DNA from: Candidatus Heimdallarchaeota archaeon
GTDB taxonomy: Archaea; Asgardarchaeota; Heimdallarchaeia; Hodarchaeales; Hodarchaeaceae
Reading direction: 5' to 3'
Assembly: GCA_011364965.1 (NCBI GenBank)
Contig: RDOB01000003.1
Span: 567,822 to 631,821, forward strand
Length of the DNA stretch: 64,000 nucleotides
Notes under the pieces: generated by a model
What the model was told of the DNA's origin: nothing
What the model saw: the letters and a program-made list of their open reading frames with translations, nothing else
The model's database searches: none
Position numbers and translations under genes: made by a program
Part shown: piece by piece, positions 1 to 64,000 of the stretch
Position numbering within the stretch: the first letter of the stretch is position 1
How the letters are laid out: every line of letters begins with the position of its first letter

Positions 1-1
1 A

Positions 2-709
2 TCACGAAGGTTTCATTCGGAGCTGTTTAAAGCGCTGTTGAACAGCGATCTGTATAGATAATATTTGAAAAGCCATTGAAATGTTCTCCCCTGTCCGTGC
101 ACTCGTTTCAATTAGATGGATTCCGAAACCATAGTTTTCTCGACTTTTTTTATCATATTTTCTAGTTAAATATTCAGCATATTGTCTTGGTACGAGGTTC
201 AATCCACTTTCTTTAAGATCTATCTTATTTGCAACTAATATTAAGGGGATTGGTCCTTTCATATTATGTTCCCATAGTTCTCCTATCCAGTTCTCTAAGT
301 TCTTAAAGGAGTCTCTATTGGTAATATCATAGATGAGCAATGCGCCATTGGTACCCTTATAAAATGTCTGTCGTACCTCAGAAAAATGTGGTTGCCCTGC
401 TAAATCCCATATCTGATATTTAATTTCCCTAGATCCCAAGTTTACCACATATGTTGAAAAATCTGCTCCTATTGTTGCTGAATAAACGGGATTAAATCCG
501 TGACCAATGAACCGTCGTCTTATCGAGGTTTTTCCCACAGCTCCATTTCCGATAAGGACTATTTTCCATAATGTCCTAGAGTCCTTTGGAAAAAGGAATT
601 CGACATCCAAATCAGTTTCAAAATCTGATGGTAAATTAGTAGTAACCCCGTTCAATAGTTCTCTTAAATTATCGCGGAATTCAAATTCATTTTCATTCTT
701 GTTGAACGT
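2..709 (-). CDS. Rab-like small GTPase (ORF track start 655 TTG; frame is open to 712, possible ACG start at 709)
   Basis: G1 GNGAVGKTS, switch I ATIGADF, G3 WDLAGQ, G4 NKID, G5 ETSA; no C-terminal Cys prenylation motif; GGAGG lies 7 nt before ACG 709. Confidence 0.9.
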   Translation of the reverse strand, partial: TFNKNENEFEFRDNLRELLNGVTTNLPSDFETDLDVEFLFPKDSRTLWKIVLIGNGAVGKTSIRRRFIGHGFNPVYSATIGADFSTYVVNLGSREIKYQIWDLAGQPHFSEVRQTFYKGTNGALLIYDITNRDSFKNLENWIGELWEHNMKGPIPLILVANKIDLKESGLNLVPRQYAEYLTRKYDKKSRENYGFGIHLIETSARTGENISMAFQILSIQIAVQQRFKQLRMKPS

Positions 710-712
710 ACT

Positions 713-2236
713 TTATCCTCCTTTAGAATTACCGTCTTGTGGATTCGTCTTCAGCTCTGGAAGAACAATAGAGAAAGTGGATCCTTTTTTATATTCACTC
801 TCAACATAGATTGCTCCTTTATGGAGATACACTAATTCACGAGCTAGTGCTAATCCAATTCCTGTTCCTTGAATGTGTGAAACATCATCTGATCTATAAA
901 ACCTCGTAAAAATGTGTGGAATATCCTTTTTTGAGATTCCCATCCCCTGATCAGTAATTTCAATTAATGTTTCCTTATTCTCTTCTCCAGAAGAATATTT
1001 TCCCTTATAAGACTCGGTGACCTTAATAGTTATATTAGAGTTATTCGAAGAATACTTAATGGCATTATCAAGTATGATTCGGAATATTTGTTCAATCCGA
1101 TGAACATCTCCCATTAATTCTACCTGTTCTGAGCCTAAGACTTGAACGTTAAGTTTTTTCTCATAAATTCGCGGTTCTAATTGAGCTATGACTGAATAAA
1201 TAGTCCCCAAGATATGGTACTTTTCCCATTTCAATTTTAAGCCTTTCCCAGCGTCGAAACGGGATAATATTAGTAGGTCATCCACCTGCTGATTTAATAT
1301 TGCTGCACTTCTCCCCATAGAATTAATTATCTCGATTTTTTCCTCCTCTGTAAGCTTCGTTCCATACCTTTGAAGGTTTATTACTGATAAATTCAACGCA
1401 GAGATAGGAGTTCTAAGTTCATGGGAAACAACAGATACAAACTTCTTTCGGAGATTTTCAAACTCGATAAATGGAGTAATATCCCTAAATTCAATAATAG
1501 AAACAAGAGAATTCTGGTTTATGGAAGAATTTAACGCGACTGTAAATTCTAGAAAGAGATTTGATGTTACTTCAACTACAACCTTTTGGTTAATGTCGTA
1601 AGTTAAGAAAAGTGTTCTAATGGTGTCAAAAAAGGGGTGACCTGTACTAAGTACGAAATTCAATTCACATACTCTTATTTCTGATAAGATTCTTTTGATT
1701 AGTCTTTCTGCTGCTGTATTGATGATAATAGCCTTTCCATCTTGATCTAATACAATTACTCCATCTTTTATATTATTAAGTATCAATTCAATCTGTTTTT
1801 TTTCTCGATTGACAATTTCGCTTTGTGATCTAAGATGATCAATTATTTCTTCTAAGTAATCGTGGCTTAAACCAATCTTATCTTCAAAATCTGTTGAGAA
1901 TGAAATTTGCTTCAATAGAAGAAATATGGAATTTAAATTAATGTACTTTGTTTTGAAATAGAACGAGATAATCTCTCCATTGTTTCTCAAGCAGCGTAAT
2001 ACACCCGTATTATGCATTTTTTCTGAATAAATTGGATATTTGTAAATATAGTCTAAGTCTAGGTTATAGATATATGCTGAAATATCTTTTCCAATCATCT
2101 CTTGTTCTGAATATTTTAATATATCTGTTAGATATATATTAACATATTGTATTTTATGCTCCTTGAGATAAATAATCCCCATATCTAAATTATTTAAGAT
2201 TTCTTGAAATCCTTCTGAATTCACCGTTTGATTCAT
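713..2236 (-). CDS. PAS-PAS sensor histidine kinase (HisKA + HATPase_c), soluble
   Basis: H-box SHELRTP, N-box QIFRIILDNAIKYS, G1 DQGMGI, F-box IFTRFYR, G2 GTGIGL; two PAS-like N-terminal segments. Confidence 0.95.
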   Translation of the reverse strand: MNQTVNSEGFQEILNNLDMGIIYLKEHKIQYVNIYLTDILKYSEQEMIGKDISAYIYNLDLDYIYKYPIYSEKMHNTGVLRCLRNNGEIISFYFKTKYINLNSIFLLLKQISFSTDFEDKIGLSHDYLEEIIDHLRSQSEIVNREKKQIELILNNIKDGVIVLDQDGKAIIINTAAERLIKRILSEIRVCELNFVLSTGHPFFDTIRTLFLTYDINQKVVVEVTSNLFLEFTVALNSSINQNSLVSIIEFRDITPFIEFENLRKKFVSVVSHELRTPISALNLSVINLQRYGTKLTEEEKIEIINSMGRSAAILNQQVDDLLILSRFDAGKGLKLKWEKYHILGTIYSVIAQLEPRIYEKKLNVQVLGSEQVELMGDVHRIEQIFRIILDNAIKYSSNNSNITIKVTESYKGKYSSGEENKETLIEITDQGMGISKKDIPHIFTRFYRSDDVSHIQGTGIGLALARELVYLHKGAIYVESEYKKGSTFSIVLPELKTNPQDGNSKGG

Positions 2237-2248
2237 GTATAGTTCCCC

Positions 2249-3637
2249 CTAAAACCGGATTTCCCAGGTTGTGTGCCGTTCTTCTTTATTGATAATTTTA
2301 GGTGATTCAATATGAAAGGTCTTTAGGATTCCTTCCAAAAAACCAGTGAGTAAAACATCAGTTAATTCACTGGGGATACCCTCATTTTTCCAATCTTGAA
2401 CAGTTAATTCAATTGATTGGCTCCTACGATTCATTATAAATGATTTTGATGTTAATTTTAGAGGTTTCGCGTTCCAGTCACCCTTCAGATAATTTAACCA
2501 AGATTTTTGTAATAATATAGCATATCCTGTTCCTAAAATACGTACTCCCTGTTGGATTGATGGGAGCATATTTGTAAAATCCTCCTGACTTGTTCCTAAA
2601 GTTGGTAGAATAGTAAATTGGGGGAGAATTACCTGTTCAAAATAATCCAATAACTCATCATTTAATAATTTCTGAAGCATTACATCTGGGAGCGAAAAAT
2701 AAATAGTTTGTAATAGAGCTATATTACTACTTTGGTCATTTACGCTTGTAAGGAAAAAAGTTGCGATTTTTAAATAATCTTTAAAGTGCTTTAACACTAT
2801 TTGTATATTTTTATTTAATTCAATTCGTTTTTCCGGATCATACTTGTGTAAAAAAATGGAAAGATTTACATTAGACTCATTTTCATTGCGTACCAATGAC
2901 CATAGCTTATCTAAGTAGTCTAGGGCTGGTAAGAAGGAAACAGGATCCTGTATATCTACAACATAAATTAAGGTTGAGGTTTTTCCCCAATAAGTCATGT
3001 CTTTTAGATATTGACGTCGATAAAGTTCTTGTCCTCCAAAATCCAATATTAAGATATTCTCTTTTAGGAATTCTTCGAAATCTATGTGCTGAACAACTCC
3101 TATGGTTGGCTTAATTGTATGCAAACGATCTTTCGATTCCTTTTTAAAGAATAATTGAATCATAGACGTTTTTCCGGCTCTAGATAATCCTAGAAGAGCT
3201 ATTCTTATGACAGGTTTTTTCATGGATTGAGAAAGCTGAAATTCTTGATTTTTTCGAGTTAATGGACTCAGAATTGGTAAAATTAGTTTTTCAAACATTT
3301 CAGATTCTGGAAAATAGCCTTTGTCTTGGTCTTTCAACAATTGAAATGTTTCTTTAGCAATTAAATCGAAGTATCTCTCTACTTCTTCGGTTTGTATTTT
3401 TTCTTTTAGAAATAAATATAATCCGAAGGTTCTATATGTCCTTACATAGATAATTAAGTCAGAAAACCTAATTTCTTGAATTGCACTTTGAATTACTGCC
3501 TCTGAAAAATTTTGTATCGCAACCATAAATCCAGAGATCAGCTGAGGATCCTGTAAAGTATATTTTGAGCTTTCTTCAGAATAACTCCATACTTCTATCC
3601 CTGCATCCGTAGAGATAGCAAATCTTACAAACATCAT
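2249..3637 (-). CDS. Longin-like domain + Rag/Arf-like small GTPase + putative V4R/Bet3-like C-terminal domain
   Basis: N-terminal DPQLISGFMVAIQNFS (longin-like); GLSRAGKTSM, PTIG, DFGGQ, LIYVVD, HKYD, FFLTSVND; C-terminal LLTGFLEGIL. Confidence 0.8.
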   Translation of the reverse strand: MMFVRFAISTDAGIEVWSYSEESSKYTLQDPQLISGFMVAIQNFSEAVIQSAIQEIRFSDLIIYVRTYRTFGLYLFLKEKIQTEEVERYFDLIAKETFQLLKDQDKGYFPESEMFEKLILPILSPLTRKNQEFQLSQSMKKPVIRIALLGLSRAGKTSMIQLFFKKESKDRLHTIKPTIGVVQHIDFEEFLKENILILDFGGQELYRRQYLKDMTYWGKTSTLIYVVDIQDPVSFLPALDYLDKLWSLVRNENESNVNLSIFLHKYDPEKRIELNKNIQIVLKHFKDYLKIATFFLTSVNDQSSNIALLQTIYFSLPDVMLQKLLNDELLDYFEQVILPQFTILPTLGTSQEDFTNMLPSIQQGVRILGTGYAILLQKSWLNYLKGDWNAKPLKLTSKSFIMNRRSQSIELTVQDWKNEGIPSELTDVLLTGFLEGILKTFHIESPKIINKEERHTTWEIRF

Positions 3638-3646
3638 ACTTCCTTT

Positions 3647-4528
3647 CTATTGTGATTCAATGGTTAGAATATCTGATATTTTCTCCCAATATGAGGATAT
3701 ATTCCAATTCTTTCCAGTTTTTATCAGACCAGAGATGGTCTCAAGTATTTCTTTCACCCTTAAAGACATTAAATAATTAATTTTTGTTGCTAGAGTAACC
3801 AACATAAATTGTCTTTCTCCTCCTCTTACAGAATCATCAGGAATCGAATCAAAATAGAGATATCCATCTTTTTCAATATTATAGATTCTTAATAAAACAC
3901 TCTGAGATTCATAATATTTTGAATGTCCATAGATTGAGACTGTTGTTTGGAACAGTTGAACACCTATTTCCTCGAGGTCAAAATCATCAACTGTATTAGG
4001 ATAGTAATTCTGAATTTTCGGGCCAAAATTTTCATCCCATAATACATAAAATAAAATTACATCATTTTTTTGCTGAATTTTATAATCATTCTTAATTTCA
4101 AGAGATTCTAAAACTGAATTTCTGATTCTCTCACTCATTTTTCTGTATTTTAATCCTTTAGCTATTTTTCCTTTTATTGTTGCAAGTAGATCTTCCTCCT
4201 CAAATGGTTTTATTATATAGTCATCTATCCCGAGAGTTTTAGCAAATCGAACGTCAGCAGGTGAACTTTTTGCAGTCAAGAAAATGAAAGGGATAAGGTT
4301 CCAATCTGGATTGTTAGAAACTTCTTGAAGAAAGTCATAACCATTCATCTCTGGCATCATGATATCGCTAAGGATTAAATCAGGGGGATTTGAGAGATTA
4401 TCTAATATTTCTAAAGCTTCTTTTCCATTTGAGCCTGTATAAACTTTATATCCATTGCATGTCAGAAAAATCCTCATATTTAACATGATTTCTTGATTAT
4501 CTTCAACAACAAGGATTGTATTTGACAA
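3647..4528 (-). CDS. Response regulator receiver fused to a longin/uDENN-like domain
   Basis: VVEDN, PDLILSD55IMMP, FLTAK, KPF; C-terminal WDENFGPKIQNYYP and DDSVRGGERQFML. Confidence 0.9.
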   Translation of the reverse strand: MSNTILVVEDNQEIMLNMRIFLTCNGYKVYTGSNGKEALEILDNLSNPPDLILSDIMMPEMNGYDFLQEVSNNPDWNLIPFIFLTAKSSPADVRFAKTLGIDDYIIKPFEEEDLLATIKGKIAKGLKYRKMSERIRNSVLESLEIKNDYKIQQKNDVILFYVLWDENFGPKIQNYYPNTVDDFDLEEIGVQLFQTTVSIYGHSKYYESQSVLLRIYNIEKDGYLYFDSIPDDSVRGGERQFMLVTLATKINYLMSLRVKEILETISGLIKTGKNWNISSYWEKISDILTIESQ

Positions 4529-4685
4529 AATTTAACCTTCTTTCCACTGTGAATTGATTATTGTAGAATGTTAAGGTCAAAATCCTCTACAACTGTTATT
4601 TATAGCTAATTCCTCATTAAGAGAGAGGGAATTTTTTTCAAACAAGATTCTAAAAAAAATGAAACACTTAAGCTCCTAATGTGAA

Positions 4686-4770
4686 ATGGATTTTGGAAAC
4701 ACAATTATTATGGTAACTCATTATCCTGTTGTTGTCAAAATTGGGGCAGTAGTTCTCGAAGTGCAGGATG
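4686..4770 (+). pseudogene. Remnant of an ABC ATPase C-terminus
   Basis: GNTIIMVTH resembles the H-switch region; Walker motifs absent. Confidence 0.35.
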
Positions 4771-5225
4771 ACCCGAACATTGAAAATCCTCGTTTGGAAC
4801 TTTTTGCTGCTTTTTGTAAACATTTCATTGGAACTCTAATATTAGTTTTCAGAAGACAAAAGAAGTAGTTATTTTTTCTTTTTTCATTATATGTTCAATT
4901 TATGTTGGTTATAGGTAATACCCAGTAAACTAAAAATAACTCTAATATAGAACCTTCAATCCTAAACTACCTCAATAATTTCAAGAATTCTTTAAATAAT
5001 CAAACTTTCTTAATTGATAGAGTTAATCCATTATCTGTTAAAAAGATTAGGCCCCTTGGTTGGATTAGAAAAAATCCATCTATTCTTGTTAAATTATTTT
5101 GAAACATCAGAAATTACGTCAAAAATGTAAAGATTGGATCTTGAACTAGGAAAAATACTTTTCATAAAATATAAAGCACAATTATAATTAATAAACTACA
5201 GAAAAATGATTGGTGGAGAGCTGTC

Positions 5226-6413
5226 ATGTCAAAGAATTTAAAAATACCACGAGATAAAGAAAACGATTATACCAGAGATATGGCAAGAAAACGCTGTGAC
5301 TTCATAAAAGAAGCAACTGGCGTAGAAATGAAACATGTAAATTCTTACTCGTTTGAACCTGACATACTACGGGGAAATATTGAAAACTTTATAGGAGTTG
5401 CTCAGGTACCCATAGGACTCGCAGGTCCCCTGCTGGTGAATGGAGAATATGCCAAGGGTGAATTCTATGTACCCCTAGCAACAAGCGAGGGTACCCTCGT
5501 AGCAAGTTATAATCGTGGAATGAAAATTATAAGAGAGTGTAGTGGTGTAAAAACAACAATTCAGGAAGAGGCAATGCAGCGAGCGCCGGCTTTCATATTC
5601 GATGATGCACGCCAAGCACGCGATTTCGGTATCTGGCTTAAGGAACATTTTGATGAAATTAAGGCTCAAGCAGAATCCACCACAAGGATTGGCAAGCTGA
5701 TAGCTATTGAGCAGTATCATGCTGGGAGATTTGTGTTTACCCGTTTTGATTACACCACAGGCGACGCAGCTGGACAAAACATGACAGGAAAGGCAACTTT
5801 CTTTGCGTGTGAATGGATCAGGCAAGTTCATCCTAATGTAAACAGATATATGATAGATGGAAATTTGTCCACCGATAAAAAGCATTCACAGATAAATGTT
5901 TTGCGAACAAGAGGGAAAAGAGTTACTGCAGAAATAATTATCCCTGAAAAAATAGTTCGCGAACGAATGAACCAATCCCCTCAAAGACTCCAGTACTATC
6001 ATCAGGTAAGCGGCATAGGCACCATGATGTCAGGAGCAGCAAATAATGGTAGTCATTCGGCCAATGGAATAACAGCACTATTTATTGCCTGCGGACAAGA
6101 TGTAGCAAATGTTTCCGAGGGAGCAGCTGCGATAACCTATAGCGAGAGGACAATAGAAGGTAATTATTACTTCTCAGTCACAATACCTGCGATGATCGTG
6201 GCTACCTACGGAGGAGGAACTGGACTGGCAACCCAACAAGAGTGCCTGAAAATGCTGGGGTGTGCTGGGACGGGTAATGTGAAGAAATTCGCTGAGATTG
6301 TTGCAGGTACTGTACTTGCAGGAGAACTTTCTCTTATGAGTGCAATGCGGGTAAACATAAATGGAACTAGCGACTGGATTGAAAGTCACGATAAACTAGG
6401 TCGAAATAGATAA
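5226..6413 (+). CDS. hmgA: Hydroxymethylglutaryl-CoA reductase (class I-like)
   Basis: ENFIG, PLATSEG, TGDAAGQNM, DKK, GQD, GGGT, LAGELS motifs and C-terminal His. Confidence 0.9.
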   Translation: MSKNLKIPRDKENDYTRDMARKRCDFIKEATGVEMKHVNSYSFEPDILRGNIENFIGVAQVPIGLAGPLLVNGEYAKGEFYVPLATSEGTLVASYNRGMKIIRECSGVKTTIQEEAMQRAPAFIFDDARQARDFGIWLKEHFDEIKAQAESTTRIGKLIAIEQYHAGRFVFTRFDYTTGDAAGQNMTGKATFFACEWIRQVHPNVNRYMIDGNLSTDKKHSQINVLRTRGKRVTAEIIIPEKIVRERMNQSPQRLQYYHQVSGIGTMMSGAANNGSHSANGITALFIACGQDVANVSEGAAAITYSERTIEGNYYFSVTIPAMIVATYGGGTGLATQQECLKMLGCAGTGNVKKFAEIVAGTVLAGELSLMSAMRVNINGTSDWIESHDKLGRNR

Positions 6414-6497
6414 ATTTCGAATCAATTAAAAAAGCAGGGGAAATCCTCGAGTTTCTTTGAAATTAAACATAATTAAAAAACAAGAAAGAGAGAGATA

Positions 6498-8390
6498 ATG
6501 AACGAAAATAACAAATCGAAGAAAGGATATATCATTCCTGAAGAAGACTACAAAAAGCAAATGGAATATATCAATATAATGGACCCGTATCCCCCAGACC
6601 TTTTTTACAAACTTTTTCTTGAATACAACAAAAAAGCAAGGACAGAAGTAGGTATCAACTTTGGGAGTATAATTGAGGACGCTGCAGTAAAGTATCCCAA
6701 CAGGATCGCAGTTAAGTGGGACGATAAGGACATACCTGTAACCGCGATGCAGATGATAGTACCCCATATCAAATATAAGGAATTCAATGAAAATATAAAC
6801 CGCTATGCAAACTATTTTCTTAAAATAGGTCTCAAAAAGGGAGATATAATCTGTTTACTGGTTGGTAACAGGGTTGATTCCCTTATACTGCATGCAGCAG
6901 CAGCAAAAGTCGGGGCAATATCATCGATGATGAATACTGGTTGGCGATCTAATACACTTTCATACGCCATAAATCTGAACCCCTGTAAGGCCATCATAAT
7001 TGGCGAAGAGTTGATCAACCTTTTCAACCAAACAAAAGCAGAAATCAATAAAACTGAGGATCAAAAATTATATTTTCTCCCTGATTCGGGTAAAATACAG
7101 ACACCTCCTAATATTATTGATATGAAAGAAGAAATTAAAAACATGTCTATTGATAATCCTCCTACAACCAGAACTATCAGCATCTTCGATCCTTGTCACC
7201 TGGTATTTACCTCAGGTACCACTGGAGGCAAGCCTAAAGCAGCGTTTACTATGCATAAAACCATGATTGAGAATGCGTATGCCTTCGAAATGATTCTTGA
7301 CTTGCAAAAGAATGACACCATCTACGCTCCACTTCCGTTTTTTCACAATACTTTTCTTACAGCAACATGGCCCCCAGCAATGAAAGCAGGTAGTGCAATT
7401 GCTATTCGAAGAAAATTCAGTGCCAGCAGGTTCTGGGATGATACTCGTAAATTCAGGGCTACAAAGTTTTGCTATGTGGGTGAGCTTTGCCGCTATCTCA
7501 TGAATCAAGCTGAAAAACCTGATGACGGATTAAATCCGGTGAATGGGATTTACGGGAACGGCTTGCGACCCGAAGTATGGAAGGCCTTTAAGAAGCGCTT
7601 TAACATCATATCGGTCAATGAGTTTTACGGATCAGCTGAACTACCCAGCGGGTTTGTTAACCAATATAACTTCGATTGTACCATCGGACGAAGCGTGAAA
7701 AAGAACGCGGTGGTAGCTTATGACATCGATAGAAATGAACCAATCAGAGATAAGGATGGATTCATACAAAAAGTCGATTTTGGTAAGGTAGGTCTATGCA
7801 TCTTTGAAGTAACAGAAAAGGAACCGCTCCTAGGATACACAAATAAAGACGATACCGAAAAAAAGCTCCTTCACGATGTGTTCCAGAAGGGAGACACTTG
7901 GTTTAATACAGGTGATCTGATGAGAAACATCGGATACGGACACAGACAGTTTGTAGATAGACTCGGTGACACATTCCGCTGGCACGGCGAGAATGTATCA
8001 ACTACCGAAGTAGAAGCAGTTCTCGATTCCTCAAAACAGATCTACATATCAGCAACATATGGTGTGAAAATACCGAATACTGAAGGACGCGCGGGAATGG
8101 CAGCCGTGGTAATTTTGGATAAAACACTCGAGGAATTTGATTTCAAGAAACTTTCAGAACTACTGAAAAATAAACTGCCCGATTTTGCGATACCAAAGTT
8201 TCTAAGGTTTAAAGCAAATCTAAAACAAACTCCAACAATGAAGATCAAAAAAAATAAGCTGAAAAAAGAAGAATATGACATTACAATCATTAAAGATCCT
8301 GTATACGTGCTTTTGCCAGGTGAAGAGACTTACCAGCCGCTAACCGCCGAGATCCTGAAGAATATGAAAAAAGGAACCTATAAATTTTAA
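6498..8390 (+). CDS. Long-chain acyl-CoA synthetase (FATP/VLACS family)
   Basis: FTSGTTGGKPKAA, YVGELCRYL, GNGLRP, EFYGSAE, FVDRLGDTFRWHGENVSTTEVE, EGRAGMAA. Confidence 0.93.
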   Translation: MNENNKSKKGYIIPEEDYKKQMEYINIMDPYPPDLFYKLFLEYNKKARTEVGINFGSIIEDAAVKYPNRIAVKWDDKDIPVTAMQMIVPHIKYKEFNENINRYANYFLKIGLKKGDIICLLVGNRVDSLILHAAAAKVGAISSMMNTGWRSNTLSYAINLNPCKAIIIGEELINLFNQTKAEINKTEDQKLYFLPDSGKIQTPPNIIDMKEEIKNMSIDNPPTTRTISIFDPCHLVFTSGTTGGKPKAAFTMHKTMIENAYAFEMILDLQKNDTIYAPLPFFHNTFLTATWPPAMKAGSAIAIRRKFSASRFWDDTRKFRATKFCYVGELCRYLMNQAEKPDDGLNPVNGIYGNGLRPEVWKAFKKRFNIISVNEFYGSAELPSGFVNQYNFDCTIGRSVKKNAVVAYDIDRNEPIRDKDGFIQKVDFGKVGLCIFEVTEKEPLLGYTNKDDTEKKLLHDVFQKGDTWFNTGDLMRNIGYGHRQFVDRLGDTFRWHGENVSTTEVEAVLDSSKQIYISATYGVKIPNTEGRAGMAAVVILDKTLEEFDFKKLSELLKNKLPDFAIPKFLRFKANLKQTPTMKIKKNKLKKEEYDITIIKDPVYVLLPGEETYQPLTAEILKNMKKGTYKF

Positions 8391-9574
8391 ATTGATGCTA
8401 GTATGTGGCTTACACACAATGATTTCTTAGCAATAAAATCAACTATCTTATTTCCAGTACATAATATACCACAATCAATCATGATTTCATAATAATCTGA
8501 AGTTCTATTATTTGTGTTAACTACTTACATTACCTTTGTGTCATTAGATTTTTTTTTCTTTATATATTTTCTATACTGAAATGATGCAGCATAAATGAAG
8601 AAAATTTAATCAAGTTACCTGCCTTCCTCCCTAAACAATCACAGAAAGAAAGGCAATACAAAAACGAAATGGGATATATGTATTATTAAAAATCTAATAC
8701 AAACTGAAAATTCCAATTCTTAATACATCTAGATAGGTTTTAAACCTTTATTTAATTTATCAAGAGGCCAATTTTGTGTTGATCCAGTTGTTTCAAGTTC
8801 TGGGACCCACTCCATTGAAACCAAATATGCAGATAATTAATAAATGTGGTATTATGTGGTTCATCCTCTATATAGGGAAAAATAATAATAACTTAGATAA
8901 CGGTATGTAATGAGCGAATCAAATATATTGCATTCTACCTAAAGGCGCAAACCTCCACGCTTAAAATACCGCAAAGCTTTCACAACCGAGAGTCAATAGC
9001 AGGAAGAGTATGGAATAAAAATCTTTTAGTTCAAAGAGAGAGAGAAAATCTATTTGGATTTAAAAAGATCGTCTAATTCAGTTATGGCGTCTTTAAAGGT
9101 ATAATTCTCGAATACACTCCGTCCTTGAAGGATTGTAGTAATCATATCCTTTTGTTGCTCAGTCATATCTTTCGTTAGTTCAGCTAAAAGGTGATTTCCA
9201 TCAATAGGGGTTAGCGGATTTGTTTGCATCCTTGAACCTCGCAATGAAAAACAAATGCCTGATGAAATTGAATATCAACCGAACACTCCACTGATCCTTA
9301 TAAGGTTTTCTTCAAACACATGAACAATTGGTGTGGAAAAAGGTACACAATTTAAGCAAGGGATTAGGCGAGGTACAGTTCAACATTGAGACGTTGACCT
9401 TTTTAGTTGCAAATACTACCACAAGTTTTCGAACAAAGGAGCTTAGCTTTCTTCCTCTTTCGATGAAATTGATAACTATAAGCCATTAAGAAAAAGTCTG
9501 GTCTAGTTATCAATAATCCTCGCAAATTATAGAGAAACTAGGGAATCCAGATATAATTCATCGTCTTTTCCACT

Positions 9575-9602
9575 CTCGTGTTAAGTGTGTGATTCCAACG
9601 AA
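9575..9602 (-). repeat. Divergent reverse-orientation copy of the CGTTGG site
   Basis: Minus strand reads TTCGTTGGAAT-CACACAC-TTAACACGAG; left arm and spacer resemble the copy at 41013. Confidence 0.4.
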
Positions 9603-9769
9603 GAGAATAAGTATCCTCCGCATAGATATATGGATACATTCCCCACCCTGCTACGTGTTCGGGTAATTGAGGCTCAATTCCGTTACGGTAACTTGGACAC
9701 CTAATTTTAGCGGTTTGGTTACTACAGCCATATAAGCAATAATACTTTATCCTTCAAGCATTGCTTGAT

Positions 9770-10515
9770 TCAACGATTTCAGGCTACTTGAAAAAGGACT
9801 CTTGCTTATGATATCCAAAATAAAATCATAACTCTCTCCTCTCTTGGTGAAGCCCTCCCGAGTATAATCAAAACCTGATCAGCTCCAACGGATTTTAAAA
9901 TATCTAATTTTGTAGTACGATCTACAGCTGTTACTTCTGCACCAAAGTATTTGCAAGCTGGATAACAAAAGAACCTATTGTACCAGTAGCCCCATTAATC
10001 AGTATTTTCCGCTTTTCACGAAGATTTCCTTGTCTAAGGAAATTTAAAGCCTCGATTCCTCCAACAGGAATGGTTGTAGCTTCTTCATAACTAATACTAG
10101 TTGGTTTTAAAGCTAGTACTCCATTATTAGGATCTTCAGAGATAGAAATAAACTCAGCATATGTTTCCATACCCTAAAAATCAGTAGAGGCAAAAACCTG
10201 ATCCCCAACTTGGAATCGTTTCACTTCTTTACCAATAGCTTCTATTTCCCCAGCAAAATCCATACCAAGAATAGTGATTCTCGTCGGTTTTCTAAATCCT
10301 ATATATACACGCATTATAAGCTTGTACCAGAAAGTTAATTTGAGACTGCGCTGTTCACAGTCTCCAGTAGACACAGATGTAGCATGAATTCTCACTAAAA
10401 CCTCATCATCTTGAGGAGGTGGCTTCGGTACCTCCTGAACTAGAAGTACCTTTGGAGAACCATAATCCGTCCATATTACAGCCCTCATTTTGTTTTCACT
10501 CAATTCTAACGCCAA
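9770..10515 (-). pseudogene. Decayed MDR-family NAD(P)-dependent oxidoreductase
   Basis: In-frame TAG at 10174-10176 joins ORFs 10174..10515 and 9931..10170; after a frameshift near 9950 the frame continues KYFGAEVTAVD...GADQVFDY. Confidence 0.85.
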
Positions 10516-10528
10516 TTCTTAAGTAGCT

Positions 10529-11470
10529 CTAAACCACGGTAATAACCACATTACCTCTTTTGCGATAAGAATCAACGTACCGATAAGCTTCCACTATCTC
10601 ATCTAACGAGTAGGTTCGATCTATGACAGCTTTAAACTTCCCTGCTTCACAAAGCTCCTTGAGCTCAGCAAGAAGACCCAGTACTTGATCTTTCTTGATC
10701 TTATCAGAAGATTTATCCACATTGAGGTAAATGCCATTTTTTTTCAATGCTTTCTTATATTCACCTTTATACCTGTCGACCGCATCAAAAATAATGTCGT
10801 AAATTTCACCTAAATTGACAAAATCGGTGGTTTTATAGTCCACAATTACGTCAGCTCCTAATGATTTAACAAAATCGTGATTCGCACCACTACATACGGC
10901 AGTTACTTCTGCACCTAACGTTTTGGCTAATAGGAGGGCAGATGATCCGACACTACCAGAAGCTCCGTAAATAAGCATTTTTTGACCTGGTTTGATATTA
11001 GCCATTTTAATGATCCCCAAAGTCGTAATCCCGCCAGAAGGGATTACTGCTGCCTCCTTAAAACTCAAATTAGCAGGTTTTGAGGTAATAACTCCATTTT
11101 CTTTCATTGTTTTGTATTCAGCGTGCGCCCCAAATTTCTCCCAAACCGTGGAAGCCCAAACTTCATCACCAACCTTGAATTTCCTTACATCTTTTCCAAC
11201 AGCTTCGATTATTCCTGATAACTCCATTCCTAGAACTCCATTCCCAACGCGTCTAAATCCTAGAAATAATCGAGCCAAAATAGACATGAAAAAAGGACCT
11301 GGAATATCTAGCCCCCGCATTCGGGAATCTCCTCGGTGTAATGAGGTAGCATGAATTTTAATCAAAACTTCAGTATCCTTAGGAATAGGTTTGTCAAATT
11401 CTCTTAGTTCTACTACCTCAGGAGGACCATATTTGGTGCAGTAAGCCACTTTCATTTTTTTACCTTCCAT
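10529..11470 (-). CDS. MDR-family (zinc-free, quinone reductase-like) NAD(P)-dependent oxidoreductase
   Basis: YGPPEV, GMELSG, GASGSVG, VIDRTY, KRGNVVI. Confidence 0.9.
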   Translation of the reverse strand: MEGKKMKVAYCTKYGPPEVVELREFDKPIPKDTEVLIKIHATSLHRGDSRMRGLDIPGPFFMSILARLFLGFRRVGNGVLGMELSGIIEAVGKDVRKFKVGDEVWASTVWEKFGAHAEYKTMKENGVITSKPANLSFKEAAVIPSGGITTLGIIKMANIKPGQKMLIYGASGSVGSSALLLAKTLGAEVTAVCSGANHDFVKSLGADVIVDYKTTDFVNLGEIYDIIFDAVDRYKGEYKKALKKNGIYLNVDKSSDKIKKDQVLGLLAELKELCEAGKFKAVIDRTYSLDEIVEAYRYVDSYRKRGNVVITVV

Positions 11471-11724
11471 TTCTTCAACCTTCCTAATTGAGGTCTTTTA
11501 ATACCCGTATATAAGCGCATGGGATATCCTAACATCAGGGTCATCTTCAAACTGCGCATTTCACAGTCACCAGCCATTACCGAAACTGCTTTTACTTTTA
11601 TTAGAACTTCATTTGCCATAGGCGTGGGTTTCTTTACTTCTTGAAACTGAAGGCCATCGGGTGATCCGTATTTCGTCCAGACTGTTGCCTTCATTGCCTC
11701 TCCTTCAGTCACTGTGTTCACCAT
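11452..11724 (-). pseudogene. N-terminal fragment of a third MDR oxidoreductase
   Basis: MKATVWTKYGSPDGL...EVLIKVKAVSV; truncated after about 80 aa. Confidence 0.8.
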
Positions 11725-11886
11725 TCATGTGTTAACAACAAAATAGAATTTGTTTTAATATATTAAGCTTTGAAAACCACTTTCTTTTTTTATCTACATA
11801 TTTACCAGCTAATTGCAGAAATGGAAAAAATAATCGAAAATTATCTTTCTTTGTTTAGAAAGTATATCTTATTCAATTCCAAGTTT

Positions 11887-12384
11887 CTATTTGACTTCCT
11901 CAAATGATTCCTGTTTGAGGTTTAAAGCAAACTCTTTAGCACGTTTAAAATCTTCTGCATTCGGTCGTCCTCTATTGAGACCACCAAAAAACTTTATGAA
12001 ACTATTCGTGTTAAAACCAGGGCAACTAAACTCGCCAATAATCTTGTACCCGTGGGATTGTAATTTTTCCTTGAGCGGAATATGGCATTTGGAAGTATAA
12101 TTTCTGAATTCTTCTGCAAACCGACCTGGAGACCCACTAGTAGAAAAAATAAATGCTTTTTTAGTAGTAACTTGAGGAAGGGTGTCCACAAGATTGAAGA
12201 TAGCTTTGTGATGAGTATCAGAATATATACCCGAACCAAAACCGATCAAATCAAAATTCTTTAGCTCTTCTGGGTTAACTTCTCGTGGAGTTTTGATTTC
12301 AGCATTCAGAACATCTGCAATGACTTTTGCGATCTTTACTGTATTTTGATGATGAATTGACTTCACAATAACTAATATTTTCAT
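11887..12384 (-). CDS. Flavodoxin family protein
   Basis: SIHHQNT, GFGSGIY, FSTSG, GEFSCPG, GRPN. Confidence 0.88.
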   Translation of the reverse strand: MKILVIVKSIHHQNTVKIAKVIADVLNAEIKTPREVNPEELKNFDLIGFGSGIYSDTHHKAIFNLVDTLPQVTTKKAFIFSTSGSPGRFAEEFRNYTSKCHIPLKEKLQSHGYKIIGEFSCPGFNTNSFIKFFGGLNRGRPNAEDFKRAKEFALNLKQESFEEVK

Positions 12385-12688
12385 TTATATGTCTCCAAAG
12401 CAAATATATCAGCAGAGCTTCAGTACAAAAAGATATATTCGTCTTTTATCAACTTAAAAGCCCATATTTGATCATTTCTATAAAAAATTTTTATCTTTCT
12501 TTTTCACCGAAGACAAACTCTGATGCTACTAATCATGATGAATATAAACATTAATTCTCTCAATGTCATGAAGTCTGAAAATTGAAAATATGAAATGATT
12601 GAACCAATCAATTCCAAATATGCTTGCGAATAATTCTTTTCACTTACGAAGTCTAACACTGTTTGTCAGAAGCCAGGATTACTAATAG

Positions 12689-14119
12689 TCTTTATCAACC
12701 AATTCCCCCTCTAGTTGGAAGACTGGCATTTACACATTTGGTATCTTGAACGTATTTCTTCTATTATATTTCTCTTTCAGCAGTCCATCAGTTATTACTC
12801 GCTGGACTGGTAGTAGTTATTTCTTGATAGTTCTGGTATTAGGGATTGTATTTACTTTAATTGGCCTTGTTATTCTCATTAAACCTAATTTAGTGGATCA
12901 AATGCATCTTTGGTTTTTCTGGGGAATTAATATTGTATTTTTAGCCTCTTTAGTCTACACAATCCTTTTGAATCAAGTATTTTTCCCTAGCTCACCCACT
13001 AGCTATCCATTTACTGCACCCTCAACAGCCATCATTCAGGACATTACTCTATTAATTTTTTTATTAACCAGTCCAATTCTGATTATCGATTTTATTTACT
13101 TTTCAAGGCAATTAATTGTGGAAACCCCTTCATTTAGACAAATAAGTGGAAGCTTCACGATAGCTGCATTTTTTTTCCTATTAATGATCTTTGCGCACAT
13201 ATTTACAACTGTTTACGACTATATTCCTGAAATTGGACCCCTTTTCAGAGACCAATTCTGGTTTGTCCATTTGGTAGTAGCCATAGGGATTATGGTCCCA
13301 ATTCTCCAATTAAAAAGTAAAATGGATCTTAACCTCAAACCTATCTCAAAACCTCTACCAAAGCTCTCTATAACCATCATTCTCTTATTAATCCTCACTT
13401 TGGGGTTAGTAATTACTTCACCATATCCACCACTTCCAGAGGATAAATCTTCTCTAAAAATCATAACATATAATATTCGACAAGGATATAGTCTATCGGG
13501 AGTAAAAAACTTAGATGGTCAATTAGCAATTCTAAAAGAAGTAGACGCAGATATCATTGGCTTGCAAGAATCAGATTCAGCCCGGATATCAGGGGGAAAT
13601 TGTGATCCAGTTCGATATTTCGCTAATCACCTTCATATGCACTCCTATTACGGGCCAAAATCAGTCACAGGGACATTTGGGATTGCCCTCCTTTCAAAAA
13701 ACCCCATCAAAACTGCAAGAACTTTTTTCATGTACAGTATTGGCGAGCAAACCGCTTGTATCCATGCGTAAATTAAAGTTAGCACAAAAGGTTTTAATGT
13801 CTTTGTAACGCATCTTGGAAACGGAAGGCCTATTATTCAACAAGAAAATGTCTTAAAAGAAGTTAGTGGTAAGAATAATGTCATATTAATGGGTGATTTT
13901 AACTTTAGACCATACTCTACTCAATATAATCTAACGACCGCTATTCTTAATGATTCATGGACTTTGAAATGGCCATCATGGATTGATGATCAAAATTATA
14001 ACGGTAGTCGCGAGATAGATCATATCTTTGTATCATTTGGAACAATAATTATTAACACACGGATTATTGAAAGCAGTGCATCAGATCATCCAGCAGTTTG
14101 GGCCGAAATAACGATCTGA
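12689..14119 (+). pseudogene. Multi-TM + EEP-domain protein (CWH43/PGAP2IP-like), 5'-truncated, with an internal stop
   Basis: TYNI, GLQESD, YGP...FGIALLSK, in-frame TAA at 13769-13771, then THL, GDFN, IDHIF, SDH in the same frame to 14119. Confidence 0.8.
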
Positions 14120-14124
14120 ACTCC

Positions 14125-15321
14125 TTACTTTAGGATCTTTCTTTTTCTCCCAAGATAAGCTCTGAAAATACCTACCACGACGAACATAGACAGGAGTTCT
14201 CTCAACGTCAAGAAGTCTGTAGATTCTATATCGATTGTAGAAGTACTGCTTGTAGCAGTACTGGTTGTATTCGAGGAAACTTGGGTGTTTCTTAATATCC
14301 AGGAGTTATTAGATGGATGATAAATCCACAGATCGCCGAGGGTGGCTACACTATTTTCAGTACTCAGATAACCACCAAATAAAATTCCTTTATGGTTTAT
14401 CGAGTCATAAACAAATGTTGCACATGTTCTTGGGGATGGAGATACACTCAAACTTAAAATCTCCCATGTATTGGTATTATAATCATAAAGCCAGGTTTCG
14501 CTTAACAGGTTTCCGCCAAATCCTCCAAAAAGGATTCCTTTGTCATTGATGGGATCATAGATCATAGAATGCAAATAGCGGGAACCAGGAGGGGAGGTTG
14601 GGTTTAACTCATTCCATGAATTGGTAGTATAGTCATATTCCCAAGTATCATCCCTATATCCTTCAGCGCTATTTCCTCCAAACAGAATAATTTTCTGATT
14701 AGTAGAATCATACACCATAGTATGCCCATATCGGGCTTCAGGTTTTATAGAGGGATTAAGTTCGGTCCAGATATTTGTAACTGGATCATAAGCCCAGAAT
14801 TCATCATTAATTTTCTCATTTAATCCCCCAAAGAGAATTACTTTTTGATTGACTGGGTCAAAAACCATAGCATGATTATATAATGAAGGGGGAGAAGTTC
14901 CAGTTGATTTTAGAGTCCAAGTATTACTGGGAAATTTAAAGACCCAGGTTTCCGTAGGGCCCCCTCCAAATAGAATTGTTTGGTTTGCAGTAGAATCATA
15001 TACCATAGCATGCGAATCTCTGGCTGAAGGGTGAGTGGTTGGAGCTAGATCCGTCCAGAGGTTGTCGTTATAATTATAAGCCCAAGTATCATCTAAATGT
15101 TGGAATCCTGATGTTAACGTATCCCAACTACCACCAAATAAAATAGTTTGTTGATTGGTAGAATCAAAGACCATTGCATGCATTGTTCTGTCACGAGGAG
15201 AAGTACCTTGGACGATTTCAGCGGTAGTATCACTTAAATCAGCTCTAACAGTATAAAATACAAGATTTATAACAATTAAAAGAATAAAGACCTCTCCAAA
15301 GTTTTTGGGCTTCGCTCTCAA
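14125..15321 (-). CDS. Secreted Kelch-repeat beta-propeller with a C-terminal membrane anchor
   Basis: Six HxMVYD...ILFGG...TW repeats, signal peptide, S/T-rich linker, TM plus basic tail. Confidence 0.9.
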   Translation of the reverse strand: MRAKPKNFGEVFILLIVINLVFYTVRADLSDTTAEIVQGTSPRDRTMHAMVFDSTNQQTILFGGSWDTLTSGFQHLDDTWAYNYNDNLWTDLAPTTHPSARDSHAMVYDSTANQTILFGGGPTETWVFKFPSNTWTLKSTGTSPPSLYNHAMVFDPVNQKVILFGGLNEKINDEFWAYDPVTNIWTELNPSIKPEARYGHTMVYDSTNQKIILFGGNSAEGYRDDTWEYDYTTNSWNELNPTSPPGSRYLHSMIYDPINDKGILFGGFGGNLLSETWLYDYNTNTWEILSLSVSPSPRTCATFVYDSINHKGILFGGYLSTENSVATLGDLWIYHPSNNSWILRNTQVSSNTTSTATSSTSTIDIESTDFLTLRELLSMFVVVGIFRAYLGRKRKILK

Positions 15322-15621
15322 AAGATAGACCTCATGAATTACTTTCTGACCAGTTTTTCAAGAATCCTTGCCTACTAATCTAAAAACAAATCCATCCTAT
15401 CCGATAAAATCTACTATAATAACTTAGGACAGTATTTTCTAAATAGAAATTAATTAGGGCTCAAACATGGGAAATTAGAATTGGATGAATGAGTTTCCCC
15501 TTGCCAAAAATTAGGATTATTCTTTGAGGATTATAACACAGGGAAGAAAAGAAAGATGAATGGCTAAATAAATTCAAATATACTTAGGTAAACTATTTAT
15601 ATATTATAGTATATTTATTAA

Positions 15622-16359
15622 TTGATGATTTACGATAAACCAATTTTTGAGATTTTGCACTTTCTATCAAAAGAAAAAATGACTACATTCACAAATCTTC
15701 AATCAACCATTGTTTCAAATCCAAGAACATTATCCAAGAAATTAAAAATCCTTGTTGAAAAAGACCTCCTTATAAAAGAAGGGAATATTTACAAAATTAC
15801 TGAAAAAGGTTTGGTTTTCTTCGAATTATATCAAAATGCTATATTTCTCCTTCATGGATTTAAAGCTGAATTAAGTAGTCTAAATGTCCCAATCTTGATA
15901 AAATTGGCACTTCAGGAGTACATTAAAATACTGATTAATGAATTAAAAAACAAATTGGGGTGTATTATTCTTTTTGGGTCATATGCAACTGGAACATGGG
16001 ATGAAACCAGTGATATCGATTTGGCATTATTTTTGGAAGACATTAGCGATTTATCCCTGTTGTTTGAACAGCTGACAAAATGCCGTCGAAAATTCAGAGC
16101 ATCACTTAATTATCAGGTGCTAATCCAAAAAGATTATTCCTTTAGAATCCAGCATATTCCGTTCAGCATAAAAGAGACCAAAACATTTCATAATCTTTAT
16201 CCTGATCTAATTACAACAGGGGTAAAACTCTACGATCCAAATGGATATTATGAAGAATTTAAAGAGCAGATCATTGAAAGGATTAAACAAGAAAAATTAA
16301 TGAAAATTTGTAACATCGATGGTACTGAATATTGGAAAAAACTTACCGAGGTGAGGTAG
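15622..16359 (+). CDS. wHTH-fused MNT nucleotidyltransferase antitoxin
   Basis: N-terminal winged helix; LFGSYATG...SDID; directly upstream of a HEPN gene. Confidence 0.88.
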   Translation: MMIYDKPIFEILHFLSKEKMTTFTNLQSTIVSNPRTLSKKLKILVEKDLLIKEGNIYKITEKGLVFFELYQNAIFLLHGFKAELSSLNVPILIKLALQEYIKILINELKNKLGCIILFGSYATGTWDETSDIDLALFLEDISDLSLLFEQLTKCRRKFRASLNYQVLIQKDYSFRIQHIPFSIKETKTFHNLYPDLITTGVKLYDPNGYYEEFKEQIIERIKQEKLMKICNIDGTEYWKKLTEVR

Positions 16360-16360
16360 T

Positions 16361-16768
16361 ATCTCAACAAAAAAAGGAAAACTGGCATTCTTACGCGCAC
16401 AGAGATGGTTGCAAGGGGCTGAAAGAGCGTTAGAAGACAAACGATGGGATGATGTAATATATAGTTCGCAAATGGCGGTTGAGCATGCCATAAAAGCAAT
16501 TCTACTGGAGCAGGGGTTGATTTTCAAACGCGTTCATGATGTGAGTGACGAGTTCTTATCGTTAAAAACGCAAAAATCACTTCCTAAGGAAATTGTATTA
16601 CATATTGATGAACTGTCTGATGTATTAATCTATCTTACCGATCAACGAGCATTTGCAGGATATGGATTTGAAGAAGAAGTCGAGGTGTCTTTTTTCAAAG
16701 AGTTAGCCCCAAAAGCTCTTGAAAAGGCCAAATGGGCTGTAACTATCATCGATCCTTTGTTTATCTAG
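16361..16768 (+). CDS. HEPN domain toxin (ORF track start 16409; frame is open from 16355)
   Basis: SQMAVEHAIKA and RVHDV motifs; first helix ISTKKGKLAFLRAQRWL lies upstream of TTG 16409. Confidence 0.85.
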   Translation: MSTKKGKLAFLRAQRWLQGAERALEDKRWDDVIYSSQMAVEHAIKAILLEQGLIFKRVHDVSDEFLSLKTQKSLPKEIVLHIDELSDVLIYLTDQRAFAGYGFEEEVEVSFFKELAPKALEKAKWAVTIIDPLFI

Positions 16769-17072
16769 GGAATTTGGCTATGCTTATAATAGAGTGCTTT
16801 CCAAACGTTGTTCCGATTATTAAGCCATAAAGAATTGAGAATATTACCGTACTCTTGCGAGAATCGGCAAAATAAAACTCAAAACTACACTAATTATAGA
16901 CAGCTAAGAAGAACGAATTTCATGTGACTCATTTTGCCATATTTTATGATCCTACCTTTCACAATATAAAGGAGTAATGAAGTTTGGCAATTGTCACTAT
17001 CATTTGATAAATAAGAGGATTAAAGCATTATAAACTGACAATTTGTAAAAGTTCGTCTGAACCTAGATGAAA

Positions 17073-17483
17073 TCATTCAATAACTGAAAGAAGACCTTGA
17101 AAATGCCTATCAAAGGTAGCAATATAGACATTGCTCTCGAAAAGTTTCGCCATGACTAAAATCGAACAATCAGTAAATGAGAGTCCATTTTCAAAGTATC
17201 TGAGAAATAATTCCCAAGTAGCGAGAAATTCTGGTTCGCTAAGATGAAGGAGTTTAATTCTAGGTGAATTCAAAATATAATTCCCAATGTCTTCTACGAG
17301 ATTCTTATTGTGAGTTCTTACCAATGTCAATGTAACTGTTTCATCAAATACGAAATTTGAAACAATAATGGAACCAAATCTCCCAGATAAACATTCTTTC
17401 ATAAGGGCTGTCGCTTTAGAATGATTAATATCATCAGAATTACGTATAGCTAGAATGAAACCAGTATCTAAAAATACAACCAC
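17073..17483 (-). CDS. vapC: PIN-domain VapC toxin
   Basis: FLDTG, DET, SFTDC, TFD. Confidence 0.9.
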   Translation of the reverse strand: MVVFLDTGFILAIRNSDDINHSKATALMKECLSGRFGSIIVSNFVFDETVTLTLVRTHNKNLVEDIGNYILNSPRIKLLHLSEPEFLATWELFLRYFENGLSFTDCSILVMAKLFESNVYIATFDRHFQGLLSVIE

Positions 17484-17492
17484 AATAACACC

Positions 17493-17762
17493 TCATTGGT
17501 AAAGATGTTGATCAACAGTAGTTGATGTGTCTTCAATTCCCCACTTCATTGGTTTGGATAATAATTTCCAAGCAATATCATCTTCTAATTCTAGGAGAGG
17601 AGAACCAACTTCATCTTCAAATTTTTTAGCTTCTTGCCGGATTAAGTTACCTAAAATCTCCTTTTTAGTCAGTTTGATTCCCATTAAAATATAACGTGCT
17701 CTTAATCTTTCTAAAAGTTCTTCATCATCTTTTCCTAAACGAACAGTTGTCAATATTCCCAC
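17493..17762 (-). CDS. Putative VapB antitoxin
   Basis: Small RHH-like protein (TTVRL) directly upstream of vapC; ends VDQHLY. Confidence 0.75.
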   Translation of the reverse strand: MGILTTVRLGKDDEELLERLRARYILMGIKLTKKEILGNLIRQEAKKFEDEVGSPLLELEDDIAWKLLSKPMKWGIEDTSTTVDQHLYQ

Positions 17763-17827
17763 TTAGCTCGCAAATCTACGTGAATTCATTAATAATAGCT
17801 ATTTATGCCGTTCTTCTGTGATATACT

Positions 17828-17849
17828 ACAAGTATATAAATATACTTGT
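17828..17849. promoter_or_regulatory. Palindromic operator over the TATA box of the vapBC operon
   Basis: Perfect inverted repeat ACAAGTATAT-AA-ATATACTTGT about 65 bp upstream of the antitoxin. Confidence 0.55.
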
Positions 17850-17910
17850 CTACAAAAAATAAAATAACTAGAAAAAAAATATAGGTAATAAATACTATTT
17901 AGTATATACG

Positions 17911-18230
17911 ATTTTTAGTGTTATTGGCTTGGATCACGCTGGAAAAACTTCGATTCTACATGACTTAAAGACTGGACGTTAGACCTCTCAAACAACTCCC
18001 ATTATTGGAATGAACTCTGAAACAATTACTATTGGTAAGGCCTGGTTTAGAGCTTGGGATCTGGGAGGCAACTACAATTTCGGAGAGCACTCTGGAAACC
18101 TTACACCAAAAATTCAGTAAGCTTGATCTTTGTAATCGATGTGAGTGAACCCAAACGCTATCCAGAAGGTCGAACTTATCGACAGAAGATATTATCCTTC
18201 ACACATCTTGAAACCTTTCCATTAGGAAAA
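17911..18230 (+). pseudogene. Decayed Arf-family small GTPase
   Basis: IGLDHAGKTSIL, TAG at 17980-17982, TTPIIG, WDLGG, frameshift near 18069, then QLQFRRALWKPY...LIFVIDVS. Confidence 0.85.
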
Positions 18231-18402
18231 ATAAAGGGTAATAACTATTGTAGGAGAAAAAGTTGGAGAAAATTGAATATGCAAGACAAATGGTTTAATA
18301 ATGAAAAGGTATCTAAACTCTCCTGAAAATTCATTTTCTTAAACATAAATGGAATACCTAAAATATGGATAAGATCATAATAGAATTAATTCTAGAGACA
18401 TA

Positions 18403-19491
18403 ATGAAGGGAAAAGCAGTGCAAAATGATGTTCTCTTCTCAATTTTTGACCCACAAAAAGGACCTATCATACTCTATTCTACGATAAGCTCCCAAGAAAT
18501 AGCTAAAAAAATAGTTATGAAATCTTACGTGGCTATTGGAGCTATGGAAGGGAAAATTGATCTCGAATCAAAATATGCATTACTACCCCTTCCTAGCTTC
18601 GATAAAATTGCCTTTTACTATATGTTCAAAATCCAGAGTCAAGATGATAGGTCACAAAAATTGTACGCTACTATCACCTTTGCACAAAATAGCTCTGCAA
18701 CAATGAGTTTCTATAGATCACTACCTGAAATACAGAAAAAGGTGTTAGATTCAGTAACTCATCTCCAGGATTGCTTTATATATACAAAAGATGCAATAAC
18801 ATTAGATAATAAAGCTAAAAATATCTTGGAATCTCTCTTAACGATGGAAGCACCAGGTACGGGAACTTTTACTCATTCCATCCCCGCTGAAACAATTATA
18901 TTCGATGATCCAAACTCGGGAAGCTTAAATTTTCTATTAGAATACTTCCAAGATGGATTAGAAAAGGTTATTTTCTCTCTTCTAATGGAAGAGCCAATTC
19001 TCATTCTTGGAACCGTAAGGGACATTGTAGATAAAGTAGTGAAATCCATGGAACTACTAGTACCTCACAGAGTCCTAAAAAAAGAATATTTATTATCGTT
19101 CGTTGATCCGAAAAATAAAGATCTCCTGATCTGTTCTCCGCAAGTGAATTTTTTAAAGAATTACAAAAACATTACGATAGTAGATGTACAATCAAGTAAA
19201 ATTACTAAAAAATCTAGAGACTTACCTTCTATAGGAAATCTAATTCAAACTCTTAAAATAGCTCCCATTGAAACCCAAAAAACTGTGATTCATAACTATA
19301 TTGACAATCTACTCGCAAAAACAGCACAACTTTTAGAGCTTTGCGAGAAAGAACAGATCAGTCAAGAAGAAATTCAAGCTTATCGAAGTGAATTGCAGGG
19401 GGATGAATTGTATGTTGTTATTTCAATGGTCAAAAGATATGCCCCGCAGTTTGAGATCAAATTATTTCATTTCGCACGATCACTTTTCTAG
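18403..19491 (+). CDS. DENN-domain-like protein (uDENN + core DENN)
   Basis: FSIFDPQKGPII (uDENN-type) and FSLLMEEPILILG...MELLVPH (core DENN-type). Confidence 0.7.
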   Translation: MKGKAVQNDVLFSIFDPQKGPIILYSTISSQEIAKKIVMKSYVAIGAMEGKIDLESKYALLPLPSFDKIAFYYMFKIQSQDDRSQKLYATITFAQNSSATMSFYRSLPEIQKKVLDSVTHLQDCFIYTKDAITLDNKAKNILESLLTMEAPGTGTFTHSIPAETIIFDDPNSGSLNFLLEYFQDGLEKVIFSLLMEEPILILGTVRDIVDKVVKSMELLVPHRVLKKEYLLSFVDPKNKDLLICSPQVNFLKNYKNITIVDVQSSKITKKSRDLPSIGNLIQTLKIAPIETQKTVIHNYIDNLLAKTAQLLELCEKEQISQEEIQAYRSELQGDELYVVISMVKRYAPQFEIKLFHFARSLF

Positions 19492-19596
19492 TGGTCATTG
19501 AAATTTGTACCGTTATTTGAATTAATAATTCCCTTTCTAAAGATAAAGAATAATCAGATTTTCTCCTGTTCTATTTAATTCAGCATAAAAAGGCAC

Positions 19597-21282
19597 TTAA
19601 AAATATTTATGTCCATTAATTTTCTTAATACTGATGAAAAGCATGATGCAAATCAACGCTAAATATAAAATAATAACAAAAATATCCTCTAAAATAATTG
19701 TTTGTTCGTAGAGTATTCTTATTCGGTCAATCCAGTAAAATGGGGTCAATGTAGAAAGAAATTGAATTTGATCAATTGTATATGCTATCATAAAAACCAA
19801 AAGAATTCCAAAATACGTCATTCCTGAAACTGCAACTGCTTTTCCAGGATTTTTTATGAAAGTGCAAAGCAGAACATTAAAATAGGTCATTGTAATAACA
19901 ATCAAAAATGTAAGGAATATTCCAACTCCTATAATTGGAATATAATCAATACCATACCCAGATGCAATGATACCGATGATATAACCAAGATAATTTAATA
20001 GGAATATCATAAATATTTCTAAAGTTATTGCAGCCAACCTTTGTTTCAAGATTTCCGAGTTTGGAATTGATTGTGCAAATAGTAAATCTAAAGTATTTGA
20101 TTTTTGATCTCTAATAATTATTTTTGAACCCAAAAATGCTGCCACTATTCCGGAATAAAGGAAAAACTCTCCGAATCCTTCAGTAGCAATATATCCAATG
20201 AATGAGATTGCTACACCATGATTACGTAAAATTGCACTCATCAAGACATCCATTGAACCGTAAGTTTTTGAAAGACCAATCCATGCTATGTCACCTGGAT
20301 ACATAAAAGGTGTAACAAGACCTGAAACTGTTAGTAATAAAGCAAATATGTAAATAAAGGGTTTATCAGATTGAATTTGTTCAACAAAACTTGGAAATCG
20401 ATGTTGAAATCTACCAATAAAAAAGAAAAGCAAAGGAATTCCTTTTTCTTTAGCCTTTTTTTCTTCAAATTTATGTGAATAGTGAGGAATAAGGTCTTTC
20501 CTATCATTAATTACTAATATTATTCCAAATAGTAAGATAGAGAAAATAATAAGGTAAACAGCCTTATCCCAAACAACTTGTTCAATGGAAGGTTTGAGAA
20601 TGGTTGCAGCACTGTCATAATAGTAAAATACCTGAAAATATTTTAAAAATTCTAGCTCTTCTGAAAATAAAACAAGAAGGCTAATTATGAATGACCCGAC
20701 AATTATTATACCAACGTACCGTTTAGCACGACCAGAATCTAGGAATAAAACAGCAAAAAAGATACTGAGTAGACTTATAAAGACAAGAAGGGTAAATAAT
20801 TGAATACATGATGCAAATAATATCTCAACGGAAATATTTTGTCCAATTACAAGTGATGAAAGATAAATAACAATAAACAAATAAAATATTGATCCAAAAG
20901 AGATTGCTAAAACAGCTAATATTTTTTCAAGTAAAACCTTTCTCCTAGCAATTGGATTTGACATCAACAAATCCAGGGTATTGTCATCATTATCCTTGGA
21001 AAAAACATTTGTACCCATAAGGACAGGTAATGCTGTGTAAAAAATCCCAACATAACTAAATAGTAACAAAGCTAGCCAGAATCGATATTCCCCTCCCTCT
21101 CCGTACGCTATTCCATATATGGCCTCCCAGTCACCCATATCCTCTAGACCAGTGATTTGTTCAACAGCTGCTGCATCTCCAGGATAAACCATAATAATTA
21201 ATGTTATAAATATAGAGGAGAAGAGTAAAAAGGCAAATATTAAACCTTTTTCTTGTTTTATATTATCCAGAAAAACTTTCAT
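19597..21282 (-). CDS. ABC-2 type exporter permease, duplicated domain
   Basis: Two TLDLL motifs and about 12 TM segments. Confidence 0.88.
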   Translation of the reverse strand: MKVFLDNIKQEKGLIFAFLLFSSIFITLIIMVYPGDAAAVEQITGLEDMGDWEAIYGIAYGEGGEYRFWLALLLFSYVGIFYTALPVLMGTNVFSKDNDDNTLDLLMSNPIARRKVLLEKILAVLAISFGSIFYLFIVIYLSSLVIGQNISVEILFASCIQLFTLLVFISLLSIFFAVLFLDSGRAKRYVGIIIVGSFIISLLVLFSEELEFLKYFQVFYYYDSAATILKPSIEQVVWDKAVYLIIFSILLFGIILVINDRKDLIPHYSHKFEEKKAKEKGIPLLFFFIGRFQHRFPSFVEQIQSDKPFIYIFALLLTVSGLVTPFMYPGDIAWIGLSKTYGSMDVLMSAILRNHGVAISFIGYIATEGFGEFFLYSGIVAAFLGSKIIIRDQKSNTLDLLFAQSIPNSEILKQRLAAITLEIFMIFLLNYLGYIIGIIASGYGIDYIPIIGVGIFLTFLIVITMTYFNVLLCTFIKNPGKAVAVSGMTYFGILLVFMIAYTIDQIQFLSTLTPFYWIDRIRILYEQTIILEDIFVIILYLALICIMLFISIKKINGHKYF

Positions 21283-22200
21283 TTAATTCACCCCAGAATT
21301 TCTCTTAAGATCATAAAAATGCATAAAATAGTCTTCGAGAGACGGTTCAGGTGCATAAAATTTTTCTATTGGATACTTTGAAATTTTGTCAAGAAAACTG
21401 TTAAAATCTCCCTTTATTATCAGAATTAATTCATTTTTTTCGTGTGATAATACTGTTATATCAGAATCTTGAAGTAAAGAAGGATCAACATCTGATTTAA
21501 AATCAATATGAACCTTCTGGACTACCTGTTGATCAAGTTTTGCTACATCCATAGTTGAAATGATTTCACCATCACGAATTATTGACACTATATTAGCAAT
21601 TTTTTGGATTTCTCCAAGATAATGGCTAGAGATAAAGAAAGTTTTTCCTTTTTTTACTTCTTCAGCTATTAAATCATATAAAACCTGTTGCATTAGAGGA
21701 TCCAATCCACTTGAAGGTTCATCAAAAATATAAAACTCAGGATCGTGCATAAACGCTTGTACTATGGCAACTTTTTGCCTATTACCCCTACTTAACATTT
21801 TAGTGTTTTTAGTAACATCCAAATCAAATAATTCTATCATTTCTTCCATTCGCGATGAGGGTTGAGTTGGTCTTAGAGAAGCAAAATAATCAAGCATTTG
21901 TTTGACAGTCAAATGGCCATATAAAGCTACATCACCAGGAATATAACCAATTTTTTCATGAATCTGAACATTCGATCGATTAACAGGAATTCCAAATAGT
22001 TTCACCTCCCCACTGGATGGTTTGAGAATGCTAAGTATTATTCTAATAGTTGTAGTTTTTCCAGCGCCATTAGGCCCAAGAAAGCCATAAACTGTTCCTG
22101 TTTTAACAGCAATATTTACATTCTGTACAGCAAGGAATTTTCCATAATATTTAGTGAGATTTTTGATTTCAAGCACCATTTGTTCAGTCATTTGAACCAA
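21283..22200 (-). CDS. ABC transporter ATP-binding protein
   Basis: GPNGAGKTT, LSRGN, FDEP, SSH. Confidence 0.95.
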   Translation of the reverse strand: MVQMTEQMVLEIKNLTKYYGKFLAVQNVNIAVKTGTVYGFLGPNGAGKTTTIRIILSILKPSSGEVKLFGIPVNRSNVQIHEKIGYIPGDVALYGHLTVKQMLDYFASLRPTQPSSRMEEMIELFDLDVTKNTKMLSRGNRQKVAIVQAFMHDPEFYIFDEPSSGLDPLMQQVLYDLIAEEVKKGKTFFISSHYLGEIQKIANIVSIIRDGEIISTMDVAKLDQQVVQKVHIDFKSDVDPSLLQDSDITVLSHEKNELILIIKGDFNSFLDKISKYPIEKFYAPEPSLEDYFMHFYDLKRNSGVN

Positions 22201-22631
22201 CTTCTAACCATGCATCAATATTTAGTGTGATTATGAATCGTCAGATTAATGATTTGACAATATATAAAGCTATATATAATTCACACTTGAAAACATCTGA
22301 TAGATAACTCAATTTTTTTTTATGATAATAGACATCTAATTAAAACAAGAATGATGATTATAGAGGTACTTCCAATAATAGGATCGAGGAGTGGTGTTAG
22401 TTTGGAATTACTCCTGAAGAATAATAATTCGGAAAATATCGATCAAACCATTCAAGTAGAGTTTTATATGATTCCTGCTCTTCAGGATAATGTATTAGCT
22501 GGAAATGGCTTGTTTGAAGTATATTACGGTATATACTGAATTGTAAGGGGTTAAAAGAGAATTTTTGACATTTTAAGAATAGTTCTACCATAAGTAAAGC
22601 ATTAATACTTTTTTTACTGAAATTTCTCTTC

Positions 22632-23279
22632 TTAAATTCCAGATTTTGCTTTCCAATACTTCTTAGCTTCAGCTATTAAAATGTCATACACCCTAACAAA
22701 TACAGGAGCAAAAAGAAATAGTGATAGGATAGTAATAGAGAAATAGGGGACAAAATTATAAAGAAGGGTACCATCAAAACTCTGGTTAGCAACTACCATC
22801 AAACTAACGAGGTATAACATAGTCATGAGAAAATACCCAATCAGAGTAAAAAGCATCATCTTTCCAAGATTTTTTCCGTTGGCAAACCCTTCATTTTTAG
22901 CATAGCGGGGAATACCTACAATAAATCCAAGCATTCCGAAGGATAAACCTACCATACCCATTGCGACAATTTGTTGGGTGAATAGAATTTCACTTCCTAG
23001 ATGGCCAATGAAACCTACCAATAGACCAGCTAGAGGGCCATAAAATGAAGCTACTAGAATTATAACTACGAGGCCGAGATATAAGCCTCCCGTAATCGGT
23101 ATAACAGTAATACCTAAATCCAATCCGAAAAAAGTATAAGATGGAAGAGTTACTGGAGAAACGAATATATAAATTATAGAACCTAAAATAATTCCGCTTA
23201 AGGTCCATTTAGCTTCATTAGCTGATTCTAGTCGCAGAAAACTAAGTAAGGAGTTCCTAAAATTCGAATGTTCTACCAT
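22632..23279 (-). CDS. ECF transporter S-component-like membrane protein
   Basis: ASFYGPLAGLLVGFIGH motif; about 6 TM helices. Confidence 0.7.
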   Translation of the reverse strand: MVEHSNFRNSLLSFLRLESANEAKWTLSGIILGSIIYIFVSPVTLPSYTFFGLDLGITVIPITGGLYLGLVVIILVASFYGPLAGLLVGFIGHLGSEILFTQQIVAMGMVGLSFGMLGFIVGIPRYAKNEGFANGKNLGKMMLFTLIGYFLMTMLYLVSLMVVANQSFDGTLLYNFVPYFSITILSLFLFAPVFVRVYDILIAEAKKYWKAKSGI

Positions 23280-23290
23280 TCTTATTCACC

Positions 23291-24928
23291 TCAAAGTATC
23301 ACAAAAGAATACGTTCCTGGAGAGAGCGTTAAAATCATTTGACCTCCATTTTGAGCCCAATCCTCGTATACACCAGATTTTAGATAAACACCCTGAACAT
23401 CAGGAAATTGATCAAAAGTTATCGCTGTTTGTTCATTAACTTCAACTGAGAGAATAAATGCTTCTTTAGTTTCATCATAATATGCCTGATATATGAATAA
23501 TCCTTCTGTTGTACTCTCAGCGGAGATATACGGAAATGAGGTATAAAATGAATCACTTTTCACATCCATAAGATCTGATAATGTTGAATCAGCATGACCC
23601 CATGCCCAAGCAAATTGCAATATTGGATCCATAAACGGCCCTATCTCACCTAAAGCACTTGTGTCAAATCTATATCTGTATCCATCCCATTCTCCTGGGT
23701 ATGGCCCATAAAACCAATTTTCTAATTTTCGAAAGAGGTTAGAATCCCCCATTTCTCGAGCACCTAAATAAGAAAATAAGTTCCCAATCAAATCCATCTC
23801 AGTAAATGAACTAGGATTATGATACGAATGTGGTGCATATGCCTGATCGTTAGGAGAATAATGGATAAAATTTGTCTTCCAGTTTCTATAATAGGTTTCT
23901 GCAATATCTGTTTTTCCAAACCCTTGATAAAAAGCAATTGCCCAAGAAGATCCATAGTTAGCCACGCCTGGTACGCCTTCAGATGCAAGAACTGGTTCTA
24001 ATGCGGGGCCAGGAATTTCTCCTAAGACTTCAAATTGATGTAGTGCGGTATAGGGTTCTGAAATATAATAACCGTCAATTTGTATTCCATTGTCGTCTGT
24101 CATATATTCCTGCCACCAATCAATACCAGGTTCAATTGATTGCGCGTAATTAGAATTGTGGAGTTTATCATAGAGAGTTATAGCGTAAAAAGGAATACTA
24201 TTACATTGAACAAAGACAATATATGGTTCACACGGGATCAAACCTGTTCTCCATAATCCAAGAGGACGACCTTGATTATCAATAGAACTTTTATTATCCC
24301 AGGTTGTAGTAGCTGTAAGAGAGTTATTCCAATCATCTATAAACCATTTAATTTCATCATTGTAAGTAGATTCGCGAAAAACATTATAGTAGAGAAGCTC
24401 CATAAGCGTATAATGTCCAGTCCACATGATATTAGTCGGTCCGCGAAAATCGTTACCTAGGGATTCGTATCGCTCATCAGCAAATCCAGGTAATATCCAT
24501 TCAAATTCTTCCATAGCAGAAGAATTCATCATTAAGATTAACTTTTGAAATAGGTTTTTATAATAATCTGTTCTGTAATTAGGAGTGCTATCAACAATTT
24601 GAGCCATTCCATAAGTAGTAAAAGCAATAAAATATTGCGTAAGGACATCTGGGAGGATACTCAAGTCATTGATACTATTATTTGAAAAATCATCCACCGA
24701 GTATAATTCTCGTAAAGAGTTCCATAGACCAATAACTCTCCGATCTAGATATGGGTACTCACTTAAATCGAAAGTTCCTTCATCGGGAACAATTATTATC
24801 CCAAAATTTGGAGTAGAAGGATTCGTAGGATTAAGGACAATAGTTAAACCCGAAATAATAATTCCGAGAATCAATAATGATGTAAAAAGCTTTGATCGAA
24901 CAAAAAAATTTCTAATGGATGCACTCAT
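23291..24928 (-). CDS. Linalool dehydratase/isomerase (LinD)-like protein, exported or membrane-anchored
   Basis: AFTTYGMA, NIMWTGH, CEPYIVFVQCNS, YDKLH, AREMGD match LinD motifs; N-terminal hydrophobic helix. Confidence 0.82.
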   Translation of the reverse strand: MSASIRNFFVRSKLFTSLLILGIIISGLTIVLNPTNPSTPNFGIIIVPDEGTFDLSEYPYLDRRVIGLWNSLRELYSVDDFSNNSINDLSILPDVLTQYFIAFTTYGMAQIVDSTPNYRTDYYKNLFQKLILMMNSSAMEEFEWILPGFADERYESLGNDFRGPTNIMWTGHYTLMELLYYNVFRESTYNDEIKWFIDDWNNSLTATTTWDNKSSIDNQGRPLGLWRTGLIPCEPYIVFVQCNSIPFYAITLYDKLHNSNYAQSIEPGIDWWQEYMTDDNGIQIDGYYISEPYTALHQFEVLGEIPGPALEPVLASEGVPGVANYGSSWAIAFYQGFGKTDIAETYYRNWKTNFIHYSPNDQAYAPHSYHNPSSFTEMDLIGNLFSYLGAREMGDSNLFRKLENWFYGPYPGEWDGYRYRFDTSALGEIGPFMDPILQFAWAWGHADSTLSDLMDVKSDSFYTSFPYISAESTTEGLFIYQAYYDETKEAFILSVEVNEQTAITFDQFPDVQGVYLKSGVYEDWAQNGGQMILTLSPGTYSFVIL

Positions 24929-25590
24929 ACTTAGGATTCACCTTTCAGATAAAACTTCTAATATAACGATTTGGCAAATTTAAATTCAGTTTCAGATTTT
25001 AGGCAAACTTGGGCTTTTTTGTGTCTATTTATCAATTTTTCTAGACTAATGACTCCTACCCCTGGATGGACAGTAAGGTGGAAAGGAGTAATTATATAAA
25101 CCACGAATTTATAAAAATGAAATTAACAGAAAGAATAGACCTTTTAATGTTCTAGTCAAAAATGATTAATACAAAAAAACCGAAGGAAAGCATCTGATCC
25201 ATTAGGATCTGTTTTTTAATCTCCAGTGCTCTGTTCCTATAAAAACTACATCCATTCATCAGATCCTCATGAACAATAACCGAATGATTGATTTTGTTAA
25301 TACAAATACAGGGATAAGTATTAGCGCAGAAAATTATATTCTTATCACTCAAGATAGAGGTTCTAGCTGGATCATTAATAAATCAAGTTTTATTATTATG
25401 CAAGTGAAAAACCATGATTCTAGCACTGAAAGCAATTCATGATTAGGAACAATAAATTTAATACATTCACTAGGATATAGTCACATAAGCTTAGAATGAC
25501 AGAATTTCTATAAGAATCCCAAAATAGCACAGAACCTTAAAAACTAGAAGAGTTCTTGAATGAAATAATTCTATTTATAGATTGGTATAA

Positions 25591-26370
25591 ATGTCTCAAA
25601 TAACAGGATTTAACTTATTAAAGGAGAAAGTTCCAGAATTTAGGAACCCTTTGAAAATGGGTTTCATTATCACTCTCTCAATACTAGTATTTTGCTCTAT
25701 TCTGATTTTGTTCTGGTTGTTTGACAGTTTAGGGTGGTATGGGACTATAATAAGTCAATTAATCCTAGTAATTATCACTATTATCTTTTTTTACGGGTTT
25801 GCAGTAAAAGCAAAGACTTATCGAGAGAAATATGAGGTGTTAGCATATCGATACTTCTTTTTCCATTATGTAATTCCAGTGCTTATCACTGGAAATGCCT
25901 GCATATTCCATACTCTGTTAATAGAAGGCCCTTTTTTACTACATTCTTGGATTGCTCTTATTGCAGGGATATTTTTCATTCTAATGCGGTTTTTAATAGA
26001 GTGGCATCTACGTAAAGCAGGTTTTGATGAAATAGGTCATGGATTAGGAATCTATATGATATTCCCAGAGGAGGGATCATCTGTCACTTCAGATATCTAT
26101 TCGTACATTCGACATCCAATGTATACTGGAGACATGTGTCTCGCTATAGGATTAGCTCTATTAAAAAATAATCTGTTGGCTATCATTATTGCATTAATGT
26201 CTTTTATTCCTTTCATTGTTGGGGCAATGATGGAGGATAGGGAGTTAATTAGAAGACTCGGAGAACTGCATCGTCAGTATATCAATGAAACTCCATCTTT
26301 TTTTCCGTATCCTAGAAATATCAGGAAATTAATTTGCTTTTTATTTTCCATTACAAACTCTCAGAGATAA
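25591..26370 (+). CDS. ICMT/PEMT-family membrane methyltransferase
   Basis: IYSYIRHPMY, EDRELI, Y...TPSFFP. Confidence 0.82.
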   Translation: MSQITGFNLLKEKVPEFRNPLKMGFIITLSILVFCSILILFWLFDSLGWYGTIISQLILVIITIIFFYGFAVKAKTYREKYEVLAYRYFFFHYVIPVLITGNACIFHTLLIEGPFLLHSWIALIAGIFFILMRFLIEWHLRKAGFDEIGHGLGIYMIFPEEGSSVTSDIYSYIRHPMYTGDMCLAIGLALLKNNLLAIIIALMSFIPFIVGAMMEDRELIRRLGELHRQYINETPSFFPYPRNIRKLICFLFSITNSQR

Positions 26371-26622
26371 TGTTAATATTCAATAAAAATTAAAGAACAG
26401 TTCGGAAAATACGTGGGCCACAAATATCCTTTTGATCAAATCGTTTCAAGAATGCAAGAATTGATGAATAAATTAGAAAAAAAACAGGAACCAGGCCAAT
26501 GAGTAAGGCACATGTGAAAAAACAGGGGGGTTCTCCAGTTTAAGGACTGAAGTTGGTCCATATTTTCTATAGACAATTGTATTCATTTTTTCGTGATTTA
26601 TTTGATCAACACCTATAATTTT

Positions 26623-27669
26623 TCATTCAATACTAATTACTACTCGACCTTTAGCATGTCCAGTTTCATAATGTTTATGCGCTTCGGCTGTTTGACTGAG
26701 AGGATAAATAGTATCGATTACTGGCTTGATTTTACCAGCTTCAACCCATTCTCTAAGTGTTTCCATGTTATCGGAACCTTCATTAGCAGTACCACTGAGT
26801 AATTTCTTCTTTCTAAAACCATTGGTCATCATATACCAAATTGTTTTTGGACTATTTACAGGGTTATTGGAAATAAAGACACCATCGTCAGTTAGAATAT
26901 TCTTGCACCTAGAGGGAGTATTTGCACCAATAGCATCAAAAATGATAGGGAATTTCTGATCAATTTTGGTATAGTCTGTATCGCGATAATTGATTGCATG
27001 ATCAGCGCCAATCTCTTTTACCATTTCTATATTGGTGGGACCACAAACAGCTGTAATTTCAGCTCCATAAACATTTTTAGCTATTTGGATACCAAAAGTA
27101 CCAACTCCTCCACTCGCCCCGATTATGAGAACTTTCTGACCTTTTTGGGGTTGTCTTAAATCTCTAAACGCTAATAAAGCTGGTGTGGCTCCTCCAACTA
27201 CAGCAGCTGCCTCTTGAAAGGTTAAATTGCTAGGTTTTTTAGCTATAATAGACGAGGGAACAGTTAAATATTGAGCTAATGCTCCAAAATTTTCAGAATA
27301 GCCATACACTGCATCACCAACCTTCCAATCAGAAACTTTTTTTCCAACGGAAACAATTTCACCCGAAAAACCTGATCCAGGGACTTTAGATTTAGGTTTT
27401 GTTAGACCAAAATAGGCTAGTCTTAACATGGGACCCATAAGCTGTCTAAGCCCCCAAAACAATGCTTTTGGAGCTTTACCACTTCTAGCCATAATATCAC
27501 CAGTATTTATTGATGACCCATAATTTCGTATTAAAACCTCATCATCTTTGGGTTCAGGAATATCTATTTCTTGTAATTCAAGAACTTGATCTGCGGAGCC
27601 ATACTTTTCACATATTATTGCTTTCATTTTCTTTTTTTCAGCATTTAGATTATTCATTTGTTTCACCAA
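26623..27669 (-). CDS. MDR-family NAD(P)-dependent oxidoreductase
   Basis: GASGGVG, PVIDTIY, HAKGRVVI. Confidence 0.9.
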   Translation of the reverse strand: MVKQMNNLNAEKKKMKAIICEKYGSADQVLELQEIDIPEPKDDEVLIRNYGSSINTGDIMARSGKAPKALFWGLRQLMGPMLRLAYFGLTKPKSKVPGSGFSGEIVSVGKKVSDWKVGDAVYGYSENFGALAQYLTVPSSIIAKKPSNLTFQEAAAVVGGATPALLAFRDLRQPQKGQKVLIIGASGGVGTFGIQIAKNVYGAEITAVCGPTNIEMVKEIGADHAINYRDTDYTKIDQKFPIIFDAIGANTPSRCKNILTDDGVFISNNPVNSPKTIWYMMTNGFRKKKLLSGTANEGSDNMETLREWVEAGKIKPVIDTIYPLSQTAEAHKHYETGHAKGRVVISIE

Positions 27670-27680
27670 TTATGTATCGA

Positions 27681-28469
27681 TTATTTAGTTTTTCTTACAA
27701 GAAACCGAAATCCATCAGATCCAAGATCCTCTGAAAGCAAAAGCTCATTTCCAGAAACATGAATCCAAGCAGGGATATCATGCTGACTTCCTTGATCAGT
27801 CGTAAGAATTTCCATTACTTGACCGATTTCTAAATTCTTTATTGATTTCCTAGAATTCAAGATAGGTTCGGGACATTTTAACCCTCTTGCATCTTCGGTA
27901 TGATGTATTTCGCCACTAAATCGCACATCTAAAAACTCATACTTATGAACTTCAGATTCATCATATTCAAGAGTGGTTTCAGAATCCTTTAGTGTCATTG
28001 TTGGATATCCGCTTTCAGTCCATTTATCCATTCCCCCTTTCAAGCTTTTAACATCTGCAAAGCCTCCTTCTACCAATATGTCTACAGCTACAAGGCTTAA
28101 ACCCCCTCCTGGACAGACAGTAACTATTGCTTTTTCTTTAAAAGGTTCCAGAACTTCAAAATTCTCTTTAAGCTTCATTACTGGGATTAATATGGCATTT
28201 GGAATATGCCCATCAGCATATTCTTTGGGGGTTCGAACATCAATAATAAGAGGAGGAGAATCAGAGTTATAACATTCAAATAACTCAGTTACAGAAATTT
28301 CTGACCATTCTGATCTCCCATAAAAAAACATCATCTTGAATGTTTTTCTCCAATATCGAAACATATTTTTTACATAATATCCCATTACTGACATATTCTT
28401 TCCATATTTTTCTTCCATGTTCTTTTTCAATCTTTCAGAATTATGAATACTGTTTGTCATGTGTATCAC
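27681..28469 (-). CDS. Rhodanese domain fused to a TusA/SirA-like sulfur carrier
   Basis: IDVRT..EY..GHIP, CPGGG loop, LKGG...W; C-terminal DARGLKCPEP. Confidence 0.85.
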   Translation of the reverse strand: MIHMTNSIHNSERLKKNMEEKYGKNMSVMGYYVKNMFRYWRKTFKMMFFYGRSEWSEISVTELFECYNSDSPPLIIDVRTPKEYADGHIPNAILIPVMKLKENFEVLEPFKEKAIVTVCPGGGLSLVAVDILVEGGFADVKSLKGGMDKWTESGYPTMTLKDSETTLEYDESEVHKYEFLDVRFSGEIHHTEDARGLKCPEPILNSRKSIKNLEIGQVMEILTTDQGSQHDIPAWIHVSGNELLLSEDLGSDGFRFLVRKTK

Positions 28470-28559
28470 CGTTTGTGCTCACTATTTTGGCATTACCTGA
28501 TAATAATGGCGACTCATCTCGGAGAGATCATGAATTTTTTTTTGAAAATATCAGAAGTA

Positions 28560-28906
28560 ATTTCTTTTCTTGATCCATAGTTTAATTCGGGAAATATTGC
28601 TGTTAGTACCATCATAATAATAGTGGAGATTACTCATTATCTTTTTAAAAGATTGGGTTCTATAGAGGGATTTGAAAAAAGTAATATTTTTCAATTAGCT
28701 CAATTTGAAACATTGGAGTTCACTTCACGAGACTTGGATGAATCACTAGCCCCTATAAGACGAGTATCGTACTTGGGATTGGGAGGACGTGACGTAACAA
28801 TATTAATCTGTAGGAAAAAAGCTGGGATTACACATTTGGTGACTCATGACCAAGTTTTTTAAACGAATAAAAGACATAGAAGTAATTGATCCAGTAGTTA
28901 TTTAGA
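28560..28906 (+). pseudogene. 5'-truncated decayed copy of the vapC at 40528-40938
   Basis: DNA nearly collinear with about 40600-40938; contains stops and a frameshift. Confidence 0.9.
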
Positions 28907-29036
28907 TTTTTTCCATAACCTCTACTATTAGGTGCAATAATCCTGTTATCTTAGAGAAATTTGTAGTAGAGAGAAGTAAGCGCGAATTTTTTCAGATAGT
29001 ATGGTTTTTTCAGGCATTAGATTTAGTAGTAACAAT

Positions 29037-30746
29037 CTATTCCTTAAAGGGAATGAAATCTTCAAGCATAGTCAATATCTGCCCTCGCTCAGGATCTTCG
29101 AACTCTGAATTAACAAGGTCTAGAACATCTTGGATTGTGATCATTTCACTAGAGTATGACAATCTTAAATCGTTGAAATCTGCATCAAGGATAAGAATCT
29201 TGTCTTTACCTTCAGTGTTGTTCCAAACAGGCCAATGTGGTAAATTACTATTATTAGGATTCCCAGTTCTCGCAAAATTTGCCAGATATTTCATGCATAA
29301 AGCTTTCAATTTTTCACGACCGATCCTGTTATTCTCTATGTGAGTCTTTCCTATCAAGAGGGCAAAATCTGATCCAGTTGTGCCCAAGAAAAAGGGTATC
29401 TCAGCGCCATGGTGAGCTCCTAGCTCCTGCCCTTTATTTTTCGGGAGAACACTGAGCTCTTGATCATCAGGGCTTCCCCAATCAAACCTGTATACATAAA
29501 CAGGCACGCTACTATTTGAGGTCATATCGTGAGCTGGTTGATTAACGCCATTGGCACACCATAACATGGAATGATAATGCCAAACCTTGGAGCTCAGAGG
29601 AAGATCTTTGATGAAATAGCTAAAGAGGTTCATTTCATCCTTTGTGCAGCCAATTAATACTGGAACCTTGTTTGTCCATTCCCCAGATGAAAAAATCTTA
29701 TACCCAGCTGCAGGGATAACTGTCCCATCAGCAATAATAGAACGCCATTGTGCCATTCCCAAAACAATAGTAGGAATATTCTTTATAATAGTAAAGGCGG
29801 ATTTCGAACGTAGATATGTATTAATCTCGTTATCGTGCATTTCACTGATGTGCTTTATAGCCTCCTCTTCATTCGCAACTTTTCGATCTTTGATAAGTAA
29901 GGCGACCAGAAGGCGTTCAGTCTGAGCTTTGGCTTCCTCATTAGTGCATACTGATGTTAGACCACTTTCAACAATAGCACGATGGAAGAGGCTCTGTGCA
30001 GAGGGAGATATCAAGAGTGAAAGTACATTGAACGCTCCCCCGGACTCACCCGCAATTGTAACATTATTTGGGTTACCTCCAAAAGCTTTGATGTTATCCC
30101 TAACCCATTGTAAGGATTTAATCAGATCTAGGGTCCCATAATTCCCACTTTGGTCTTCGGGAGAACCAGAACCAGTCACAGCAGGATGTTGGAACCAACC
30201 CATAGCACCGAGTCTATAGTTGACAGAGATGTAAAGTAAGTTCGATTGTTCAGCAACGGTATTACCAAAGTAGCTTGGCGTATTTGAAGACCCAATGGAA
30301 TTACCTCCCCCATGAATGTACAAATACACAGGTAGGTCAGTTTCCGAGCTCTTAGGACGCCATATATTGAGGTAAAGACAATCTTCTGAACCTGTTGAAC
30401 CCATGATAGGCATAACTTGTGCAGCAGAATTCCCGAATTTCGTGGATTTGCGAGTTCCTAGCCAGGGGATAGGATCAAGTGGGGCTTTCCATCTTAAGTC
30501 TCCTACTGGAGGGGTACCATAGGGAATTCCTTTCCAAGACCAGGTACCTTTGTCTGAAAATCCAAGAACCACTCCATATTTCGTATGAACAGCAGCTTCA
30601 TTAGTCCAATTGCCTAGCTCATAAGTACTGTTAGAAGGTTTTGGCGCGAAATGACGTTTTAGTGGTTGAGAAATAGCTCTATCCAGAGAATTCTTTAATC
30701 TGAAGAATGGCGAAAGGAGTGAAGCATATTTCATTATTTGAGGCAC
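29037..30746 (-). CDS. Type B carboxylesterase/lipase
   Basis: GIPY, SEDCLYLN, HGGG, GESGG, catalytic Glu (KDE) and His (GAHHGAEI). Confidence 0.93.
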   Translation of the reverse strand: MPQIMKYASLLSPFFRLKNSLDRAISQPLKRHFAPKPSNSTYELGNWTNEAAVHTKYGVVLGFSDKGTWSWKGIPYGTPPVGDLRWKAPLDPIPWLGTRKSTKFGNSAAQVMPIMGSTGSEDCLYLNIWRPKSSETDLPVYLYIHGGGNSIGSSNTPSYFGNTVAEQSNLLYISVNYRLGAMGWFQHPAVTGSGSPEDQSGNYGTLDLIKSLQWVRDNIKAFGGNPNNVTIAGESGGAFNVLSLLISPSAQSLFHRAIVESGLTSVCTNEEAKAQTERLLVALLIKDRKVANEEEAIKHISEMHDNEINTYLRSKSAFTIIKNIPTIVLGMAQWRSIIADGTVIPAAGYKIFSSGEWTNKVPVLIGCTKDEMNLFSYFIKDLPLSSKVWHYHSMLWCANGVNQPAHDMTSNSSVPVYVYRFDWGSPDDQELSVLPKNKGQELGAHHGAEIPFFLGTTGSDFALLIGKTHIENNRIGREKLKALCMKYLANFARTGNPNNSNLPHWPVWNNTEGKDKILILDADFNDLRLSYSSEMITIQDVLDLVNSEFEDPERGQILTMLEDFIPFKE

Positions 30747-30854
30747 GGTGACTCACCATGAATAGTTCAAACTCTTCCCTATTTTTGTGTGTCTATTAAG
30801 TATTAATAATATTAATAAAGAGCACTCCCAAATCATATTTCTTTGGTTACTATT

Positions 30855-30883
30855 TTCGTTGGCAATACCTACGAACCTCCGTA
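30855..30883 (+). repeat. Cassette-boundary site, type A
   Basis: TTCGTTGGCAA-TACCTAC-GAACCTCCGTA. Confidence 0.85.
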
Positions 30884-30913
30884 TATCAAAAAAATGAACT
30901 TCAAATACCCAAT

Positions 30914-31303
30914 TTATGAGATCCACTTAAGTAATGTTTCACTATCCTGTTTCAATTCCCAAAATCGTATATATAGATGACTAATTGATATTATTTTACC
31001 CATTTTTTTCGCTTTGGTATTGAAATCTGAATGTTTAAGCAAACGTTGAATGAAGGTTGCTACTTCTGTTTGACCTACAGTTAAATAAACGATACAATAC
31101 TTAGAGTGACAAAGATCTTTTTGATATAATCCTCCATCACGGGTGAAAAAGGTTACTTCTCCGTTTTTATGCAAGAATGGGATGATTTCTGGATCTTTCA
31201 TCCCTTTCCTACCAACTTCATAACTAATCTGGTGTACATGTATTTTCTAACTTTGTAATAATAATCTCTGACTATCAATGATATTTTCATCAAGAAAGAT
31301 CAA
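30914..31303 (-). pseudogene. DUF5615-like PIN toxin with an in-frame stop
   Basis: TTG 31303 MIFLDENI..., TAG at 31247-31249, then GMKD...FFTRD; start overlaps the DUF433 stop. Confidence 0.75.
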
Positions 31304-31566
31304 ATCTCTGAAGACTCCGGAGCGAGCTTTGGATTGTAAGAAATAAATAGTTCACGTGCTAATCGTATAGCCTCTGCAATTGCTTCTTTAGACAAAGAAC
31401 CACGCCATTCATTAACAATAGCTTCCCAATCCATTCCATTTGCCACTTGTTCTAGAACATCAGCCACTAAAATACGTGTGCCTCGAAAAGTTGGCTCTCC
31501 ATGGCAAATTTCAGGATCTTTGACGATAAATCTACCTAAGTATATTTCCGAGTATGTAAACCTCAT
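31300..31566 (-). CDS. DUF433 antitoxin
   Basis: DPEICHGEPTFRGTRI motif; start uncertain. Confidence 0.88.
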   Translation of the reverse strand: MRFTYSEIYLGRFIVKDPEICHGEPTFRGTRILVADVLEQVANGMDWEAIVNEWRGSLSKEAIAEAIRLARELFISYNPKLAPESSEI

Positions 31567-31693
31567 CAGAGGGTAAAATAATGTTTGCTTATTCCTAAAT
31601 TTTCTGTTAATTGTATTCAATCAGTATTTAAAGTGATATTCTTTAATTATTTTTCCTTTTTGCCATTTTACTCCAATCTCAATATGACATTAA

Positions 31694-31753
31694 ATGTTCC
31701 TAAAATATTATTTTTTGGGAAGATATCGTTGGTATTACACATAAACCTCTTTA
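31694..31753 (+). repeat. Cassette-boundary site type A with left hairpin flank
   Basis: ATGTTCCTAAAAT..TTTTTGGGAAGAT-ATCGTTGGTAT-TACACAT-AAACCTCTTTA. Confidence 0.8.
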
Positions 31754-31970
31754 TATTCCTAAAAACTTATTTTTTGGTTAGAATTGCCTTTATAAAATGA
31801 TATTTCTACAAAATAACATTCTGATATTTAAGAGAAAAATAACGGTTTTCAAGAGGTAAATTCAGATTTGGAGAAGAAAGAAAATTTATGTAAGAAACAT
31901 TTTTACAATTATTTTCGTATCAAAATGCTTTTAGATATCATTAAAACCAAGCTAGATAAGAAAAAAACGA

Positions 31971-32873
31971 TTATTGAGAAATATTGGGCTTTAACATGTC
32001 TCTTAATTTTACTTGTTGATGATGAAATTTTCTCTCATAGGCCACAATTTCACCTTCGATGGCATCTTTAGGACACCATTCAAAACAAGCGATACAATTT
32101 TCACAGTGATGCAGCCAGATGGGCGTAGTATTTACCACTTCAATGTTCCTCACTGGACACACACGAGCACAAATTCCACATCCATTGCATTTCTCATTAA
32201 CTTTGAAGCTCTTATCTGCTAGATGAATGAGCTCAGTAAAGGGAAGATTAGGGACTTCTGAAAGTTGCTTATAGCGTACAGAATACATAAATCTCATAAA
32301 GAGGTTATAAGGTGCCATAATTGTTTTCCATAACCTACCTGGAGTTTCAAACCAGCCTTCTTCAAAGTTAGACACATAGTTTGTTATGATTTCAAGTTTC
32401 CTTTTCCATTTAGCTACTTTTAGTTGTAGTTGAGGTGAATCCTTGTTTCCTGGGTCAAAATTCCTTAAGTCTTGATGTAAAAAGACTCGTCTCATTTTTT
32501 CTAATGGAGAGGGGGGTATGCTCAGCTGTACAGTAAATCCAGCAGCAAGGTCTCCTCCCTGATTCCTAATCATCTCTCTTAAATTTTCAATTGTTGATCC
32601 AGGTCCCCCCTTATGCGTACAAACAGCGAATACATATTTAGTACTGAGATTCTCCAATTTATCCAGAAATTGTTTAACTATCAGTGGAATACCACTGACT
32701 GCAGCAAAATAAACGGGGAATATGATCCCAATAACATCTGCTTCGGATTTTATGGACACCCTATCCATCACGGATGGGATTGAAATCAGCTTTCCATTGA
32801 GTTCTAATGCAAGATCCTGGGCGACAACCAAAGAATTTCCAGTGCCTGAAAAATAATATATCTCTTTATTCAT
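31971..32873 (-). CDS. EFR1-family flavodoxin-ferredoxin fusion
   Basis: YFSGTGNS; CxxCxxCxxxCP twice. Confidence 0.9.
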   Translation of the reverse strand: MNKEIYYFSGTGNSLVVAQDLALELNGKLISIPSVMDRVSIKSEADVIGIIFPVYFAAVSGIPLIVKQFLDKLENLSTKYVFAVCTHKGGPGSTIENLREMIRNQGGDLAAGFTVQLSIPPSPLEKMRRVFLHQDLRNFDPGNKDSPQLQLKVAKWKRKLEIITNYVSNFEEGWFETPGRLWKTIMAPYNLFMRFMYSVRYKQLSEVPNLPFTELIHLADKSFKVNEKCNGCGICARVCPVRNIEVVNTTPIWLHHCENCIACFEWCPKDAIEGEIVAYERKFHHQQVKLRDMLKPNISQ

Positions 32874-32893
32874 TGGCTATTTCACCTTATTAT

Positions 32894-33355
32894 TCAAAAA
32901 GAGATCAACCTGGTTGTATGTACTACAAGAAATAAAAAACCGACACCTGTAAAACCCCATTTGACAAATCTGATAACTTTCCATTCTAGGTCTTTTTTAG
33001 CGTCCATAGGTTTAGATTTATTCTTAATACTAAGAATAGCACCTAATGCTAATAATATTACCATAATAATTCCTAAAATCCATCCAGTAATCCAATCCGA
33101 TTGATTCACAGGTGTTGAGGTAAATCCATGAACAAGTGACAGTATCAATGCGAATTTGCAACCATTAATGTGTAAATGATAGAGTAGTACTTTCCTTTTC
33201 TCATAGAATCCATGACAAGGCTGATTATTCCATTTTTTATCAATAATTTTTAAAATAATAAAGATCGAACCTATCAGTAGCAGTATCTTGGCAGATGATG
33301 CTGATAGGTCACTGATTATTACATTTACATTTGCTATCAATTTTTTTAACTCCAT
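32894..33355 (-). CDS. Small 4-TM membrane protein with intramembrane His residues, possibly haem b-binding
   Basis: Hydrophobic helices with LH, VHG and VH. Confidence 0.55.
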   Translation of the reverse strand: MELKKLIANVNVIISDLSASSAKILLLIGSIFIILKIIDKKWNNQPCHGFYEKRKVLLYHLHINGCKFALILSLVHGFTSTPVNQSDWITGWILGIIMVILLALGAILSIKNKSKPMDAKKDLEWKVIRFVKWGFTGVGFLFLVVHTTRLISF

Positions 33356-33386
33356 TCTGTTGGATTTTTACTTTCTTCACTTTAAC

Positions 33387-33426
33387 ATATTGTCCGATAA
33401 TGGACAATATGTCTAATACTGGACAT
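33387..33426. promoter_or_regulatory. Tandem TetR operator palindromes
   Basis: ATATTGTCC-GATAAT-GGACAATAT overlapping ATGTCT-AATACT-GGACAT in the divergent promoter. Confidence 0.7.
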
Positions 33427-33467
33427 AATGGGTAATTATTTAAAGGTTTTCGTTTACTATTCTAATC

Positions 33468-34199
33468 ATGAAGAAAACAGCTAAAAATAAGTCGAACGCG
33501 TTCCAACCAGAAAAAATAACGAAAGTGGATAGAAGAATAAAGAAAAATCTTAACGCCATTTATAAATCAGCTAGTCAGCTATTTACAGAAAAACCATTTG
33601 CTGATATCACCATGGAAGAGATAGCTGAACGAGCTAATATTAGTCGGTCTACCTTATACAATCATTTCAAAAGCAAACACGAAATTTACTTTCAAATGGG
33701 ATATGACCGCTTTAAATCTGTTAATGATGATTTGATTAAACTGAAGACCGCCCCAACGACTGGTTTTGAAACGATTATGACCCTCTGTGCAGAATTGTTT
33801 AAGAATATCAATAAGAATCCCATGTATACGAGAATAGTTTCTTTGTTCCTAGTAAACAAGAATCTCCTAACCGTTGACAAAATATTGGACAACGAATTAC
33901 CTCCTCAAGAAGCTCAGAACATGTTCGAATTACCTGACATCGAAATCATGGCCAAGTATTTGGAACAACTCCGTAGATATGAAGTCCTTTGGGCTGAACT
34001 TATCGCTAAAGGGATTTCTGATGGATCGATTATCACAAACTTAACACCAATTCAGCTAGCGCATTACTTATTCCTTATAATTAATGGAACCTTTGACCAG
34101 ATGATCTTAAAGCAATATGTTCTACAAAAGTTTGAATTGACGAATGAGATGATCTTTGACAAGACAATGAACATCATAAAACGAATACTTCACGAATAG
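33468..34199 (+). CDS. TetR/AcrR regulator
   Basis: ITMEEIAERANISRSTLYNHFKSK. Confidence 0.93.
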   Translation: MKKTAKNKSNAFQPEKITKVDRRIKKNLNAIYKSASQLFTEKPFADITMEEIAERANISRSTLYNHFKSKHEIYFQMGYDRFKSVNDDLIKLKTAPTTGFETIMTLCAELFKNINKNPMYTRIVSLFLVNKNLLTVDKILDNELPPQEAQNMFELPDIEIMAKYLEQLRRYEVLWAELIAKGISDGSIITNLTPIQLAHYLFLIINGTFDQMILKQYVLQKFELTNEMIFDKTMNIIKRILHE

Positions 34200-34241
34200 C
34201 AGTTTCAAAAGGTATACGGTTTAAGACCCCTAGATTCTTAA

Positions 34242-34270
34242 TGCGTTGGTAATACGACATCCAAACAACT
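34242..34270 (+). repeat. Cassette-boundary site, type C
   Basis: TGCGTTGGTAA-TACGACA-TCCAAACAACT. Confidence 0.7.
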
Positions 34271-34303
34271 AAGAGCGAAAAAACCATAAATTTCTATATG
34301 AAG

Positions 34304-34390
34304 AACTCAACAAACGTCTAAGCGATTTTATTAACTAAAAATATGATAAAGAGTTGCTCTTCCTCTGAATCTATACAGAAAACGAAGTTC
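34304..34390 (+). repeat. 87-bp direct repeat, copy 1
   Basis: Near-identical to 38167-38253. Confidence 0.85.
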
Positions 34391-34439
34391 CAGACATTTT
34401 GTGGTGATTTTGTCTGCTTTTAAGAGATAATGAGGCTAG

Positions 34440-35063
34440 TTACAATTCATGTATTTCAAACAACTTTTTGGTTAAACTAAGTAGATAATCGGAGAATTCT
34501 TCTTCATTCTTAGCGGGGAAATTTCGGTAGAACACAAAATGATGGATAGCTAGATCAATTATAGTGGAATTAGCTATTATCTCTTTTTTGGTCATTTTTC
34601 TGGGAATTATACCCAAATCGAATAAATTTTCAAAAACAGGGATGACACTAATTACTTCTTGAGCAATCGCTCGCGAATCTTGAAAAACAGTTTGATCACT
34701 TAGCATGGCGATTTCCATTGCCTTAGTAAGTTCTATATTTTCCTTATGTGAAGTAACAAATGCTTCAAGTAAATGTTTGAGCTCCAGTTCCCAATTTGAT
34801 TTAGTAATCATTGGCAAAACTTTTTGGAGATCTACATTAAAATCAGCTAAAATAGATTTAAGAATGTCTGATTTTCCTCTAGGAAAATATTTGTATAATA
34901 AACCTATACTAACTCCAGCATCCTTAGCTATGCCATGATTAGTAACTTGTAGGTAACCTTTCTGTTCAATTAATTTTCGAGTAGCTTTTTTCAATCTAGA
35001 AATTTTTTGAGGCTTATTTCTAGTTATTATTGTTGGTTTTTTCTCAGATTCTTTTTTATTCAT
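34440..35063 (-). CDS. TetR/AcrR regulator
   Basis: IAKDAGVSIGLLYKYFPRGK; ATG 35063 preferred because the longer start falls inside the operator. Confidence 0.9.
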   Translation of the reverse strand: MNKKESEKKPTIITRNKPQKISRLKKATRKLIEQKGYLQVTNHGIAKDAGVSIGLLYKYFPRGKSDILKSILADFNVDLQKVLPMITKSNWELELKHLLEAFVTSHKENIELTKAMEIAMLSDQTVFQDSRAIAQEVISVIPVFENLFDLGIIPRKMTKKEIIANSTIIDLAIHHFVFYRNFPAKNEEEFSDYLLSLTKKLFEIHEL

Positions 35064-35110
35064 TTTTTTTACCTTTGAAGCCGGGAATATCAAGTATTTT
35101 TTTAACTGCT

Positions 35111-35176
35111 TTAGTGACACATCATCACTAACTTAATAAATATTTAGGAAAATTATTAGTGACGGATCGTCACTAA
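35111..35176. promoter_or_regulatory. Two TetR operator palindromes
   Basis: TTAGTGA-CACATCA-TCACTAA (35111-35131) and TTAGTGACG-GAT-CGTCACTAA (35156-35176). Confidence 0.75.
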
Positions 35177-35223
35177 ATCATCTAATTATTAAATCAATAC
35201 AAGAAAAAAACGGAGATAAAAAA

Positions 35224-36369
35224 ATGTCTATTAAAAAGAATATAATTACGAAACTTCCAGATTCTTGGCAAGATAGGATTTTGGCTCGTGTAATAGCTAG
35301 TAACGAATGGAAACGTATTCCAACATTTCAAATGCTGTTCGAATCATTTGTTTTAATGGGTGGCGCACGTGATGATATCACTACAGTCTTTACGAATGCA
35401 AATGATCTTAATACTGACTTTTATAAAGTTGCACGTGAACAAGCTAAAGAAAGAGAACAAATAGCCGCTAAAGAAGTTAATCCTTCAAATAAACGAATAG
35501 AATATCAAAAAGCTTTACTCTTATATTTTCTTGCAGATTGGGTGATTTCTGAGGAATCATTATTTAGAGAGAATTATAGCGATTTATTACGCGTTTCTGA
35601 AATAATTGATTCATTAGGAACAATTCCTACAAAAAAAGTGTATTTAGAATGGGAGGAAGGACATATAGCTTGCAGATTACGAATACCAATAAATCAAAAT
35701 AATGGACAATTTCCTCTAATGGTCCTTGTACAAGGGAATGACACAGTTAAGGAAACTTTATTATTTGTTGAGGATAAGTTAATAGATCAAAATATCGCTG
35801 TTTTGAATGTGGACCAACCTGGATGGGGGGAAAGTTTAATGTCAGGGAATCATTATGTTATTTCTATGATATATGATGCTGATAAGATAACAAATGAGAT
35901 ATTCAAGTTTTTAGCAACCGTGGAAAGGATTGATATAAATAGAGTAGGAGTGTTTGGATTTAGTGGAGGTGGTACGATGGCTACTATTTTAGCAGCAGCA
36001 GATCAAAGATTCAAAATCATGGTTTCATATGGTGGAGCAATATATGATTTAGGAAAAGCAATCAAAGGTTTACCAGCAATGCAAAAACGACAACTGCTTA
36101 AACATTATGGGACGTCAAAAAATCAATTAAAAAAACTTATTCCAGCATTTAATTACGATCGAATCTTACCGCAAATTCAATGCGATTGCTTATTGATTCA
36201 TGGAGAAAAGGATACCTTAGCTCCAGTAGAGACCATACATAAAGCAGCAGAATTAATCTCGGGTCCTGTTGAAAAGCGTATTGTCCCTGGTGGTAATCAT
36301 ATGTGCTCAGATACAATGATGGAAATACAGATACCTTTTATGATCTCATGGATAAAAAAGAAAATATAA
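35224..36369 (+). CDS. Alpha/beta hydrolase (FrsA/DUF1100-like)
   Basis: DQPGWGES, GFSGGG nucleophile, HGEKD, GNH. Confidence 0.88.
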   Translation: MSIKKNIITKLPDSWQDRILARVIASNEWKRIPTFQMLFESFVLMGGARDDITTVFTNANDLNTDFYKVAREQAKEREQIAAKEVNPSNKRIEYQKALLLYFLADWVISEESLFRENYSDLLRVSEIIDSLGTIPTKKVYLEWEEGHIACRLRIPINQNNGQFPLMVLVQGNDTVKETLLFVEDKLIDQNIAVLNVDQPGWGESLMSGNHYVISMIYDADKITNEIFKFLATVERIDINRVGVFGFSGGGTMATILAAADQRFKIMVSYGGAIYDLGKAIKGLPAMQKRQLLKHYGTSKNQLKKLIPAFNYDRILPQIQCDCLLIHGEKDTLAPVETIHKAAELISGPVEKRIVPGGNHMCSDTMMEIQIPFMISWIKKKI

Positions 36370-36583
36370 TAAATTAATCCCGAACCATTTAAGGAATCTT
36401 CATACACGTATTGGGATTGGATTCACACCTCTATCAACAAATTGGTATTTTGGAGTATCTTTCAGCACGCCAATAGTAATAATAAGGATTAGTTGGTAAT
36501 ATTTCTAAGATAAGAAGGTACTAAAAAGACTGCACACACCAACCGTTTCAGATGTATATATTCAACAGTTTCGTTCGATAAAC

Positions 36584-37303
36584 TCAATGTAAACTTTTTT
36601 CTTTAATAAATCCTGTTAAGGTCGAGATTAGAGAGAGACTCATGCCGAGAAGGACTATCAGTAATGTTTCAAAGTAAAATTTCAAAACATCTTGAAAAAT
36701 AATATTGAGAACGACAACTATAGAAAGTTCCATCAAGAAAAAGAACACTAATAAACATGATCCAGCGATAATTTGTGCTACATACAAAATGAGATTTTTG
36801 AGATATGTACTTTTCCCAATATTGGAAGCAGATCGAACTGAAGCAAAAAAGGAGGCCTTGTCATTTAGTAAAAAGAACGGTACTCGCTCTGTGTATGCGC
36901 CAACGAAAATGACGAAAAGGAAATAGCTAACAAATAATAACGGAGTTACGTTTACAATAACAAGTACTATTCCCACACTTAAAGGAATTCCCGGCCACAG
37001 AACTCCCCATTTGATAAATTTCATCTTGGATTGATGAGAAAAATGTAAGGGTTGCTGAGAAGCGATCCTAGAGCCAAGTAGATTAAAATAACTAAACCAA
37101 GGCCAGGTGATGATGAAAGAAGCAAGGGGCAATAAGAAAAAAGGGACAAATTCATTGCCAGGACCCTCAAGAGTGAAATCCCAATTAGAACCATAAATAA
37201 TAAGGGAAATAGTCATTATCCAGATGAAATAATAGATGTAATTCTGGAGCAGCGCTCTAGGGAAGTGTATTTTTGTTGTGATCTGAATCATTTCTTTCAC
37301 CAT
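36584..37303 (-). CDS. Hypothetical multi-pass membrane protein
   Basis: 239-aa ORF with about 6 TM helices. Confidence 0.7.
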   Translation of the reverse strand: MVKEMIQITTKIHFPRALLQNYIYYFIWIMTISLIIYGSNWDFTLEGPGNEFVPFFLLPLASFIITWPWFSYFNLLGSRIASQQPLHFSHQSKMKFIKWGVLWPGIPLSVGIVLVIVNVTPLLFVSYFLFVIFVGAYTERVPFFLLNDKASFFASVRSASNIGKSTYLKNLILYVAQIIAGSCLLVFFFLMELSIVVVLNIIFQDVLKFYFETLLIVLLGMSLSLISTLTGFIKEKSLH

Positions 37304-37375
37304 TCCATTAGGGAAGTATATTTACCCTTCTGATCTAGCTTCAGTTTCACAATCAGCCCCCTCTCTAAACTCAAG

Positions 37376-37732
37376 TTAGGATTTTTTTACCTCCAAGACA
37401 ACTGCTTCAATATCCGAGGCCTTTATTGTTCTTCGTCCCTTTTGTTGGGCGTAAGTAACAGCTTTTTTAGCAATATTTGTAGCTACTCGTACAATATCAG
37501 CCTCAGGATCTTCTGGTCTTCCAAAACTTATTCCTGTTTCTGATTCCTTTTTTATAATTACAGAAGGGAATTCCTTAAAGTTAAAATCTCGTTTCAAGAT
37601 CTTTCCTAAAGTATCAGTGGCAATCCTTGAAAATCGAGCTGCCCCACTATGACGAAGGATCCATTCACAGAATAGTCGTTCTTCATAACTTATATCTTTA
37701 TTTTGATTTTCCATTTTTATCGCATCAAACAT
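37376..37732 (-). CDS. Archaeal histone-fold protein with a 34-aa insertion
   Basis: ILRHSGAARFSRIATDTLGKIL and IAKKAVTYAQQKGRRTIKASDI match the two halves of an HMf-type histone. Confidence 0.8.
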   Translation of the reverse strand: MFDAIKMENQNKDISYEERLFCEWILRHSGAARFSRIATDTLGKILKRDFNFKEFPSVIIKKESETGISFGRPEDPEADIVRVATNIAKKAVTYAQQKGRRTIKASDIEAVVLEVKKS

Positions 37733-38166
37733 TCCTAAATAATACCTGAAATATGCTTGCAGTTAAACTGAATACCACCGTCAAATAATATAAATTTATT
37801 TTCAACTCATCTTTGATTTTGTAGAAATTTCTGAGGAATATCGCCATAATACTAGATGGAATTTTGAAGCAGTATTTTTGCAATGTAAGCTTCAGATCTG
37901 ACCAACTCTGGTTCACATTGTTTTACGTGTAGAAAACATAGTGGTTGGTATTTGTATTCTCCTTTTTGTTATGATTGCGCAACACGAAGGTAAGCGGAGT
38001 CGAGAATATTTCGAGAGGTTATGGAGGGGAGGATTTTTTATTTTTTCCAGCTATAACCCGCTAATCATTTTTAATTTTTTTAATTTTGGTTAATTAATAT
38101 AATTATTCTCTTTTTCGATTACCCTATTCTCTTGTGATATCATAAGTGTTGCTTTGTTAAATAAAA

Positions 38167-38253
38167 AACTCAACAAACGTCTAGGCGATTTTATTAACTA
38201 AAAATGTGATAAAGAGTTTCCCTGTCCCTGAATCTATAGAGAAAACGAAGCTC
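38167..38253 (+). repeat. 87-bp direct repeat, copy 2
   Basis: Near-identical to 34304-34390. Confidence 0.85.
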
Positions 38254-38577
38254 ATTTTTTATAAAACTCGTTAATTCCAGAAGAGGAAGTTTATATAGAA
38301 TAGATTTTCTGCTAGAAACCAATATTGTATAAGCTATACTTTCATTTTGCAGAAGAAATGTTACCAGAATTAAAACAGAGATATTTATTATAAATAGACA
38401 TGAAATTTAAAGAGGAGACTTAACAAAGAGTAAATTTTAGTTAATTTAATATTATGGAAATTTGATCTCTCGCAGTTTCGCTTTATCACGATACAACTCT
38501 TGAGCCTTAATTTCAGTAAGTTCGCTCTCTTCTAATAATCCTAATTTCAGTTCACAATGATATTTAAGTAAATCATC

Positions 38578-39225
38578 CTATATTTTTGCACTGAGCTTAG
38601 TTCTGTTATCTAAAACATCCTTAATCATAGAATAAGATTGTTCATATTTATTAATCTGAAAATAGCGCCGAGCCATTAAAGATTTAATTGTGAGTTTCTC
38701 TTTCAATGATAAATATCCCATTTCAAGTAATACTGCCAATTTCGAGAGCGCAGAATCATATTCTCGATTATTAAAAAACGTCATAGCTTCCTGATATTGA
38801 AGCTGAGTTTCTACATCTCTAGCCTTGGAACGACTATCCCTAAAAGGATCAGTTTGGTTATTACCAACCATTGTTTTTTTAAACAGCAGTTTCCCAAGAT
38901 GATTTTTCAGTTCCAGTTCCATTTTTTGCTGTTCAGCTGGACTTATGTAGTCGAGTGATGAAGAGGGGTTCAACCAGAATAATCCACGATAAAAGGAGTA
39001 TTTTACAAATTTCCGTCCGATCAGGTCGAAAAATGGTTTATCGGTAACAACTAAAATTATACCATAGAGGAATACAAGAATCATTATTAGAAAAGTGTCC
39101 TCGGAAACTGATGTTATTGGACCAAGATATCCCAAAAAGCCCAAGAGGGGAAGAAGAATCATGATCATTCCAAAAAAAGTATTGAAATAAGTACCACACA
39201 CTACAGCAAGTCCCATTAGTCTCAA
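38578..39225 (-). CDS. 2-TM protein with a TPR-like C-terminal region; possibly truncated by a premature TAG
   Basis: TPR-like helices; the frame stays open and protein-like after the TAG (DDLLKYHCELKLG). Confidence 0.55.
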   Translation of the reverse strand: MRLMGLAVVCGTYFNTFFGMIMILLPLLGFLGYLGPITSVSEDTFLIMILVFLYGIILVVTDKPFFDLIGRKFVKYSFYRGLFWLNPSSSLDYISPAEQQKMELELKNHLGKLLFKKTMVGNNQTDPFRDSRSKARDVETQLQYQEAMTFFNNREYDSALSKLAVLLEMGYLSLKEKLTIKSLMARRYFQINKYEQSYSMIKDVLDNRTKLSAKI

Positions 39226-39439
39226 GTCCTATAGCAAAAATGAGATTTGAAAATTTGACCTTAATAAATCATTTAAAGAGTTACCTCTATTTATACTTTT
39301 AAGAAAAATAGAGATGAAAGATAGATTTTATGTAAAGTCAACCGTTCTAAATATCACTAGTCAGCAATCATTAAAGGATGTAAATATATTTATAACTCAT
39401 TTTTAGCATCCTCTAAAACTATTCTATTCTATCTAATTT

Positions 39440-39856
39440 TCACTCAATATTCTTTGAGCATTCATCACAGGTAAATATCGTATAAGGGGCATTACTTTTT
39501 ATTGTCTCATGAAAATCCTGGAGCTCTTTTCCGCATTTATCACATTGGGGGATGCCTCTAATTTTAAATTTTACAACTCTACTTGGGCAATAATAAGTGG
39601 TTTCATACTTTTTGGCCTTTCCGAGTTGTCTCATGTCGCCATCAACTCTCATAGCATAGATTAATGGATACATCCCAAGAAAAGCTTCGCCACAAACCCC
39701 AGGTAGTGGCGTTTTATATTCTGCAACGAAATGTTCACCTACCCTATGATTAACTCTACACGCTGAATCGACTGCTAAAACTTCTATTTCAAACTTCATT
39801 GGTTCAATCCATTTATTTTCAGACACAGTTTTCACCCTGATTTCATCATTTGTCAT
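39440..39856 (-). CDS. TIGR04076-like protein with a C-terminal CxxC...CxxC zinc ribbon
   Basis: C...HRVGEHF...GVC..AF...YP, CP..VVKFKI; CDKC and CDEC. Confidence 0.7.
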   Translation of the reverse strand: MTNDEIRVKTVSENKWIEPMKFEIEVLAVDSACRVNHRVGEHFVAEYKTPLPGVCGEAFLGMYPLIYAMRVDGDMRQLGKAKKYETTYYCPSRVVKFKIRGIPQCDKCGKELQDFHETIKSNAPYTIFTCDECSKNIE

Positions 39857-39937
39857 TTTAGATATATGTACAACTGTTTAATAACATTTTTACAAGGAGT
39901 TGTACTTGGTTAAAAGATCATAGAGCAGATTATTGAG

Positions 39938-40116
39938 TTATTTAATTGCAGCAAGGATAGAATTGAAGAGATCATGTATTACTAAATTACTGGAAATTTC
40001 AGCAGTGAAAACAACCACCAGGTCATTCTCTGGAGCTACAAAAATACTCTGACCATATAAACCCCTTGCGTAGTATACACCAATCTGGGGAAAAGTCCCC
40101 CACTGATACCCGTATC
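39938..40116 (-). pseudogene. C-terminal remnant of a serine hydrolase (beta-lactamase family)
   Basis: YGYQW, frameshift, then YYARGLYGQSIFVAPENDLVVVFTA. Confidence 0.7.
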
Positions 40117-40272
40117 ACATTTTTTCTCTTCTTTTAATTCCTGTTATTGCTCAAATCATAAAAAAACTTAAAAGATATCTATCCTGAATATTTCTATTTT
40201 TTTTTAGTACACTCTATCTATCTATTAACATTATTTATTATCAATAGACTTATAAATAATATGGGTTAAAGG

Positions 40273-40527
40273 GTGGGAATGGGTAATAAAATGGGTGTCA
40301 TTGAAATTGATGATCGAGGAAGAATCACTATTCCCAAAGAAGAACGAGAAAGATTAGGTTTAACTCCAGGACAAAAGGCAATTATTCGAGAAAAAGATGG
40401 TGCTCTTATTATTAAACGATTTATCAGTCCTGAAAAATTTATATCAGAATTGAAAGCTTGTATTACTGTTGAAGCTCACAAAATAGATCCATTAGAACTC
40501 AAAACAATATGGGGGCCTCATCTATAA
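40273..40527 (+). CDS. AbrB/MazE-type antitoxin
   Basis: IDDRGRITIPKEERERLGL. Confidence 0.9.
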   Translation: MGMGNKMGVIEIDDRGRITIPKEERERLGLTPGQKAIIREKDGALIIKRFISPEKFISELKACITVEAHKIDPLELKTIWGPHL

Positions 40528-40938
40528 ATGTATATGGTTGACAGTAATATTTGGGCTTATTATTTTGATGTAAATCTTCCTGAACATAAATCTGTTGTCT
40601 CTTTTCTTGATCCACAAATTAATTCGGGAAATATCGCAGTAAGTACAATTATAATAGTGGAGGTCGCTCATTATCTTTTTAAAAGACTAGGTTCTATAGA
40701 GGGATTTGAAAAAAGCAATATTTTTCAATTAGGTCAATTTGAAACATTGGAGTTTACTTCACGTGACTTGGATGAGTTATTAGCCATTATGAAACGAGTT
40801 TCACATTTTGGATTAGGTGGACGTGATGTGACAATACTAGTTTGCATGAAAAAAGCCGGGATTACACAGTTGGTGACTCATGACCAAGCTTTTAGTCGAA
40901 TAAAAGATATAGAAGTAATCGATCCAGTAGTTCTCTAG
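40528..40938 (+). CDS. vapC: PIN-domain VapC toxin
   Basis: VDSN, E, RD, THD. Confidence 0.9.
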   Translation: MYMVDSNIWAYYFDVNLPEHKSVVSFLDPQINSGNIAVSTIIIVEVAHYLFKRLGSIEGFEKSNIFQLGQFETLEFTSRDLDELLAIMKRVSHFGLGGRDVTILVCMKKAGITQLVTHDQAFSRIKDIEVIDPVVL

Positions 40939-41012
40939 ACATCTTAGATTAATGTAAGGATTAAGTTATATTAAGCATCTATATATCAAGATTTAGAAAT
41001 ATCATTGCATTA

Positions 41013-41041
41013 TACGTTGGTATGACACACGAACCTCCGTA
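41013..41041 (+). repeat. Cassette-boundary site, type A
   Basis: TACGTTGGTAT-GACACAC-GAACCTCCGTA. Confidence 0.88.
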
Positions 41042-41059
41042 TAATGCATGGAAAAAGAG

Positions 41060-41479
41060 TCATAGCAGATATTCAAGTTTGAGTTTTTTATCAGGGCCGT
41101 TTAATAAAGCAATAAAGAGCTCTAAGAACTGTCTTCCAATTAATGGTTCTGTACAATGGGGAGTTGTATCTACCTCTACAATAGTTTCAGTTAACAATTC
41201 TTTTATTTCAAGTAAAGAGTGAGCTGTCCTCAAAGTAATTTTTTCCCCTGTTATAGTTTCGACAATGGGAATTTCATCTTCTACGACTTCAAAAGTGCTT
41301 AATTCTAGTTCCTCATAAATTTTTTCTGGAATTACCAGAAATCCATCATAACCTGTATCTATTAATACACTTATACTCTTTTGTTTTGATCCGAGAAGAT
41401 TTTTGACAATTAAATTTGGAATTTTAGGTGCTAAAATGTCACTAAATACTGTTTTTTCATAGTTATATTCCACATTCAT
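41060..41479 (-). CDS. Clan AA (retropepsin-like) aspartyl protease
   Basis: LIDTGY and LIGRQFL motifs. Confidence 0.85.
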   Translation of the reverse strand: MNVEYNYEKTVFSDILAPKIPNLIVKNLLGSKQKSISVLIDTGYDGFLVIPEKIYEELELSTFEVVEDEIPIVETITGEKITLRTAHSLLEIKELLTETIVEVDTTPHCTEPLIGRQFLELFIALLNGPDKKLKLEYLL

Positions 41480-41865
41480 TATTGCACTCTCCTACCAAAT
41501 CCGAATGTTCTTTTCTTCACTTCTTTACCTACCTGAAAGACAAAACAATGATCTCCCTCGAGATTAAGGGTTTTAATTTTAGTTAATATCGGATCCAAGG
41601 TGTCACCTGAGATTAAAAATTCCCCACGACCGATTAAAACCCACTTCCCATCGTATTCTTTAAGCAAGGTCTCTTTCAATTTTCTGTAAGTTAGTAGATT
41701 AAGCTGTCGCTGTTTATCTTTTGCACTAAATGGCTTATTCTTTTCCATCCAATCCTTCATCGCTTTAGTGATCGCTTCACCTAATTTAAGCCCTTCTTGA
41801 GCCGCTTTGGCCTTAAAACTGGTATAGGTGTCTGTATCCACGTCTCTTATCAATACATTTGGCAA
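41479..41865 (-). CDS. RHH + DUF5678-like protein, putative antitoxin partner
   Basis: NVLIRDVD..FKAKAA (RHH); LLKEYDGKWVLI. Confidence 0.72.
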   Translation of the reverse strand: MPNVLIRDVDTDTYTSFKAKAAQEGLKLGEAITKAMKDWMEKNKPFSAKDKQRQLNLLTYRKLKETLLKEYDGKWVLIGRGEFLISGDTLDPILTKIKTLNLEGDHCFVFQVGKEVKKRTFGFGRRVQ

Positions 41866-41960
41866 TCAAAAAACTCCTTGACAATTATTAACATTCGTTA
41901 TTAATAATATATAATGTTAACATATATATCTTTTGTTATCATCTAAGTAGGTAGTCGTAT

Positions 41961-42000
41961 TTCGTTGGTTATGACTGATTTTTATATAAAACATACATAC
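41961..42000 (+). repeat. Cassette-boundary site, type B
   Basis: TCGTTGGTTATGACTGATTTTTATATAAAAC, identical to the copy at 43687. Confidence 0.85.
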
Positions 42001-42109
42001 GTCTCAAAATAGTAATGTAAAAAATTAATGAGTAATATCTTGAACTAAATAAACTGAAGGTAAATTCCTAATAAAACAAAGAAGGTTTGTTAAGAATGGA
42101 TGATAAACT

Positions 42110-42805
42110 ATGGTATCCGATCGAGTGAAAATCTTACTACTAATGATTTTTTACATGCCTGTTGTATTCATCATTTTTGCCGCGATAATATTCATTCCCG
42201 CGAATGATTGGCTTTGGCTCGAAGGATGGCTGTTTATAGGTGTGTTTATTTGTTATGCATTCCTGTATACTCTTTATGCACTGATTAAAAACCCTGAAAT
42301 GTTCATGAAGCGAGCTAAATATACCACCGATGATCCCGATCATAAAGCGTTCTCGGATAAAAAATTACTAGTGGGAGGCCTAGTTTTGCTGGCTTTTATG
42401 GTGATTTTTCCTGCGTTAGAACACGCAGCTGGCAATCCACCCCTTCCATGGATGATCGAGCTAGTAGGTTTTCTCGGGCTGATCATTGGACTGGTTGGGA
42501 TGACTTACGTCAATATTGTCAATCGATATGCATCCAAGGGCCTAGTCATTCACAAAGATCATGAGCTGATAACCGCTGGCCCATACCAGTACGTGCGGCA
42601 TCCCCTCTATGCCTTGGTTATACCTTTCATTCTAGGCACACCACTTCTGCTGGGATCATTCATAGGATTCCTCGCATCCTGGTCGTTCATCCCGCTACTG
42701 ATCTATCGGATCAGGATAGAGGAACAGATGTTGATCGATCACTTACCAGGCTACATCGAATATATGCAACAAGTCCCGTACCGACTGATACCGAAAATGT
42801 ACTAG
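42110..42805 (+). CDS. ICMT-family membrane methyltransferase
   Basis: HELITAGPYQYVRHPLY, RIRIEEQML, Y...VPYRLIP; higher GC than its flanks. Confidence 0.9.
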   Translation: MVSDRVKILLLMIFYMPVVFIIFAAIIFIPANDWLWLEGWLFIGVFICYAFLYTLYALIKNPEMFMKRAKYTTDDPDHKAFSDKKLLVGGLVLLAFMVIFPALEHAAGNPPLPWMIELVGFLGLIIGLVGMTYVNIVNRYASKGLVIHKDHELITAGPYQYVRHPLYALVIPFILGTPLLLGSFIGFLASWSFIPLLIYRIRIEEQMLIDHLPGYIEYMQQVPYRLIPKMY

Positions 42806-42889
42806 TTTTATAAGGTTTACTCTGTCGTTTAAAAGACTGAGAATTTTGCCCATTAATCTTCTTGACCCGTCGTCTTATAACGAACTTGT

Positions 42890-42918
42890 ATCGTTGGTAT
42901 TACATACGAACCTCCGTA
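42890..42918 (+). repeat. Cassette-boundary site, type A
   Basis: ATCGTTGGTAT-TACATAC-GAACCTCCGTA. Confidence 0.88.
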
Positions 42919-42942
42919 TGTTCGATGAAAAAATGTATATTT

Positions 42943-43308
42943 TCAAAGAAATTTCTTAATATATCTCAAAACATAATCTAAAGTAGGTTCTTGGGATTCT
43001 ACCACCCTTGAATCGATATGTAGATGATGAGGAAAGGTTTTTATCTCGAAATGATGAGGAGCATTGTCCCATCGTACAATAAGATCATTCAAAATAAAAT
43101 TATAACGATATTTATCCTTTTGGAGAGAATCCTTCGTAAACACAACAAATTCAAACCCATCGAATCTGGAATCTCCTTGAAAAGTCGCATTAATCCATAT
43201 CTTTAGTGTACCTGCATCCTGATCGATTTTATAAGAAAAAGAGTAATCCGCAAATATATCTAAACCTTTCAAATGGTCTTCAAGCTTGTTTAGATATTCA
43301 ATTATCAA
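42943..43308 (-). CDS. DUF6516-family putative toxin
   Basis: YRY...RWDNAPHH...TFPHHLH. Confidence 0.8.
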   Translation of the reverse strand: MIIEYLNKLEDHLKGLDIFADYSFSYKIDQDAGTLKIWINATFQGDSRFDGFEFVVFTKDSLQKDKYRYNFILNDLIVRWDNAPHHFEIKTFPHHLHIDSRVVESQEPTLDYVLRYIKKFL

Positions 43309-43573
43309 GCTTGACTTTCTCCAACAGTATTAAACGCTTCTTGATTCTATCGCGAGTCTCTAAATCAGCAAACCATTCAAAAAAGATTTGATCGTCTCCT
43401 AGTTCACCATTGTTCCACTTTTTTTGAAAATCTTCAGAAGAGAAATGGAATTTTTTTTCAAAGGTTAATAAATGTTGATTTAGTGATACAATTTTCTCTT
43501 TTAAGCGATTCACTTCTTTCTGTAACGTTTCTTTTACAATAGCCGAACTCTCATCAGGGATAGAGATTGTCAT
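43298..43573 (-). CDS. Putative antitoxin partner of DUF6516
   Basis: FEKK...SSEDF..KWNNGELGDD..FFEW; overlaps the toxin start. Confidence 0.75.
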   Translation of the reverse strand: MTISIPDESSAIVKETLQKEVNRLKEKIVSLNQHLLTFEKKFHFSSEDFQKKWNNGELGDDQIFFEWFADLETRDRIKKRLILLEKVKLDN

Positions 43574-43656
43574 ATTAGCTCATCCATAATACAAAATTGG
43601 TCTGATAATTATTTAGACCTTAGATTTAAAAATCTTTTATTCTTTTTATTCTTAGA

Positions 43657-43725
43657 ATATTCCCATAAATTTTTTTTAGGAAGATATCGTTGGTTATGAC
43701 TGATTTTTATATAAAACGTATATAC
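43657..43725 (+). repeat. Cassette-boundary site type B with left hairpin flank
   Basis: ATATTCCCATAAA-TTTTTTTTAGGAAGAT-ATCGTTGGTTATGACTGATTTTTATATAAAAC. Confidence 0.85.
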
Positions 43726-44161
43726 ATTAATAATTTATTTAACATTAAGAAATTATATGAAACTATGTAGGTAACAAATTGGAGTTGAAGGAAGGTTACT
43801 TGATCGTCTTCTAATGATAGTTAGCTAATCAATTTATAATGAAAACAAATGTCATTAATGGCTGGTTTAGATTATAAAAATATATACCACGGTATATACG
43901 CGATTAGAGATAATTCCTACATAGGTCTACAATTACTCGAACTTACTCGAAGGTTCTATCACTACTTTCATCTTCTCCTTCGTCTTTTCAAACAGAAAAA
44001 TCCCGCAATTCTGGCAAAGATCGCTAATGTGGCAAACTCCGCAGCTTAAAAGATAACTTGCTTTTATTCTGTACATTAGCTATTTGGATATTCCATTTTC
44101 AATAGAATTATAAGAATAACTTCTCATTTCCGCTTACAACGATTTAGAGAGAAAAAATACA

Positions 44162-45274
44162 ATGATTTCACTCATTTTTCATTCCAACAAATTTTCGGAA
44201 TTTATAGTAGTTACAATTATCTGCTTGTCGATATTACAACCTACTAAACCTACAACAACAGGTAATTTTAGCACCGATATGCATTCAAATTTCTGTACCA
44301 TCTTTAGTGTATCCCTTGATAACAAGATATTCTTTGGAAATAATGAGGACTATCGGTTTCAACCTGAAACATCATTTATCTCGTTTATACCTCCCCAAAC
44401 AATCCCCAATTTTCGAAATCTACCTAGTTTTAATGCCACTCTAACCATCTATGGAAACGTTGTTGTAGGATCTATCATACAACAAAACGATCAGGTTCTT
44501 TTTTCGCCACAAGGAGGTATGAATGATCAGGGCCTTTGTTTTGACGCCAATTCTATACCAAAACAAACTTTAAATGATAAAAATGGGGATTGGAATCCAA
44601 TGAATGCTCACAGTGACATTCTGTGGTATTGTCAAACTGTAGAGGATGTCATTGCTTGGTATAAATCACATCCAGTAATGTATTCGCCATGGAATGGTCA
44701 ATGGAATTATGTTGATGCATCAGGAGCAGGAGTAGTTGTTACAGCTACTAACGGTGAACTGGTATTTATAGAAAAGAACGCAAGTTATCTGATTTCCACT
44801 AATTTTAATCTGGCTGAACCAAGCAGTCATTATTTCGACTATCCATGTTGGAGATATGATAAAGCTACAGAATTACTTGCAGAAATCGATAATGAATCAG
44901 ATCTCACTGTCCAAGCGTGTCGTGATGTGCTTGATGCTACACACTTCGAACCTGATCTATTCAATGATTTGCACACAATGTACAGTACAATTTACGATCC
45001 AATACAGAAGAAGATCTATCTCTATTTTCTTCATAACTTCGATGAAGTTGTTGTTTTTGATCTTGAGGAAGAATACAACAAGGTTAATGAAATTGATAAC
45101 AACCATTCGTTTCACTTAACACTAAATGATAATTCATATCTAATGAAGAGTTTCTTTAACAAGACTAAGCTGAACGTTTTAACACTCAATAAACAGACTA
45201 CTTTCATTATAATATTTGGCACCTCTTCCATCTTAATATTTGCTGTGGTTATATATCGAAAAAAGAAAAAATAA
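44162..45274 (+). CDS. Secreted, membrane-anchored Ntn hydrolase (peptidase C45/choloylglycine hydrolase-like)
   Basis: Signal peptide, CT nucleophile, GNNED, GGMNDQGL, STNF, C-terminal TM + RKKKK. Confidence 0.82.
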   Translation: MISLIFHSNKFSEFIVVTIICLSILQPTKPTTTGNFSTDMHSNFCTIFSVSLDNKIFFGNNEDYRFQPETSFISFIPPQTIPNFRNLPSFNATLTIYGNVVVGSIIQQNDQVLFSPQGGMNDQGLCFDANSIPKQTLNDKNGDWNPMNAHSDILWYCQTVEDVIAWYKSHPVMYSPWNGQWNYVDASGAGVVVTATNGELVFIEKNASYLISTNFNLAEPSSHYFDYPCWRYDKATELLAEIDNESDLTVQACRDVLDATHFEPDLFNDLHTMYSTIYDPIQKKIYLYFLHNFDEVVVFDLEEEYNKVNEIDNNHSFHLTLNDNSYLMKSFFNKTKLNVLTLNKQTTFIIIFGTSSILIFAVVIYRKKKK

Positions 45275-45478
45275 GAATAGCATTTAAGTGAAAAGATTAA
45301 AATTATTCGCTTTTCCCTCTTAATTCAATAGCCTCTGAACTTCGTAAAAGAGTTATTTAGTTAAGAAAATTATATACTAAGGTATATACCAGCAAAAAAC
45401 ACTCACCAAATCGATATCCATTATTAATTATTTCTTTAATGCAATTATTTTTACTCTTTGTCTATTTTGTCGGAATTT

Positions 45479-45691
45479 TTAGTGTGTTATTTCATACCGT
45501 AAGTAGTTGCGAAAGGCAAATAATTTATTTACTCGACCTTTCAAATTGGGATTAGCAAAGTAAGATTCAACATCCTCAGGGATTTGCCCTATTGCATAAA
45601 GATAGCAACCAATAGTGCCTTCTGCCTTTCCTTGAAGTCGTAACCATTGTCCAAATTCATCAAAATAAGCAGGATTAGGTGTTATACTCAT
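45479..45691 (-). pseudogene. Truncated tyrosine recombinase N-terminal (SAM-like) domain
   Basis: FGQWLRLQGKAEGTIGCY...AFRNYLRY pattern; no catalytic domain follows. Confidence 0.6.
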
Positions 45692-46095
45692 TTGAATATC
45701 TCCTCACCACTTTGATCTTTACCTTCAAGCAAAGCATGTATATCGAATTGGCTAGCACCCTGTCTCTTGAGTAATCCTTCAGATAATCGTTTAATCTTTT
45801 CGATTTCCTCATTCTTTTTTATTGCATCCGACTCTAAACTTTCTGCTAGTGCATTAATCCTTGATTTTAATTCTGCTTCTTCATTTGACATACCTCTTAA
45901 GGAAGTGTCAATAGTTGGATCTAAAATAGGAGAATCATGCATAGCAGCATTTAAACAAGCTCTTATTAAGCCAGCAAGAGTTCCGAACCCATGAGTTTCT
46001 GCTAATTCGTTATAAGCAGTACGTTCATCTGGTGTCAGTTTCATCGTAAAGAGTTTACGAGATTTATTAGATTTTTTATTCGTTGAACTAGACAT
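45688..46095 (-). CDS. RHH/CopG-like DNA-binding protein with a coiled coil
   Basis: KLFTMKLTPDER..YNELAE..GFGTLAGLIR; ATGA overlap with the integrase fragment. Confidence 0.65.
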   Translation of the reverse strand: MSSSTNKKSNKSRKLFTMKLTPDERTAYNELAETHGFGTLAGLIRACLNAAMHDSPILDPTIDTSLRGMSNEEAELKSRINALAESLESDAIKKNEEIEKIKRLSEGLLKRQGASQFDIHALLEGKDQSGEEIFK

Positions 46096-46237
46096 TTCTA
46101 TTCAAGAAAAGTATATACCAGAGTATATAAAAGTGTTATCTAAAGGCTGGTTTTGATTACAAAAGTATATACTAATCAATAACAGGTATTTATTTGATCA
46201 ACCATATTACGAAAGAGATTTATGGAGAATTTAGCTT

Positions 46238-47374
46238 CTATTCAAAATCATATGGATAGTTAGTCAACACCAGAGATTTGTTCTTACCAACTACAACGGT
46301 ATCTTCTATTCTGACACCCCAAGTATTGGTATAAATCCCACAATTTCCAATCGCTACAGGAATGTTTTTTACGAGAGGTGGAGGTGCTTTTTCTCCGTGA
46401 AAGAAAGCATGACCAGGCGGTAAAGGAGCTTCTTCAAAGTTAATTCCAATACCATGAATAGGTGGGCCAAAGATGTTATCTCCATACCCAGCATCTTGTA
46501 TTACACCATGAAGTGTTTTTTCAAGATCGACCATTCCGATTCCCGTAGTAGCTTTTGCTATAGTGCTTTGTAATGATTCTAGGTATACTTCATGCGCCTT
46601 GACTTGTTGAGACGATGGTTTTCCCACACATGACATCCGACAAATGTCTGATGAATAGTTGTTTACTATAGGGTGAAGATCAATCATGATTATGTCACCA
46701 GATTTGACCTTTCGATTGGTTGGTATTCCATGAGCTATGCGTGTTCTGATTCCACTTGCCACATAAGACCGCCAAAACCCTTCAGCACCAGCTTGACGCA
46801 TAGCATACTCCCCTTCTCCAGCAATTTGACTTTCAGTTATACCTGTTTTTATTGATGACAGAGCAGCTTCCATTCCAACTGCAGCAATTTTTGCTGCTTC
46901 TTGCATCAGTTCAATCTCAATTGGTTCCTTGATCATCCGCATTTGGGAGAGAATATCCGTACAATCTTTAATTGCAACCTCTTCTGGTTTAGCATGTGGA
47001 TGAGTCATCATTCCCATCATGGATTTTGTTAGAAAAGTATATTCCAAACCGACAACGCCTTTCTGGATGTCAAATTGTTTAAAGAAATCAGCTATCGAAT
47101 GAAGCATCCCTACTTCATCTTCAAAAGTTGTTATATAATTAAATCGAGCAAGATCAGTTACATCTTCCTTATCTGTTTGGGGTACTCCTATTGCTACTTC
47201 TCCATCGCTTGTAATTAGTGTATATGCACATAATCGGCCATCTCCCGTTAGATAAAACATATTCGAGGGTTTAGTTAGTAAAATTACATCCATACCTTCA
47301 TTCTTCATTTTTTGGGTGCATTTCATCACCCTCAGATCAAAGGTTTTTTTGTCGAGTTTTACGTTCATTCTCAT
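46238..47374 (-). CDS. M24-family Xaa-Pro peptidase-like protein
   Basis: NMFYLTG, RMIKEPIEI, YSSD, HGIG, GVRIED. Confidence 0.88.
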   Translation of the reverse strand: MRMNVKLDKKTFDLRVMKCTQKMKNEGMDVILLTKPSNMFYLTGDGRLCAYTLITSDGEVAIGVPQTDKEDVTDLARFNYITTFEDEVGMLHSIADFFKQFDIQKGVVGLEYTFLTKSMMGMMTHPHAKPEEVAIKDCTDILSQMRMIKEPIEIELMQEAAKIAAVGMEAALSSIKTGITESQIAGEGEYAMRQAGAEGFWRSYVASGIRTRIAHGIPTNRKVKSGDIIMIDLHPIVNNYSSDICRMSCVGKPSSQQVKAHEVYLESLQSTIAKATTGIGMVDLEKTLHGVIQDAGYGDNIFGPPIHGIGINFEEAPLPPGHAFFHGEKAPPPLVKNIPVAIGNCGIYTNTWGVRIEDTVVVGKNKSLVLTNYPYDFE

Positions 47375-48571
47375 TTATTCTCCTTTTAATATTCCTACCT
47401 CTTTATGTTTCGTAACTATTTCTTCAGTTAATTGGTCCAATCTACGAAAATCTGCTTCTCGTGGTTTACCTTTCACAATTACAGGATTCAATAACTCTAC
47501 TTTCAATTTCGGGATCAGATTAACAATTTGATCAACCACACTGCCTTTCCACCCAAAGGAGCCAATTACAGTCGCATATTTAGCTTTTGGTCTAATTAAA
47601 TTCGCTAGATGTGCTGCATAGACAACAGCAGGATGTGGGCCTGTTAATACTGTAGGAGAACCGATTATAATTGTAGCAGTATCAACTAAACTCATTGCGA
47701 GTTCCCCAATATCAGTTGCTGTCAAAGGGAAGACTTTGACTACTATTCCTTTCTGAATTAGTTGGTCCGTAAGATAAGTAACCATCTTTTCTGTACTTTG
47801 GTACATAGAAACGTATGGAATTACTACTTCGTTCTTAACCTCATCAGAGATCCAAACACGATAAGCATCAATTATGAAGTCTGGGTTGTCGTATATTAAG
47901 CCATGACTAGTAGCAATCATATTTAGTTCCAAATTACCAATAAAATCAATGTATCTCTTGATCATTGTTCGAAAAGGCATCATGATTTCAGCATAGTAAC
48001 GCTTTGCGGCATAATAGACTTTGGAATCATTTGATGCAAAAATTTCACTTGAAGCAATATGATTTCCCAAAAAATCACAGGTAAAGAGTATTTTTTCACT
48101 CTCAAGATAAGTAAACATTGTTTCAGGCCAGTGAACCCAAGGAGCTATAATGAAAGACAAAGTACGGTCACCTAGATCCAATGTACTTTCTTCTGTAACA
48201 AATTTAAAATTCTCTTCATCCATAAGAAGTAAATCTACCAAAATTGACTTGCATTTTTCAGTACAGACGACTTTTGCCTCTGGATATAGTTCTAAAACCT
48301 TTGGGATAGCTCCGGAATGATCAGGTTCTGCATGGTTTGCTATTATATAATCAAGTTTTTCTAGGGATAAAGACTTTAGATCTTTTAGAAATGGATCTAT
48401 TTTTCTTATATCAGAGGAATCAATCAATACGTTATGGGTAGTTCCCTTAATCACATAAGCATTGTAACTAGTACCATCTGGTAGAGGAATCAATTCATCA
48501 AACAATCTTCTTTCCCAGTCTCTTGTATTGATAATCCAAATATCTTTCGCAATTTCACTTAGCATCTTCAT
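47375..48571 (-). CDS. fprA: Flavodiiron protein (A-type flavoprotein)
   Basis: GTSYNAY, HAEPDH, HWPE, TCD, SHG, SMYQST flavodoxin domain. Confidence 0.93.
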   Translation of the reverse strand: MKMLSEIAKDIWIINTRDWERRLFDELIPLPDGTSYNAYVIKGTTHNVLIDSSDIRKIDPFLKDLKSLSLEKLDYIIANHAEPDHSGAIPKVLELYPEAKVVCTEKCKSILVDLLLMDEENFKFVTEESTLDLGDRTLSFIIAPWVHWPETMFTYLESEKILFTCDFLGNHIASSEIFASNDSKVYYAAKRYYAEIMMPFRTMIKRYIDFIGNLELNMIATSHGLIYDNPDFIIDAYRVWISDEVKNEVVIPYVSMYQSTEKMVTYLTDQLIQKGIVVKVFPLTATDIGELAMSLVDTATIIIGSPTVLTGPHPAVVYAAHLANLIRPKAKYATVIGSFGWKGSVVDQIVNLIPKLKVELLNPVIVKGKPREADFRRLDQLTEEIVTKHKEVGILKGE

Positions 48572-48956
48572 TTTCTCCTAGATCCTCATATAATGAAATA
48601 ATCGGGAAAATTACTCGTTCTATCTTAAGTTTCATTACTTGAATTAGTTGGTCAAGAATAGCTTTACCTTGTTTAGTAACCTTGTATTTTCTCTTTGTTC
48701 TACCACTTTCATGCAAAGTTGACCTTACTAGTGTTTCTGATTCCATTTTTCTTAATTCTGAATAGATTGTACCTGATTTAGGGATAATAGTATTATCAGT
48801 GTGTCTTTTAACATAAGACATCATTTCATAACCAGTAGAGTTTGGAAAATGAGTTATAATGACTAAAAGGATGATTCTGATTAAAGGTAATGATTCTAAA
48901 AGATTTATGTCGTCATTTTTAGTGCTTAGGGTTCTTTCCATTATATCTAGATCCAT
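48555..48956 (-). CDS. PadR-family regulator
   Basis: GYEM, GTIYSEL, RKYKVTKQG. Confidence 0.88.
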   Translation of the reverse strand: MDLDIMERTLSTKNDDINLLESLPLIRIILLVIITHFPNSTGYEMMSYVKRHTDNTIIPKSGTIYSELRKMESETLVRSTLHESGRTKRKYKVTKQGKAILDQLIQVMKLKIERVIFPIISLYEDLGENEDAK

Positions 48957-49128
48957 AATAGGTAGCTCATCTAGATATATATAAAATTCTTTCTACCTAC
49001 AATAGAATCCAGTTCTGAACTCAGCTAAAGATTGAATTAAATAAGAAAAGTATGTACTTCATCAATTCATCTATATAAGTTCAGTCAATCAAGAAGATTC
49101 TATATCAGAGACTCCATACCAGTCTATT

Positions 49129-49157
49129 TACATTGGTTATACGACAGCTAAACAACT
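49129..49157 (+). repeat. Cassette-boundary site, type C
   Basis: TACATTGGTTA-TACGACA-GCTAAACAACT. Confidence 0.7.
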
Positions 49158-49264
49158 GAGAGTAAGAAGAGGGGAGCCTCAAGGAAAAACAAGCCAATCT
49201 ATGCCCCTCCCTTCCCCCTAAACAAGCCAAGAGGAGAAAAATGCATACGGAGAAAAAATACAGG

Positions 49265-49366
49265 TTAATATAATGAGGTAATGACCACCTGAATATAATG
49301 ACAACGCATCTGGTTACCACGCAACAAGATTTGATAAACCGTCCGAACAGAAGGAGGAAAAGGCAA
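49265..49366 (-). pseudogene. Internally deleted copy of a small wHTH gene (copy A)
   Basis: MPFPPSVRTVYQILLRGNQ fused to MRCHYIQVV; same RBS and start context as 61458. Confidence 0.8.
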
Positions 49367-49789
49367 AACCCTCCCTGACTCTGAATATGGACAAGAGATT
49401 ATTGTTTAATAGGATGAATAAACTATTAGACAATTCAAAGACTACAGAGGATCCCAACAGATATACATGAAGAATTTTCATTAACTCAAACTAGGTAGCA
49501 GGACTTTATCTGAGATTAATATGAAAATTATTAATATATCAAATCTTTCTATTCGAACCAATTCATAATCTGATTTATTTTCGATTTCTGACACTCTTTA
49601 CAATGAGAAGAATAAAAAAAGAGAGCAGACACTCGCTTTACCTTAATCCCTAGTCGACGCGTTTTGTAGACCAAGATCTCGCAGAAAACTCCTCGCATCC
49701 AGTTGGACAACTTCCGTGAAAGCTTGTGTTTATGTTTCGGAGGTTCATTTTCGCAGACTTCGTTATTTTGATTAAAGTTTAACAGTCCG

Positions 49790-50431
49790 TTAAACGTTCA
49801 CATTCTTGAATGTCTCTTTCTTCTTGAATTTTATCCTTTTATATTCAAATTTAGATCGAATAAAAACTCCTATTGTCGCAGAAACAATAACTAATACTAT
49901 TGTGATTAACATTTCTGTAAGTAAATTCAATGGTATCAAATAGCTCAATTTTATAGAAGTTGTTCCCAAAGATTGAATCAATACTTGATCTTCAGCGGTT
50001 AGTCCAGCTGTTGGAAGTGTCAAAGGAAGAAAAAAAGCTAAGATCAATGCAAAGAATGTTCCCCAAAACAAAATTAGCATATTTATCAAAAATCCTTTTT
50101 TAAATCCCCCTAAAAATCCAACAAAAAAAGAAATAATCAAGAGAATAATAATAGGGGCCAAAGACATAATTGAAAAAGGAGAAGTAAAAAGATTCAAACT
50201 AGAAACTAAAAGAAATGCAGAAATAGCCCATAATTTAAATATGGGCCCAAATTTGTCATAAGAATACAAACCATTGAGATTATAACGGGAAAATAGCTCT
50301 TGCAATGTAAGGAATGGATCTGTTAATTGTAAGATTGATAAAATAAATATACTGCCCACAATTACCATATAAGCCCCAAAACTAAAAGATAATAATCTTA
50401 AAACTAATTTTGTATTCATTTCAATTAACAA
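49790..50431 (-). CDS. Hypothetical multi-pass membrane protein
   Basis: About 5 TM helices; co-oriented, 8 nt after the large surface protein. Confidence 0.75.
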   Translation of the reverse strand: MLIEMNTKLVLRLLSFSFGAYMVIVGSIFILSILQLTDPFLTLQELFSRYNLNGLYSYDKFGPIFKLWAISAFLLVSSLNLFTSPFSIMSLAPIIILLIISFFVGFLGGFKKGFLINMLILFWGTFFALILAFFLPLTLPTAGLTAEDQVLIQSLGTTSIKLSYLIPLNLLTEMLITIVLVIVSATIGVFIRSKFEYKRIKFKKKETFKNVNV

Positions 50432-50439
50432 CTCCTTTT

Positions 50440-53400
50440 TTAGAAATGTTTATCCCTTTTAAGAATTTTATAAATAGCTGGGATAACAATTGCAATAAGA
50501 GAGAAAAAACTCCATCCAGGCGTATTAAAATTATTGATTAATTCTTCTAAATCACTCGCATAATCTACAACTTGTTGACCATCTGAACCCCAAAATTCTG
50601 GTATTTCGACCCAATAATCAATAACATAATAGGGATCACCAAGAAGAAGTTTATTGAAACCCTTAAGAGACTTGAAAGCATTTTCTATCTTCCTAACATC
50701 AGGAGGAGTTTGTAAAAGCGATTTATTTTCACGTGGATCCCAAATCTGATTATCTGGATCATAATTAAATGGGGAGAACTCGTCAGTAGGATCGAACCCA
50801 AATAATTCAGTTAATAATTCTTTTGCTTCTTCTATCAAAGAACTATCATAGATATATTTCTTATAAACACAGAGAGCAAATTTATATCTAAAATTAGCAT
50901 AGTCATTAGCATTTTTTATATCTCCTACGGTCCCACTAAACATAGTTTCATGACCCCAACCAATACTGAACCCACCATGACCACCAATAGAACCCATCCA
51001 TCCACCTGTCAAACCAACAAATTCTACGCCTATCCTTCCTTGAAAGTTTAATTCAAACTCAAAATCATGAGAAGCTTCTTTGCTAAAATCAATTTCTACT
51101 GTATTTGAACCTTGTCCTTTCCCAACCTGCATCGCATCCGTTTCAGACCTTTTAGGAGCAATTTTTTTCATTTCTTCATTAGAGGGGTAAGAAGGAATAT
51201 ACCCTATTGTATGATTATAGGTTTCAGATCCGATATCTTTAGCTAATAAAGAATTATGCGAATTATAATATTCCCGATCCCACTTATATGTCTCTGGTGT
51301 ATTAGGAATATGAATTGAATAATTTAGGCCAACTGCACGAACATCGGGGCAGTCTATTATCTCATATATATATCTATCATATGAACAAGAAGAAAAAATA
51401 ACATAATCAGATGAATAATCTCCTGAATAGCTAGAAATACGAGTTGTGGTAGAAACAAGAGTATAAGTATAGGTAAATTCAAATATTAATGCACCTTCCA
51501 CTTCAAACGAACCAATTTTAACATTTATAACAGCACCACAAGAAATGTCAATATCCAAACCAATATATCCACCGAAACTCGTTTGGCCACCATAAAACTC
51601 AGAAGAGCTAGAACTAACACCTTGTCCGTAATTAGTATTAGATTCGTCATAATTTTGAGAAATATCAGCTTGGGTAGGAGGAGCAGCCATCACAGCAAAA
51701 ACTTGTTCATTTGTTGAATAAACCTTATGGTCTATATATTTTAGGGAAAAACAATCGGCATTATAATCTCCAAAACTGATTTTAGGAACTCTTGCAACTG
51801 TACTCATATCACCAAATGGTATTGATGGTTGAACGATATCAAACAAGACCGAGAAAAATGCTTCTATAAATGGCGAATCAACATTCATGTAGCTAAAAGA
51901 GGAACCATTCAATTCCCACGTAGTCCATAAAGATATACTACCGTCCATTAGATTTGCAGTTTTTGTTTTAAATAACGCTAAGAAAACCTCCTCACTCCCA
52001 TCGCGATCGACATCTCCACAGACTAGATCTATAGGTATATTATTAATTAGATTTGAAAAGTCTAAACCATATGCATTATGATAGAACGATATCAAAGATT
52101 CCATTATAAGTGAATCTGGAACACTCCAGTTATCAATAAGACTAAAATTTGTTAGGATATCATCCCATACATGAATCCAACAGGAACCATTAACAAGAAT
52201 AATTTCATCTAAACCATCAGCATCTATATCCCCTGTTTTTAACCTAGTTACGAGGCCACAGAAATTATCCTCAGAGCTCTCTATACTTTTTAAGTGAGGA
52301 TAATTCCGAGGACTAAAGCCATCATCATATATCTCTACTTGACCAAAAGTATTGTTACTAAGTAAAAAAATAATTTCAGTTTGTGAATCTTTATCGATAT
52401 TTCCAGTTGCTATACAGAAATTAATATCTACTATCTGGTCTTCCCAAATAAATTCATGAATTTTTGCAAATTTGTTGAATCTATCATCAAAAATCCATGC
52501 CCTTGCTCGTCCTAAAGGATCCATACCAGCTATTATAATCTCATCGTTTTCATCTCCATCTACATTGCCAGTGGTTATGGATTTGGATGCAATATGATAA
52601 TCATAATTACTACTAGAGGGACGGGATAACATGTCAATCCTTGAATATTCTTCATCGCTCAATGTATCTAGAGGAATCAGATCATTTAAGAATGAATGGG
52701 GAAGTTTATCATTGCTAGGAATAATTTTATACCATTGCCAAGATCCTAATGCTTCACTCAAAGCAATATCATAAGAGGAAGAAGCAACCTGAGGGCTTCT
52801 AACAAATTTCCCTCTAGAATCCTTAAAACTTATAAAATTGTTATAGTACACATTACCAGTTTGATTTGGGTTATTATCATTTACTAATACGAATTTATTC
52901 TTTTCTTCAATATCGGAAGGATCGGATTTTAAGATTAATTCCAATAAATCACTCTGCTCATTTACGCTCCAATAACAATTTTCGTGATCTCTAAGTACAA
53001 CTTCATCACCATATTGTAAAGGCCCAGTCCAATTTAGAGCATAAGCATTTAGAATAGTGAATTCTGCTTCATTAGGAGCAAAATCAGTTGTTATTTGAGT
53101 ACAATGCATAGAATCCACCCCCGAAGTTACATAACTATTCACTTCTTGAAATGATTTTAATATAATTTTATCTCCATATAAAATTAATCCATTCGATGAG
53201 TTAGAATTCACTAAGTCTTCAAATATCCATATATAAGGTTGAGACTGGTTAGTTCCTAAAATGAGAAATTCATCAATATTATCACCATCAATATCACCTG
53301 AGGTCACTGTTGGATTAATCTCGCAATCAAACATTACTGAATTAGCATTAGTTGTCATTATCTGGAAATATCCGTTCCCCCACATCTCCTGAATCTGAAT

Positions 53401-53970
53401 TGATAATTTTTGTGATACTCGGCTAACAGAAATTATATCTTCACGAAAATTTCCATCAAAGTCACCAGTTGCGACTTCAACTACAATATCTGGACCCCCT
53501 TCAGCAATATAATCATTAAGAGCAGCTCCAAATTGAGGAGATTCACTCATATTCTCATTATACCTCCGATAGATAGCCCCAATGTTTTGTCTAAGATAGG
53601 GAGAATAATCTGACTCTACCAATTGATTAATAGTAAATCCAAAATCCTCGCTTCCTAACAGGGCAACATGATCTTTACTCAACGGATGAGAGAAATCCGA
53701 TCTCATCTTATTTGAGAGGGAGTTCACGTCTTTGTGTAGTGAATCCATCTTTCCACGAATAATATCTTCTCCATTTGCATAATGATCAATTATAGTATAC
53801 TCGATAGGATATTCATTCATCTTTCTCGAGCTAAATGGAGCTTCAACATATTTTAGTTTATTAAATAGTTGATCAGAAAGGTTTATGGATCCGAATACTC
53901 CCCAAAAGATAAAAATATGAATGATAAAAAAAAATTTAACAAATAGAAGAAAATTAGACCTTTTTCTCAT
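50440..53970 (-). CDS. Large surface protein with FG-GAP/VCBS-like repeats and a C-terminal TPGW-TM-basic anchor
   Basis: GDFDGN, GDIDGD, GNVDGD, GNIDKD, GDIDAD, GDVDRD repeats; N-terminal hydrophobic helix; TPGWSFFSLIAIVIPAIYKILKR. Confidence 0.82.
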   Translation of the reverse strand: MRKRSNFLLFVKFFFIIHIFIFWGVFGSINLSDQLFNKLKYVEAPFSSRKMNEYPIEYTIIDHYANGEDIIRGKMDSLHKDVNSLSNKMRSDFSHPLSKDHVALLGSEDFGFTINQLVESDYSPYLRQNIGAIYRRYNENMSESPQFGAALNDYIAEGGPDIVVEVATGDFDGNFREDIISVSRVSQKLSIQIQEMWGNGYFQIMTTNANSVMFDCEINPTVTSGDIDGDNIDEFLILGTNQSQPYIWIFEDLVNSNSSNGLILYGDKIILKSFQEVNSYVTSGVDSMHCTQITTDFAPNEAEFTILNAYALNWTGPLQYGDEVVLRDHENCYWSVNEQSDLLELILKSDPSDIEEKNKFVLVNDNNPNQTGNVYYNNFISFKDSRGKFVRSPQVASSSYDIALSEALGSWQWYKIIPSNDKLPHSFLNDLIPLDTLSDEEYSRIDMLSRPSSSNYDYHIASKSITTGNVDGDENDEIIIAGMDPLGRARAWIFDDRFNKFAKIHEFIWEDQIVDINFCIATGNIDKDSQTEIIFLLSNNTFGQVEIYDDGFSPRNYPHLKSIESSEDNFCGLVTRLKTGDIDADGLDEIILVNGSCWIHVWDDILTNFSLIDNWSVPDSLIMESLISFYHNAYGLDFSNLINNIPIDLVCGDVDRDGSEEVFLALFKTKTANLMDGSISLWTTWELNGSSFSYMNVDSPFIEAFFSVLFDIVQPSIPFGDMSTVARVPKISFGDYNADCFSLKYIDHKVYSTNEQVFAVMAAPPTQADISQNYDESNTNYGQGVSSSSSEFYGGQTSFGGYIGLDIDISCGAVINVKIGSFEVEGALIFEFTYTYTLVSTTTRISSYSGDYSSDYVIFSSCSYDRYIYEIIDCPDVRAVGLNYSIHIPNTPETYKWDREYYNSHNSLLAKDIGSETYNHTIGYIPSYPSNEEMKKIAPKRSETDAMQVGKGQGSNTVEIDFSKEASHDFEFELNFQGRIGVEFVGLTGGWMGSIGGHGGFSIGWGHETMFSGTVGDIKNANDYANFRYKFALCVYKKYIYDSSLIEEAKELLTELFGFDPTDEFSPFNYDPDNQIWDPRENKSLLQTPPDVRKIENAFKSLKGFNKLLLGDPYYVIDYWVEIPEFWGSDGQQVVDYASDLEELINNFNTPGWSFFSLIAIVIPAIYKILKRDKHF

Positions 53971-54314
53971 TAGGAATTCCCCTGTAAATATCTACAAATA
54001 ACAGATTTTCTAATATCCCAATTTATAGCAAGAATTAACCTCATTATCGGGATTTAACTTCATATAAAAAGATTAAGTCTTAAAATGTACTTAAAATGTA
54101 GTAGTTGGTTTGATTTGTCTTAAAAAAGAAGAAGATTACATTATTTCTAAGGTAATGCTACAAAAAGACATATAAAAATGTTTGGTCTATAAATTGTGAA
54201 TAAAAATCTAAATTAACAAAAGAAATCAGATTTTTACTGACAAAAGTAATAGAGATGATTTTGCATTTTTTTTTCATGGTTGAATTCAATTTAATTGACT
54301 CCGTAGTACACTAC

Positions 54315-54343
54315 ATCGTTGGTTAAGTTTTGAAACGTATTTA
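54315..54343 (+). repeat. Cassette-boundary site, divergent right half
   Basis: ATCGTTGGTTA-AGTTTTG-AAACGTATTTA. Confidence 0.55.
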
Positions 54344-54400
54344 CTATGGTTTATTCCTGTTATATACTTCGTACGATAATTGGATCAGGAATAATAGGTC

Positions 54401-55291
54401 TTATTTGTAGTATTTCAAAGCTATTTCCTCTTTTCCAGGTTCAAAATTATCCCAGAACTCCTTGGCGGGGTGACGCAAATCATAGTCAACTCGTGTATCG
54501 TGTAGAACTCGTGAACAATAAGGATCTCCTTGTGCAATGGTATGCTCCATTGTTAAAATTAAGCTCTCATCACGCATTTTTGCACCTTCGTAATCGCCAT
54601 AACAACAGACAAGGTATTTAAGTTCAGAATCTGGCAATTCTTCCAAGGCGTCAACCCAAGAACAATTGTTATTGCGATAGGCATATTTTCCTTCATTGAG
54701 TAATGCATGGAATATAACCCATTCTGATGGTTTGTCTCCGGGTTTTATACGATTTTCCAATAGAGTTTCAAGGTCAACAAAATCACTCTCATAATTTTTT
54801 CGTCGTTCTTTCTGGAAACACGTGATATATTTCTTGTAGAGCTTAATCGCCTCTTCTCGTCCTATAGTTTCGATCAAGGCCACAAGATTGTAGTATCTAG
54901 GAAGGAGGAATGAATGTAAATAATCTTTATTTATGACATTGATTTTTTCATTGCTCCACTCGATTTTCTCTGGTACTTGAAGATTGTGTAAATAGAAAGT
55001 AAGACTTAATTGAGCTAATTCAGGATTTCTTCGCAGGTAATCGAACTCGTCGATTAGTTCATCGAAACTGATTCCTAATTTCTTGATTAAATTTTCCTGC
55101 ACTAATTTTTGGTATTGATTCTGTAAATTTAACACATACTTCGTTACCACACTGGGCTTTTGATCATCTATAAATCCAAGTATAAAATTTAGTCTTTTCA
55201 AAACCTCTCGTTTAGCATTAGCATAAACTTGTATTTCTACTTCAAATTCAAGAGCGTTTGACATTGCTTCACCAGTTCTTGAGACTTTCAT
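54401..55291 (-). CDS. L-2-amino-thiazoline-4-carboxylate hydrolase-like protein
   Basis: C...CCYGDY...TIAQGDPYC pattern. Confidence 0.72.
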   Translation of the reverse strand: MKVSRTGEAMSNALEFEVEIQVYANAKREVLKRLNFILGFIDDQKPSVVTKYVLNLQNQYQKLVQENLIKKLGISFDELIDEFDYLRRNPELAQLSLTFYLHNLQVPEKIEWSNEKINVINKDYLHSFLLPRYYNLVALIETIGREEAIKLYKKYITCFQKERRKNYESDFVDLETLLENRIKPGDKPSEWVIFHALLNEGKYAYRNNNCSWVDALEELPDSELKYLVCCYGDYEGAKMRDESLILTMEHTIAQGDPYCSRVLHDTRVDYDLRHPAKEFWDNFEPGKEEIALKYYK

Positions 55292-55353
55292 TGTTTTTTA
55301 AACCTCAATTTATTCATAATTATAATTAAACCTGATAAAGATATAGCAGAGTA

Positions 55354-55665
55354 TTAAGTTTCTATTCTTTCCAGTTTGAAACAAACTGGTCTTTTCCCAT
55401 CTGTACAGCTAGTGTACATTATATTTGGTTCTGTCCAACTATGTTCTCCACCGAAAGCTAGGACTAGAAGGTCTTTGTATAAATCATGCCACGCCCAACC
55501 ACAGAAATTTTGAGGTTTTTTCAACCCTTCCACCAGAAATTCTTGTCCTTCTTCAAAGATGGAACATATCGTTACGATTTGACCTGAACAGGGAGCGAAA
55601 AGATCATGTCCGACGACATCTTTGGGGCTAAACTTTTTTATCACAGAAATTTTTATTTTATCCAT
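55354..55665 (-). CDS. TIGR04076-family protein
   Basis: C..FEEGQEF...KP.NFC.WAW.D, CTDG.RPV.FKLERI. Confidence 0.85.
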   Translation of the reverse strand: MDKIKISVIKKFSPKDVVGHDLFAPCSGQIVTICSIFEEGQEFLVEGLKKPQNFCGWAWHDLYKDLLVLAFGGEHSWTEPNIMYTSCTDGKRPVCFKLERIET

Positions 55666-55789
55666 TACTGTAACTACCTCCTTTTTTTCCGCTTAATGTG
55701 CAATCCATTCTTTTTTATAATTTAACTCTTTAATGACTCTAAATGCTCCATAATACCATTCTACACAATTTGTATAATTATGTGACTGT

Positions 55790-56107
55790 TTACGTTTCAA
55801 TTTTTTCAATAGTGAAAACCACGGGTCTCATACCATCCGTACAGCACACATAAACCTTTTGTTCTCTCCAATCTTTCCCCGCACCTAACGCTAATGTAGA
55901 AACGTCCTTATAGATGTCATACCATGCCCATTCACAAAAGTCTTTGGGTTTCTTCATCTCTTCTACTAGGAATTCTTGTCCATCTTCAAACAAAGAACAG
56001 ACCGATATGACTTTCCCGGAAGGACTCGTCATCTCCTGTCCAAATACTTCTTCAGGCTTAAAACGCCTAACAACTGAAACCTTGAGTTTTGTCACCTGTA
56101 GTACCAT
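55790..56107 (-). CDS. TIGR04076-family protein, tandem paralogue
   Basis: Same motifs as 55354..55665. Confidence 0.85.
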   Translation of the reverse strand: MVLQVTKLKVSVVRRFKPEEVFGQEMTSPSGKVISVCSLFEDGQEFLVEEMKKPKDFCEWAWYDIYKDVSTLALGAGKDWREQKVYVCCTDGMRPVVFTIEKIET

Positions 56108-56416
56108 CTTTAAATTCGATTCTTTAACAATAAATATTGATTTAGTGAAATTTCTCTAGTTCAAAACTCTTTATCTGTATAATAAACTTTTAGCTTCAGG
56201 CAAAAGAGCGTAGGTTGACTAAACGAAAATTTTGTTGCCATTGTCGATTCATTCTGAGCTATGATAGTTGATCAAAAAACAACGACTCTCCATTTAGTCA
56301 TATCCACAATGACCCTTAATTGGATTGATGAAACTATTAATTATCAACTTTCCTAACAACCCCATTGCTCCCCACAACTTTACATATAACGAATTGATAA
56401 AGATTTATAATCAAAC

Positions 56417-56445
56417 ATCGTTGGTTATACGACATCCATCTAAAC
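56417..56445 (+). repeat. Cassette-boundary site, type C
   Basis: ATCGTTGGTTA-TACGACA-TCCATCTAAAC. Confidence 0.75.
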
Positions 56446-56505
56446 AATATTATTATTCATTATATACATATTAATATTATTTCCATTCCTTCCCGTTCAC
56501 GACTA

Positions 56506-57636
56506 TTGAAGGGAGCAAAAAACTTCTATAGTAAAATGATGAGGAGAAACCAAATGACAGCAGAAAAAAACTTTCGAGGAACCTATCTTCCAGAGAAAGA
56601 ATTTAGCTTGCTAAGAAACATAGAATTAAAAATTGAGAGACCGATATTTAGAAGAAAGAATAAGCGATCAGAACTAGATATATCACATGATACAAGAACT
56701 TATTTTGACATAGATTGGACAAAGGTAACAGCACTGAGTATATTTAACACGAAAATGTCATTTCTACCTGAAGAAATATTTGAACTTCTTAACCTAGAAG
56801 AACTGGAATTGAGTTGTAACCATATCACATCGTTACCAGAAGCAATCGCCAAGTTGACAAACCTCCAAAAACTGGATTTGAGTTATAATCAGCTCACATC
56901 GTTACCAGAAGCAATAGCTAAGTTGACAAACCTCCAAAAACTGAATTTGAGTGGTAATCAGCTCATATCGTTCCCAGAGCCAATAGTCAAGTTGACAAAC
57001 CTAAAAACTCTATATTTGGGTGGTAATCAGCTCACATCGTTCCCAGAAGCAATAACAAAATTGACAGAATTAAAAACTCTATATTTGGGTGGTAATCAGC
57101 TCACATCGTTCCCAGAACCAATAACCAAATTGACAAACCTACAAGAATTGAATTTGGATTCTACTCCATTAATATCGTTCCCAGACACAATAACAAAGTT
57201 AACAAATCTAAAATCTCTACTTTTGGGTGATAATCAGCTCACATCGTTCCCAGACACAATAACCAAATTAAAAAACCTACAAGAATTGGATTTGAGATGT
57301 AACCAGCTCACATCATTACCAAATACAATAGCCAAATTGAAAGACCTACAAAAACTGGATTTGAGTTATAATCAGCTCACATCGTTCCCAGAACCAATAA
57401 CCAAATTAGTAAACCTAAAAACTCTCAATTTAACTAGTAACCAGCTAACAACATTACCAAAAACAATAACTAAATTGAAAAACCTAGAAAAACTTATTTT
57501 GAATCAAAACCAGCTCAAATCGTTACCAAAGTCAATAGACAAACTAAATCACTTAGAAGAACTTATTTTGTATAATAATTATGGTTGTAATTTAAAAAAC
57601 CAATCAGAGAGAGTAAAAAAGATATTGAAAATTTGA
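56506..57636 (+). CDS. Leucine-rich repeat protein
   Basis: About 12 repeats of 23 aa (LxxLxLxxNQLTSxPExIxK), visible as 69-bp DNA repeats at about 56790-57570. Confidence 0.95.
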   Translation: MKGAKNFYSKMMRRNQMTAEKNFRGTYLPEKEFSLLRNIELKIERPIFRRKNKRSELDISHDTRTYFDIDWTKVTALSIFNTKMSFLPEEIFELLNLEELELSCNHITSLPEAIAKLTNLQKLDLSYNQLTSLPEAIAKLTNLQKLNLSGNQLISFPEPIVKLTNLKTLYLGGNQLTSFPEAITKLTELKTLYLGGNQLTSFPEPITKLTNLQELNLDSTPLISFPDTITKLTNLKSLLLGDNQLTSFPDTITKLKNLQELDLRCNQLTSLPNTIAKLKDLQKLDLSYNQLTSFPEPITKLVNLKTLNLTSNQLTTLPKTITKLKNLEKLILNQNQLKSLPKSIDKLNHLEELILYNNYGCNLKNQSERVKKILKI

Positions 57637-57790
57637 TAATCAGTTTTATTTAACAATATTCTAGCCCTATCCTCAATTATTTACTTCTCCTTTTTCAATA
57701 AATCCTTAATATAAACGCTAGAATTCCAACTTTTCTATTCACTTACCTATTGTGTAATTGTCTTTATATCAATAATTATTATGAATCATT

Positions 57791-57819
57791 TTCGTTGGTA
57801 TTACACCCGAACCTCCGTA
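57791..57819 (+). repeat. Cassette-boundary site, type A
   Basis: TTCGTTGGTAT-TACACCC-GAACCTCCGTA. Confidence 0.88.
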
Positions 57820-57886
57820 TATTCCATTTCTTTTAGATTACAAATTTTCTGAATGAAGATAAAAAGGAATCTAATTAAGGGGTTAC

Positions 57887-58345
57887 TTAATCGATATCTT
57901 TTTTGGCCCATTCCACCAAATCATCACTAAGATACAGATCAGTTTGTAATTTTTCCAAATATTCTTGATAGCTGTCTCTTGTTTGAATTATTTTTTGAGT
58001 GTAAAGAAGTTTTAATAAACCTAGGGTTCCGATAACTAAGATACCCCTCTTTTTTGCTATTTTCCTTAGTGCCAAGTCATCTGTTGCTATCATTGAGTTC
58101 TTTTCAATGGCAAGTGATATTAATGATATGTCAGTTGTACTAATACTCAAAGATTCTGCCTTAGTTTTATGGGATGGAACCTCTATATTTATCCAAGAAG
58201 GAATCTTAGTTTTTATCCATTTTTTTGAAAACTCTTCAATAACATCGGGTGTGGTGGCATAAGTCAGATTTAGCTGGTGGAGTTGTTCTAACAATTCAAG
58301 ATATGTGAAACTGCTTAAGACACTCGTGTCTAAAATAAGCATCAA
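57887..58345 (-). CDS. PIN-like toxin (DUF3368-type)
   Basis: ILDTS, E, TDD..LR, GTLGLL. Confidence 0.82.
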   Translation of the reverse strand: MMLILDTSVLSSFTYLELLEQLHQLNLTYATTPDVIEEFSKKWIKTKIPSWINIEVPSHKTKAESLSISTTDISLISLAIEKNSMIATDDLALRKIAKKRGILVIGTLGLLKLLYTQKIIQTRDSYQEYLEKLQTDLYLSDDLVEWAKKDID

Positions 58346-58346
58346 A

Positions 58347-58622
58347 TCACTTCAAAAGGTTCTTAGCGGCTTGAAATTCTTCTTCAGCTTCTTTTGATGA
58401 AGTTGGACCTCCTGATCTAATTAAACGACGTTTACGAAATTCATCTAAGAACTTGTCCACCTTCAAACCTGCAAGTTCAGCAGATTTTGATAGACTAATT
58501 TTTCCTTGTTGATAAAGTTCAAAAAGAATAAGTAAATGATTTTGGTGTTCCAGATCCTCTTTGGATAATCCTGATAACTCAAGTAATTGGCGTGAAACCT
58601 TAATCGATATTTCTTCAGTCAT
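58347..58622 (-). CDS. UPF0175-family antitoxin
   Basis: LYQQGKISLSKSAELAGL. Confidence 0.85.
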   Translation of the reverse strand: MTEEISIKVSRQLLELSGLSKEDLEHQNHLLILFELYQQGKISLSKSAELAGLKVDKFLDEFRKRRLIRSGGPTSSKEAEEEFQAAKNLLK

Positions 58623-58710
58623 TATACTCGACCTTATAGAAACATAGCTTGATTTTAATTAATATTATCTATTAAATTAAGTTTCCTATTCCTGATCTGA
58701 ATGAATTTTT

Positions 58711-58768
58711 ATTCCCATAAAAAATTTTTTTAGGAAGATATCGTTGGTAGTACATACGCACCTCCGTA
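58711..58768 (+). repeat. Complete cassette-boundary site (hairpin flank + type A)
   Basis: ATTCCCATAAAAAATTTTTTTAGGAAGAT-ATCGTTGGTAG-TACATAC-GCACCTCCGTA. Confidence 0.88.
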
Positions 58769-59197
58769 CAAAAAATTATTTGCAAAATTGAATCTATCTT
58801 GTCTTTTTCAACTAAATTTTCTCTGAAGGTTCAATGAAAATAAAAATAAGGGTAATTTCCTATTATAATTAGATTCATAGAGGAATGGAATTTTGACCTT
58901 AGGCTTCAAAGACTTGATGAATGAACTTAATCAACTTAAGACCAATAAGAAAAACTTAAAGGGGATGTTGAGCTCTTAAAGGTAAATTTTCAATCTTTTG
59001 GATATTCTAAGGAAGATACATTGGTTATAAATGAGGAACTTCAGGAAATTCAACAAAGTAAAGATCTAGTTAATGCTGGTATCTTTGAAGAATTTGAAGA
59101 GCTGAAATAGCTTGACGTACAAGATATTATTATACCGTTAAAACGCAAATAATGGAATTTAAAAAGCAATTCCTATATTTAATGAAGGAAGACAATA

Positions 59198-60382
59198 TTA
59201 TACATCATCATTCACTCTCAACTCATAAATTATTGAACCTATAAGTATCATACTAACAATTATTCCAAAATTGAGAGGTAAGAAGAACCAAATTGGAATT
59301 AAGATAATCATTTGGAAAAAAAGAACCTTAATACTAAACATAAGGTTGGTTTTTCTCAATATATAGACAGTAGCACTTATTAATATAAATAAGCTAATGG
59401 GAATCTCATACAACCAAAGAAAATTGGGTGAATGGAAAATAAAAATGATTCTAGGACTAATTGTAAGAATAATTGTAACCAAAGCGGTAAAATATGGGCT
59501 TTCCTGATTCTTTACAAGATGAACTAGAACGGAATAATCATTATAAACGGGATATTCTTTCAATGTATCATATAAAACCAGAAGAATGAGGATGAACAAA
59601 CTCATGATGATTAGTGAACCAAGTAATACTGAATACCCCCAAAGCAGACTTAATGTATTAGATCCATATTGATAAGGATTGTGGTAATCCTTTATAAGGA
59701 AAGTAATGAAAAATAGGGAGAATATGAAAGAAAACGCGCTTACAAGTATAATCAGAAACAATCGCTTTATTGAATCAATAGATCTATATAAATAACCAGT
59801 AAACAACAAAAAGCAAAGAACAAGCGTCAGAGGAAACCTGTAAAAAACCCAGAAGTTCATGAGTGGATTAAAGACTGTATAGAGAAAGAATGAAACCTCA
59901 TTGAATATAAAAAGATCTGTAACAGAATCAATAATCCTCAGAAAAATATAAGGGAGTTCTCTAAAAGGCATATCGTCGGGGATAAGTCTAATGACATTAT
60001 AACCTTCTTTTGAGACGAAATACATAATTGCTGGAATAGTCCACAATGCAAAGTATGTCATCAAGACTCCCAATAGAGTTGACATGATCTTTCTGTTATA
60101 GGCCGCAAAAACCTTTTTTAATTTTCGTACTACCGTAAATCCATCTTTTAATTCTATTAATTTATATTTTCCTATCAAGGATTTAGCAATTTCCTCTGGA
60201 GATTCCAAATTGGTAATGAATTGAAGTTTTAATTCTTTCTCTGGTATATCTGAATACTCCAACTTGAAATCACTCCATTCCTCAAATAAGTTTGTACGCA
60301 AGTCTTCCAAAAGCCTTAAATCACCCTTTAGCTTTATAATCTCAACCTTAACTTGGTTTAAATAAGCTTCAATGCTTTCCAT
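59198..60382 (-). CDS. PadR-associated membrane protein with a HAAS-like N-terminal domain
   Basis: IEAYL..V...LESPEEIAK followed by about 8 TM helices; directly after PadR. Confidence 0.7.
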   Translation of the reverse strand: MESIEAYLNQVKVEIIKLKGDLRLLEDLRTNLFEEWSDFKLEYSDIPEKELKLQFITNLESPEEIAKSLIGKYKLIELKDGFTVVRKLKKVFAAYNRKIMSTLLGVLMTYFALWTIPAIMYFVSKEGYNVIRLIPDDMPFRELPYIFLRIIDSVTDLFIFNEVSFFLYTVFNPLMNFWVFYRFPLTLVLCFLLFTGYLYRSIDSIKRLFLIILVSAFSFIFSLFFITFLIKDYHNPYQYGSNTLSLLWGYSVLLGSLIIMSLFILILLVLYDTLKEYPVYNDYSVLVHLVKNQESPYFTALVTIILTISPRIIFIFHSPNFLWLYEIPISLFILISATVYILRKTNLMFSIKVLFFQMIILIPIWFFLPLNFGIIVSMILIGSIIYELRVNDDV

Positions 60383-60394
60383 TCTAATATCCTC

Positions 60395-60766
60395 CTACGA
60401 CGATTTTTCCAGATTTTTAAATGCCACACGGCTTGTATCTATGAGATTATCCCAAAAATCAGACATTTCTGATAGGATTTGTCTTCCCTTGTTAGTTATT
60501 GAGTAATAACGACGTTTATCTTCCATTTTGGAATCAACAAGAAAATATTTCTCTTCAAAATTTCTTAATATCGTGTAAAGTGTGCTGTAGTTAACTTCAA
60601 TGTCTCTATTCGTTATTTCAGAAAGTTTTTTCTTAATTTTATAACCCCAAGTCATTTCATCATGGTTAATGATTGTTAAAATCAAAATCGCGGTTAAAGA
60701 ACCTTTAGCATCTTTCTCAAGACGAGTCAAATATGATGAAGATACATCTACACTTGAAGGAGTCAT
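60395..60766 (-). CDS. PadR-family regulator
   Basis: WGYKI, STLYTIL, RRYYSITNKG. Confidence 0.9.
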   Translation of the reverse strand: MTPSSVDVSSSYLTRLEKDAKGSLTAILILTIINHDEMTWGYKIKKKLSEITNRDIEVNYSTLYTILRNFEEKYFLVDSKMEDKRRYYSITNKGRQILSEMSDFWDNLIDTSRVAFKNLEKSS

Positions 60767-61044
60767 ATACTATTTCACACTTCTATATATCAAACAATGA
60801 CTATATCATACTTCGACTTATTTATACTTTTTCATCTCTCAATAACCCAATCTTCAATCAATACCTGTTCACACAAAAAGGGATTTTATCTACAAGAGAT
60901 AGAGTATGTCTTGTCTTGCATGGACTAACATGAATTAAGATAAACAAAACGATTTATTGACAATAAAGAATATGCAAGATTCTTCAAATCTTTAAAAGAC
61001 AGTTCTTAACATATGCTATTTGGTTGTGCGAAAGTTTGACATTA

Positions 61045-61073
61045 CACGTTGGTTATCCGACATAAAGACAACA
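61045..61073 (+). repeat. Cassette-boundary site, type C
   Basis: CACGTTGGTTA-TCCGACA-TAAAGACAACA. Confidence 0.7.
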
Positions 61074-61251
61074 GAGAGCGAAGAGAGGGCAAGGGGAAAC
61101 AGGAAAAAAAATCTAGAAGCATAAATGTTAGAAATTCACGAAAACCAGTACATAAAGGAGCACTCCAATAACTCAGCGACCTCCCATCCCCCCACCAGAT
61201 GCAAAACGAGCGGAGACCCTCAAGAGGAACGGAAAAGAATAAAATCAACCA

Positions 61252-61458
61252 TTAAGCAGTGACTACTTGGTACTAGTGGCAACGCATATCATTGAGATCA
61301 TTCATTTTAGCAACCAATCCCTCCCGCTCAAGATAACGTAAGGTTTCCTGGACAATACTATGACAATAGGGGCGCCTAGTAGATATCTTAGTGATACACA
61401 TCTGGGTACCACGTAATAAGATTTGATAAACAGGACAGGCAGAAGGAGGAAAAGGCAA
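61252..61458 (-). pseudogene. Small MarR/TrmB-like wHTH gene with a nonsense mutation (copy B, most complete)
   Basis: PPSA..VYQIL...VQETLRYLEREGLV...DLNDMRCH*YQVVTA; the TAG at 61273 is TAC in copies C and D. Confidence 0.78.
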
Positions 61459-61726
61459 AACCCTCCTGCAATTGGATGAATCTTCACGAACAGCATTTAA
61501 TTCGTTAATTTAGTCAAAAAAGGTACATCATACCCCAACTCAATTTCCTTAAGAAGTCGATTTAGCGCTTGATTCATCATTTTAAGGTCTAGAGTAGAAT
61601 AGGAACCAGAAAAAAAATCCCAATATATTTGATTATCCAGAATCAAAAATGAAAAGGCTTAATATAAAAGAAAAATTTCTATTTAAACAGAATAAGCACT
61701 CTGAGAAGTCGATTGAAGGTTCAAAA

Positions 61727-61966
61727 ATGCCTTTAGAATGGAAAGAACAAATATCTTCAAACATCAATATTTGTCATGGGAAGGTTTGTATCAAAGGGAC
61801 CCGAGTCATGGTTTCTGTTATTCTTGATTGCGTAGCAGAAGGAATGGGGGAAGAAGAAATACTCAAAGAGTATCCATCACTCAAGAAAGGGGATGTGAAT
61901 ATCGCGCTAATGTATGGAGCTTCTTTAGCCAGAGGAGAAATCATTCCCTTAACAATGGAAAGTTGA
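61727..61966 (+). CDS. DUF433 antitoxin
   Basis: ICHGKVCIKGTRV...EEILKEYPSL; ATG 61727 follows GAAGGT. Confidence 0.9.
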   Translation: MPLEWKEQISSNINICHGKVCIKGTRVMVSVILDCVAEGMGEEEILKEYPSLKKGDVNIALMYGASLARGEIIPLTMES

Positions 61967-61975
61967 GGGGTATCA

Positions 61976-62341
61976 ATGAAGTTCAAAATAGATGAGACTT
62001 CTCCGTTCTCAGTCAAAACACTTTTAGAGTCAACGGGAAATCATGAAGTTGACAGTTTATATCACGAAGGGAAAATAGGTATTGAAGATAAAGATTTACT
62101 TCAGTCATGTTTAAAAGAAGAACGAATTCTAATCACTTTAGACAATGACTTTAGTAATGACATTCTACATCCAAGAGGAACGGTCTACGGAATAATTCTA
62201 TTAAGACCAGAAACTCAGGGGAAAAGAGCTTTTTTAGACTTGTTTGAGGAGTTTCTAAATAAATTTAAACTTGAGGATGTTGTAAATAAAGTAGTGATTG
62301 TAGAAGCTCATCAAATTATGGTACGATGGGACTGCATCTGA
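61976..62341 (+). CDS. DUF5615 PIN-like toxin
   Basis: MKFKIDE, ED, RILITLDNDF, GIILLR. Confidence 0.88.
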   Translation: MKFKIDETSPFSVKTLLESTGNHEVDSLYHEGKIGIEDKDLLQSCLKEERILITLDNDFSNDILHPRGTVYGIILLRPETQGKRAFLDLFEEFLNKFKLEDVVNKVVIVEAHQIMVRWDCI

Positions 62342-62361
62342 GTTAGATAATTAATCAGGTA

Positions 62362-62630
62362 TTAGAGAGTAAGGGGAGACAGGGAAAAAGATCTAGATGC
62401 ACAAATGCTAGAAATTCAGGAAAAACAATCTATAATGGAACTACCCAATAATCCAGCCACTTCCCACCCTCTAGCACAGACAAAACGAGCGGAGACACTC
62501 AAGAGGAATGGAGAAGAAAAAATCAATACATTAAGCAGTAACGACCTGGTAGTAGTGGCGAAGCATATCATTGAGATCATTGGATTTTCCACTAAGCCCT
62601 CGCGCTCAAGAAAACGTAAAGCTTCCTGGG
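62362..62630 (-). repeat. wHTH-element copy C (3' half of the gene + trailer)
   Basis: Collinear with about 61075-61351; QEALRFLEREGLV, frameshift, then NDLNDMLRHYYQVVTA*. Confidence 0.85.
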
Positions 62631-62646
62631 TAAATTATCAGCCATT

Positions 62647-63066
62647 CTACCAGAGAACTTCTATTTCCTTGCTTTTAATTATCTCTTCATCTTTTGTAAT
62701 TAAGTTAACCACTCCTTCCTGGAGACATGTTGAAACAATCATACGATCATGTAGTCCCTTTATATTACTATCCAAAAAGTGTTTCCATCCATCTTTTGTT
62801 AAATCAACAATACTGAAAATTGGACTTTGGTAGATTACATCCAAGATATAATTAACTTTTTCTCTAGGAATTAGTATCCCAAAGATATTTCTTTCTTTTA
62901 GAATTGTATATATTGACTCTCCGATAACAATAGAAGGAACGATCATTCTAGCTTCATTAGATTCTGCCTTACTGAAAATTAAATCTCCATCTTTTCCTAA
63001 TTTATTTACAAAATAAGATAATAAAGCAACTGAATCAACACCATAAATTTCGTCATCAATCGTCAT
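62647..63066 (-). CDS. vapC: PIN-domain VapC toxin
   Basis: VDS, PSIVIGE, LHDRMI, ITKD; likely start at 63066. Confidence 0.88.
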   Translation of the reverse strand: MTIDDEIYGVDSVALLSYFVNKLGKDGDLIFSKAESNEARMIVPSIVIGESIYTILKERNIFGILIPREKVNYILDVIYQSPIFSIVDLTKDGWKHFLDSNIKGLHDRMIVSTCLQEGVVNLITKDEEIIKSKEIEVLW

Positions 63067-63301
63067 CAAGAGACCATTCCTTTCTAATACTTGTAATTTC
63101 TTTTTGTATTTCATCTGGTGTTACTTCAGCCTTTAATATACCCCGTAAACTTCTAACGTTCTCTACTACTGGTTTTATAAGAACTCCGTCTTCAGACTTA
63201 ACAAAGAATACCTTTTTTCCAGGTTTTAAATTCAATTCATCCCGTAATTTTCTCGGTATAGTTATTTGACCTTTTTTTGTAATGATGCTTTCGTCTGACA
63301 A
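63056..63301 (-). CDS. AbrB/MazE-type antitoxin
   Basis: ITKKGQITIPRKLRDELNL; TTG 63301 follows AGGTGG. Confidence 0.9.
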   Translation of the reverse strand: MSDESIITKKGQITIPRKLRDELNLKPGKKVFFVKSEDGVLIKPVVENVRSLRGILKAEVTPDEIQKEITSIRKEWSLDDD

Positions 63302-63427
63302 AAAATCCACCTGTATGAATAAAAGTATTACATATATAAAAAATTTTTGATAATAGGTCTTTTCTTCCAACGAACAACTGGTAGGGAACCTGTTGTATAT
63401 ACTCTATATAACCCAGTACAATACACA

Positions 63428-63568
63428 AATCATTACTAAGATACAGATCAGTTTGACCAAAAAGAAGGAGTAAGTGATTTTGATGCTCAAGATCCTCGGG
63501 AGATAACCCTGATAACTCAAACAACTAGCGGGAAATTTAAATTGAGATTTCTTCGGTCATGATACTCT
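63428..63568 (-). pseudogene. Internally deleted copy of the UPF0175/PIN TA pair
   Basis: Matches about 58520-58629 joined directly to about 57918-57946. Confidence 0.85.
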
Positions 63569-63660
63569 ACTTGACAGCAATGTTGGATGATTTTCATAAG
63601 CATTATCCAGTACATTAAGTTTCTTATTTCTTTTCTTTTTGAAGAGGATCCTTATACAGA

Positions 63661-63840
63661 ACCAATTACTCTGCGACCTCCCCTCCCCCCAGCAGATGCA
63701 AAACGAGTGGAGGTACTCGAACTGAACAGAAAAGAGAAAAAATAACCATTAAGCAGTGACGACCTGATAGTAGTGGCGAGGCATATCATAAAGATCATTG
63801 GACTTCTCCGCAAATCCCTCGCGCTCAAGAAAACGAAAGT
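63661..63840 (-). repeat. wHTH-element copy D
   Basis: FRFLEREGFAEKSNDLYDMPRHYYQVVTA* plus a trailer collinear with about 61165-61340. Confidence 0.85.
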
Positions 63841-64000
63841 AGTGAATTTTCTTAAGAAAAAAAAATTCAAATAGAAAATTATAGGAAGTCATCTGAGGAA
63901 ATTTTGGTTGAATTTTAGCTCTTTATCTTGAATTAAGATGAAAGAAATTCAACTAAGAAAACTGTAAGTTTAGATAGAAAATCTTGAGGTCCAGCAGGGG

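Follow-up and report, generated by a model that had tools for sequence, protein, structure and literature searches.

In eukaryotic cells the nutrient gate of mTORC1 is formed by Rag GTPases together with the GAPs of longin type that act on them (FLCN-FNIP, GATOR1), and longins of the folliculin kind turn Rag GTPases off. In the actinobacterial conservon, which recalls the operon described here, a Ras-like GTPase (CvnD) is tied to a roadblock/longin-superfamily protein (the roadblock CvnB) and a sensor-kinase-like protein (CvnA).

The eukaryotic longin GAPs comprise FLCN-FNIP, acting on RagC/D, GATOR1 (NPRL2-NPRL3), acting on RagA/B, and C9orf72-SMCR8, acting on Arf/Rab (PMC12290439, PMC9473554). 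Arg164 of FLCN is the catalytic GAP finger for RagC (PMC9473554), and a GP motif has been described as specific to GAP longins (PMC12290439). Longins of FLCN/SMCR8 type with this motif have been proposed as possible GAPs for Rag/Arf-related GTPases in Heimdallarchaeia (Traffic 2025, PMC12290439, section 2.6). Asgard archaea also contain Rag-like GTPases to which roadblock or longin domains are fused (LokiRagO, 8yl2; LokiRagM, 8zla; Tran et al. 2024, PMC10933270), although GTPases of MK-D1 do not as a rule share operons with their own regulators, and the cognate regulators of Asgard GTPases are generally not assignable from genome layout (PMC10933270). NPRL2-like longins fused to two-component signalling domains have been described in Asgard archaea, together with the inference that growth and nutrient control runs through two-component systems with ‘eukaryotic’ regulators; most ESP genes lie outside conserved neighbourhoods (Liu et al., bioRxiv 10.1101/2020.10.19.343400, Fig. 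5c for the fusions).

The operon described here, from an Asgard archaeon of Hodarchaeota type, lies at one end of the window, the whole stretch of 64,000 nucleotides that was analysed. On balance it probably encodes a cytoplasmic two-component system whose output passes through an FLCN-type GAP longin to small GTPases rather than to transcription.

Organization of the operon

The operon consists of four co-oriented genes within 2-4528, in the order P0001, P0002, P0003, P0004 in the ORF list (Table 1). The ORF coordinates reproduce the gaps reported in the first-pass annotation, 9 nt between P0001 and P0002 (3638-3646) and 12 nt between P0002 and P0003 (2237-2248), and its statement that the Rab frame opens directly after the kinase stop also stands, the frame being open from 712 and the kinase TAA lying at 713-715. 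The first canonical start of P0004 is nevertheless a TTG at 655 (2-655, 217 aa); relatives have an ATG 7-14 nt past the kinase stop and are called at 236-240 aa. A possible TATA box, TATAAATA, is placed 69-76 nt upstream of the P0001 TTG start. The unit is delimited by a convergent 504-aa ORF downstream and a divergent HMG-CoA reductase gene upstream. Pfam domains, gaps and bounding neighbours agree with the earlier description of a two-component pair with Rag-like and Rab-like GTPases in one operon. Catalytic motifs are complete in all four proteins, and none of them has a predicted transmembrane segment (KD19 maximum ≤1.2).

The whole genome (2.97 Mb) holds just 6 kinase-type and 47 small-GTPase ORFs (15.8 small GTPases per Mb), so that a kinase and two GTPases inside 4.5 kb are far from a chance arrangement. 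Its single REC-longin gene adjoins its single longin-Rag gene. An assembly artefact is excluded because contigs from runs of several studies contain the stretch whole. The same genome also encodes a stand-alone FLCN/SMCR8-type longin with the GP motif (G000:C12, 442-aa frame).

Table 1. Coordinates of the genes, domains and sites of the operon.
Feature	Residues	Position	Strand	Details and basis
P0001, response regulator with longin output	293 aa	3647..4528	-	TTG start; Pfam Response_reg
P0001 REC	1-120	4169-4528	-	Pfam Response_reg, 91.5 bits
P0001 linker helix	111-142		-	
P0001 longin domain	about 155-290	3650-4066	-	AF2 topology
Asp55 codon, predicted phospho-acceptor	55	4364..4366	-	SDIMMP motif
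W164-D165...G169-P170, WD/GP motif, longin strand 1-2 loop	164-170	4019..4039	-	family conservation
Arg235 codon (RGG), candidate arginine finger	235	3824..3826	-	profile alignments to FLCN
P0002, longin/Rag-like GTPase/C-terminal domain	462 aa	2249..3637	-	Pfam Gtr1_RagA
P0002 N-terminal longin-like domain	1-126	3260-3637	-	AF2 topology
P0002 Rag-like GTPase	140-315	2693-3220	-	Pfam, motifs
P0002 C-terminal αα-ββ-α-ββ domain	316-462	2252-2692	-	AF2 topology
P0003, soluble PAS-PAS histidine kinase	507 aa	713..2236	-	Pfam PAS, HisKA, HATPase_c
P0003 HisKA	263-330	1247-1450	-	Pfam, 46.7 bits
P0003 HATPase_c	376-494	755-1111	-	Pfam, 92.3 bits
P0004, Rab-like small GTPase		2..712	-	Pfam Ras; stop 2-4
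TATAAATA, possible archaeal TATA box		4597..4604	-	read from sequence

The receiver and its longin output domain

Pfam recognizes Response_reg alone in P0001 and no DNA-binding domain, in keeping with its initial description as a response regulator that lacks a DNA-binding output. The active site of the receiver is complete (E9, D10, D55, T85, K107). In the alignment of homologues, which share the start position of P0001, D55 reaches 90% conservation or more and neither T85 nor K107 varies; this conservation and the SDIMMP motif bear out D55 as the receiver aspartate. A fold search matches the domain to BeF3-bound receivers (Z about 19-20, rmsd 1.3-1.9). In the AF2 model (pLDDT 79.9) the C-terminal domain has the order ββ-α-βββ-α-α, with strands at 158-165, 169-176, 209-215, 220-230 and 238-247 and helices at 185-200, 252-271 and 277-289. 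This agrees with the β-β-α-β-β-β-α-α order of longins, the fold-search lists being filled by REC matches. The longin topology that had been expected of this domain and of the N-terminal domain of P0002 is present in both AF2 models.

Among 68 members of the longin family the WD..GP motif is formed by W in 66, D in 58, G in 65 and P in 63, and G169-P170 is invariant in the alignment of P0001 homologues. An arginine occupies position 235 in 55/68 members. P0001 145-293 falls below the cut-off of Pfam Folliculin, PF11704 (12.0 bits, E 0.19, against 23.3 bits), and has no match to NPR2 (PF06218) in Pfam; PF11704 is the sole Pfam family that recurs over the 68 members (5/68 at E ≤1, best E 0.0015). 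The family profile of the P0001 longin matches, over its model positions 16-156, Asgard proteins that are themselves above the Folliculin cut-off (E 1.8e-11 to 1e-9). Aligned with hhalign, the family and these FLCN-like Asgard proteins give a probability of 97.0 (E 1.1e-10), and the two motifs line up: Arg235 (RGG) pairs with their ARGG, and the GP of P0001 with their FD..GP. The top PDB match of the Asgard FLCN-like profile is human folliculin (E 0.0014), where the arginine falls on FLCN Arg164 (‘SLARG’).

Because P0001 itself lies under the PF11704 cut-off its link to FLCN is transitive, and the mapping of Arg235 onto Arg164 likewise passes through two profile alignments, by sequence comparison alone. 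With this qualification the refined reading of the output domain is a putative GAP longin of FLCN/NPRL2/SMCR8 type. A DENN or NPRL2-specific C-terminal domain is absent, P0001 stopping about 4 residues past the last longin helix.

The first-pass annotation had offered the longin as a GEF or a GAP. The presence of WD..GP and the mapping of Arg235 to FLCN Arg164 favour the GAP side, and a phospho-switched GAP role for P0001 is better supported than a GEF role. As a phospho-controlled GEF or non-catalytic scaffold, the REC-longin would bind a nucleotide-free or GDP-bound Rab- or Rag-like GTPase, or merely tether it, in the manner of TRAPP, Mon1-Ccz1, DENN or Ragulator-type longin/roadblock platforms, and the conserved arginine would be structural. 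Characterized longin modules are indeed mostly GEF platforms or adaptors (PMC12290439), Arg235 is replaced in 13/68 family members, and P0002, a longin with a second α/β domain, stands beside a Ras/Rab-like gene at every flanked locus, an arrangement that recalls a GEF-plus-substrate pair. Against this, WD..GP and an arginine in the register of FLCN Arg164 are features of GAP longins that TRAPP, adaptin and DENND longins lack (PMC12290439), and neither the P0001 longin nor any of the 68 members matches a TRAPP or Mon1 family in Pfam. A GEF or scaffold role is considered unlikely.

The kinase, the GTPases and the proposed mechanism

P0003 is recognized by Pfam as PAS/HisKA/HATPase_c and carries all the boxes of a histidine kinase: the H-box SHELRTP at 271 (His272), the N-box DNAIKY at 390, G1 DQGMG at 429 and G2 GTGIGL at 457. 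With no transmembrane segment, it answers to the soluble PAS-PAS kinase first described. Adjacency suggests that it is the cognate partner of P0001. The fourth gene was rightly called Rab-like; P0004 scores 140.6 bits against Pfam Ras, and its best solved relative is a Thorarchaeota Rab (7ezb, 1e-35), followed by Rab21, Rab10, Rab8A, Rab2 and Rab11. Its motifs are GNGAVGKT, T80, DLAGQ, NKID and TSA. It has no C-terminal prenylation Cys, nor a Cys anywhere in the protein.

P0002 matches Gtr1_RagA (PF04670) with 63.7 bits against a cut-off of 22, and Arf with 50.8 bits. Its GTPase motifs include G1 GLSRAGKT, T178, DFGGQ and a Rag-type G4, HKYD at 264, in which H264, K265 and D267 are invariant among 30 homologues. 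Both P0002 and P0004 have G1-G5 including the DxxGQ glutamine. The best Foldseek matches of P0002 are LokiRagO (8yl2, 1.7e-12), RagA/RagC and Gtr1, and in the Atlas it is closest in shape to fungal Gtr1/Gtr2 clusters, over 214-232 aligned residues. As to the roadblock dimerization domain in which Rag proteins end, superposition of the whole chain on Rag by Foldseek covers about 350 columns, but with an rmsd of about 13. The first-pass description of a longin-GTPase-V4R-like protein stands for the longin topology and the Rag-like GTPase and falls for V4R. The C-terminal domain has no V4R match in Pfam (30 members) or among PDB entries of the V4R family, and comparison by hhalign with V4R domains from the same order reaches a probability of 0.1. 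Its predicted AF2 topology is compatible with the two helices and four-stranded sheet of V4R, and its language-model neighbours are V4R clusters, at 0.76 and 0.75 only, which is a lead and nothing further.

Complex prediction of P0002 with GTP and Mg and P0001 145-293 gave an ipSAE of 0.40 (runs 0.39, 0.46 and 0.40) against 0.00 for the best control, classed as ‘weak support’ and lying in a score range where wrong passes are commoner than right ones. At least 43% of contacts recur between the runs, and the partner pLDDT is at least 75. The mark used was reached by 58 of 80 solved complexes and 2 of 110 mismatched pairs, and at scores of 0.60 or below by only 7 of the 80 solved complexes and by both mismatched pairs. 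The longin-longin heterodimer, named in the first-pass annotation as the usual working form of such modules, thus has a weak complex prediction here, and since the N-terminal domain of P0002 does not resemble the GAP longin at profile level (prob 0.6), an FLCN-FNIP-like heterodimer of P0001 and P0002 is a conjecture.

For phosphotransfer, binding, GAP activity, the target GTPase and the downstream steps we infer the following course. P0003 would sense an intracellular cue and phosphorylate Asp55 of P0001, which may change the dimer or orientation state of the linker helix and hence of the longin domain. P0001 would then act as a GAP: Arg235 of its longin, located beside the WD..GP loop, would enter the nucleotide pocket of a GTPase from the same operon and stimulate GTP hydrolysis. 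The likeliest target would be the Rag-like domain of P0002, whose non-catalytic N-terminal longin may serve as the docking partner, and P0004 could be an alternative or second target.

The signal might instead flow in reverse or in a loop, with GTPases that act on the kinase or ahead of it and a REC-longin that closes a feedback, as in the actinobacterial conservon or the MglA/MglB/RomR polarity modules. Odin relatives have a Ras-like GTPase fused directly to HisKA/HATPase, longin-kinase fusions occur in some family members, the kinase usually sits between the GTPase and the REC-longin in an otherwise variable order, and part of the MglA-MglB-RomR literature places REC proteins in GTPase modules. 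However, P0003 has PAS sensors of its own and no Pfam-recognizable GTPase-binding domain, and the complete phospho-acceptor site of P0001 makes it a conventional kinase substrate. Such a flow, which would be compatible with the GAP model rather than exclusive of it, seems distinctly unlikely.

Conservation and comparison with known systems

The gene set is conserved across Asgard classes, a point that the first-pass annotation had proposed to survey. REC-longin, kinase, Ras/Rab-like and longin-Rag genes occur together at all ten longin-Rag loci with enough flank (10/10; Hod, Odin and Thor), in varying gene order. A simpler module of GTPase, kinase and REC-longin is common among genomes of Loki type, and a reciprocal search recovers it in genomes of Thor, Hermod and Loki. 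The clade formed by the small GTPases of this common module does not include the P0002 GTPase domain, and the GTPase target is therefore not transferable by orthology. A same-strand GTPase lies within 4.5 kb at 30/40 REC-longin loci (10/13 genera) compared with 4/20 control windows (Fisher p 7.5e-5, kin not being independent). Among 93 cluster representatives of the longin, 77 are fused to REC, 4 to Ras/Arf and 3 to a kinase; Rag-longin fusions are present at L128 and L172.

These data bear on whether the genes might simply be neighbours that lack direct biochemical coupling, the longin acting on something besides the operon GTPases. Small GTPases are abundant in Asgard genomes, as the density in this one illustrates, some control windows contain a GTPase too, and no GTPase gene adjoins P0014 and P0013, which are distant homologues of the REC-longin. 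The very short gaps, the retention of the set in Hod, Odin and Thor alike although its order is reshuffled, the direct GTPase-longin fusions and the enrichment over controls nevertheless make a lack of coupling highly improbable.

A more far-reaching reading, very unlikely in our estimation, is that the operon forms a complete phosphorylation-gated two-GTPase relay prefiguring Rag/FLCN-GATOR nutrient signalling. P0002 would by itself constitute a Rag-like switch, with its longin and C-terminal α/β domains as a platform of TRAPP/Ragulator type that would be the GEF or effector site of the Rab-like GTPase next to it, and resetting of P0002 would fall to the REC-longin, an FLCN-like GAP under kinase control. 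The Ras/Rab-like gene beside every longin-Rag gene of Hod, Odin and Thor would then represent a pre-eukaryotic Rag-to-Rab cascade.

Returning to the GAP model, the locus would provide a small soluble four-protein set with a candidate GAP, a control switch at D55 and two candidate substrates. Since the FLCN-kind longin and the GTPases share one operon, the candidate regulator is open to testing alongside its probable targets; co-encoding and cross-class conservation make the GAP role and target of Asgard GP-motif longins directly testable in vitro. If the model holds, a prokaryotic His-Asp relay can drive eukaryote-type GTPase regulation. This idea is already in the literature, and the value of the locus lies in its testability and specific variant, not in a new principle.

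Like the eukaryotic longin GAPs, P0001 has a GP before strand 2, an arginine in the register of FLCN Arg164 and a predicted longin fold; its neighbour is a Rag-type GTPase (HKxD G4) with a motif-less second longin as a possible partner. In contrast to them, the operon lacks a DENN domain, DEPDC5/WDR41-type subunits and the lysosomal Ragulator context, and control is predicted to come from His-Asp phosphorylation of the fused receiver, not from amino-acid sensors. The Heimdallarchaeia GP-motif longins carry the same motifs and attract the same GAP proposal, their partner being left open (PMC12290439), whereas P0001 is fused to a receiver and has partner candidates in its operon. The P0002 GTPase is closest in fold to the Asgard Rag-like GTPases (PMC10933270), RagA/C and Gtr1/2, but differs from the former in its three-domain architecture (longin, GTPase and C-terminal α/β) and its place in an operon with a candidate regulator.

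Myxococcus MglA/MglB/RomR-RomX similarly combines prokaryotic Ras-like GTPases, roadblock/longin-superfamily regulators and receiver proteins. That system and the conservon use other GTPase families (MglA, CvnD), have a roadblock in place of the FLCN-type longin and lack a receiver-longin fusion. The fusions of Liu et al. are proteins of the same kind as P0001, a receiver with a GATOR1/FLCN-type longin. The novelty first claimed for a two-component/longin hybrid linked to Rag/TORC1 origins was set too high, as both the fusions and the mTORC1-origin inference had appeared in Liu et al. (2020). Set against the fusions and statements cited from that work, the fixed GTPase operon, the WD..GP/Arg mapping and the association of longin-Rag with Rab-like genes are found only here; what is new is the fixed pairing of a REC-longin and kinase with a longin-Rag protein and a Rab-like GTPase.

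Architecture of the four-gene unit

The best-supported reading of the four-gene unit is a cytoplasmic His–Asp relay whose output would be the inactivation of a GTPase. The window that contains the unit is G000:C11:567822-631821, part of G000, an archaeal MAG of 2.97 Mb (87% complete) whose close relatives are labelled Hodarchaeota/Hodarchaeales. Gaps of 9 and 12 nt separate the first three genes, and the frame of the fourth is open straight after the kinase stop. The first canonical start of this frame is a TTG at position 655, while its relatives have an ATG 7–14 nt downstream of the kinase stop. A convergent ORF with no match in a Pfam search flanks the unit on one side, a divergent HMG-CoA reductase gene on the other. 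In relatives (the contig carrying P0007, and locus L012) an opposite-strand ORF of 489–498 aa occupies the position of the convergent ORF, a conserved neighbour. The HMG-CoA reductase and acyl-CoA synthetase genes belong to ordinary lipid/isoprenoid metabolism, outside the unit. The element TATAAATA, located 69–76 nt 5' of the P0001 gene start, may represent a promoter element. A scan for sigma-70 promoters and terminators stayed at chance level, the bacterial sigma-70 model not being applicable to an archaeon. The stretch occurs in DNA from marine-sediment or mangrove sites, and no RNA data set is listed as containing it.

Features of the four-gene unit, its flanks and related fusion genes
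Feature	Location	Strand	Description
P0001	3647-4528	-	REC-longin response regulator; ORF, 293 aa, TTG start
P0002	2249-3637	-	Longin/Rag-like GTPase/C-terminal domain; ORF, 462 aa
P0003	713-2236	-	Soluble PAS-PAS histidine kinase; ORF, 507 aa
P0004	2-655/712	-	Rab-like small GTPase; ORF
Convergent ORF	L009:10516-12030	+	504 aa; beyond the window's left end; 29-nt overlap with 3' end of P0004 gene
HMG-CoA reductase gene	5226-6413	+	415 bits; upstream, divergent
AMP-binding acyl-CoA synthetase gene	6498-8390	+	Upstream, divergent
Rag–longin fusion	L128:9160-12063		Rag-like GTPase and GAP-type longin in one large chain; Promethearchaeota MAG
Rag–longin fusion	L172:8021-10858		Rag-like GTPase and GAP-type longin in one large chain; Hodarchaeota MAG
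GTPase–histidine kinase hybrid	L092:3551-5317		Ras-like GTPase fused to HisKA/HATPase_c; Odinarchaeota contig
GTPase–histidine kinase hybrid	L211:11002-12246		Ras-like GTPase fused to HisKA/HATPase_c; Odinarchaeota contig

The catalytic residues of all four proteins are in place. Pfam identifies Response_reg at residues 5–118 of P0001, with E9, D10, D55, T85 and K107 all present, and PAS, HisKA and HATPase_c in P0003, where H272 and the N, G1 and G2 boxes form a complete set. Residues 141–305 of P0002 match Gtr1_RagA and Arf and retain GLSRAGKT, T178, DFGGQ and the Rag-type G4 motif HKYD; the fold of this domain is nearest to LokiRagO, RagA/C and Gtr1/2. P0004 matches Ras, keeps GNGAVGKT, T80, DLAGQ, NKID and TSA, and has a Thorarchaeota Rab and eukaryotic Rabs as its best solved relatives. 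It contains no cysteine. No segment of any of the four proteins is hydrophobic enough for a membrane helix.

Conservation of the gene set

The close relatives of P0001 (longin identity 61–75%) stand in an identical four-gene order, whereas its more distant relatives (45–53%) keep the adjacent kinase but not the GTPases. Of 400 genomes in the phylum, 177 match the longin profile. Neighbourhoods were compared over 7 kb either side of 40 longin genes from 13 genera, with 20 windows elsewhere on these contigs as controls, and were annotated with HMMs built from the alignments of this analysis. A same-strand small-GTPase gene lies within 4.5 kb at 30 of the 40 REC-longin loci compared with 4 of the 20 controls (Fisher p 7.5e-5, a value that overstates the case because related genomes are not independent). 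GTPase-positive loci occur in 10 of the 13 genera, and the kinase is adjacent at 27 of the 40 loci. Loki-type (Promethearchaeota) genomes have the most frequent form, a Rag/Arf-like GTPase of ~180 aa followed by the kinase and the REC-longin.

A search for loci related to the P0002 family returned mostly relatives of the GTPase domain only and served as a reciprocal neighbourhood test. Starting from these Rag-like GTPases, the module of GTPase, kinase and REC-longin was found again in Thor, Hermod and Loki MAGs, together with the two direct Rag–longin fusions of the table. The three-domain P0002 family itself (longin-Rag, ~460 aa) is conserved in Hod, Odin and Thor MAGs. The shared operon described by the first-pass annotation holds as a gene set across these lineages: REC-longin, kinase, Ras/Rab-like and longin-Rag genes are present at all ten P0002-family loci with enough flank (besides the window, three close relatives and G068:C430, these are one contig from Thor, two from Odin and two others). 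As a rule the genes run REC-longin(s), kinase, Ras, longin-Rag(s), an order from which the window departs in that the longin-Rag gene now stands ahead of the kinase; retention of the set despite this reshuffling argues for functional coupling.

A tree of Rag-like GTPase domains separates the P0002 family, as a clade, from the common module's small GTPases, with modest deep-node support (73–90). The P0002 GTPase was for this reason rejected as an orthologue of those small GTPases, and the receiver-longin/kinase pair has accordingly been combined with different Rag-like lineages.

By the HMMs of this analysis, G000 encodes 47 small-GTPase ORFs (15.8 per Mb), only 6 ORFs of histidine-kinase type and ~9 receiver ORFs. 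Two-component genes are few in this genome, with one pair of them dedicated to the four-gene operon. The REC-longin and the longin-Rag gene each occur just once in G000, next to each other.

Variant arrangements were also observed. At eight loci (L176, L177, L178, L180, L183, L187, L188 and L192) a stand-alone receiver gene (~120–139 aa) adjoins an FLCN-like gene of 420–450 aa that exceeds the Pfam Folliculin cut-off (family f7, genus g17), an arrangement that resembles the REC-longin fusion in split form. The Odin GTPase–kinase hybrid genes share their neighbourhood with REC-longin and longin-Rag genes. Several relatives, L053 (G059:C388), L093, L212 and G068:C430, carry tandem REC-longin duplicates, two copies of ~300 aa side by side, that precede a hybrid kinase of REC-PAS type; there are also two or three copies of the longin-Rag gene.

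Longin and terminal domains of P0001 and P0002

AlphaFold2 models place the longin-order topology bb-a-bbb-a-a in residues 155–290 of P0001 and 1–126 of P0002. Pfam matched nothing in the C-terminal half of P0001. A search of 1.84 billion proteins with this domain gave 217 cluster representatives; among the 93 of at least 250 aa, the fusions are to a receiver (77), TPR (6), a Ras/Arf GTPase (4) or a kinase (3). In an alignment of 68 such domains W164 is retained in 66, D165 in 58, G169 in 65, P170 in 63 and R235 in 55. The GAP longins, namely FLCN, NPRL2, SMCR8 and C9orf72, are marked by an arginine finger combined with a GP motif that precedes strand 2; this signature has also been described in Heimdall 'FLCN/SMCR8-type' longins, for which the authors name no partner GTPase (PMC12290439, Traffic 2025).

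Within the phylum, 51 of 301 genomes encode proteins above the Pfam Folliculin cut-off; G000 is among them, with a 442-aa frame. The 68-domain profile matches these proteins across nearly its whole length (E 1.8e-11 to 1e-9), and hhalign pairs it with a profile of 16 of them at a probability of 97.0 (E 1.1e-10), setting WD..GP on FD..GP and RGG on ARGG. Searched against the PDB, the 16-protein profile finds human folliculin first (E 0.0014) and then SMCR8 (E 0.78), with its conserved arginine aligned to FLCN Arg164, the catalytic finger for RagC (PMC9473554). The 68-domain profile found nothing meaningful among PDB sequences, only a designed helical protein (E 9). An Atlas feature search with the P0001 longin (best 0.80) included one cluster with NPR2 on 19% of its members, a lead only. 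The P0001 longin is filed, from sequence comparison, as probably homologous to the GAP-longin class and likely to work in the same way. It was not adopted as an FLCN or NPRL2 orthologue, since P0001 alone scores 12 bits against Pfam Folliculin, under the cut-off, has no DENN domain, and gave fold matches (Foldseek PDB and wide VIA PDB searches with the full-length model) that, among those listed, were all receiver domains covering model residues 1–137. A second GAP-type longin protein in G000 (L004, G000:C9:188928-190874; 635+ aa) has an N-terminal longin 30% identical to that of P0001, followed by TPR repeats, with no GTPase or kinase gene within 6 kb.

The N-terminal domain of P0002 is a longin by predicted topology. 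Its family alignment has no GP and no conserved arginine, and hhalign against the GAP-longin profiles gave probabilities of 0.6 and 0.4, showing no profile similarity. Profiles of both terminal domains matched the PDB and Pfam at chance level only. The C-terminal domain (residues 316–462) is modelled as aa-bb-a-bb. Its earlier description as V4R-like was not upheld by sequence, there being no Pfam or PDB match and, in an hhalign comparison with true V4R domains from the same order, a probability of 0.1; a V4R/Bet3 identity is compatible with the predicted topology and with a weak lead from a language model (0.76), and it is equally possible that the domain is a derived roadblock like that of Rag GTPases.

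A putative relay and its comparison with known systems

We infer phosphotransfer, binding, GAP activity and the physiological signal. The PAS kinase P0003 would phosphorylate D55 of P0001, and the change would be passed to the longin domain by a 30-residue helix that extends receiver helix 5 (residues 111–142). The longin would then offer its Arg235, beside the WD..GP loop, to one of the operon's GTPases. Of these, P0002 is favoured as the target through its Rag-like domain: Rag GTPases are the substrates of FLCN and GATOR1, the partner of the REC-longin in most modules is a GTPase of Rag/Arf-like type, and P0002 provides a predicted second longin as a candidate docking partner. Prediction of P0002 with GTP and Mg together with P0001 145–293 lends weak support to such a complex (ipSAE 0.40, runs 0.39, 0.46 and 0.40; three controls 0.00), with at least 43% of contacts in common between runs and a partner pLDDT of at least 75. 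Of 80 solved complexes, 58 reached the benchmark mark for this score, as did 2 of 110 mismatches; only 7 of those 80, but both mismatches, did so with a value of 0.60 or below. The Rab-like P0004 is a possible second or alternative substrate, and some modules (L026, L029 and L054) pair the REC-longin with a Ras-type GTPase.

The literature search returned no description of a conserved GTPase–kinase–REC-longin cassette, or of its variant with longin-Rag and a Rab-like GTPase. On receiver-longin operons with GTPases it found only Myxococcus literature and a statement by Liu et al., who report NPRL2-like longins fused to two-component domains and argue that Asgard growth control stays centred on two-component systems (bioRxiv 10.1101/2020.10.19.343400). 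Asgard Rag-like, longin and TRAPPC3 proteins have been described (Tran et al., PMC10933270), and in Loki strain MK-D1 small GTPase genes generally lie outside operons with roadblock, longin or TRAPPC3 genes (PMC10933270). The system of the window follows an ordinary principle and lends itself unusually well to testing.

Follow-up and report, generated by a model that had tools for sequence, protein, structure and literature searches.

The locus described here raises the question of what an Asgard archaeal protein that carries a longin domain, a Rag-type GTPase domain and a V4R-type tail in one chain does, and which of the genes around it supplies its partner. The window analysed is a 64,000-nucleotide stretch of a Candidatus Heimdallarchaeota genome, and the gene occupies 2249..3637 on its minus strand and encodes 462 aa. 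A preliminary description of this sequence had assigned a longin-like domain, a Rag-like G domain and a V4R/TRAPP-Bet3 fold to the open reading frame (ORF), and had proposed that the protein might act as a TRAPP-like guanine nucleotide exchange factor (GEF) on a Rab encoded two genes downstream. All three domain assignments stand after testing, and the quoted motifs are all found in the 462-aa chain: GLSRAGKTSM (150-159), DFGGQ (199-203), LIYVVD (223-228), HKYD (264-267) and FFLTSVND (294-301) in the G domain, and GTGYA (369-373) and LLTGFLEGIL (429-438) in the tail. The sequence of 2249-3637(-) has 0 differences from contigs of a second study (run X13). Approximately 60 full-length Asgard homologues are conserved across all three domains at roughly 25-72% identity, so the gene is real, and a chance or shadow ORF was rejected. 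No RNA data set was listed as carrying it, which bears on its expression in neither direction. The homologues are labelled mostly Hodarchaeales and otherwise Heimdall, Odin or Thor, and their spread is patchy (12/400 genomes of the phylum and 8/21 in the genus). This genome encodes one copy, and tandem paralogues are found in other genomes. Translation probably starts at the second ATG (3634), a position that agrees with the N-termini of homologues. Three family copies are broken inside the G domain by a frameshift or assembly error (L106:7933-9321, L107:3946-5415 and L112:9326-10524); two of these are from the same genome, where intact paralogues are present.

The middle domain (aa 143-315; 2693..3211, minus strand) is a Rag/Gtr-family G domain by Pfam, PDB sequence matches, fold search and phylogeny. 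Pfam ranks Gtr1_RagA (2.2e-17; 63.7 bits, cut-off 22) above Arf (1.7e-13) and Ras (1.5e-6). The closest solved structures by sequence are LokiRagM, LokiRagO and RagC, and the closest by fold are LokiRagO (Z 21.3) and RagD (Z 19.3), with the best Arf-like chain at 17.3. In a tree of Asgard G domains only, the three-domain family forms a single clade (100/95) nested in a broader assemblage of V4R-tailed Rag-type GTPases (94/96), and this Rag-type group is separate from RasL and ArfR at 100/95. The phylogeny suggested in the preliminary description, run here with these Asgard sequences, places the family among the Asgard HKxD GTPases, apart from RasL and ArfR. An Arf or Rab identity was rejected, and the earlier view that the G-motifs are more Rag/Gtr-like than Rab-like is confirmed. 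G1 is intact, switch-I Thr178 is invariant, and both G3 Gln203 and an HKxD G4 are present; across the family, HKxD is found in 61/61 members and the G3 Gln in 60/61. With HKxD, the G3 Gln and Thr178 retained, the domain is very probably an active GTPase.

The N-terminal domain (aa 1-127; 3257..3637, minus strand) is a longin of the non-GAP (GTPase-activating protein) type, as judged from AlphaFold topology, weak Pfam matches and a motif tally. Residues 3-126 of the model follow the longin order beta-beta-alpha-beta-beta-beta-alpha-alpha, which agrees with the longin-like call made earlier; whole-model fold searches were filled by G-domain matches, and the fold assignment comes from this topology together with weak Pfam matches to Fuz_longin_1 (5/57 members, best 1.3e-4) and Intu_longin_1 (2/57). 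These families correspond to the LD1 domains of Mon1/Fuz and Ccz1/Intu, which are Rab-GEF longins. The Atlas score for a longin-labelled feature is 0.87 (below 0.9, a lead only), and no significant PDB sequence match was found for this domain. A GP motif is absent from the first 30 aa in all 57 members, and no conserved Arg was found in the beta4-beta5 loop (Gly in 35/57, Arg in 3/57). Lacking both the GP motif and a conserved loop Arg, this domain is predicted to be a non-catalytic, partner-type longin.

The C-terminal domain (aa 316-462; 2252..2692, minus strand) belongs to the V4R/H-NOX/TRAPP superfamily by fold and profile comparison, and at 147 aa is longer than the ~130 aa given previously. 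Modelled alone (pLDDT 85), it has the order helix-helix-strand-strand-helix-strand-strand. The top eight rows of a fold search (VIA) are all from this superfamily (Z 5.7-7.0, rmsd 3.3-4.7, 94-118 aligned), and include Bet3 (Z 7.0, rmsd 4.0, 113 aligned), BcsD (6.6), DmpR (6.5), PoxR (6.4) and H-NOX (6.2); Thor TRAPPC3 scores Z 5.5. These Z scores are moderate, and Bet3 is tied with DmpR, PoxR and H-NOX. Pfam and PDB sequence searches with the tail gave nothing significant (Pfam TRAPP in 1/61 members, E 0.064), Foldseek gave no match at E<=0.001, and the Atlas V4R score is 0.77 (below 0.9, a lead only). Profile comparison connects the tail with the Cys-bearing tails of more distant Rag proteins (hhalign 98.4%, E 4e-15), and the profile of those tails finds both the 462-aa gene (E 4e-6) and V4R proteins that lack any GTPase domain. 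The Cys-bearing sister Rag-V4R tails keep three cysteines, and 6/21 members match MetOD1, which archaeal response regulators use as a V4R/HNOB-like output domain (PMC5847659). By comparison, aa 316-462 contain no cysteine, and none is conserved across 61 family members. On the fold matches and this sequence bridge to Cys-bearing V4R/MetOD1 tails, the domain is assigned as a degenerate member of the V4R type in which the cysteines have been lost. The superfamily fold proposed earlier therefore holds, and the tail is not of an unrelated fold; a Bet3-specific identity is not supported, since Bet3 ties with V4R sensors in Z and the sequence relatives lead to V4R/MetOD1. A roadblock tail was rejected, on the order of elements in the model, the V4R/TRAPP/H-NOX fold matches and the profile link to Cys-bearing V4R tails. 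A related architecture is encoded at L131:929-1825, a longin-like plus V4R fusion without a GTPase (V4R 6.7e-12) that resembles the Heimdall longin-TRAPPC3 protein of PMC10933270.

The 462-aa gene is part of a tight, co-oriented run on the minus strand, in the order receiver-longin, Rag fusion, PAS kinase and RasL, and all four products are apparently soluble. The upstream gene (3647..4528) lies 9 nt from the Rag fusion and encodes a predicted regulator, a response regulator with a receiver (aa 5-118) and a GAP-type longin (aa 157-289). In this longin, W164-D165, G169-P170 and R235 are invariant across 27 receiver fusions, and the W and R are invariant in 28 longin domains of this type. The receiver-longin profile matches the C9orf72 longin weakly (131 aa, E 0.017) with WD..GP in register, and there is a weak Folliculin match; the receiver-longin also aligns with a Folliculin-positive longin, with the Arg in register. 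WD/GP/Arg motifs are reported for the GAP longins FLCN, NPRL2, SMCR8 and C9orf72, and for some Asgard longins (PMC12290439). The upstream protein thus carries a GAP-type signature (GP plus loop Arg) and is predicted to be a GAP. The longin of the Rag fusion does not align with that of the receiver protein (hhalign 0.9%), consistent with different longin types. A cytoplasmic PAS-HisKA-HATPase histidine kinase of 507 aa (713..2236) begins 12 nt downstream of the Rag fusion gene. Beyond it, two genes downstream as described, is the Rab-like small GTPase (2..709), which has no C-terminal Cys and is classed as an Asgard RasL rather than a Rab. Its ORF call begins at TTG 655 and its homologues are 236-240 aa; a start at ACG 709 behind GGAGG (~235 aa) would fit this length. 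The kinase and RasL are in one frame across 656-721, with a single TAA between them.

The whole operon is bracketed by a 62-nt direct repeat (4827-4888 of the window and L001:12128-12189; 94% identity, spacing 7,699 nt). The left copy, 2.8 kb to the left of the window, overlaps a surface-protein gene at its 3' end, an arrangement suggestive of an integrated block. No joint between the two repeats (an empty site) was listed in four runs, from a listing that skips repeats. Just left of the window, inside the block, a 504-aa ORF with winged-helix/Lrp-like repeats by eye (L001:13516-15030) is convergent with RasL and overlaps its 3' end.

Linkage of these genes is conserved across loci. Of 14 distinct family loci, 10 have an HMM-detected GAP-type longin no more than 8 kb away, one has a probable copy and one has a copy recognised at the motif level, and the two loci without one are on short or truncated contigs. 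A histidine kinase is within 8 kb in 10/14 loci and RasL in 12/14; most of these loci are from one genus and so are not independent. As background, 1.8%, 4.9% and 21.6% of the bases of this genome are within 8 kb of a GAP-type longin, a kinase and a RasL, respectively. The strongest context signal is the upstream receiver-longin with its WD/GP/Arg GAP-longin signature, together with the histidine kinases. The order receiver-longin, Rag fusion, kinase and RasL is repeated in two other metagenomes, and shuffled versions are found elsewhere, often with tandem paralogues of the Rag fusion. The GAP-type longin is adjacent even without a nearby kinase in L110 and L112. GAP-type longins are also found in 17/78 other Asgard Rag-like loci among the matches listed; at 15 of these 17, the operon combines a stand-alone Rag with a receiver-longin and, in most cases, a membrane kinase. 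These operons encode a 180-aa Rag-type GTPase, a membrane PAS histidine kinase and a receiver-GAP-longin, and are widespread and mostly Lokiarchaeial (L027, L031-L033, L038, L039, L042-L044, L053, L058, L060, L072, L073 and L078). MASE3 was present in all five of their kinases that were scanned, and L073 has no kinase. They offer a simpler system for the same client question. At L074:11145-12557 and L080:8961-10373, a Folliculin-like longin (GP plus Arg) is N-terminal to a Rag G domain, forming a GAP-GTPase fusion; the L074 longin is of the same type as the receiver-longin (Arg aligned, E 1.3e-4; Folliculin 4.6e-5). Two more GP plus Arg longin proteins are encoded in this genome (G000; C9:188925-190874 and C12:26955-28283), and no small GTPase was detected within 4 kb of either. 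Separately, Arf-type GTPases of ~470 aa with, by eye, a longin-like front and a GAF-like tail (L002:9723-11150, L101:15458-16894 and L118:3863-5281) are convergent with a GAF kinase and receiver pair, and recur in larger family clusters beside an SMC/ScpB operon.

These observations point to a Rag-type switch and, encoded next to it, a folliculin/NPRL2-like GAP longin that is under phosphorelay control and turns the switch off, a reading that in our judgement has an even chance of being correct. In this scheme, the 462-aa protein would itself act as the switch: an active GTPase of the Rag family, connected to a two-component phosphorelay of prokaryotic type. The receiver-longin protein would receive its phosphate from the PAS histidine kinase, with phospho-control inferred to run from the relay to the GAP, and the folliculin/NPRL2/SMCR8-type longin of that protein would pair with the GTPase protein, most likely through its N-terminal longin. 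The latter would be the docking half, in the role of FNIP, NPRL3 or C9orf72 in eukaryotes. The R235 arginine finger would then enter the G domain and promote GTP hydrolysis. The V4R-type tail would take the place of the roadblock tail of eukaryotic Rags and, because its ancestral cysteines are lost, is probably a dimerisation or ligand/effector module and not a zinc sensor or TRAPP catalytic subunit. When the 462-aa protein was co-folded with GTP, Mg and the longin of the regulator, the score was 0.49, compared with 0.00 for the best of three controls; at least 48% of contacts are shared between runs, the partner has a pLDDT of at least 78 and no interface is given. Of the solved complexes, 58/80 reach the mark, as do 2/110 mismatches, and those that do so with scores of at most 0.60 are 7/80 solved complexes and both mismatches, so 0.49 is weak support for physical pairing. 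Resemblance to solved structures of FLCN/GATOR1-Rag or of longin dimers may also account for the pass. In favour of the Rag-GAP model are the intact Rag G domain, the GAP motifs, the linkage, its recurrence, the L074 fusion and the weak co-fold.

Counting against a Rag client, GAP-type longins are also fused to other GTPases: to RasL at L108:12001-12963, and to ArfR at L035:10205-13066 and L079:9027-11861, where one chain beside Rag genes combines an ArfR GTPase, a GAP-type longin, PAS and HATPase. The operon's RasL could therefore be the client. The longin of the 462-aa protein and the receiver-longin would then form a C9orf72-SMCR8-like GAP platform for RasL, with the Rag domain gating assembly as a form of GTPase crosstalk, an arrangement that we consider unlikely. 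RasL is often the immediate neighbour of the Rag fusion gene, yet its high background (21.6%) tempers its presence in 12/14 loci, and in the G-domain tree the RasL proteins encoded beside the various family loci do not form one close subfamily. The L108 fusion and RasL-kinase fusions in L117 and L102, in the opposite order to this operon, are consistent with a RasL client, as is the weak co-fold; however, L110 and L111 have the GAP longin without RasL, and 14 of the 15 stand-alone Rag plus receiver-longin operons among the matches listed also lack it. Another arrangement, which we regard as rather improbable, would place the 462-aa protein on the input side, where its V4R-type domain would bind a ligand or dimerise and set the nucleotide state, and the GTP form would control the kinase, upstream of the phosphorelay. 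The tail has fold matches to the ligand sensors DmpR, PoxR and H-NOX, and its relatives match MetOD1, a two-component output domain (PMC5847659), but the V4R-site cysteines are lost in the three-domain family. The kinase exceeds its background in these loci (10/14 versus 4.9%) and bacterial small GTPases are linked to kinases (PMC4316618), but the GAP longin is kept at some loci without a kinase, and the kinase-GTPase fusions observed carry RasL or ArfR, not a Rag domain. Such a sensor is compatible with the Rag-GAP model, and the two could coexist as a feedback loop.

The proposal of the preliminary description, that the longin and Bet3-like domains act together in one chain as a TRAPP-like GEF on the Rab-like GTPase encoded downstream, in a Rag-to-Rab cascade, is not borne out, and we consider it very unlikely. 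Exchange by TRAPP requires a longin heterodimer with Bet3 and Trs31, and the extended Bet3 C-terminus enters the Rab switch-I region (PMC10152722, PMC3747258); in this family, the chain ends 4-5 residues past the last-strand Trp in 52/61 members. The idea is poorly supported because the tail lacks both the cysteines and this extension. Bet3 is the top structural row and a Heimdall longin-TRAPPC3 fusion is known (PMC10933270), but the Bet3 match is tied with V4R sensors. Similarly, the weak matches of the N-terminal longin are to Rab-GEF longins, but the other longin of the operon bears a GAP, not a GEF, signature. RasL frequently adjoins, against which stand its background and the lack of a close RasL subfamily. 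The earlier reading also left out the more specific neighbour, the receiver-fused GAP-type longin with its two-component context.

If the Rag-GAP model is true, the FLCN/GATOR1-Rag pairing would be older than eukaryotes and would have been run by two-component phosphorylation before TOR. We tentatively propose, with somewhat less than even confidence, that in Hodarchaeales-type Asgard archaea a histidine kinase-receiver relay controls a folliculin/GATOR1-type Arg-finger GAP acting on a Rag that carries the partner longin. On the same reading, and just as provisionally, the operon would be a form of the eukaryotic Rag nutrient switch that predates TOR and consists of four genes, with Rag as a client of Asgard GP/Arg longins. 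Whether Rag or ArfR is the client of these longins has been posed as a question (PMC12290439), and GTPases are difficult to match to GAPs or GEFs, since those of MK-D1 are generally encoded outside operons of this kind (PMC10933270). The value of this locus is a concrete, assayable candidate Rag-GAP pairing: a small four-protein set, from the archaea closest to eukaryotes, for direct assay of the client GTPase of longin regulators. The three-domain fusion alone is more modest, being another case of Asgard GTPase domain shuffling.

Several parts of this system are already published, namely longin-Rag and longin-TRAPPC3 fusions (PMC10933270), a receiver-NPRL2-like longin (Liu et al., bioRxiv 10.1101/2020.10.19.343400) and Asgard GP/Arg longins (PMC12290439); in a literature search of incomplete coverage, neither the three-domain fusion nor its pairing with a receiver-longin was found. 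The closest relatives are Rag/Gtr GTPases (eukaryotic RagA-D and Gtr1/2; Asgard LokiRagO 8yl2 and LokiRagM 8zla, 9m28), which share the HKxD G4 and give the best matches. Unlike canonical Rags, the 462-aa protein has a V4R-type tail instead of a C-terminal roadblock, plus an N-terminal longin. Eukaryotic Rags are an obligate dimer of two paralogues; in the three-domain family, this genome has one copy and other genomes have tandem paralogues. The longin-Rag fusions of MK-D1 and the Heimdall longin-TRAPPC3 protein MBD3190748.1 use the same parts fused pairwise (PMC10933270); here all three are in one chain, the tail is cysteine-less and a candidate regulator is encoded in the operon. The upstream longin shares WD, GP and the invariant Arg with FLCN:FNIP, GATOR1 (NPRL2:NPRL3), C9orf72:SMCR8 and the Asgard GP/Arg-finger longins. 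In contrast to the longin GAP complexes, it is fused to a receiver, has no DENN part and is a predicted GAP with a proposed Rag client, and the partner longin would be part of the GTPase chain. The same receiver-longin fusion is seen in the Asgard NPRL2-like longin fused to two-component domains of Liu et al., who proposed that Asgard growth control centres on two-component systems; the parts of that preprint available to us describe no specific Rag pairing and no three-domain protein (bioRxiv 10.1101/2020.10.19.343400). The TRAPP core (Bet3/TRAPPC3, Bet5, Trs23 and Trs31), a Rab GEF, has longin and Bet3-superfamily folds in common with the 462-aa protein, which differs in lacking the Bet3 C-terminal extension, the Cys and a dedicated GEF-type longin pair, and in a tail nearer in sequence to V4R/MetOD1. 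Myxococcus MglA/MglB with RomR and the actinobacterial conservons (PMC4316618) likewise couple a small GTPase and a roadblock/longin-class regulator to receiver or kinase proteins, but MglA systems use a different GTPase family, and the arginine is supplied by MglA itself.

Follow-up and report, generated by a model that had tools for sequence, protein, structure and literature searches.

The final 33 kb of a Hodarchaeales (Asgard) contig consist of a row of gene modules divided by short sites that all face the same direction. We read this region, which runs from position 30855 to the contig end in the window (the whole 64,000-nucleotide stretch analysed here), as an array of mobile gene modules with oriented sites used by an Xer-type recombinase, for which the protein here named IntH is the best candidate; our confidence in this reading is slightly better than even. 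A preliminary description of the same DNA had inferred a site-specific platform for shuffling cassettes that is neither an integron nor a pdif system and crosses over in or close to a core motif, and the analysis supports that proposal.

All 13 sites listed in that description were found at the same positions and on the + strand, and they fall into the types it had distinguished (six of type A, two of type B, four of type C and one singleton):

30855..30883, + strand: site 1, type A, core ending in C; the carboxylesterase module common with G008 stops in this core
31725..31753, + strand: site 2, type A; left flank of the hairpin/T-run family
34242..34270, + strand: site 3, type C
41013..41041, + strand: site 4, type A
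41961..41989, + strand: site 5, type B, TATA-like box in the right half; one end of the contig-level deletion in metagenome run X16
42890..42918, + strand: site 6, type A
43686..43714, + strand: site 7, type B; other end of the X16 deletion
49129..49157, + strand: site 8, type C, variant core (A at position 2)
54315..54343, + strand: site 9, singleton type in the window, found also in the relatives G010 and G008
56417..56445, + strand: site 10, type C; its left flank family pairs with three distinct right families in the species compared
57791..57819, + strand: site 11, type A
58740..58768, + strand: site 12, type A; a contig in run X19 diverges directly after the core
61045..61073, + strand: site 13, type C

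The exact 7-mer CGTTGGT is present in 11 of the 13 sites, the exceptions being those at 30855 and 49129. Between 30800 and 61100 it occurs 11 times on the + strand and never on the − strand, against 0.15 occurrences expected (Poisson P = 1.7e-17) in the 10,294 nt of this span without long ORFs, at the rate of non-ORF DNA elsewhere in the genome. A search of the whole 2.97-Mb assembly found the type A and type B right halves only in the window's array. A 9-mer scan with one mismatch allowed gave 15 matches versus 8 expected, which alone is not significant; the site signal resides in clustering, strand and placement, not in the simple 9-mer count. Genome-wide scatter of the motif, which would have refuted the earlier proposal, is not the case. 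The fixed direction of the sites between convergent, divergent and tandem genes was confirmed. The statement that no site lies in a credible gene holds with the qualification that those at 49129 and 61045 overlap small ORFs (71 and 68 aa) without family support.

The invariant part of the site is an asymmetric 6-base centre, CGTTGG, mostly followed by T; invariance is limited to 6–9 bases and the flanks are diverse. The 11+7+11 geometry suggested earlier fits type A and none of the other types, and is valid for that one type only because crossover maps to the 6-base centre. Placing the crossover at or near the core was correct, but the core acts as the central region of the site and not as its left binding arm. 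The inverted repeat described earlier for type A proves weak: 5 of the 7 core bases can pair with positions 19–25, and no base in between is paired. The most conserved element is the type A right flank, a point against the recombination reading, which has no explanation for it. We also observed that type B right halves carry a TATA-like box ahead of + strand genes, that several left flanks are T-rich, terminator-like hairpins, and that at a minority of module ends a hairpin lies a few bases 5′ of the core.

Between the sites lie modules of one to eight genes on either strand, mostly 0.8–2.5 kb in size and mostly holding one gene or one toxin-antitoxin pair. The modules are:

29033..30854, − strand: carboxylesterase module ahead of site 1, 91% identical to G008; left boundary without a core
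30884..31724, − strand: module 1, DUF433 gene and a 95-aa partner
31754..34241, strand not given: module 2, flavodoxin/4Fe-4S protein, 153-aa protein, TetR
34271..41012, strand not given: module 3 (6.7 kb), TetR, alpha/beta hydrolase, histone-fold protein, unknowns and a MazE/PIN pair, the MazE/PIN end being 89% identical to G011
41042..41960, − strand: module 4, gene pair of 139 aa and 128 aa, 88% identical to G020 from core to core
41990..42889, + strand: module 5, ICMT/PEMT-type methyltransferase
42919..43685, − strand: module 6, TumE toxin with a partner of 91 aa; another MAG has a contig that carries it at 98.9% identity, with different neighbours on both sides
43715..49128, strand not given: module 7 (5.4 kb), Ntn-type hydrolase, integrase remnant, M24 peptidase, metallo-beta-lactamase fold protein, PadR
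49158..54314, − strand: module 8, FG-GAP surface protein of 1176 aa and a 213-aa protein
54344..56416, − strand: module 9, ATC-hydrolase-like gene with a pair of small paralogous genes, matching G010 and G008 at 94% identity over the full core-to-core length
56446..57790, + strand: module 10, leucine-rich-repeat protein
57820..58739, − strand: module 11, UPF0175 and PIN-like pair
58769..61044, − strand: module 12, 394-aa protein and PadR
61074..64000, strand not given: terminal stretch cut by the contig end, with small wHTH element copies, a DUF433/DUF5615 pair (89% identical to G018, where two sites flank it) and PIN

Two labels given earlier, a PIN partner for the first DUF433 gene and a protease, found no Pfam match; the DUF6516 pair is present, under the family's current Pfam name, TumE.

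Copies of four modules are found in further species of the genus, with 88–99% DNA identity and homology running from core to core, whereas the xerA locus of the same genomes is only 66–70% identical. Similarity to the relatives' copies begins and ends within the core, and module order and content vary between relatives, as the preliminary description had anticipated. Among 68 non-redundant sites of the genus, 9 of the 11 left-flank families with at least two members pair with differing right-flank families. The 27-base type A sequence, with up to three mismatches, is present in 12 of 21 further species within the genus and in none of 20 genomes from elsewhere; among 185,579 species genomes it was seen only in Hodarchaeota-type MAGs. 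Metagenome contigs carry other sequence directly 5′ of the core at 57793 and directly 3′ of the core at 58748, and the complete genome G010 has arrays at several loci, in both directions. As far as comparison of genomes can tell, the sites are recombination junctions, and the same comparisons demonstrate transfer of modules between species as units, with differing neighbours.

We did not observe a recombination product directly, the comparison with the window being limited to assembled contigs. One metagenome contig (run X16) lacks exactly two modules, from site 5 to site 7. This deletion is ambiguous, because the 31 identical bases common to both sites at its endpoints equal the assembler word length; it may be an assembly-graph artefact or the result of ordinary homologous recombination. 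Two further observations count against the model: the array is nearly unchanged in the runs of six studies, and no core marks the left boundary of the carboxylesterase module.

The array contains the dead remnant (45479–46095) of a two-gene operon encoding a small partner protein and an Xer-like tyrosine recombinase, IntH:

45688..46095, − strand: partner gene, 135 aa, probably a ribbon-helix-helix and a long helix
45479..45691, − strand: IntH N-terminal stub, 70 aa, Xer-like integrase, overlapping the partner gene by 4 nt

The stub retains only residues 1–70 and is 47–58% identical to the N-terminus of intact integrases of 284–297 aa, which are always preceded by an overlapping partner gene (99–135 aa). 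The IntH family has 44 members among 5.8 billion proteins; every named member derives from Hodarchaeota, Hodarchaeales or Heimdallarchaeota MAGs. Its best matches are archaeal XerA proteins; the G010 homologue matches PF00589 (Phage_integrase) at 2.3e-24 and, over residues 7–274, XerA of PDB 4a8e at 1.7e-19. IntH scores 99.8 bits against the archaeal XerA equivalog, not reaching the cut-off of 220, and is 22% identical to the XerA of the window's genome. Judged from these alignments, IntH is a paralogue of XerA and not XerA itself.

An intergenic core lies within 350 nt of IntH at 7 of 15 distinct loci, where about 0.05 would be expected per locus, and the flanks of these cores belong to the flank families of the array. 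One array site of G010 has a deletion-derived remnant of the IntH operon after it. The recombinase inventory called for in the preliminary description placed the assembly's two integrases outside the array; the IntH stub within it is a concrete lead that the description had not connected with the sites. There is no integrase at the array start, and no serine recombinase or Y1 transposase in the assembly. We infer that IntH is the best candidate enzyme for the sites and that host XerA is its rival. Against IntH, 8 of the 15 loci have no core nearby, and the intact protein is found in only about 3 of 21 species.

In the mechanism that we propose, a tyrosine recombinase of the Xer kind would exchange strands at both edges of the 6-base centre, a module between two direct sites would leave as a circle with one site, and the excised circle could enter any other site. 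Modules would bring their own expression signals. IntH and its small, probably ribbon-helix-helix, partner would be the enzyme pair, as inferred from the position of their operon beside sites in relatives. Since that operon remains here only as a dead remnant, the window's array is probably immobile now, unless it is served in trans by host XerA or by an IntH arriving from outside. The broader proposal, that Hodarchaeales possess an integron analogue of their own, in which modules with promoters of their own are taken up, cut out and rearranged at a 6-base-centre site by an integrase of Xer origin and its small DNA-binding partner, and pass between species, remains tentative, and we put it a little short of even.

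It is unlikely, though a possibility to be taken seriously, that host XerA, the enzyme of chromosome resolution, uses the sites as dif mimics, in the way of XerC/D on pdif modules and IMEX, with IntH being the integrase of an unrelated element. XerA is the sole recombinase present in every genome checked, the invariant centre has the 6 bases of Xer sites, most arrays lack an integrase, and in one right-flank family of relatives 9 of 11 positions agree with the right arm of Pyrococcus abyssi dif (dif sequence from PMC2958812). But the host dif was not identified (two candidate palindromes, C11:552470 and C9:515492, lack conservation across the genus), arrays lie at multiple loci and in both directions in the complete G010, type A sites are identical across species despite the 66–70% identity of xerA DNA, and the array is static although xerA is intact. 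Dyad symmetry of the 11-base flanks is also no higher than chance (3.43/11 versus 3.28/11; about 4.1–4.3 for families other than type A). This counts against both IntH and XerA, as a homodimeric Xer enzyme would be expected to require such symmetry.

The pdif and dif sites are 28 bp long, with two 11-bp arms inverted around a 6-bp centre. The pdif modules of Acinetobacter plasmids, moved by XerC/XerD, resemble the array in their short Xer-type sites with a 6-base centre, their small mobile-context modules, toxin-antitoxin pairs included, and the absence of an adjoining dedicated recombinase. They differ in that pdif sites face opposite directions and lie on plasmids, whereas the array sites are one-way and chromosomal, have no recognisably symmetric arms, and are linked to a dedicated Xer-like paralogue, IntH. 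A pdif arrangement was rejected because all 13 sites face one direction; no inverted core lies nearby. IMEX stacked at dif (such as the CTX, RS1 and TLC arrays of Vibrio cholerae) are likewise integrase-less elements in tandem between copies of one site, but they occupy the single chromosomal dif and use host Xer, whereas several arrays per genome are found here.

That the array consists of leftovers from many separate integrative elements, which entered in tandem at one attachment site and later lost their integrases, seems improbable to us. Tandem integration is known in archaea (PMC8371274), some IntH homologues have a primase or restriction-modification genes as neighbours, in the manner of plasmid- or virus-like elements, and the array does hold one integrase remnant. 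Tandem (tycheposon-like) islands also keep cargo between repeated attachment sites in a variable island, with a tyrosine integrase in some copies only. Their sites, however, copy the end of a tRNA or other gene, whereas the window lacks tRNAs and the type A flank is not the end of any intact target gene (the frame ending there is open for just 6–48 codons in 29 of 29 copies). The modules are much smaller than those of such islands and mostly too small for self-mobile elements, mini-modules of 36–87 bp exist, and integrase remains occur in only 1 of 13 modules.

We give little credence to the action of some other enzyme, be it HUH/rolling-circle, IS110-type with a guide RNA, or unknown, that inserts modules beside a short core. 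The few invariant bases amid diverse flanks, the hairpins ahead of some cores and an IS110-type gene on the same contig would suit it. But Y1/HUH transposases are absent from the assembly, the hairpins are confined to a minority of module ends, the IS110-type gene is 460 kb distant and such elements move only themselves, and an Xer-like integrase is demonstrably linked to the sites. IS or MITE ends, which would also have refuted the earlier proposal, were not found: the cores are only direct and oriented, and no transposase was found in the modules.

Very improbable is a regulatory element (promoter, terminator or regulon operator), with modules shared through homologous recombination or vertical descent. 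The TATA-like boxes and terminator-like hairpins fit this idea, but the motif keeps its direction between convergent, divergent and tandem genes, and descent or homology-dependent exchange is excluded because modules are 88–99% identical against a background of 66–70%, with breaks inside the 7-base core.

An attC site is an imperfect palindrome of 55–141 nt that carries inverted R boxes and adopts its fold as single-stranded DNA. Checking the array for attC-type features, as proposed earlier, revealed none: for the 113-nt stretch that ends in each core, folding yielded z values between −1.02 and +1.34 and left the core unpaired, folds on the downstream side lay between −1.5 and +1.6, no inverted core within 150 nt of a site surpassed the controls, and the window had no Rfam match. 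Integron identity was rejected, since attC fold, inverted core and IntI are all absent. Integrons and CALINs, including archaeal ones (Ghaly et al. 2022, PMC9668308), share with the array a chromosomal row of co-oriented sites between small accessory modules, many of them toxin-antitoxin, modules common to several species, a frequent lack of an adjacent integrase, and a likely enzyme of the Xer/IntI branch. They differ in having a long folded attC where the array has a short, double-strand-type site, and in having IntI, attI and Pc; their cassettes are mostly single promoterless co-directional ORFs, whereas array modules often have two or more genes, in either direction, with their own signals, and every junction in the array combines the end of the module on its left with the start of the one on its right. 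A classical integron array minus its integrase (CALIN) is scarcely credible despite the co-oriented array, the GTT in the core and the CALINs reported for the Asgard genus Hodarchaeum, as the Hodarchaeum attC, a 75-base G+C-rich palindrome, is of a different kind (PMC9668308), IntH falls far under integron-integrase cut-offs (69.5 versus 265 bits), and module genes run in both directions.

We found no published description of a Hodarchaeales module-array system; what is new here is the IntH operon remnant in the array and the linkage of IntH to the sites. Integrons are the textbook device for gene capture and reshuffling, long held to be bacterial. If our reading is true, Hodarchaeales, the archaea placed closest to eukaryotes, would do an integron-like job with other parts, a short Xer-type site for the folded attC and an Xer paralogue for IntI. 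The compact site and the candidate enzyme pair are directly testable. Such a system would account for Asgard assemblies breaking at islands of this kind, and would offer a specific path for the extensive gene flow that has been inferred for Asgard genomes.

We found all 13 sites with the core CGTTGG(T) at the positions that the preliminary description had assigned to them, every one on the + strand. Their right halves are of type A at six sites, type B at two and type C at four; the site at 54315 is single in the window and has counterparts in relatives. Exact 7-mers within 30800-61100, counted only in the 10.3 kb outside long ORFs, number eleven on the + strand and none on the - strand (0.15 expected, P = 1.7e-17). 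Genome-wide scatter, which according to the preliminary description would refute a cassette platform, was not seen: within the 2.97-Mb assembly (16 contigs, 87% complete; the window is the final 64 kb of contig C11), type A and type B sequences are confined to the array. Scanning the window with Rfam and ARAGORN (tRNA) gave no match.

In a cluster-weighted profile of the sites the left flank shows only weak preferences, and the 7-mer is followed by T then A. Where a site adjoins an integrase gene, position 7 is A instead of T, which leaves six bases as the invariant part. The 11+7+11 geometry proposed earlier stands for type A alone, where it rests on 5 of 7 pairs, and fails for the other types. 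Complementarity between the 11-base flanks of the centre did not exceed chance (3.43 vs 3.28 of 11 positions expected), and we accordingly make no claim of an 11-6-11 palindrome.

The modules between consecutive sites hold genes on both strands. Their cargo comprises toxin-antitoxin-like pairs (DUF433 with a partner, MazE/PIN, TumE with a partner, UPF0175 with a PIN-like protein, and DUF433/DUF5615), regulators with enzymes (TetR, PadR, hydrolases and a metallo-beta-lactamase fold protein), a methyltransferase, an LRR protein and a 1176-aa surface protein; a PHROGs search with ten unassigned module proteins gave no match. Sites of type A have a - strand gene as the next gene, and sites of type B, whose right half contains a TATA-like box, a + strand gene. 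Because the type tracks the strand of the next gene, each right half is in part a piece of the downstream module. We also rejected the reading that type A is a target gene's displaced tail, as no intact gene was found. The LRR gene (56671-57591) is made of 69-bp tandem units, and one metagenome contig is short by one unit, with 57001 joined to 57071. Type C sites head an element of about 420 bp that includes a small wHTH-like ORF and a stretch rich in purines.

Copies of the type C-type element in the window
49129-49560, element headed by a core
61045-61500, element headed by a core
62364-62630, further copy without the core
63662-63840, further copy without the core

The PIN-gene end of module 3 recurs as a partial copy (85%) at 28561-28905, before a carboxylesterase module, so the mosaic region extends to the left of the first site, without cores there. 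In loci from relatives, cores only 36-87 bp apart form mini-modules (L059, 1460-1503; L015, 10008-10095; L032, 4396-4455), which look as if a module start had been joined directly to a module end.

We compared modules of the window with other species of the genus (G-numbers) and with other MAGs.

Modules shared with other genomes (window coordinates)
29033-30862, carboxylesterase module, 91% identity to G008
41014-41991, shared module, 88% identity to G020
42892-43694, shared module, 98.9% identity to another MAG (2.2-kb contig)
54317-56428, shared module, 94% identity to G010 and G008
61643-62362, shared module, 89% identity to G018, where two sites flank it

The DNA of the xerA locus is only 66-70% identical between the same genomes. 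The preliminary description had placed the crossover at or near the core, and the breakpoints do fall there: in the junction alignments there is no similarity up to the base preceding the core, then near-identity across the module, ending directly past the next core, beyond which the neighbouring sequence is different. In addition, 68 non-redundant sites outside long ORFs, taken from the window and the relatives' loci, sort into 44 left-flank and 17 right-flank families, and of the 11 left families that have two members or more, 9 are combined with at least two right families. Junction alignments and flank reassortment together confine the crossover to the shared core, and the junction data agree with the core being the putative central region of the site.

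Type A was searched for with a 27-base query (42892-42918) allowing up to 3 mismatches. It occurs in 12 of 21 further species of the genus, frequently without mismatch, and is absent from the 20 genomes searched in neighbouring genera; a reversed control also gave no match. A degenerate version matched 20 stretches among 185,579 species (one genome each), all in MAGs labelled Hodarchaeota or a synonym, including CP070695.1, the complete chromosome of G010. A further site family in our own genome (C8:3145, C8:11137, C12:498298(-), C12:508469(-) and C12:514913(-)) has a conserved 22-base left flank and 8-10 kb spacing. As its core is the same, the system is not confined to the window array.

From the length of the centre and the linked integrase described below, we infer that a Xer-type tyrosine recombinase would act at the edges of the 6-base centre. 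Our assembly encodes two tyrosine recombinases, one on C9 that is XerA-like and one where C1 begins, and no serine recombinase or Y1 transposase, with one distant IS110-type gene. The gene on C1 (C1:230-1219) was discarded as a candidate, being unrelated to IntH, the integrase named here, and having no core nearby. The complete G010 has just two tyrosine recombinases, neither beside the arrays first found there. In the window, a 70-aa ORF (45479-45691) matches the N-terminus of the second of these, which is 290 aa long (58% identity), as well as integrases of G021 and G011, and the upstream gene (45688-46095) matches the gene upstream of those integrases, with the same 4-base overlap. IntH is Xer-like: it matches XerA of PDB 4a8e at 1.7e-19, shares 22% identity with our genome's XerA, and its score with the archaeal XerA model, 99.8 bits, is under the cut-off of 220. 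The partner protein has no family assigned; its structural model has a possible strand, two short helices and then a long helix, and Foldseek gave no significant match for this model, the top weak hits being ribbon-helix-helix proteins.

About 3 of 21 species have a complete operon of IntH and its partner, and at least 4 more carry fragments of it. Among 5.8 billion proteins the IntH family counts 44 members, and every named one comes from a Hodarchaeota-type MAG, in most cases from a short contig. An intergenic core lies within 350 nt of IntH in 7 of 15 distinct loci, typically some 67 nt upstream of the partner gene (by our estimate, about 0.05 expected per locus from the genomic core rate), and the flanks of these cores are of the same families as in the array; at an eighth locus the centre is a variant. 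One array site of G010 precedes an IntH operon remnant with an internal deletion. A core inside the G010 IntH gene, considered as an SSV-type self-splitting site, is absent from other homologues and thus a coincidence. An IntH-like gene from a neighbouring genus lies on a coreless contig of 2 kb, too short to be informative. On L095, the contig of the homologue P0023, the operon adjoins a D5_N/DUF5906 primase gene, and other homologues adjoin restriction-modification genes; with such neighbours, some members ride plasmid- or virus-like elements.

It is possible that host XerA, rather than IntH, acts at the sites, as IntH is patchy in occurrence and half of its loci have no core nearby. We nevertheless favour IntH, because its lineage range is as narrow as that of the site, it is physically linked to cores and its remnants lie inside arrays; this is the weaker step of the inference. 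As host dif we rejected a dif-like, AT-rich palindrome at C9:515492, absent from all other species of the genus checked, and a near-palindrome at C11:552470-552497, present in only one other species. The latter is intergenic, 15 kb ahead of the window, with the same centre and arms complementary at 8 of 11 positions.

Sampled words of 40500-50499 were 74-99% present in metagenome runs of six studies. Population data were assembled contigs only, aligned to 40500-60499; coverage was uneven and gaps were not interpreted. One contig of run X16 joins 41961 to 43687 and thus lacks exactly modules 5 and 6, which is only a hint, because both sites share 31 identical bases, the assembler's word length. 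Contigs of three runs have other sequence immediately before 57793; since they share only 57793-57838 with the window, they probably represent another type A site from elsewhere, not a variant of this locus. Contigs of run X19 have different sequence immediately after 58748. Apart from such junction contigs the array looks stable across samples, which fits a dead IntH copy in the window. AT-rich 18-bp palindromes (43881-43898, 45371-45388 and 46112-46129) flank the Ntn-hydrolase gene and precede the IntH partner gene; metagenome contigs stop or switch context at 43860, 43897, 45350 and 46142, and related palindromic words adjoin cores near IntH in G010 and several relatives. Possible roles for them are as arm-type sites, as operator sites or as junctions of a second kind.

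The array had been likened to integrons and to pdif modules while being held to be neither, and both exclusions stand. For the 113 nt up to and including each core, folding is no better than for shuffled sequences (z from -1.0 to +1.3), and the same is true of the downstream side, and no inverted core was found within 150 nt of the sites; the attC published for the genus Hodarchaeum is, unlike these sites, a G+C-rich, 75-base palindrome (Ghaly et al., PMC9668308). For pdif, sites of opposite direction are missing from the array. Insertion sequences and MITEs are ruled out by the lack of both inverted ends and a transposase. None of the papers we found on archaeal integrons, Asgard mobile elements or archaeal tyrosine recombinases describes such arrays. 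Direct sequence evidence shows the array to be a site-specific recombination platform.

Follow-up and report, generated by a model that had tools for sequence, protein, structure and literature searches.

IMEX elements, like the pdif modules found on Acinetobacter plasmids, are small, recombinase-less units. They often carry toxin-antitoxin (TA) pairs, and the short sites at their borders have a 6-bp centre and A/T-rich inner arm ends. The dif sites have a centre of the form ATAA-6 bp-TTAT. In integrons and CALIN, IntI acts on folded attC sites; according to Ghaly et al. 2022 (PMC9668308), integrons are enriched in Asgard MAGs, and attC-based searches rely on the conserved sequence and fold of attC. 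Archaeal elements are known to integrate in tandem at one locus, as reviewed in PMC8371274. The literature that we searched covers canonical archaeal integrons, Asgard viruses and integrated elements, and we found in it no account of a CGTTGG site or array.

Here we analyzed 64,000 nucleotides of a Candidatus Heimdallarchaeota archaeon contig (the window). An original prediction, made from the letters alone, held that TA cassettes of this DNA have matched left and right ends and that circular cassettes integrate by crossover inside a CGTTGG core, giving hybrid sites. We consider it probable that the region 30857-61047 is a non-integron array of integrated cassettes, with the crossover most likely inside CGTTGG. 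The cassette system is confined, as far as we searched, to one genus of Hodarchaeales.

Joints and cassettes of the window

The window contains 21 copies of CGTTGG where 8.85 are expected, and none of 100 shuffles reaches 21. Thirteen copies lie on the plus strand, 12 of them within 30857-61047, and by the ORF list all 12 are intergenic; the two minus-strand copies in the same interval (33753 and 36900) are both within ORFs. At the whole-genome rate of 0.95 per 10 kb per strand, 2.9 cores are expected in this interval (Poisson P(>=12) = 4.8e-5). The 12 same-strand intergenic sites delimit gene units, many of them TA-like pairs. Core orientation is constant on the chromosome (12/12 in the window) whatever the gene direction, and the relatives' arrays display the same one-orientation pattern. 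Gene orientation is mixed within the array, and the cassettes bear their own promoter-like arms. The features are as follows.

30857..30884, plus strand: joint 1, CGTTGG and type A arm (CAATACCTACGAACCTCCGTAT); its left side is the upstream region of an esterase gene
30857..31726, minus strand: cassette 1 (870 bp), a 95-aa ORF (30914-31201) and a DUF433 antitoxin-like gene (31300-31620), both minus
31694..31780, plus strand: composite site, with dyad flank 31694-31726, core 31727-31732, degenerate type A arm 31733-31754 and decayed second dyad 31752-31780
34244..34263, plus strand: joint with type C arm (CGTTGGTAATACGACATCCA), arm family D15
41015..41962, minus strand: cassette 4 (948 bp), with a core, a type A arm and minus-strand ORFs of 139 aa and 128 aa, the second weakly ribbon-helix-helix (RHH)-like
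41963..41994, plus strand: joint with type B arm bearing TATA-box-like TTTTTATATAAAAC, arm family D18; heads an ICMT-family methyltransferase cassette
42110-42805, plus strand: ICMT-family methyltransferase gene, behind the type B arm joint at 41963
42892..43687, minus strand: cassette 6 (796 bp), core, type A arm, TumE toxin gene (42943-43308), 91-aa partner (43298-43573) and dyad flank (43657-43687)
43688..43725, plus strand: joint with type B arm; 31 identical bases in common with the joint at 41962
45479..46095, minus strand: remnant of the candidate recombinase module, with a 135-aa RHH-like ORF (45688-46095) and a truncated tyrosine recombinase gene of which the first 70 codons are left (45479-45691)
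49131..49150, plus strand: decayed joint, CATTGG and type C arm, family D15
54317..54322, plus strand: joint with arm TTAAGTTTTGAAACGTATTT, of a family also present in G010 and G008
56419..56438, plus strand: joint with type C arm; heads an LRR-protein cassette (56506-57636, plus)
57793..58741, minus strand: cassette 10 (949 bp), core, type A arm, PIN/DUF3368-like gene (57887-58345), UPF0175 gene (58347-58622) and dyad flank (58711-58741)
58742..58769, plus strand: joint of the ~60-bp composite site, where the cassette 10 flank meets a type A-like arm (TAGTACATACGCACCTCCGTAC)
61047..61066, plus strand: last strict joint, type C arm, families D2, D8, D12 and D15; then a repeated element of ~450 nt

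The type A arm GAACCTCCGTA is exact at 30873, 41031, 42908 and 57809, has one mismatch at 58758, and lies in every copy 10 nt downstream of a CGTTGG. All four TA-like units (780-950 bp) open with it, as originally described. The flank word GGAAGATATCGTTGG is exact at 31718, 43679 and 58733, each time with the TTCC..GGAA dyad before it, and three of the units indeed close with the flank TTCC..GGAAGATAT immediately before the next CGTTGG; cassette 4 (41015-41962) lacks it. Flank, core and arm are joined at 58711-58768 and again at 31694-31753, where the arm at 31733 is degenerate (AAACCTCTTTA) and the decayed second dyad (31752-31780) comes after. The composite site at 31694-31780 looks like an arm-plus-flank unit without cargo. 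Units of this kind were also found in relatives, for example at G010 L016 4138-4077 and L048 14470-14522.

The description of the enclosed genes as unrelated TA pairs held for one partner of each of three units, where Pfam recognised DUF433 (31300-31620), TumE (42943-43308) and UPF0175 (58347-58622). It was less secure for the partner genes, which gave weak PIN/DUF3368 and RHH matches: the UPF0175 partner is weakly PIN/DUF3368-like, and the 91-aa TumE partner and the 95-aa DUF433 partner are unassigned. The unit at 41015-41962 showed only weak RHH and aspartyl-protease-like matches.

Reassortment of cassette ends across the genus

Homologous units in the genus keep their own arm and flank, and the sequence across CGTTGG differs. 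The left side of joint 1 (window 30000-30862) is 91% identical to G008:C35 and homology stops at 30862, the final base of the core, beyond which the window, G008 and G021 carry three different arms. Cassette 4 is 88% identical to G020:C147:11969-12949 over window 41014-41991; homology begins at the core and the DNA to its left is unrelated, so that the arm travels with the unit on its right. Cassette 10 is 87% identical to G010:C1 over window 57802-58747, again stopping with the core; in G010 the sequence has N at the left border of this orthologue and at the site that precedes the recombinase module. The flank likewise travels with the unit on its left: in an alignment of four copies, similarity runs up to CGTTGG (CGTTCG in one) and is lost beyond it.

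Hybrid sites are plentiful, as the original prediction had implied. The type A family makes up 40 of the 116 distinct intergenic joints collected in the window and in relatives' loci, and these 40 are preceded by 25 different flank clusters; each flank family with at least three joints precedes 2-11 arm families. Matched ends for TA cassettes were borne out only in one direction. Each of the five judgeable dyad flanks has a type A arm as its partner (three in the window, the G010 orthologue, and G018:C91, where the cassette carries DUF433 and DUF5615), but the type A arm mostly goes with other flanks: outside the window it leads to this dyad flank at the next CGTTGG in 1/20 cases, plus one degenerate copy. 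The arm also accompanies genes of 290-415 aa, and a diverged copy of the dyad flank ends a 569-aa esterase unit. The 28-bp type A arm, usually 3' of genes reading towards it, is therefore a generic cassette end and not private to TA cassettes. The TTCC..GGAAGATAT dyad is the promoter-side end of one subfamily of leftward-transcribed cassettes. Type A arms occur in 12 of 21 genomes of the genus, which are kin and hence not independent samples, many of them incomplete, and in 0/19 genomes outside it. In JGI metagenomes a 28-nt type A word matched five loci, none with a second joint within reach, and a 23-nt flank-plus-core word had no matches.

The same arrangement could be left by decay, with larger elements carrying RHH and integrase genes integrating repeatedly at CGTTGG-bearing sites and deletions leaving mainly addictive TA genes between old att sites; arms and flanks would then be relics of element ends and the small units immobile now. 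Most recombinase copies are indeed fragments (window 45479-45691, G002 and G003), cassettes 3 (6.8 kb) and 7 (10.6 kb) have decayed cores inside (49131), and the tandem integration reviewed in PMC8371274 offers a precedent. We nevertheless regard this history as unlikely. It does not readily account for four unrelated TA-like pairs in 780-950 bp units with the same two ends, nor for the recurrence of a given unit in different contexts in other species. Because cargo-less arm-plus-flank units exist and 25 flank clusters precede one arm family, repeated exchange at the core is needed beyond decay.

Alternatively, CGTTGG and its arms might be transcriptional punctuation, that is, promoter and terminator modules rearranged by ordinary homologous recombination between short repeats. 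Type B arms with the TATA-box-like TTTTTATATAAAAC stand ahead of plus-strand genes, type A arms come after T-runs at the 3' ends of converging genes (23/32 sites with an ORF), and the dyad flank lies 86-113 nt upstream of antitoxin start codons. One contig of public run X16 joins 41961 to 43687, leaving out exactly 41962-43686 between two joints, and this deletion lies within 31 identical bases; the stretch is as long as what we take to be the word length of the contig assembler, so the deletion may be an assembly artefact or the product of homologous recombination. Both this variant and one in run X19, where two contigs part immediately after the core at 58747, also count in favor of exchange at the joints of a cassette array. 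(The four public runs were compared as assembled contigs, whose uncovered parts are uninformative.) This explanation is very unlikely in our judgment. The core keeps its orientation whatever the gene direction (12/12), the 6 bp common to most joints are too short for homologous exchange and yet the breakpoints fall there, and the 23S rRNA tail copies described below end at the same word. Additionally, the flank motif, which as a general promoter element would have undermined the cassette proposal, is missing from all other promoters of the genome, occurring at cores in 3/3 genome-wide copies and in 2/2 copies in relatives' loci. At three mismatches the flank word search is near noise, as the reversed control also matches twice.

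Candidate recombinase and structure of the site

Some joints adjoin a two-gene module consisting of a small RHH gene and, behind it, an Xer-like tyrosine recombinase gene. CGTTGG lies ~60-110 bp upstream of the RHH gene in all four readable loci (L058, L074, L065 and L059; a fifth is masked), and the orientation of the module relative to the core varies among loci. The window remnant has the gene order of the intact modules, and its fragment at 45479-45691 matches the G010 integrase over residues 4-71 with 54% identity (E 2.1e-20). A search at E<=1e-20 detected the recombinase family in 4 of the 21 other genomes of the genus and in none of 61 from elsewhere in the class; an intact candidate is present in only 3 of 22 genus genomes (G010, G021 and G011), and G008 has a more distant module. 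No close relative was found on viral contigs (best 23-25% identity). A PF00589 search of G000, G010, G008 and G011 returned only Xer-like proteins and proteins of ~290-333 aa, and a search for serine recombinases in the same four genomes gave four matches, all in G008. The second integrase of this genome (C1:230-1219, at the contig start) was rejected, as the 229 bp before the gene contain no CGTTGG; its relatives are sporadic (G002 and G019, with fragments in G017 and G003). The genus-specific tyrosine recombinase behind the small RHH gene is the most likely candidate for the enzyme of the array.

Host XerA could instead recombine the joints, with the cassettes exploiting Xer as IMEX elements or Acinetobacter pdif modules do. 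Of the tyrosine recombinases, only the XerA orthologue (C9:581481; 276 bits on the NCBIfam XerA model, cut-off 220) is found in nearly every genus genome, and some genomes with arrays yielded no member of the other family. The joint logo, A-W then CGTTGG then TTAT, also recalls the centre of dif, and some joints are near-palindromic, such as GTCGTATAA-type flanks facing TTATACGAC arms. Despite these points we think XerA quite unlikely as the acting enzyme. A conserved dif-like 11-6-11 site with a CGTTGG spacer was not found, left arms are poorly conserved, and a dedicated recombinase module adjoins the joints. The best palindrome in a search for dif, C11:552470-552497 (8/11 arm positions), was discarded, being present in only 1 of 21 other genus genomes. 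Dyad symmetry beside the core is weak, with arm complementarity at 1-6 of 12 positions at the window joints. Most joints have only the 6 bp of CGTTGG in common, and because the A/T-rich core-adjacent positions carry at most 0.5 bit each, any recombinase-binding dyad at the joints is putative.

The folding checks went against the suggested attC-like structure. Plus-strand z values of the flank-core-arm sequences ranged from -0.45 to -1.55 and those of the minus strand were ~0, and the dyad described as a hairpin does not exceed shuffled sequence in stability. When 13 joints were folded on both strands, no common hairpin emerged. Among six copies compared by eye, TTCC and GGAA are invariant and inner positions vary without compensation. 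A stronger fold at 41005-41055 (z -4.4) was set aside, as a local 9-bp inverted repeat that the G020 orthologue lacks accounts for it. We also dismissed a transposon with terminal inverted repeats and a 6-bp target duplication, since the arm start and flank end are, by eye, not inverse copies.

These results bear directly on a canonical integron or CALIN, which we judge barely conceivable here even though the cassettes are short, share one site orientation and include TA cassettes, and even though integrons are reported as enriched in Asgard MAGs (PMC9668308). Neither an inverse-core/core pair (R''/R') nor an attC-like hairpin was found at the joints, gene orientation is mixed, and the cassettes have their own promoter-like arms. 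Against the integron integrase model TIGR02249 (cut-off 265), five of six recombinases tested scored 55-70 bits, below the 160 bits of host XerA. At ~290 aa, the recombinases seem, judging by length, too short for the extra IntI domain.

CGTTGG also recurs at copies of the 23S rRNA tail. Five spare 23S rRNA tail copies elsewhere in the genome end ...CTGATGTCTGTA-CGTTGG, and the genuine 23S trailer reads ...GTACGTTCGTTGG. The 23S array (C12 and C8) has the 3' part of its target gene repeated at every joint. The window joints carry no duplicated gene tail and have only CGTTGG in common, and Rfam finds no rRNA or tRNA piece there. An Rfam scan of 28000-64000 (E<=1) gave one chance miRNA match only, lending no support to a tRNA or rRNA origin of the type A arm.

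Proposed cassette cycle and comparison with known systems

In the array of integrated cassettes that we favor, a free circular cassette would carry a single site, flank-CGTTGG-arm. Strand exchange inside CGTTGG would integrate it and place the cassette's own arm on the left and its own flank on the right, making each joint a hybrid of two neighbouring cassettes. The RHH and recombinase module would act in trans on cassettes without recombinase genes, of which the TA-like units of the window would be examples, and the type A arm may play a role comparable to that of a species-specific attC. More tentatively, and with the balance somewhat against so broad a claim, Hodarchaeales might have their own integron analogue: a simple-core, double-strand CGTTGG system served in trans by a lineage-specific RHH and tyrosine recombinase pair, with a chromosome carrying several arrays, of which one is anchored in the 23S rRNA trailer, and with TA pairs, regulators, enzymes and surface proteins continuously shuffled from one species to another.

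Hodarchaeales are among the closest known archaeal relatives of eukaryotes. Asgard gene flux is central to the debate on gene acquisition by the archaeal ancestor of eukaryotes, and few mobile-element mechanisms of Asgard archaea have been defined. The locus offers a testable system, with a 6-bp crossover word, catalogues of cassette ends and a two-gene candidate module (intact in G010, G021 and G011). A CGTTGG platform should escape attC-based searches; if so, archaeal accessory-gene arrays may be under-counted.

Like IMEX elements and pdif modules, the cassettes described here are small, recombinase-less modules, often with TA-like pairs, whose short sites have a 6-bp centre and A/T-rich inner arm ends. 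In contrast to theirs, the present sites are direct and not alternately inverted, yielded no dif-like 11-6-11 consensus, and are associated with a dedicated recombinase module. Tandem accretion at the 3' ends of archaeal tRNA, tmRNA and rRNA genes, as reviewed in PMC8371274, shares direct-repeat att sites, a tyrosine recombinase and frequent integrase loss, and this genome's spare 23S rRNA tails ending in CGTTGG fit that pattern. The window array differs in having no duplicated gene tail and only 6 bp in common, in units from ~50 bp (no cargo) to 0.8-1 kb, and in ends that reassort combinatorially. Sedentary chromosomal integrons and CALIN, as presented by Ghaly et al. 2022 (PMC9668308), are alike in their one-orientation arrays of small accessory-gene cassettes, in recombinase-less cassettes that include TA pairs, in arrays often without an intact integrase, and in a lineage-specific site (type A here) 3' of unrelated cargo genes. 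Set against that same account, the present system has a 6-bp core with short A/T-rich sides in place of a folded attC or R''/R' pair, cassette-specific sequence at both ends, mixed gene orientation with promoter-like arms, several arrays per chromosome and, as its candidate enzyme, a ~290-aa recombinase behind an RHH gene rather than IntI.

CGTTGG cores, arms and cargo

The window is the end of contig C11 (its last 64 kb) in a 2.97-Mb, 87%-complete genome, and it contains 21 copies of CGTTGG against 8.85 expected. Of the 13 plus-strand copies, 12 fall within 30857-61047, every one of them intergenic, and the same interval has two minus-strand copies, both inside ORFs. Across the whole genome the word occurs 0.95 times per 10 kb per strand, a rate that predicts 2.9 plus-strand copies in this interval (Poisson probability of 12 or more, 4.8e-5). 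The sequence to the right of the core (the arm) groups into families, types A, B and C, and the dyad flank to the left was confirmed at the three cores where the original prediction had placed it.

Arm families and dyad flank in the window
30857, 41015, 42892, 57793, 58742; plus strand; type A arm, CGTTGG-TATTACACACGAACCTCCGTAT (degenerate copy at 31727)
41963, 43688; plus strand; type B arm, containing TATA-box-like TTTTTATATAAAAC
34244, 56419, 61047; plus strand; type C arm (decayed copy at 49131)
31727, 43688, 58742; plus strand; dyad flank TTCC..GGAAGATAT immediately left of the core

Units with type A arms carry small gene pairs on the minus strand.

Gene pairs of the type A units
minus strand; DUF433 and a 95-aa ORF
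minus strand; TumE and a 91-aa ORF
minus strand; UPF0175 and an ORF weakly PIN/DUF3368-like
minus strand; weak ribbon-helix-helix (RHH) and aspartyl-protease-like matches, nothing stronger

The remaining units hold TetR and PadR regulators, hydrolases, a methyltransferase, an LRR protein, a VapBC pair and a 1176-aa FG-GAP protein. Core orientation is uniform and gene orientation mixed. The LRR gene (56671-57591) is made of 69-nt tandem repeats, and one contig from public run X16 is short of exactly one of them (57001 joined to 57071). Elsewhere in the window, genes for Ras/Rab-, RagA/Gtr1- and Arf-like small GTPases (2-655, 2249-3637 and 18054-18326) adjoin a histidine kinase and response regulator, an arrangement typical of Asgard genomes.

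Two other repeats occur in the window. A module resembling a promoter, TGGTTTnGATTAnAAAAnTATATAC, in many cases together with GGTATATACC, is found at 43863, 45353, 46148, 47020 and 49033, and the copy at 43847-43899 has dozens of matches in the genus. After type C arms comes a repeated element, at most about 450 nt long, whose copies (61047-61500, 62364-62621, 63662-63839, 49131-49481, 34244-34390 and 38158-38253) are 67-88% alike. Only some copies keep CGTTGG, and the element contains remnants of a small minus-strand gene that looks winged-helix-like by eye.

Breakpoints at the core

A search for the 28-bp type A word, allowing up to three mismatches, had matches in 12 of the 21 other genomes in the genus and in none of 19 outside it; the reversed control gave no matches. 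When relatives are compared with the window, the similarity breaks off at the core. Contig C35 of G008 is 91% identical to window 29033-30862 (an esterase gene and its upstream region) through the last base of the core, and three different arms follow this esterase-side core in the window, G008 and G021. Contig C147 of G020 is 88% identical to 41014-41991; this match begins with the core's first base, and the DNA further left is unrelated. Contig C1 of G010 is 87% identical to 57802-58747, where similarity does not go beyond the core. The flank that closes this last unit (cassette 10, 57793-58741) was aligned in four copies, which are alike through CGTTGG (CGTTCG in one) and unrelated beyond.

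Flanks and arms are also combined freely. Among 116 distinct intergenic joints (flank-core-arm) from the window and fetched loci, clustered loosely (Hamming distance up to 4 in 14), 40 type A joints are preceded by 25 different flank clusters, and every flank family represented by three or more joints stands before 2-11 arm families. Units of arm and flank without cargo, about 50-60 bp, exist, and the decayed stretch 31727-31780 looks like one. Additionally, contigs C12 and C8 carry five spare copies of the 23S rRNA tail. These finish with ...GATGTCTGTA-CGTTGG, beyond which the DNA is unrelated, where the genuine trailer reads ...CTGATGTCTGTACGTTCGTTGG; many flanks of window-type arrays resemble the end of the spare copies (..ATGTCNTTNA-CGTTGG).

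At a locus of G016 (L174, contig C13, position 983), CGTTGG and a type D arm precede the esterase gene at its 3' end, so the esterase unit is cassette-like elsewhere. Just left of that unit in the window, 28563-28906 partially duplicates 40600-40939 (the 3' part of a VapC (PIN) gene and its trailer, 83-88% identity), and the cassette-like region thus probably continues left of 30857. One G021 locus (L058, contig C94, about 2870-2880) has a typical flank, GATGTCATTTAA, and arm, TTATATTCAAA, around CCGAGG, which is a variant or mutated core.

The region is present in 20 public runs from seven studies; four of the runs were compared with the window, all as assembled contigs. In one contig of X16, position 41961 is followed directly by 43687, so that precisely the two cassettes between the type B joints are missing. 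The junction falls within 31 identical bases, a number equal to the word length of the contig assembler; the deletion may therefore be an artefact or homologous recombination, and it lends weak support to exchange between joints. Homologous exchange also belongs to a rival reading in which the joints are transcriptional punctuation. Most type A arms do follow the 3' end of a gene transcribed in their direction (23 of the 32 sites that have an ORF); the breakpoints between genomes fall at the core itself. In run X19, two contigs part from the window directly after 58747, and further loose contig ends occur at 57793 and near other repeats.

The dyad flank and the type A arm as cassette ends

The original prediction held that toxin-antitoxin (TA) cassettes have their own matched flank and arm, and a general promoter role for the flank away from the core would have spoken against it. 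That objection was removed, as the motif has three copies in the whole genome, all at a core, and two of two in fetched loci are likewise at a core.

Flank copies outside the window
G018:C91; 780-bp DUF433 and DUF5615 cassette with a type A arm at its start
G010; orthologue of cassette 10
G005:C211; left end of the cassette beyond reach
G020:C118; partial copy

In all five judgeable cases (four if the cassette 10 orthologue is counted once) the flank is accompanied by a type A arm. The converse did not hold. Outside the window there are 31 type A sites, 20 of which are followed downstream by another CGTTGG; some of these 20 copies fall within coding sequence and are hence no joints. The flank precedes the second CGTTGG in one of the 20, plus one degenerate copy. 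Nor is the pair a private TA signature, since genes reading towards type A arms include those for 290-415-aa products, and the esterase unit, too, closes with a diverged flank (TCCTAAA..TTTTTTTAGGAAC). Thus, flank and arm are real cassette ends, and the proposed ~60-bp composite site is a fair model for a free type A/dyad cassette, as one combination among many.

Candidate recombinase and comparison with known systems

Apart from its XerA orthologue (contig C9; 276 bits, cut-off 220), the genome has one other integrase, at the start of contig C1 with no adjoining joint. G010, G008 and G011 each encode an additional tyrosine recombinase (about 290 aa) behind an RHH-like ORF of 128-156 aa. In four of four readable loci, the RHH gene has a CGTTGG joint 60-110 bp upstream, the G010 site being masked. 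On the XerA model this family scores about 100-119 bits, under the cut-off. At E<=1e-20 it is present in 4 of the 21 other genus genomes and in none of 61 in the rest of the class; public protein collections hold 44 members, of which the six named are all from Heimdall- or Hodarchaeota-labelled MAGs, and a search of viral contigs gave no close relative. G010, G021 and G011 have intact copies of this module, and the window retains a remnant.

Module remnant in the window
45688-46095; minus strand; RHH ORF
45479-45691; minus strand; first 70 codons of the recombinase, 54% identity to the G010 protein

The 795-bp unit with this remnant is bordered by 45350 and 46142, and variant contigs break at both positions. 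Type A arms occur in six of six genomes with the family or a fragment and in 7 of 16 without, a co-occurrence that is only suggestive because related genomes are not independent.

We consider it somewhat probable that the region is a non-integron cassette array with recombination within CGTTGG. Strand exchange within the core would give hybrid joints, and cassettes without a recombinase would be served in trans by the RHH and tyrosine-recombinase module; this choice of enzyme is more tentative than the system itself, with host XerA as the rival candidate. Decayed tandem elements, a rival to the array, would have the module remnant and decayed cores on their side; the free combination of flanks and arms is set against them.

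In the literature covered (including PMC9668308, PMC8813620 and PMC8371274) we found no description of a CGTTGG site or array; reported there are canonical attC integrons in archaea, Asgard viruses and transposons, and tandem integrated elements. A canonical integron, a further rival, is very improbable. The flank dyad is able to pair. AttC-like folding was not borne out, as flank-core-arm stretches of ~66 nt folded no better than shuffles (z-scores -0.45 to -1.55 on the plus strand, about 0 on the minus strand), and no shared hairpin or inverse core was found at 13 joints. Of all CGTTGG sites in the genome, the one closest to a palindrome is CTTGAGTTAAA-CGTTGG-TTAAATTCAAA (8 of 11 arm positions), about 15 kb before the window (C11:552470-552497); only one other genome of the genus shares it. 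Conservation beside the core is weak (C -7, A -6, A -2, W -1, CGTTGG, T, T, A, T; each at most 0.5 bit). The joints fit a simple double-strand core site better than attC.
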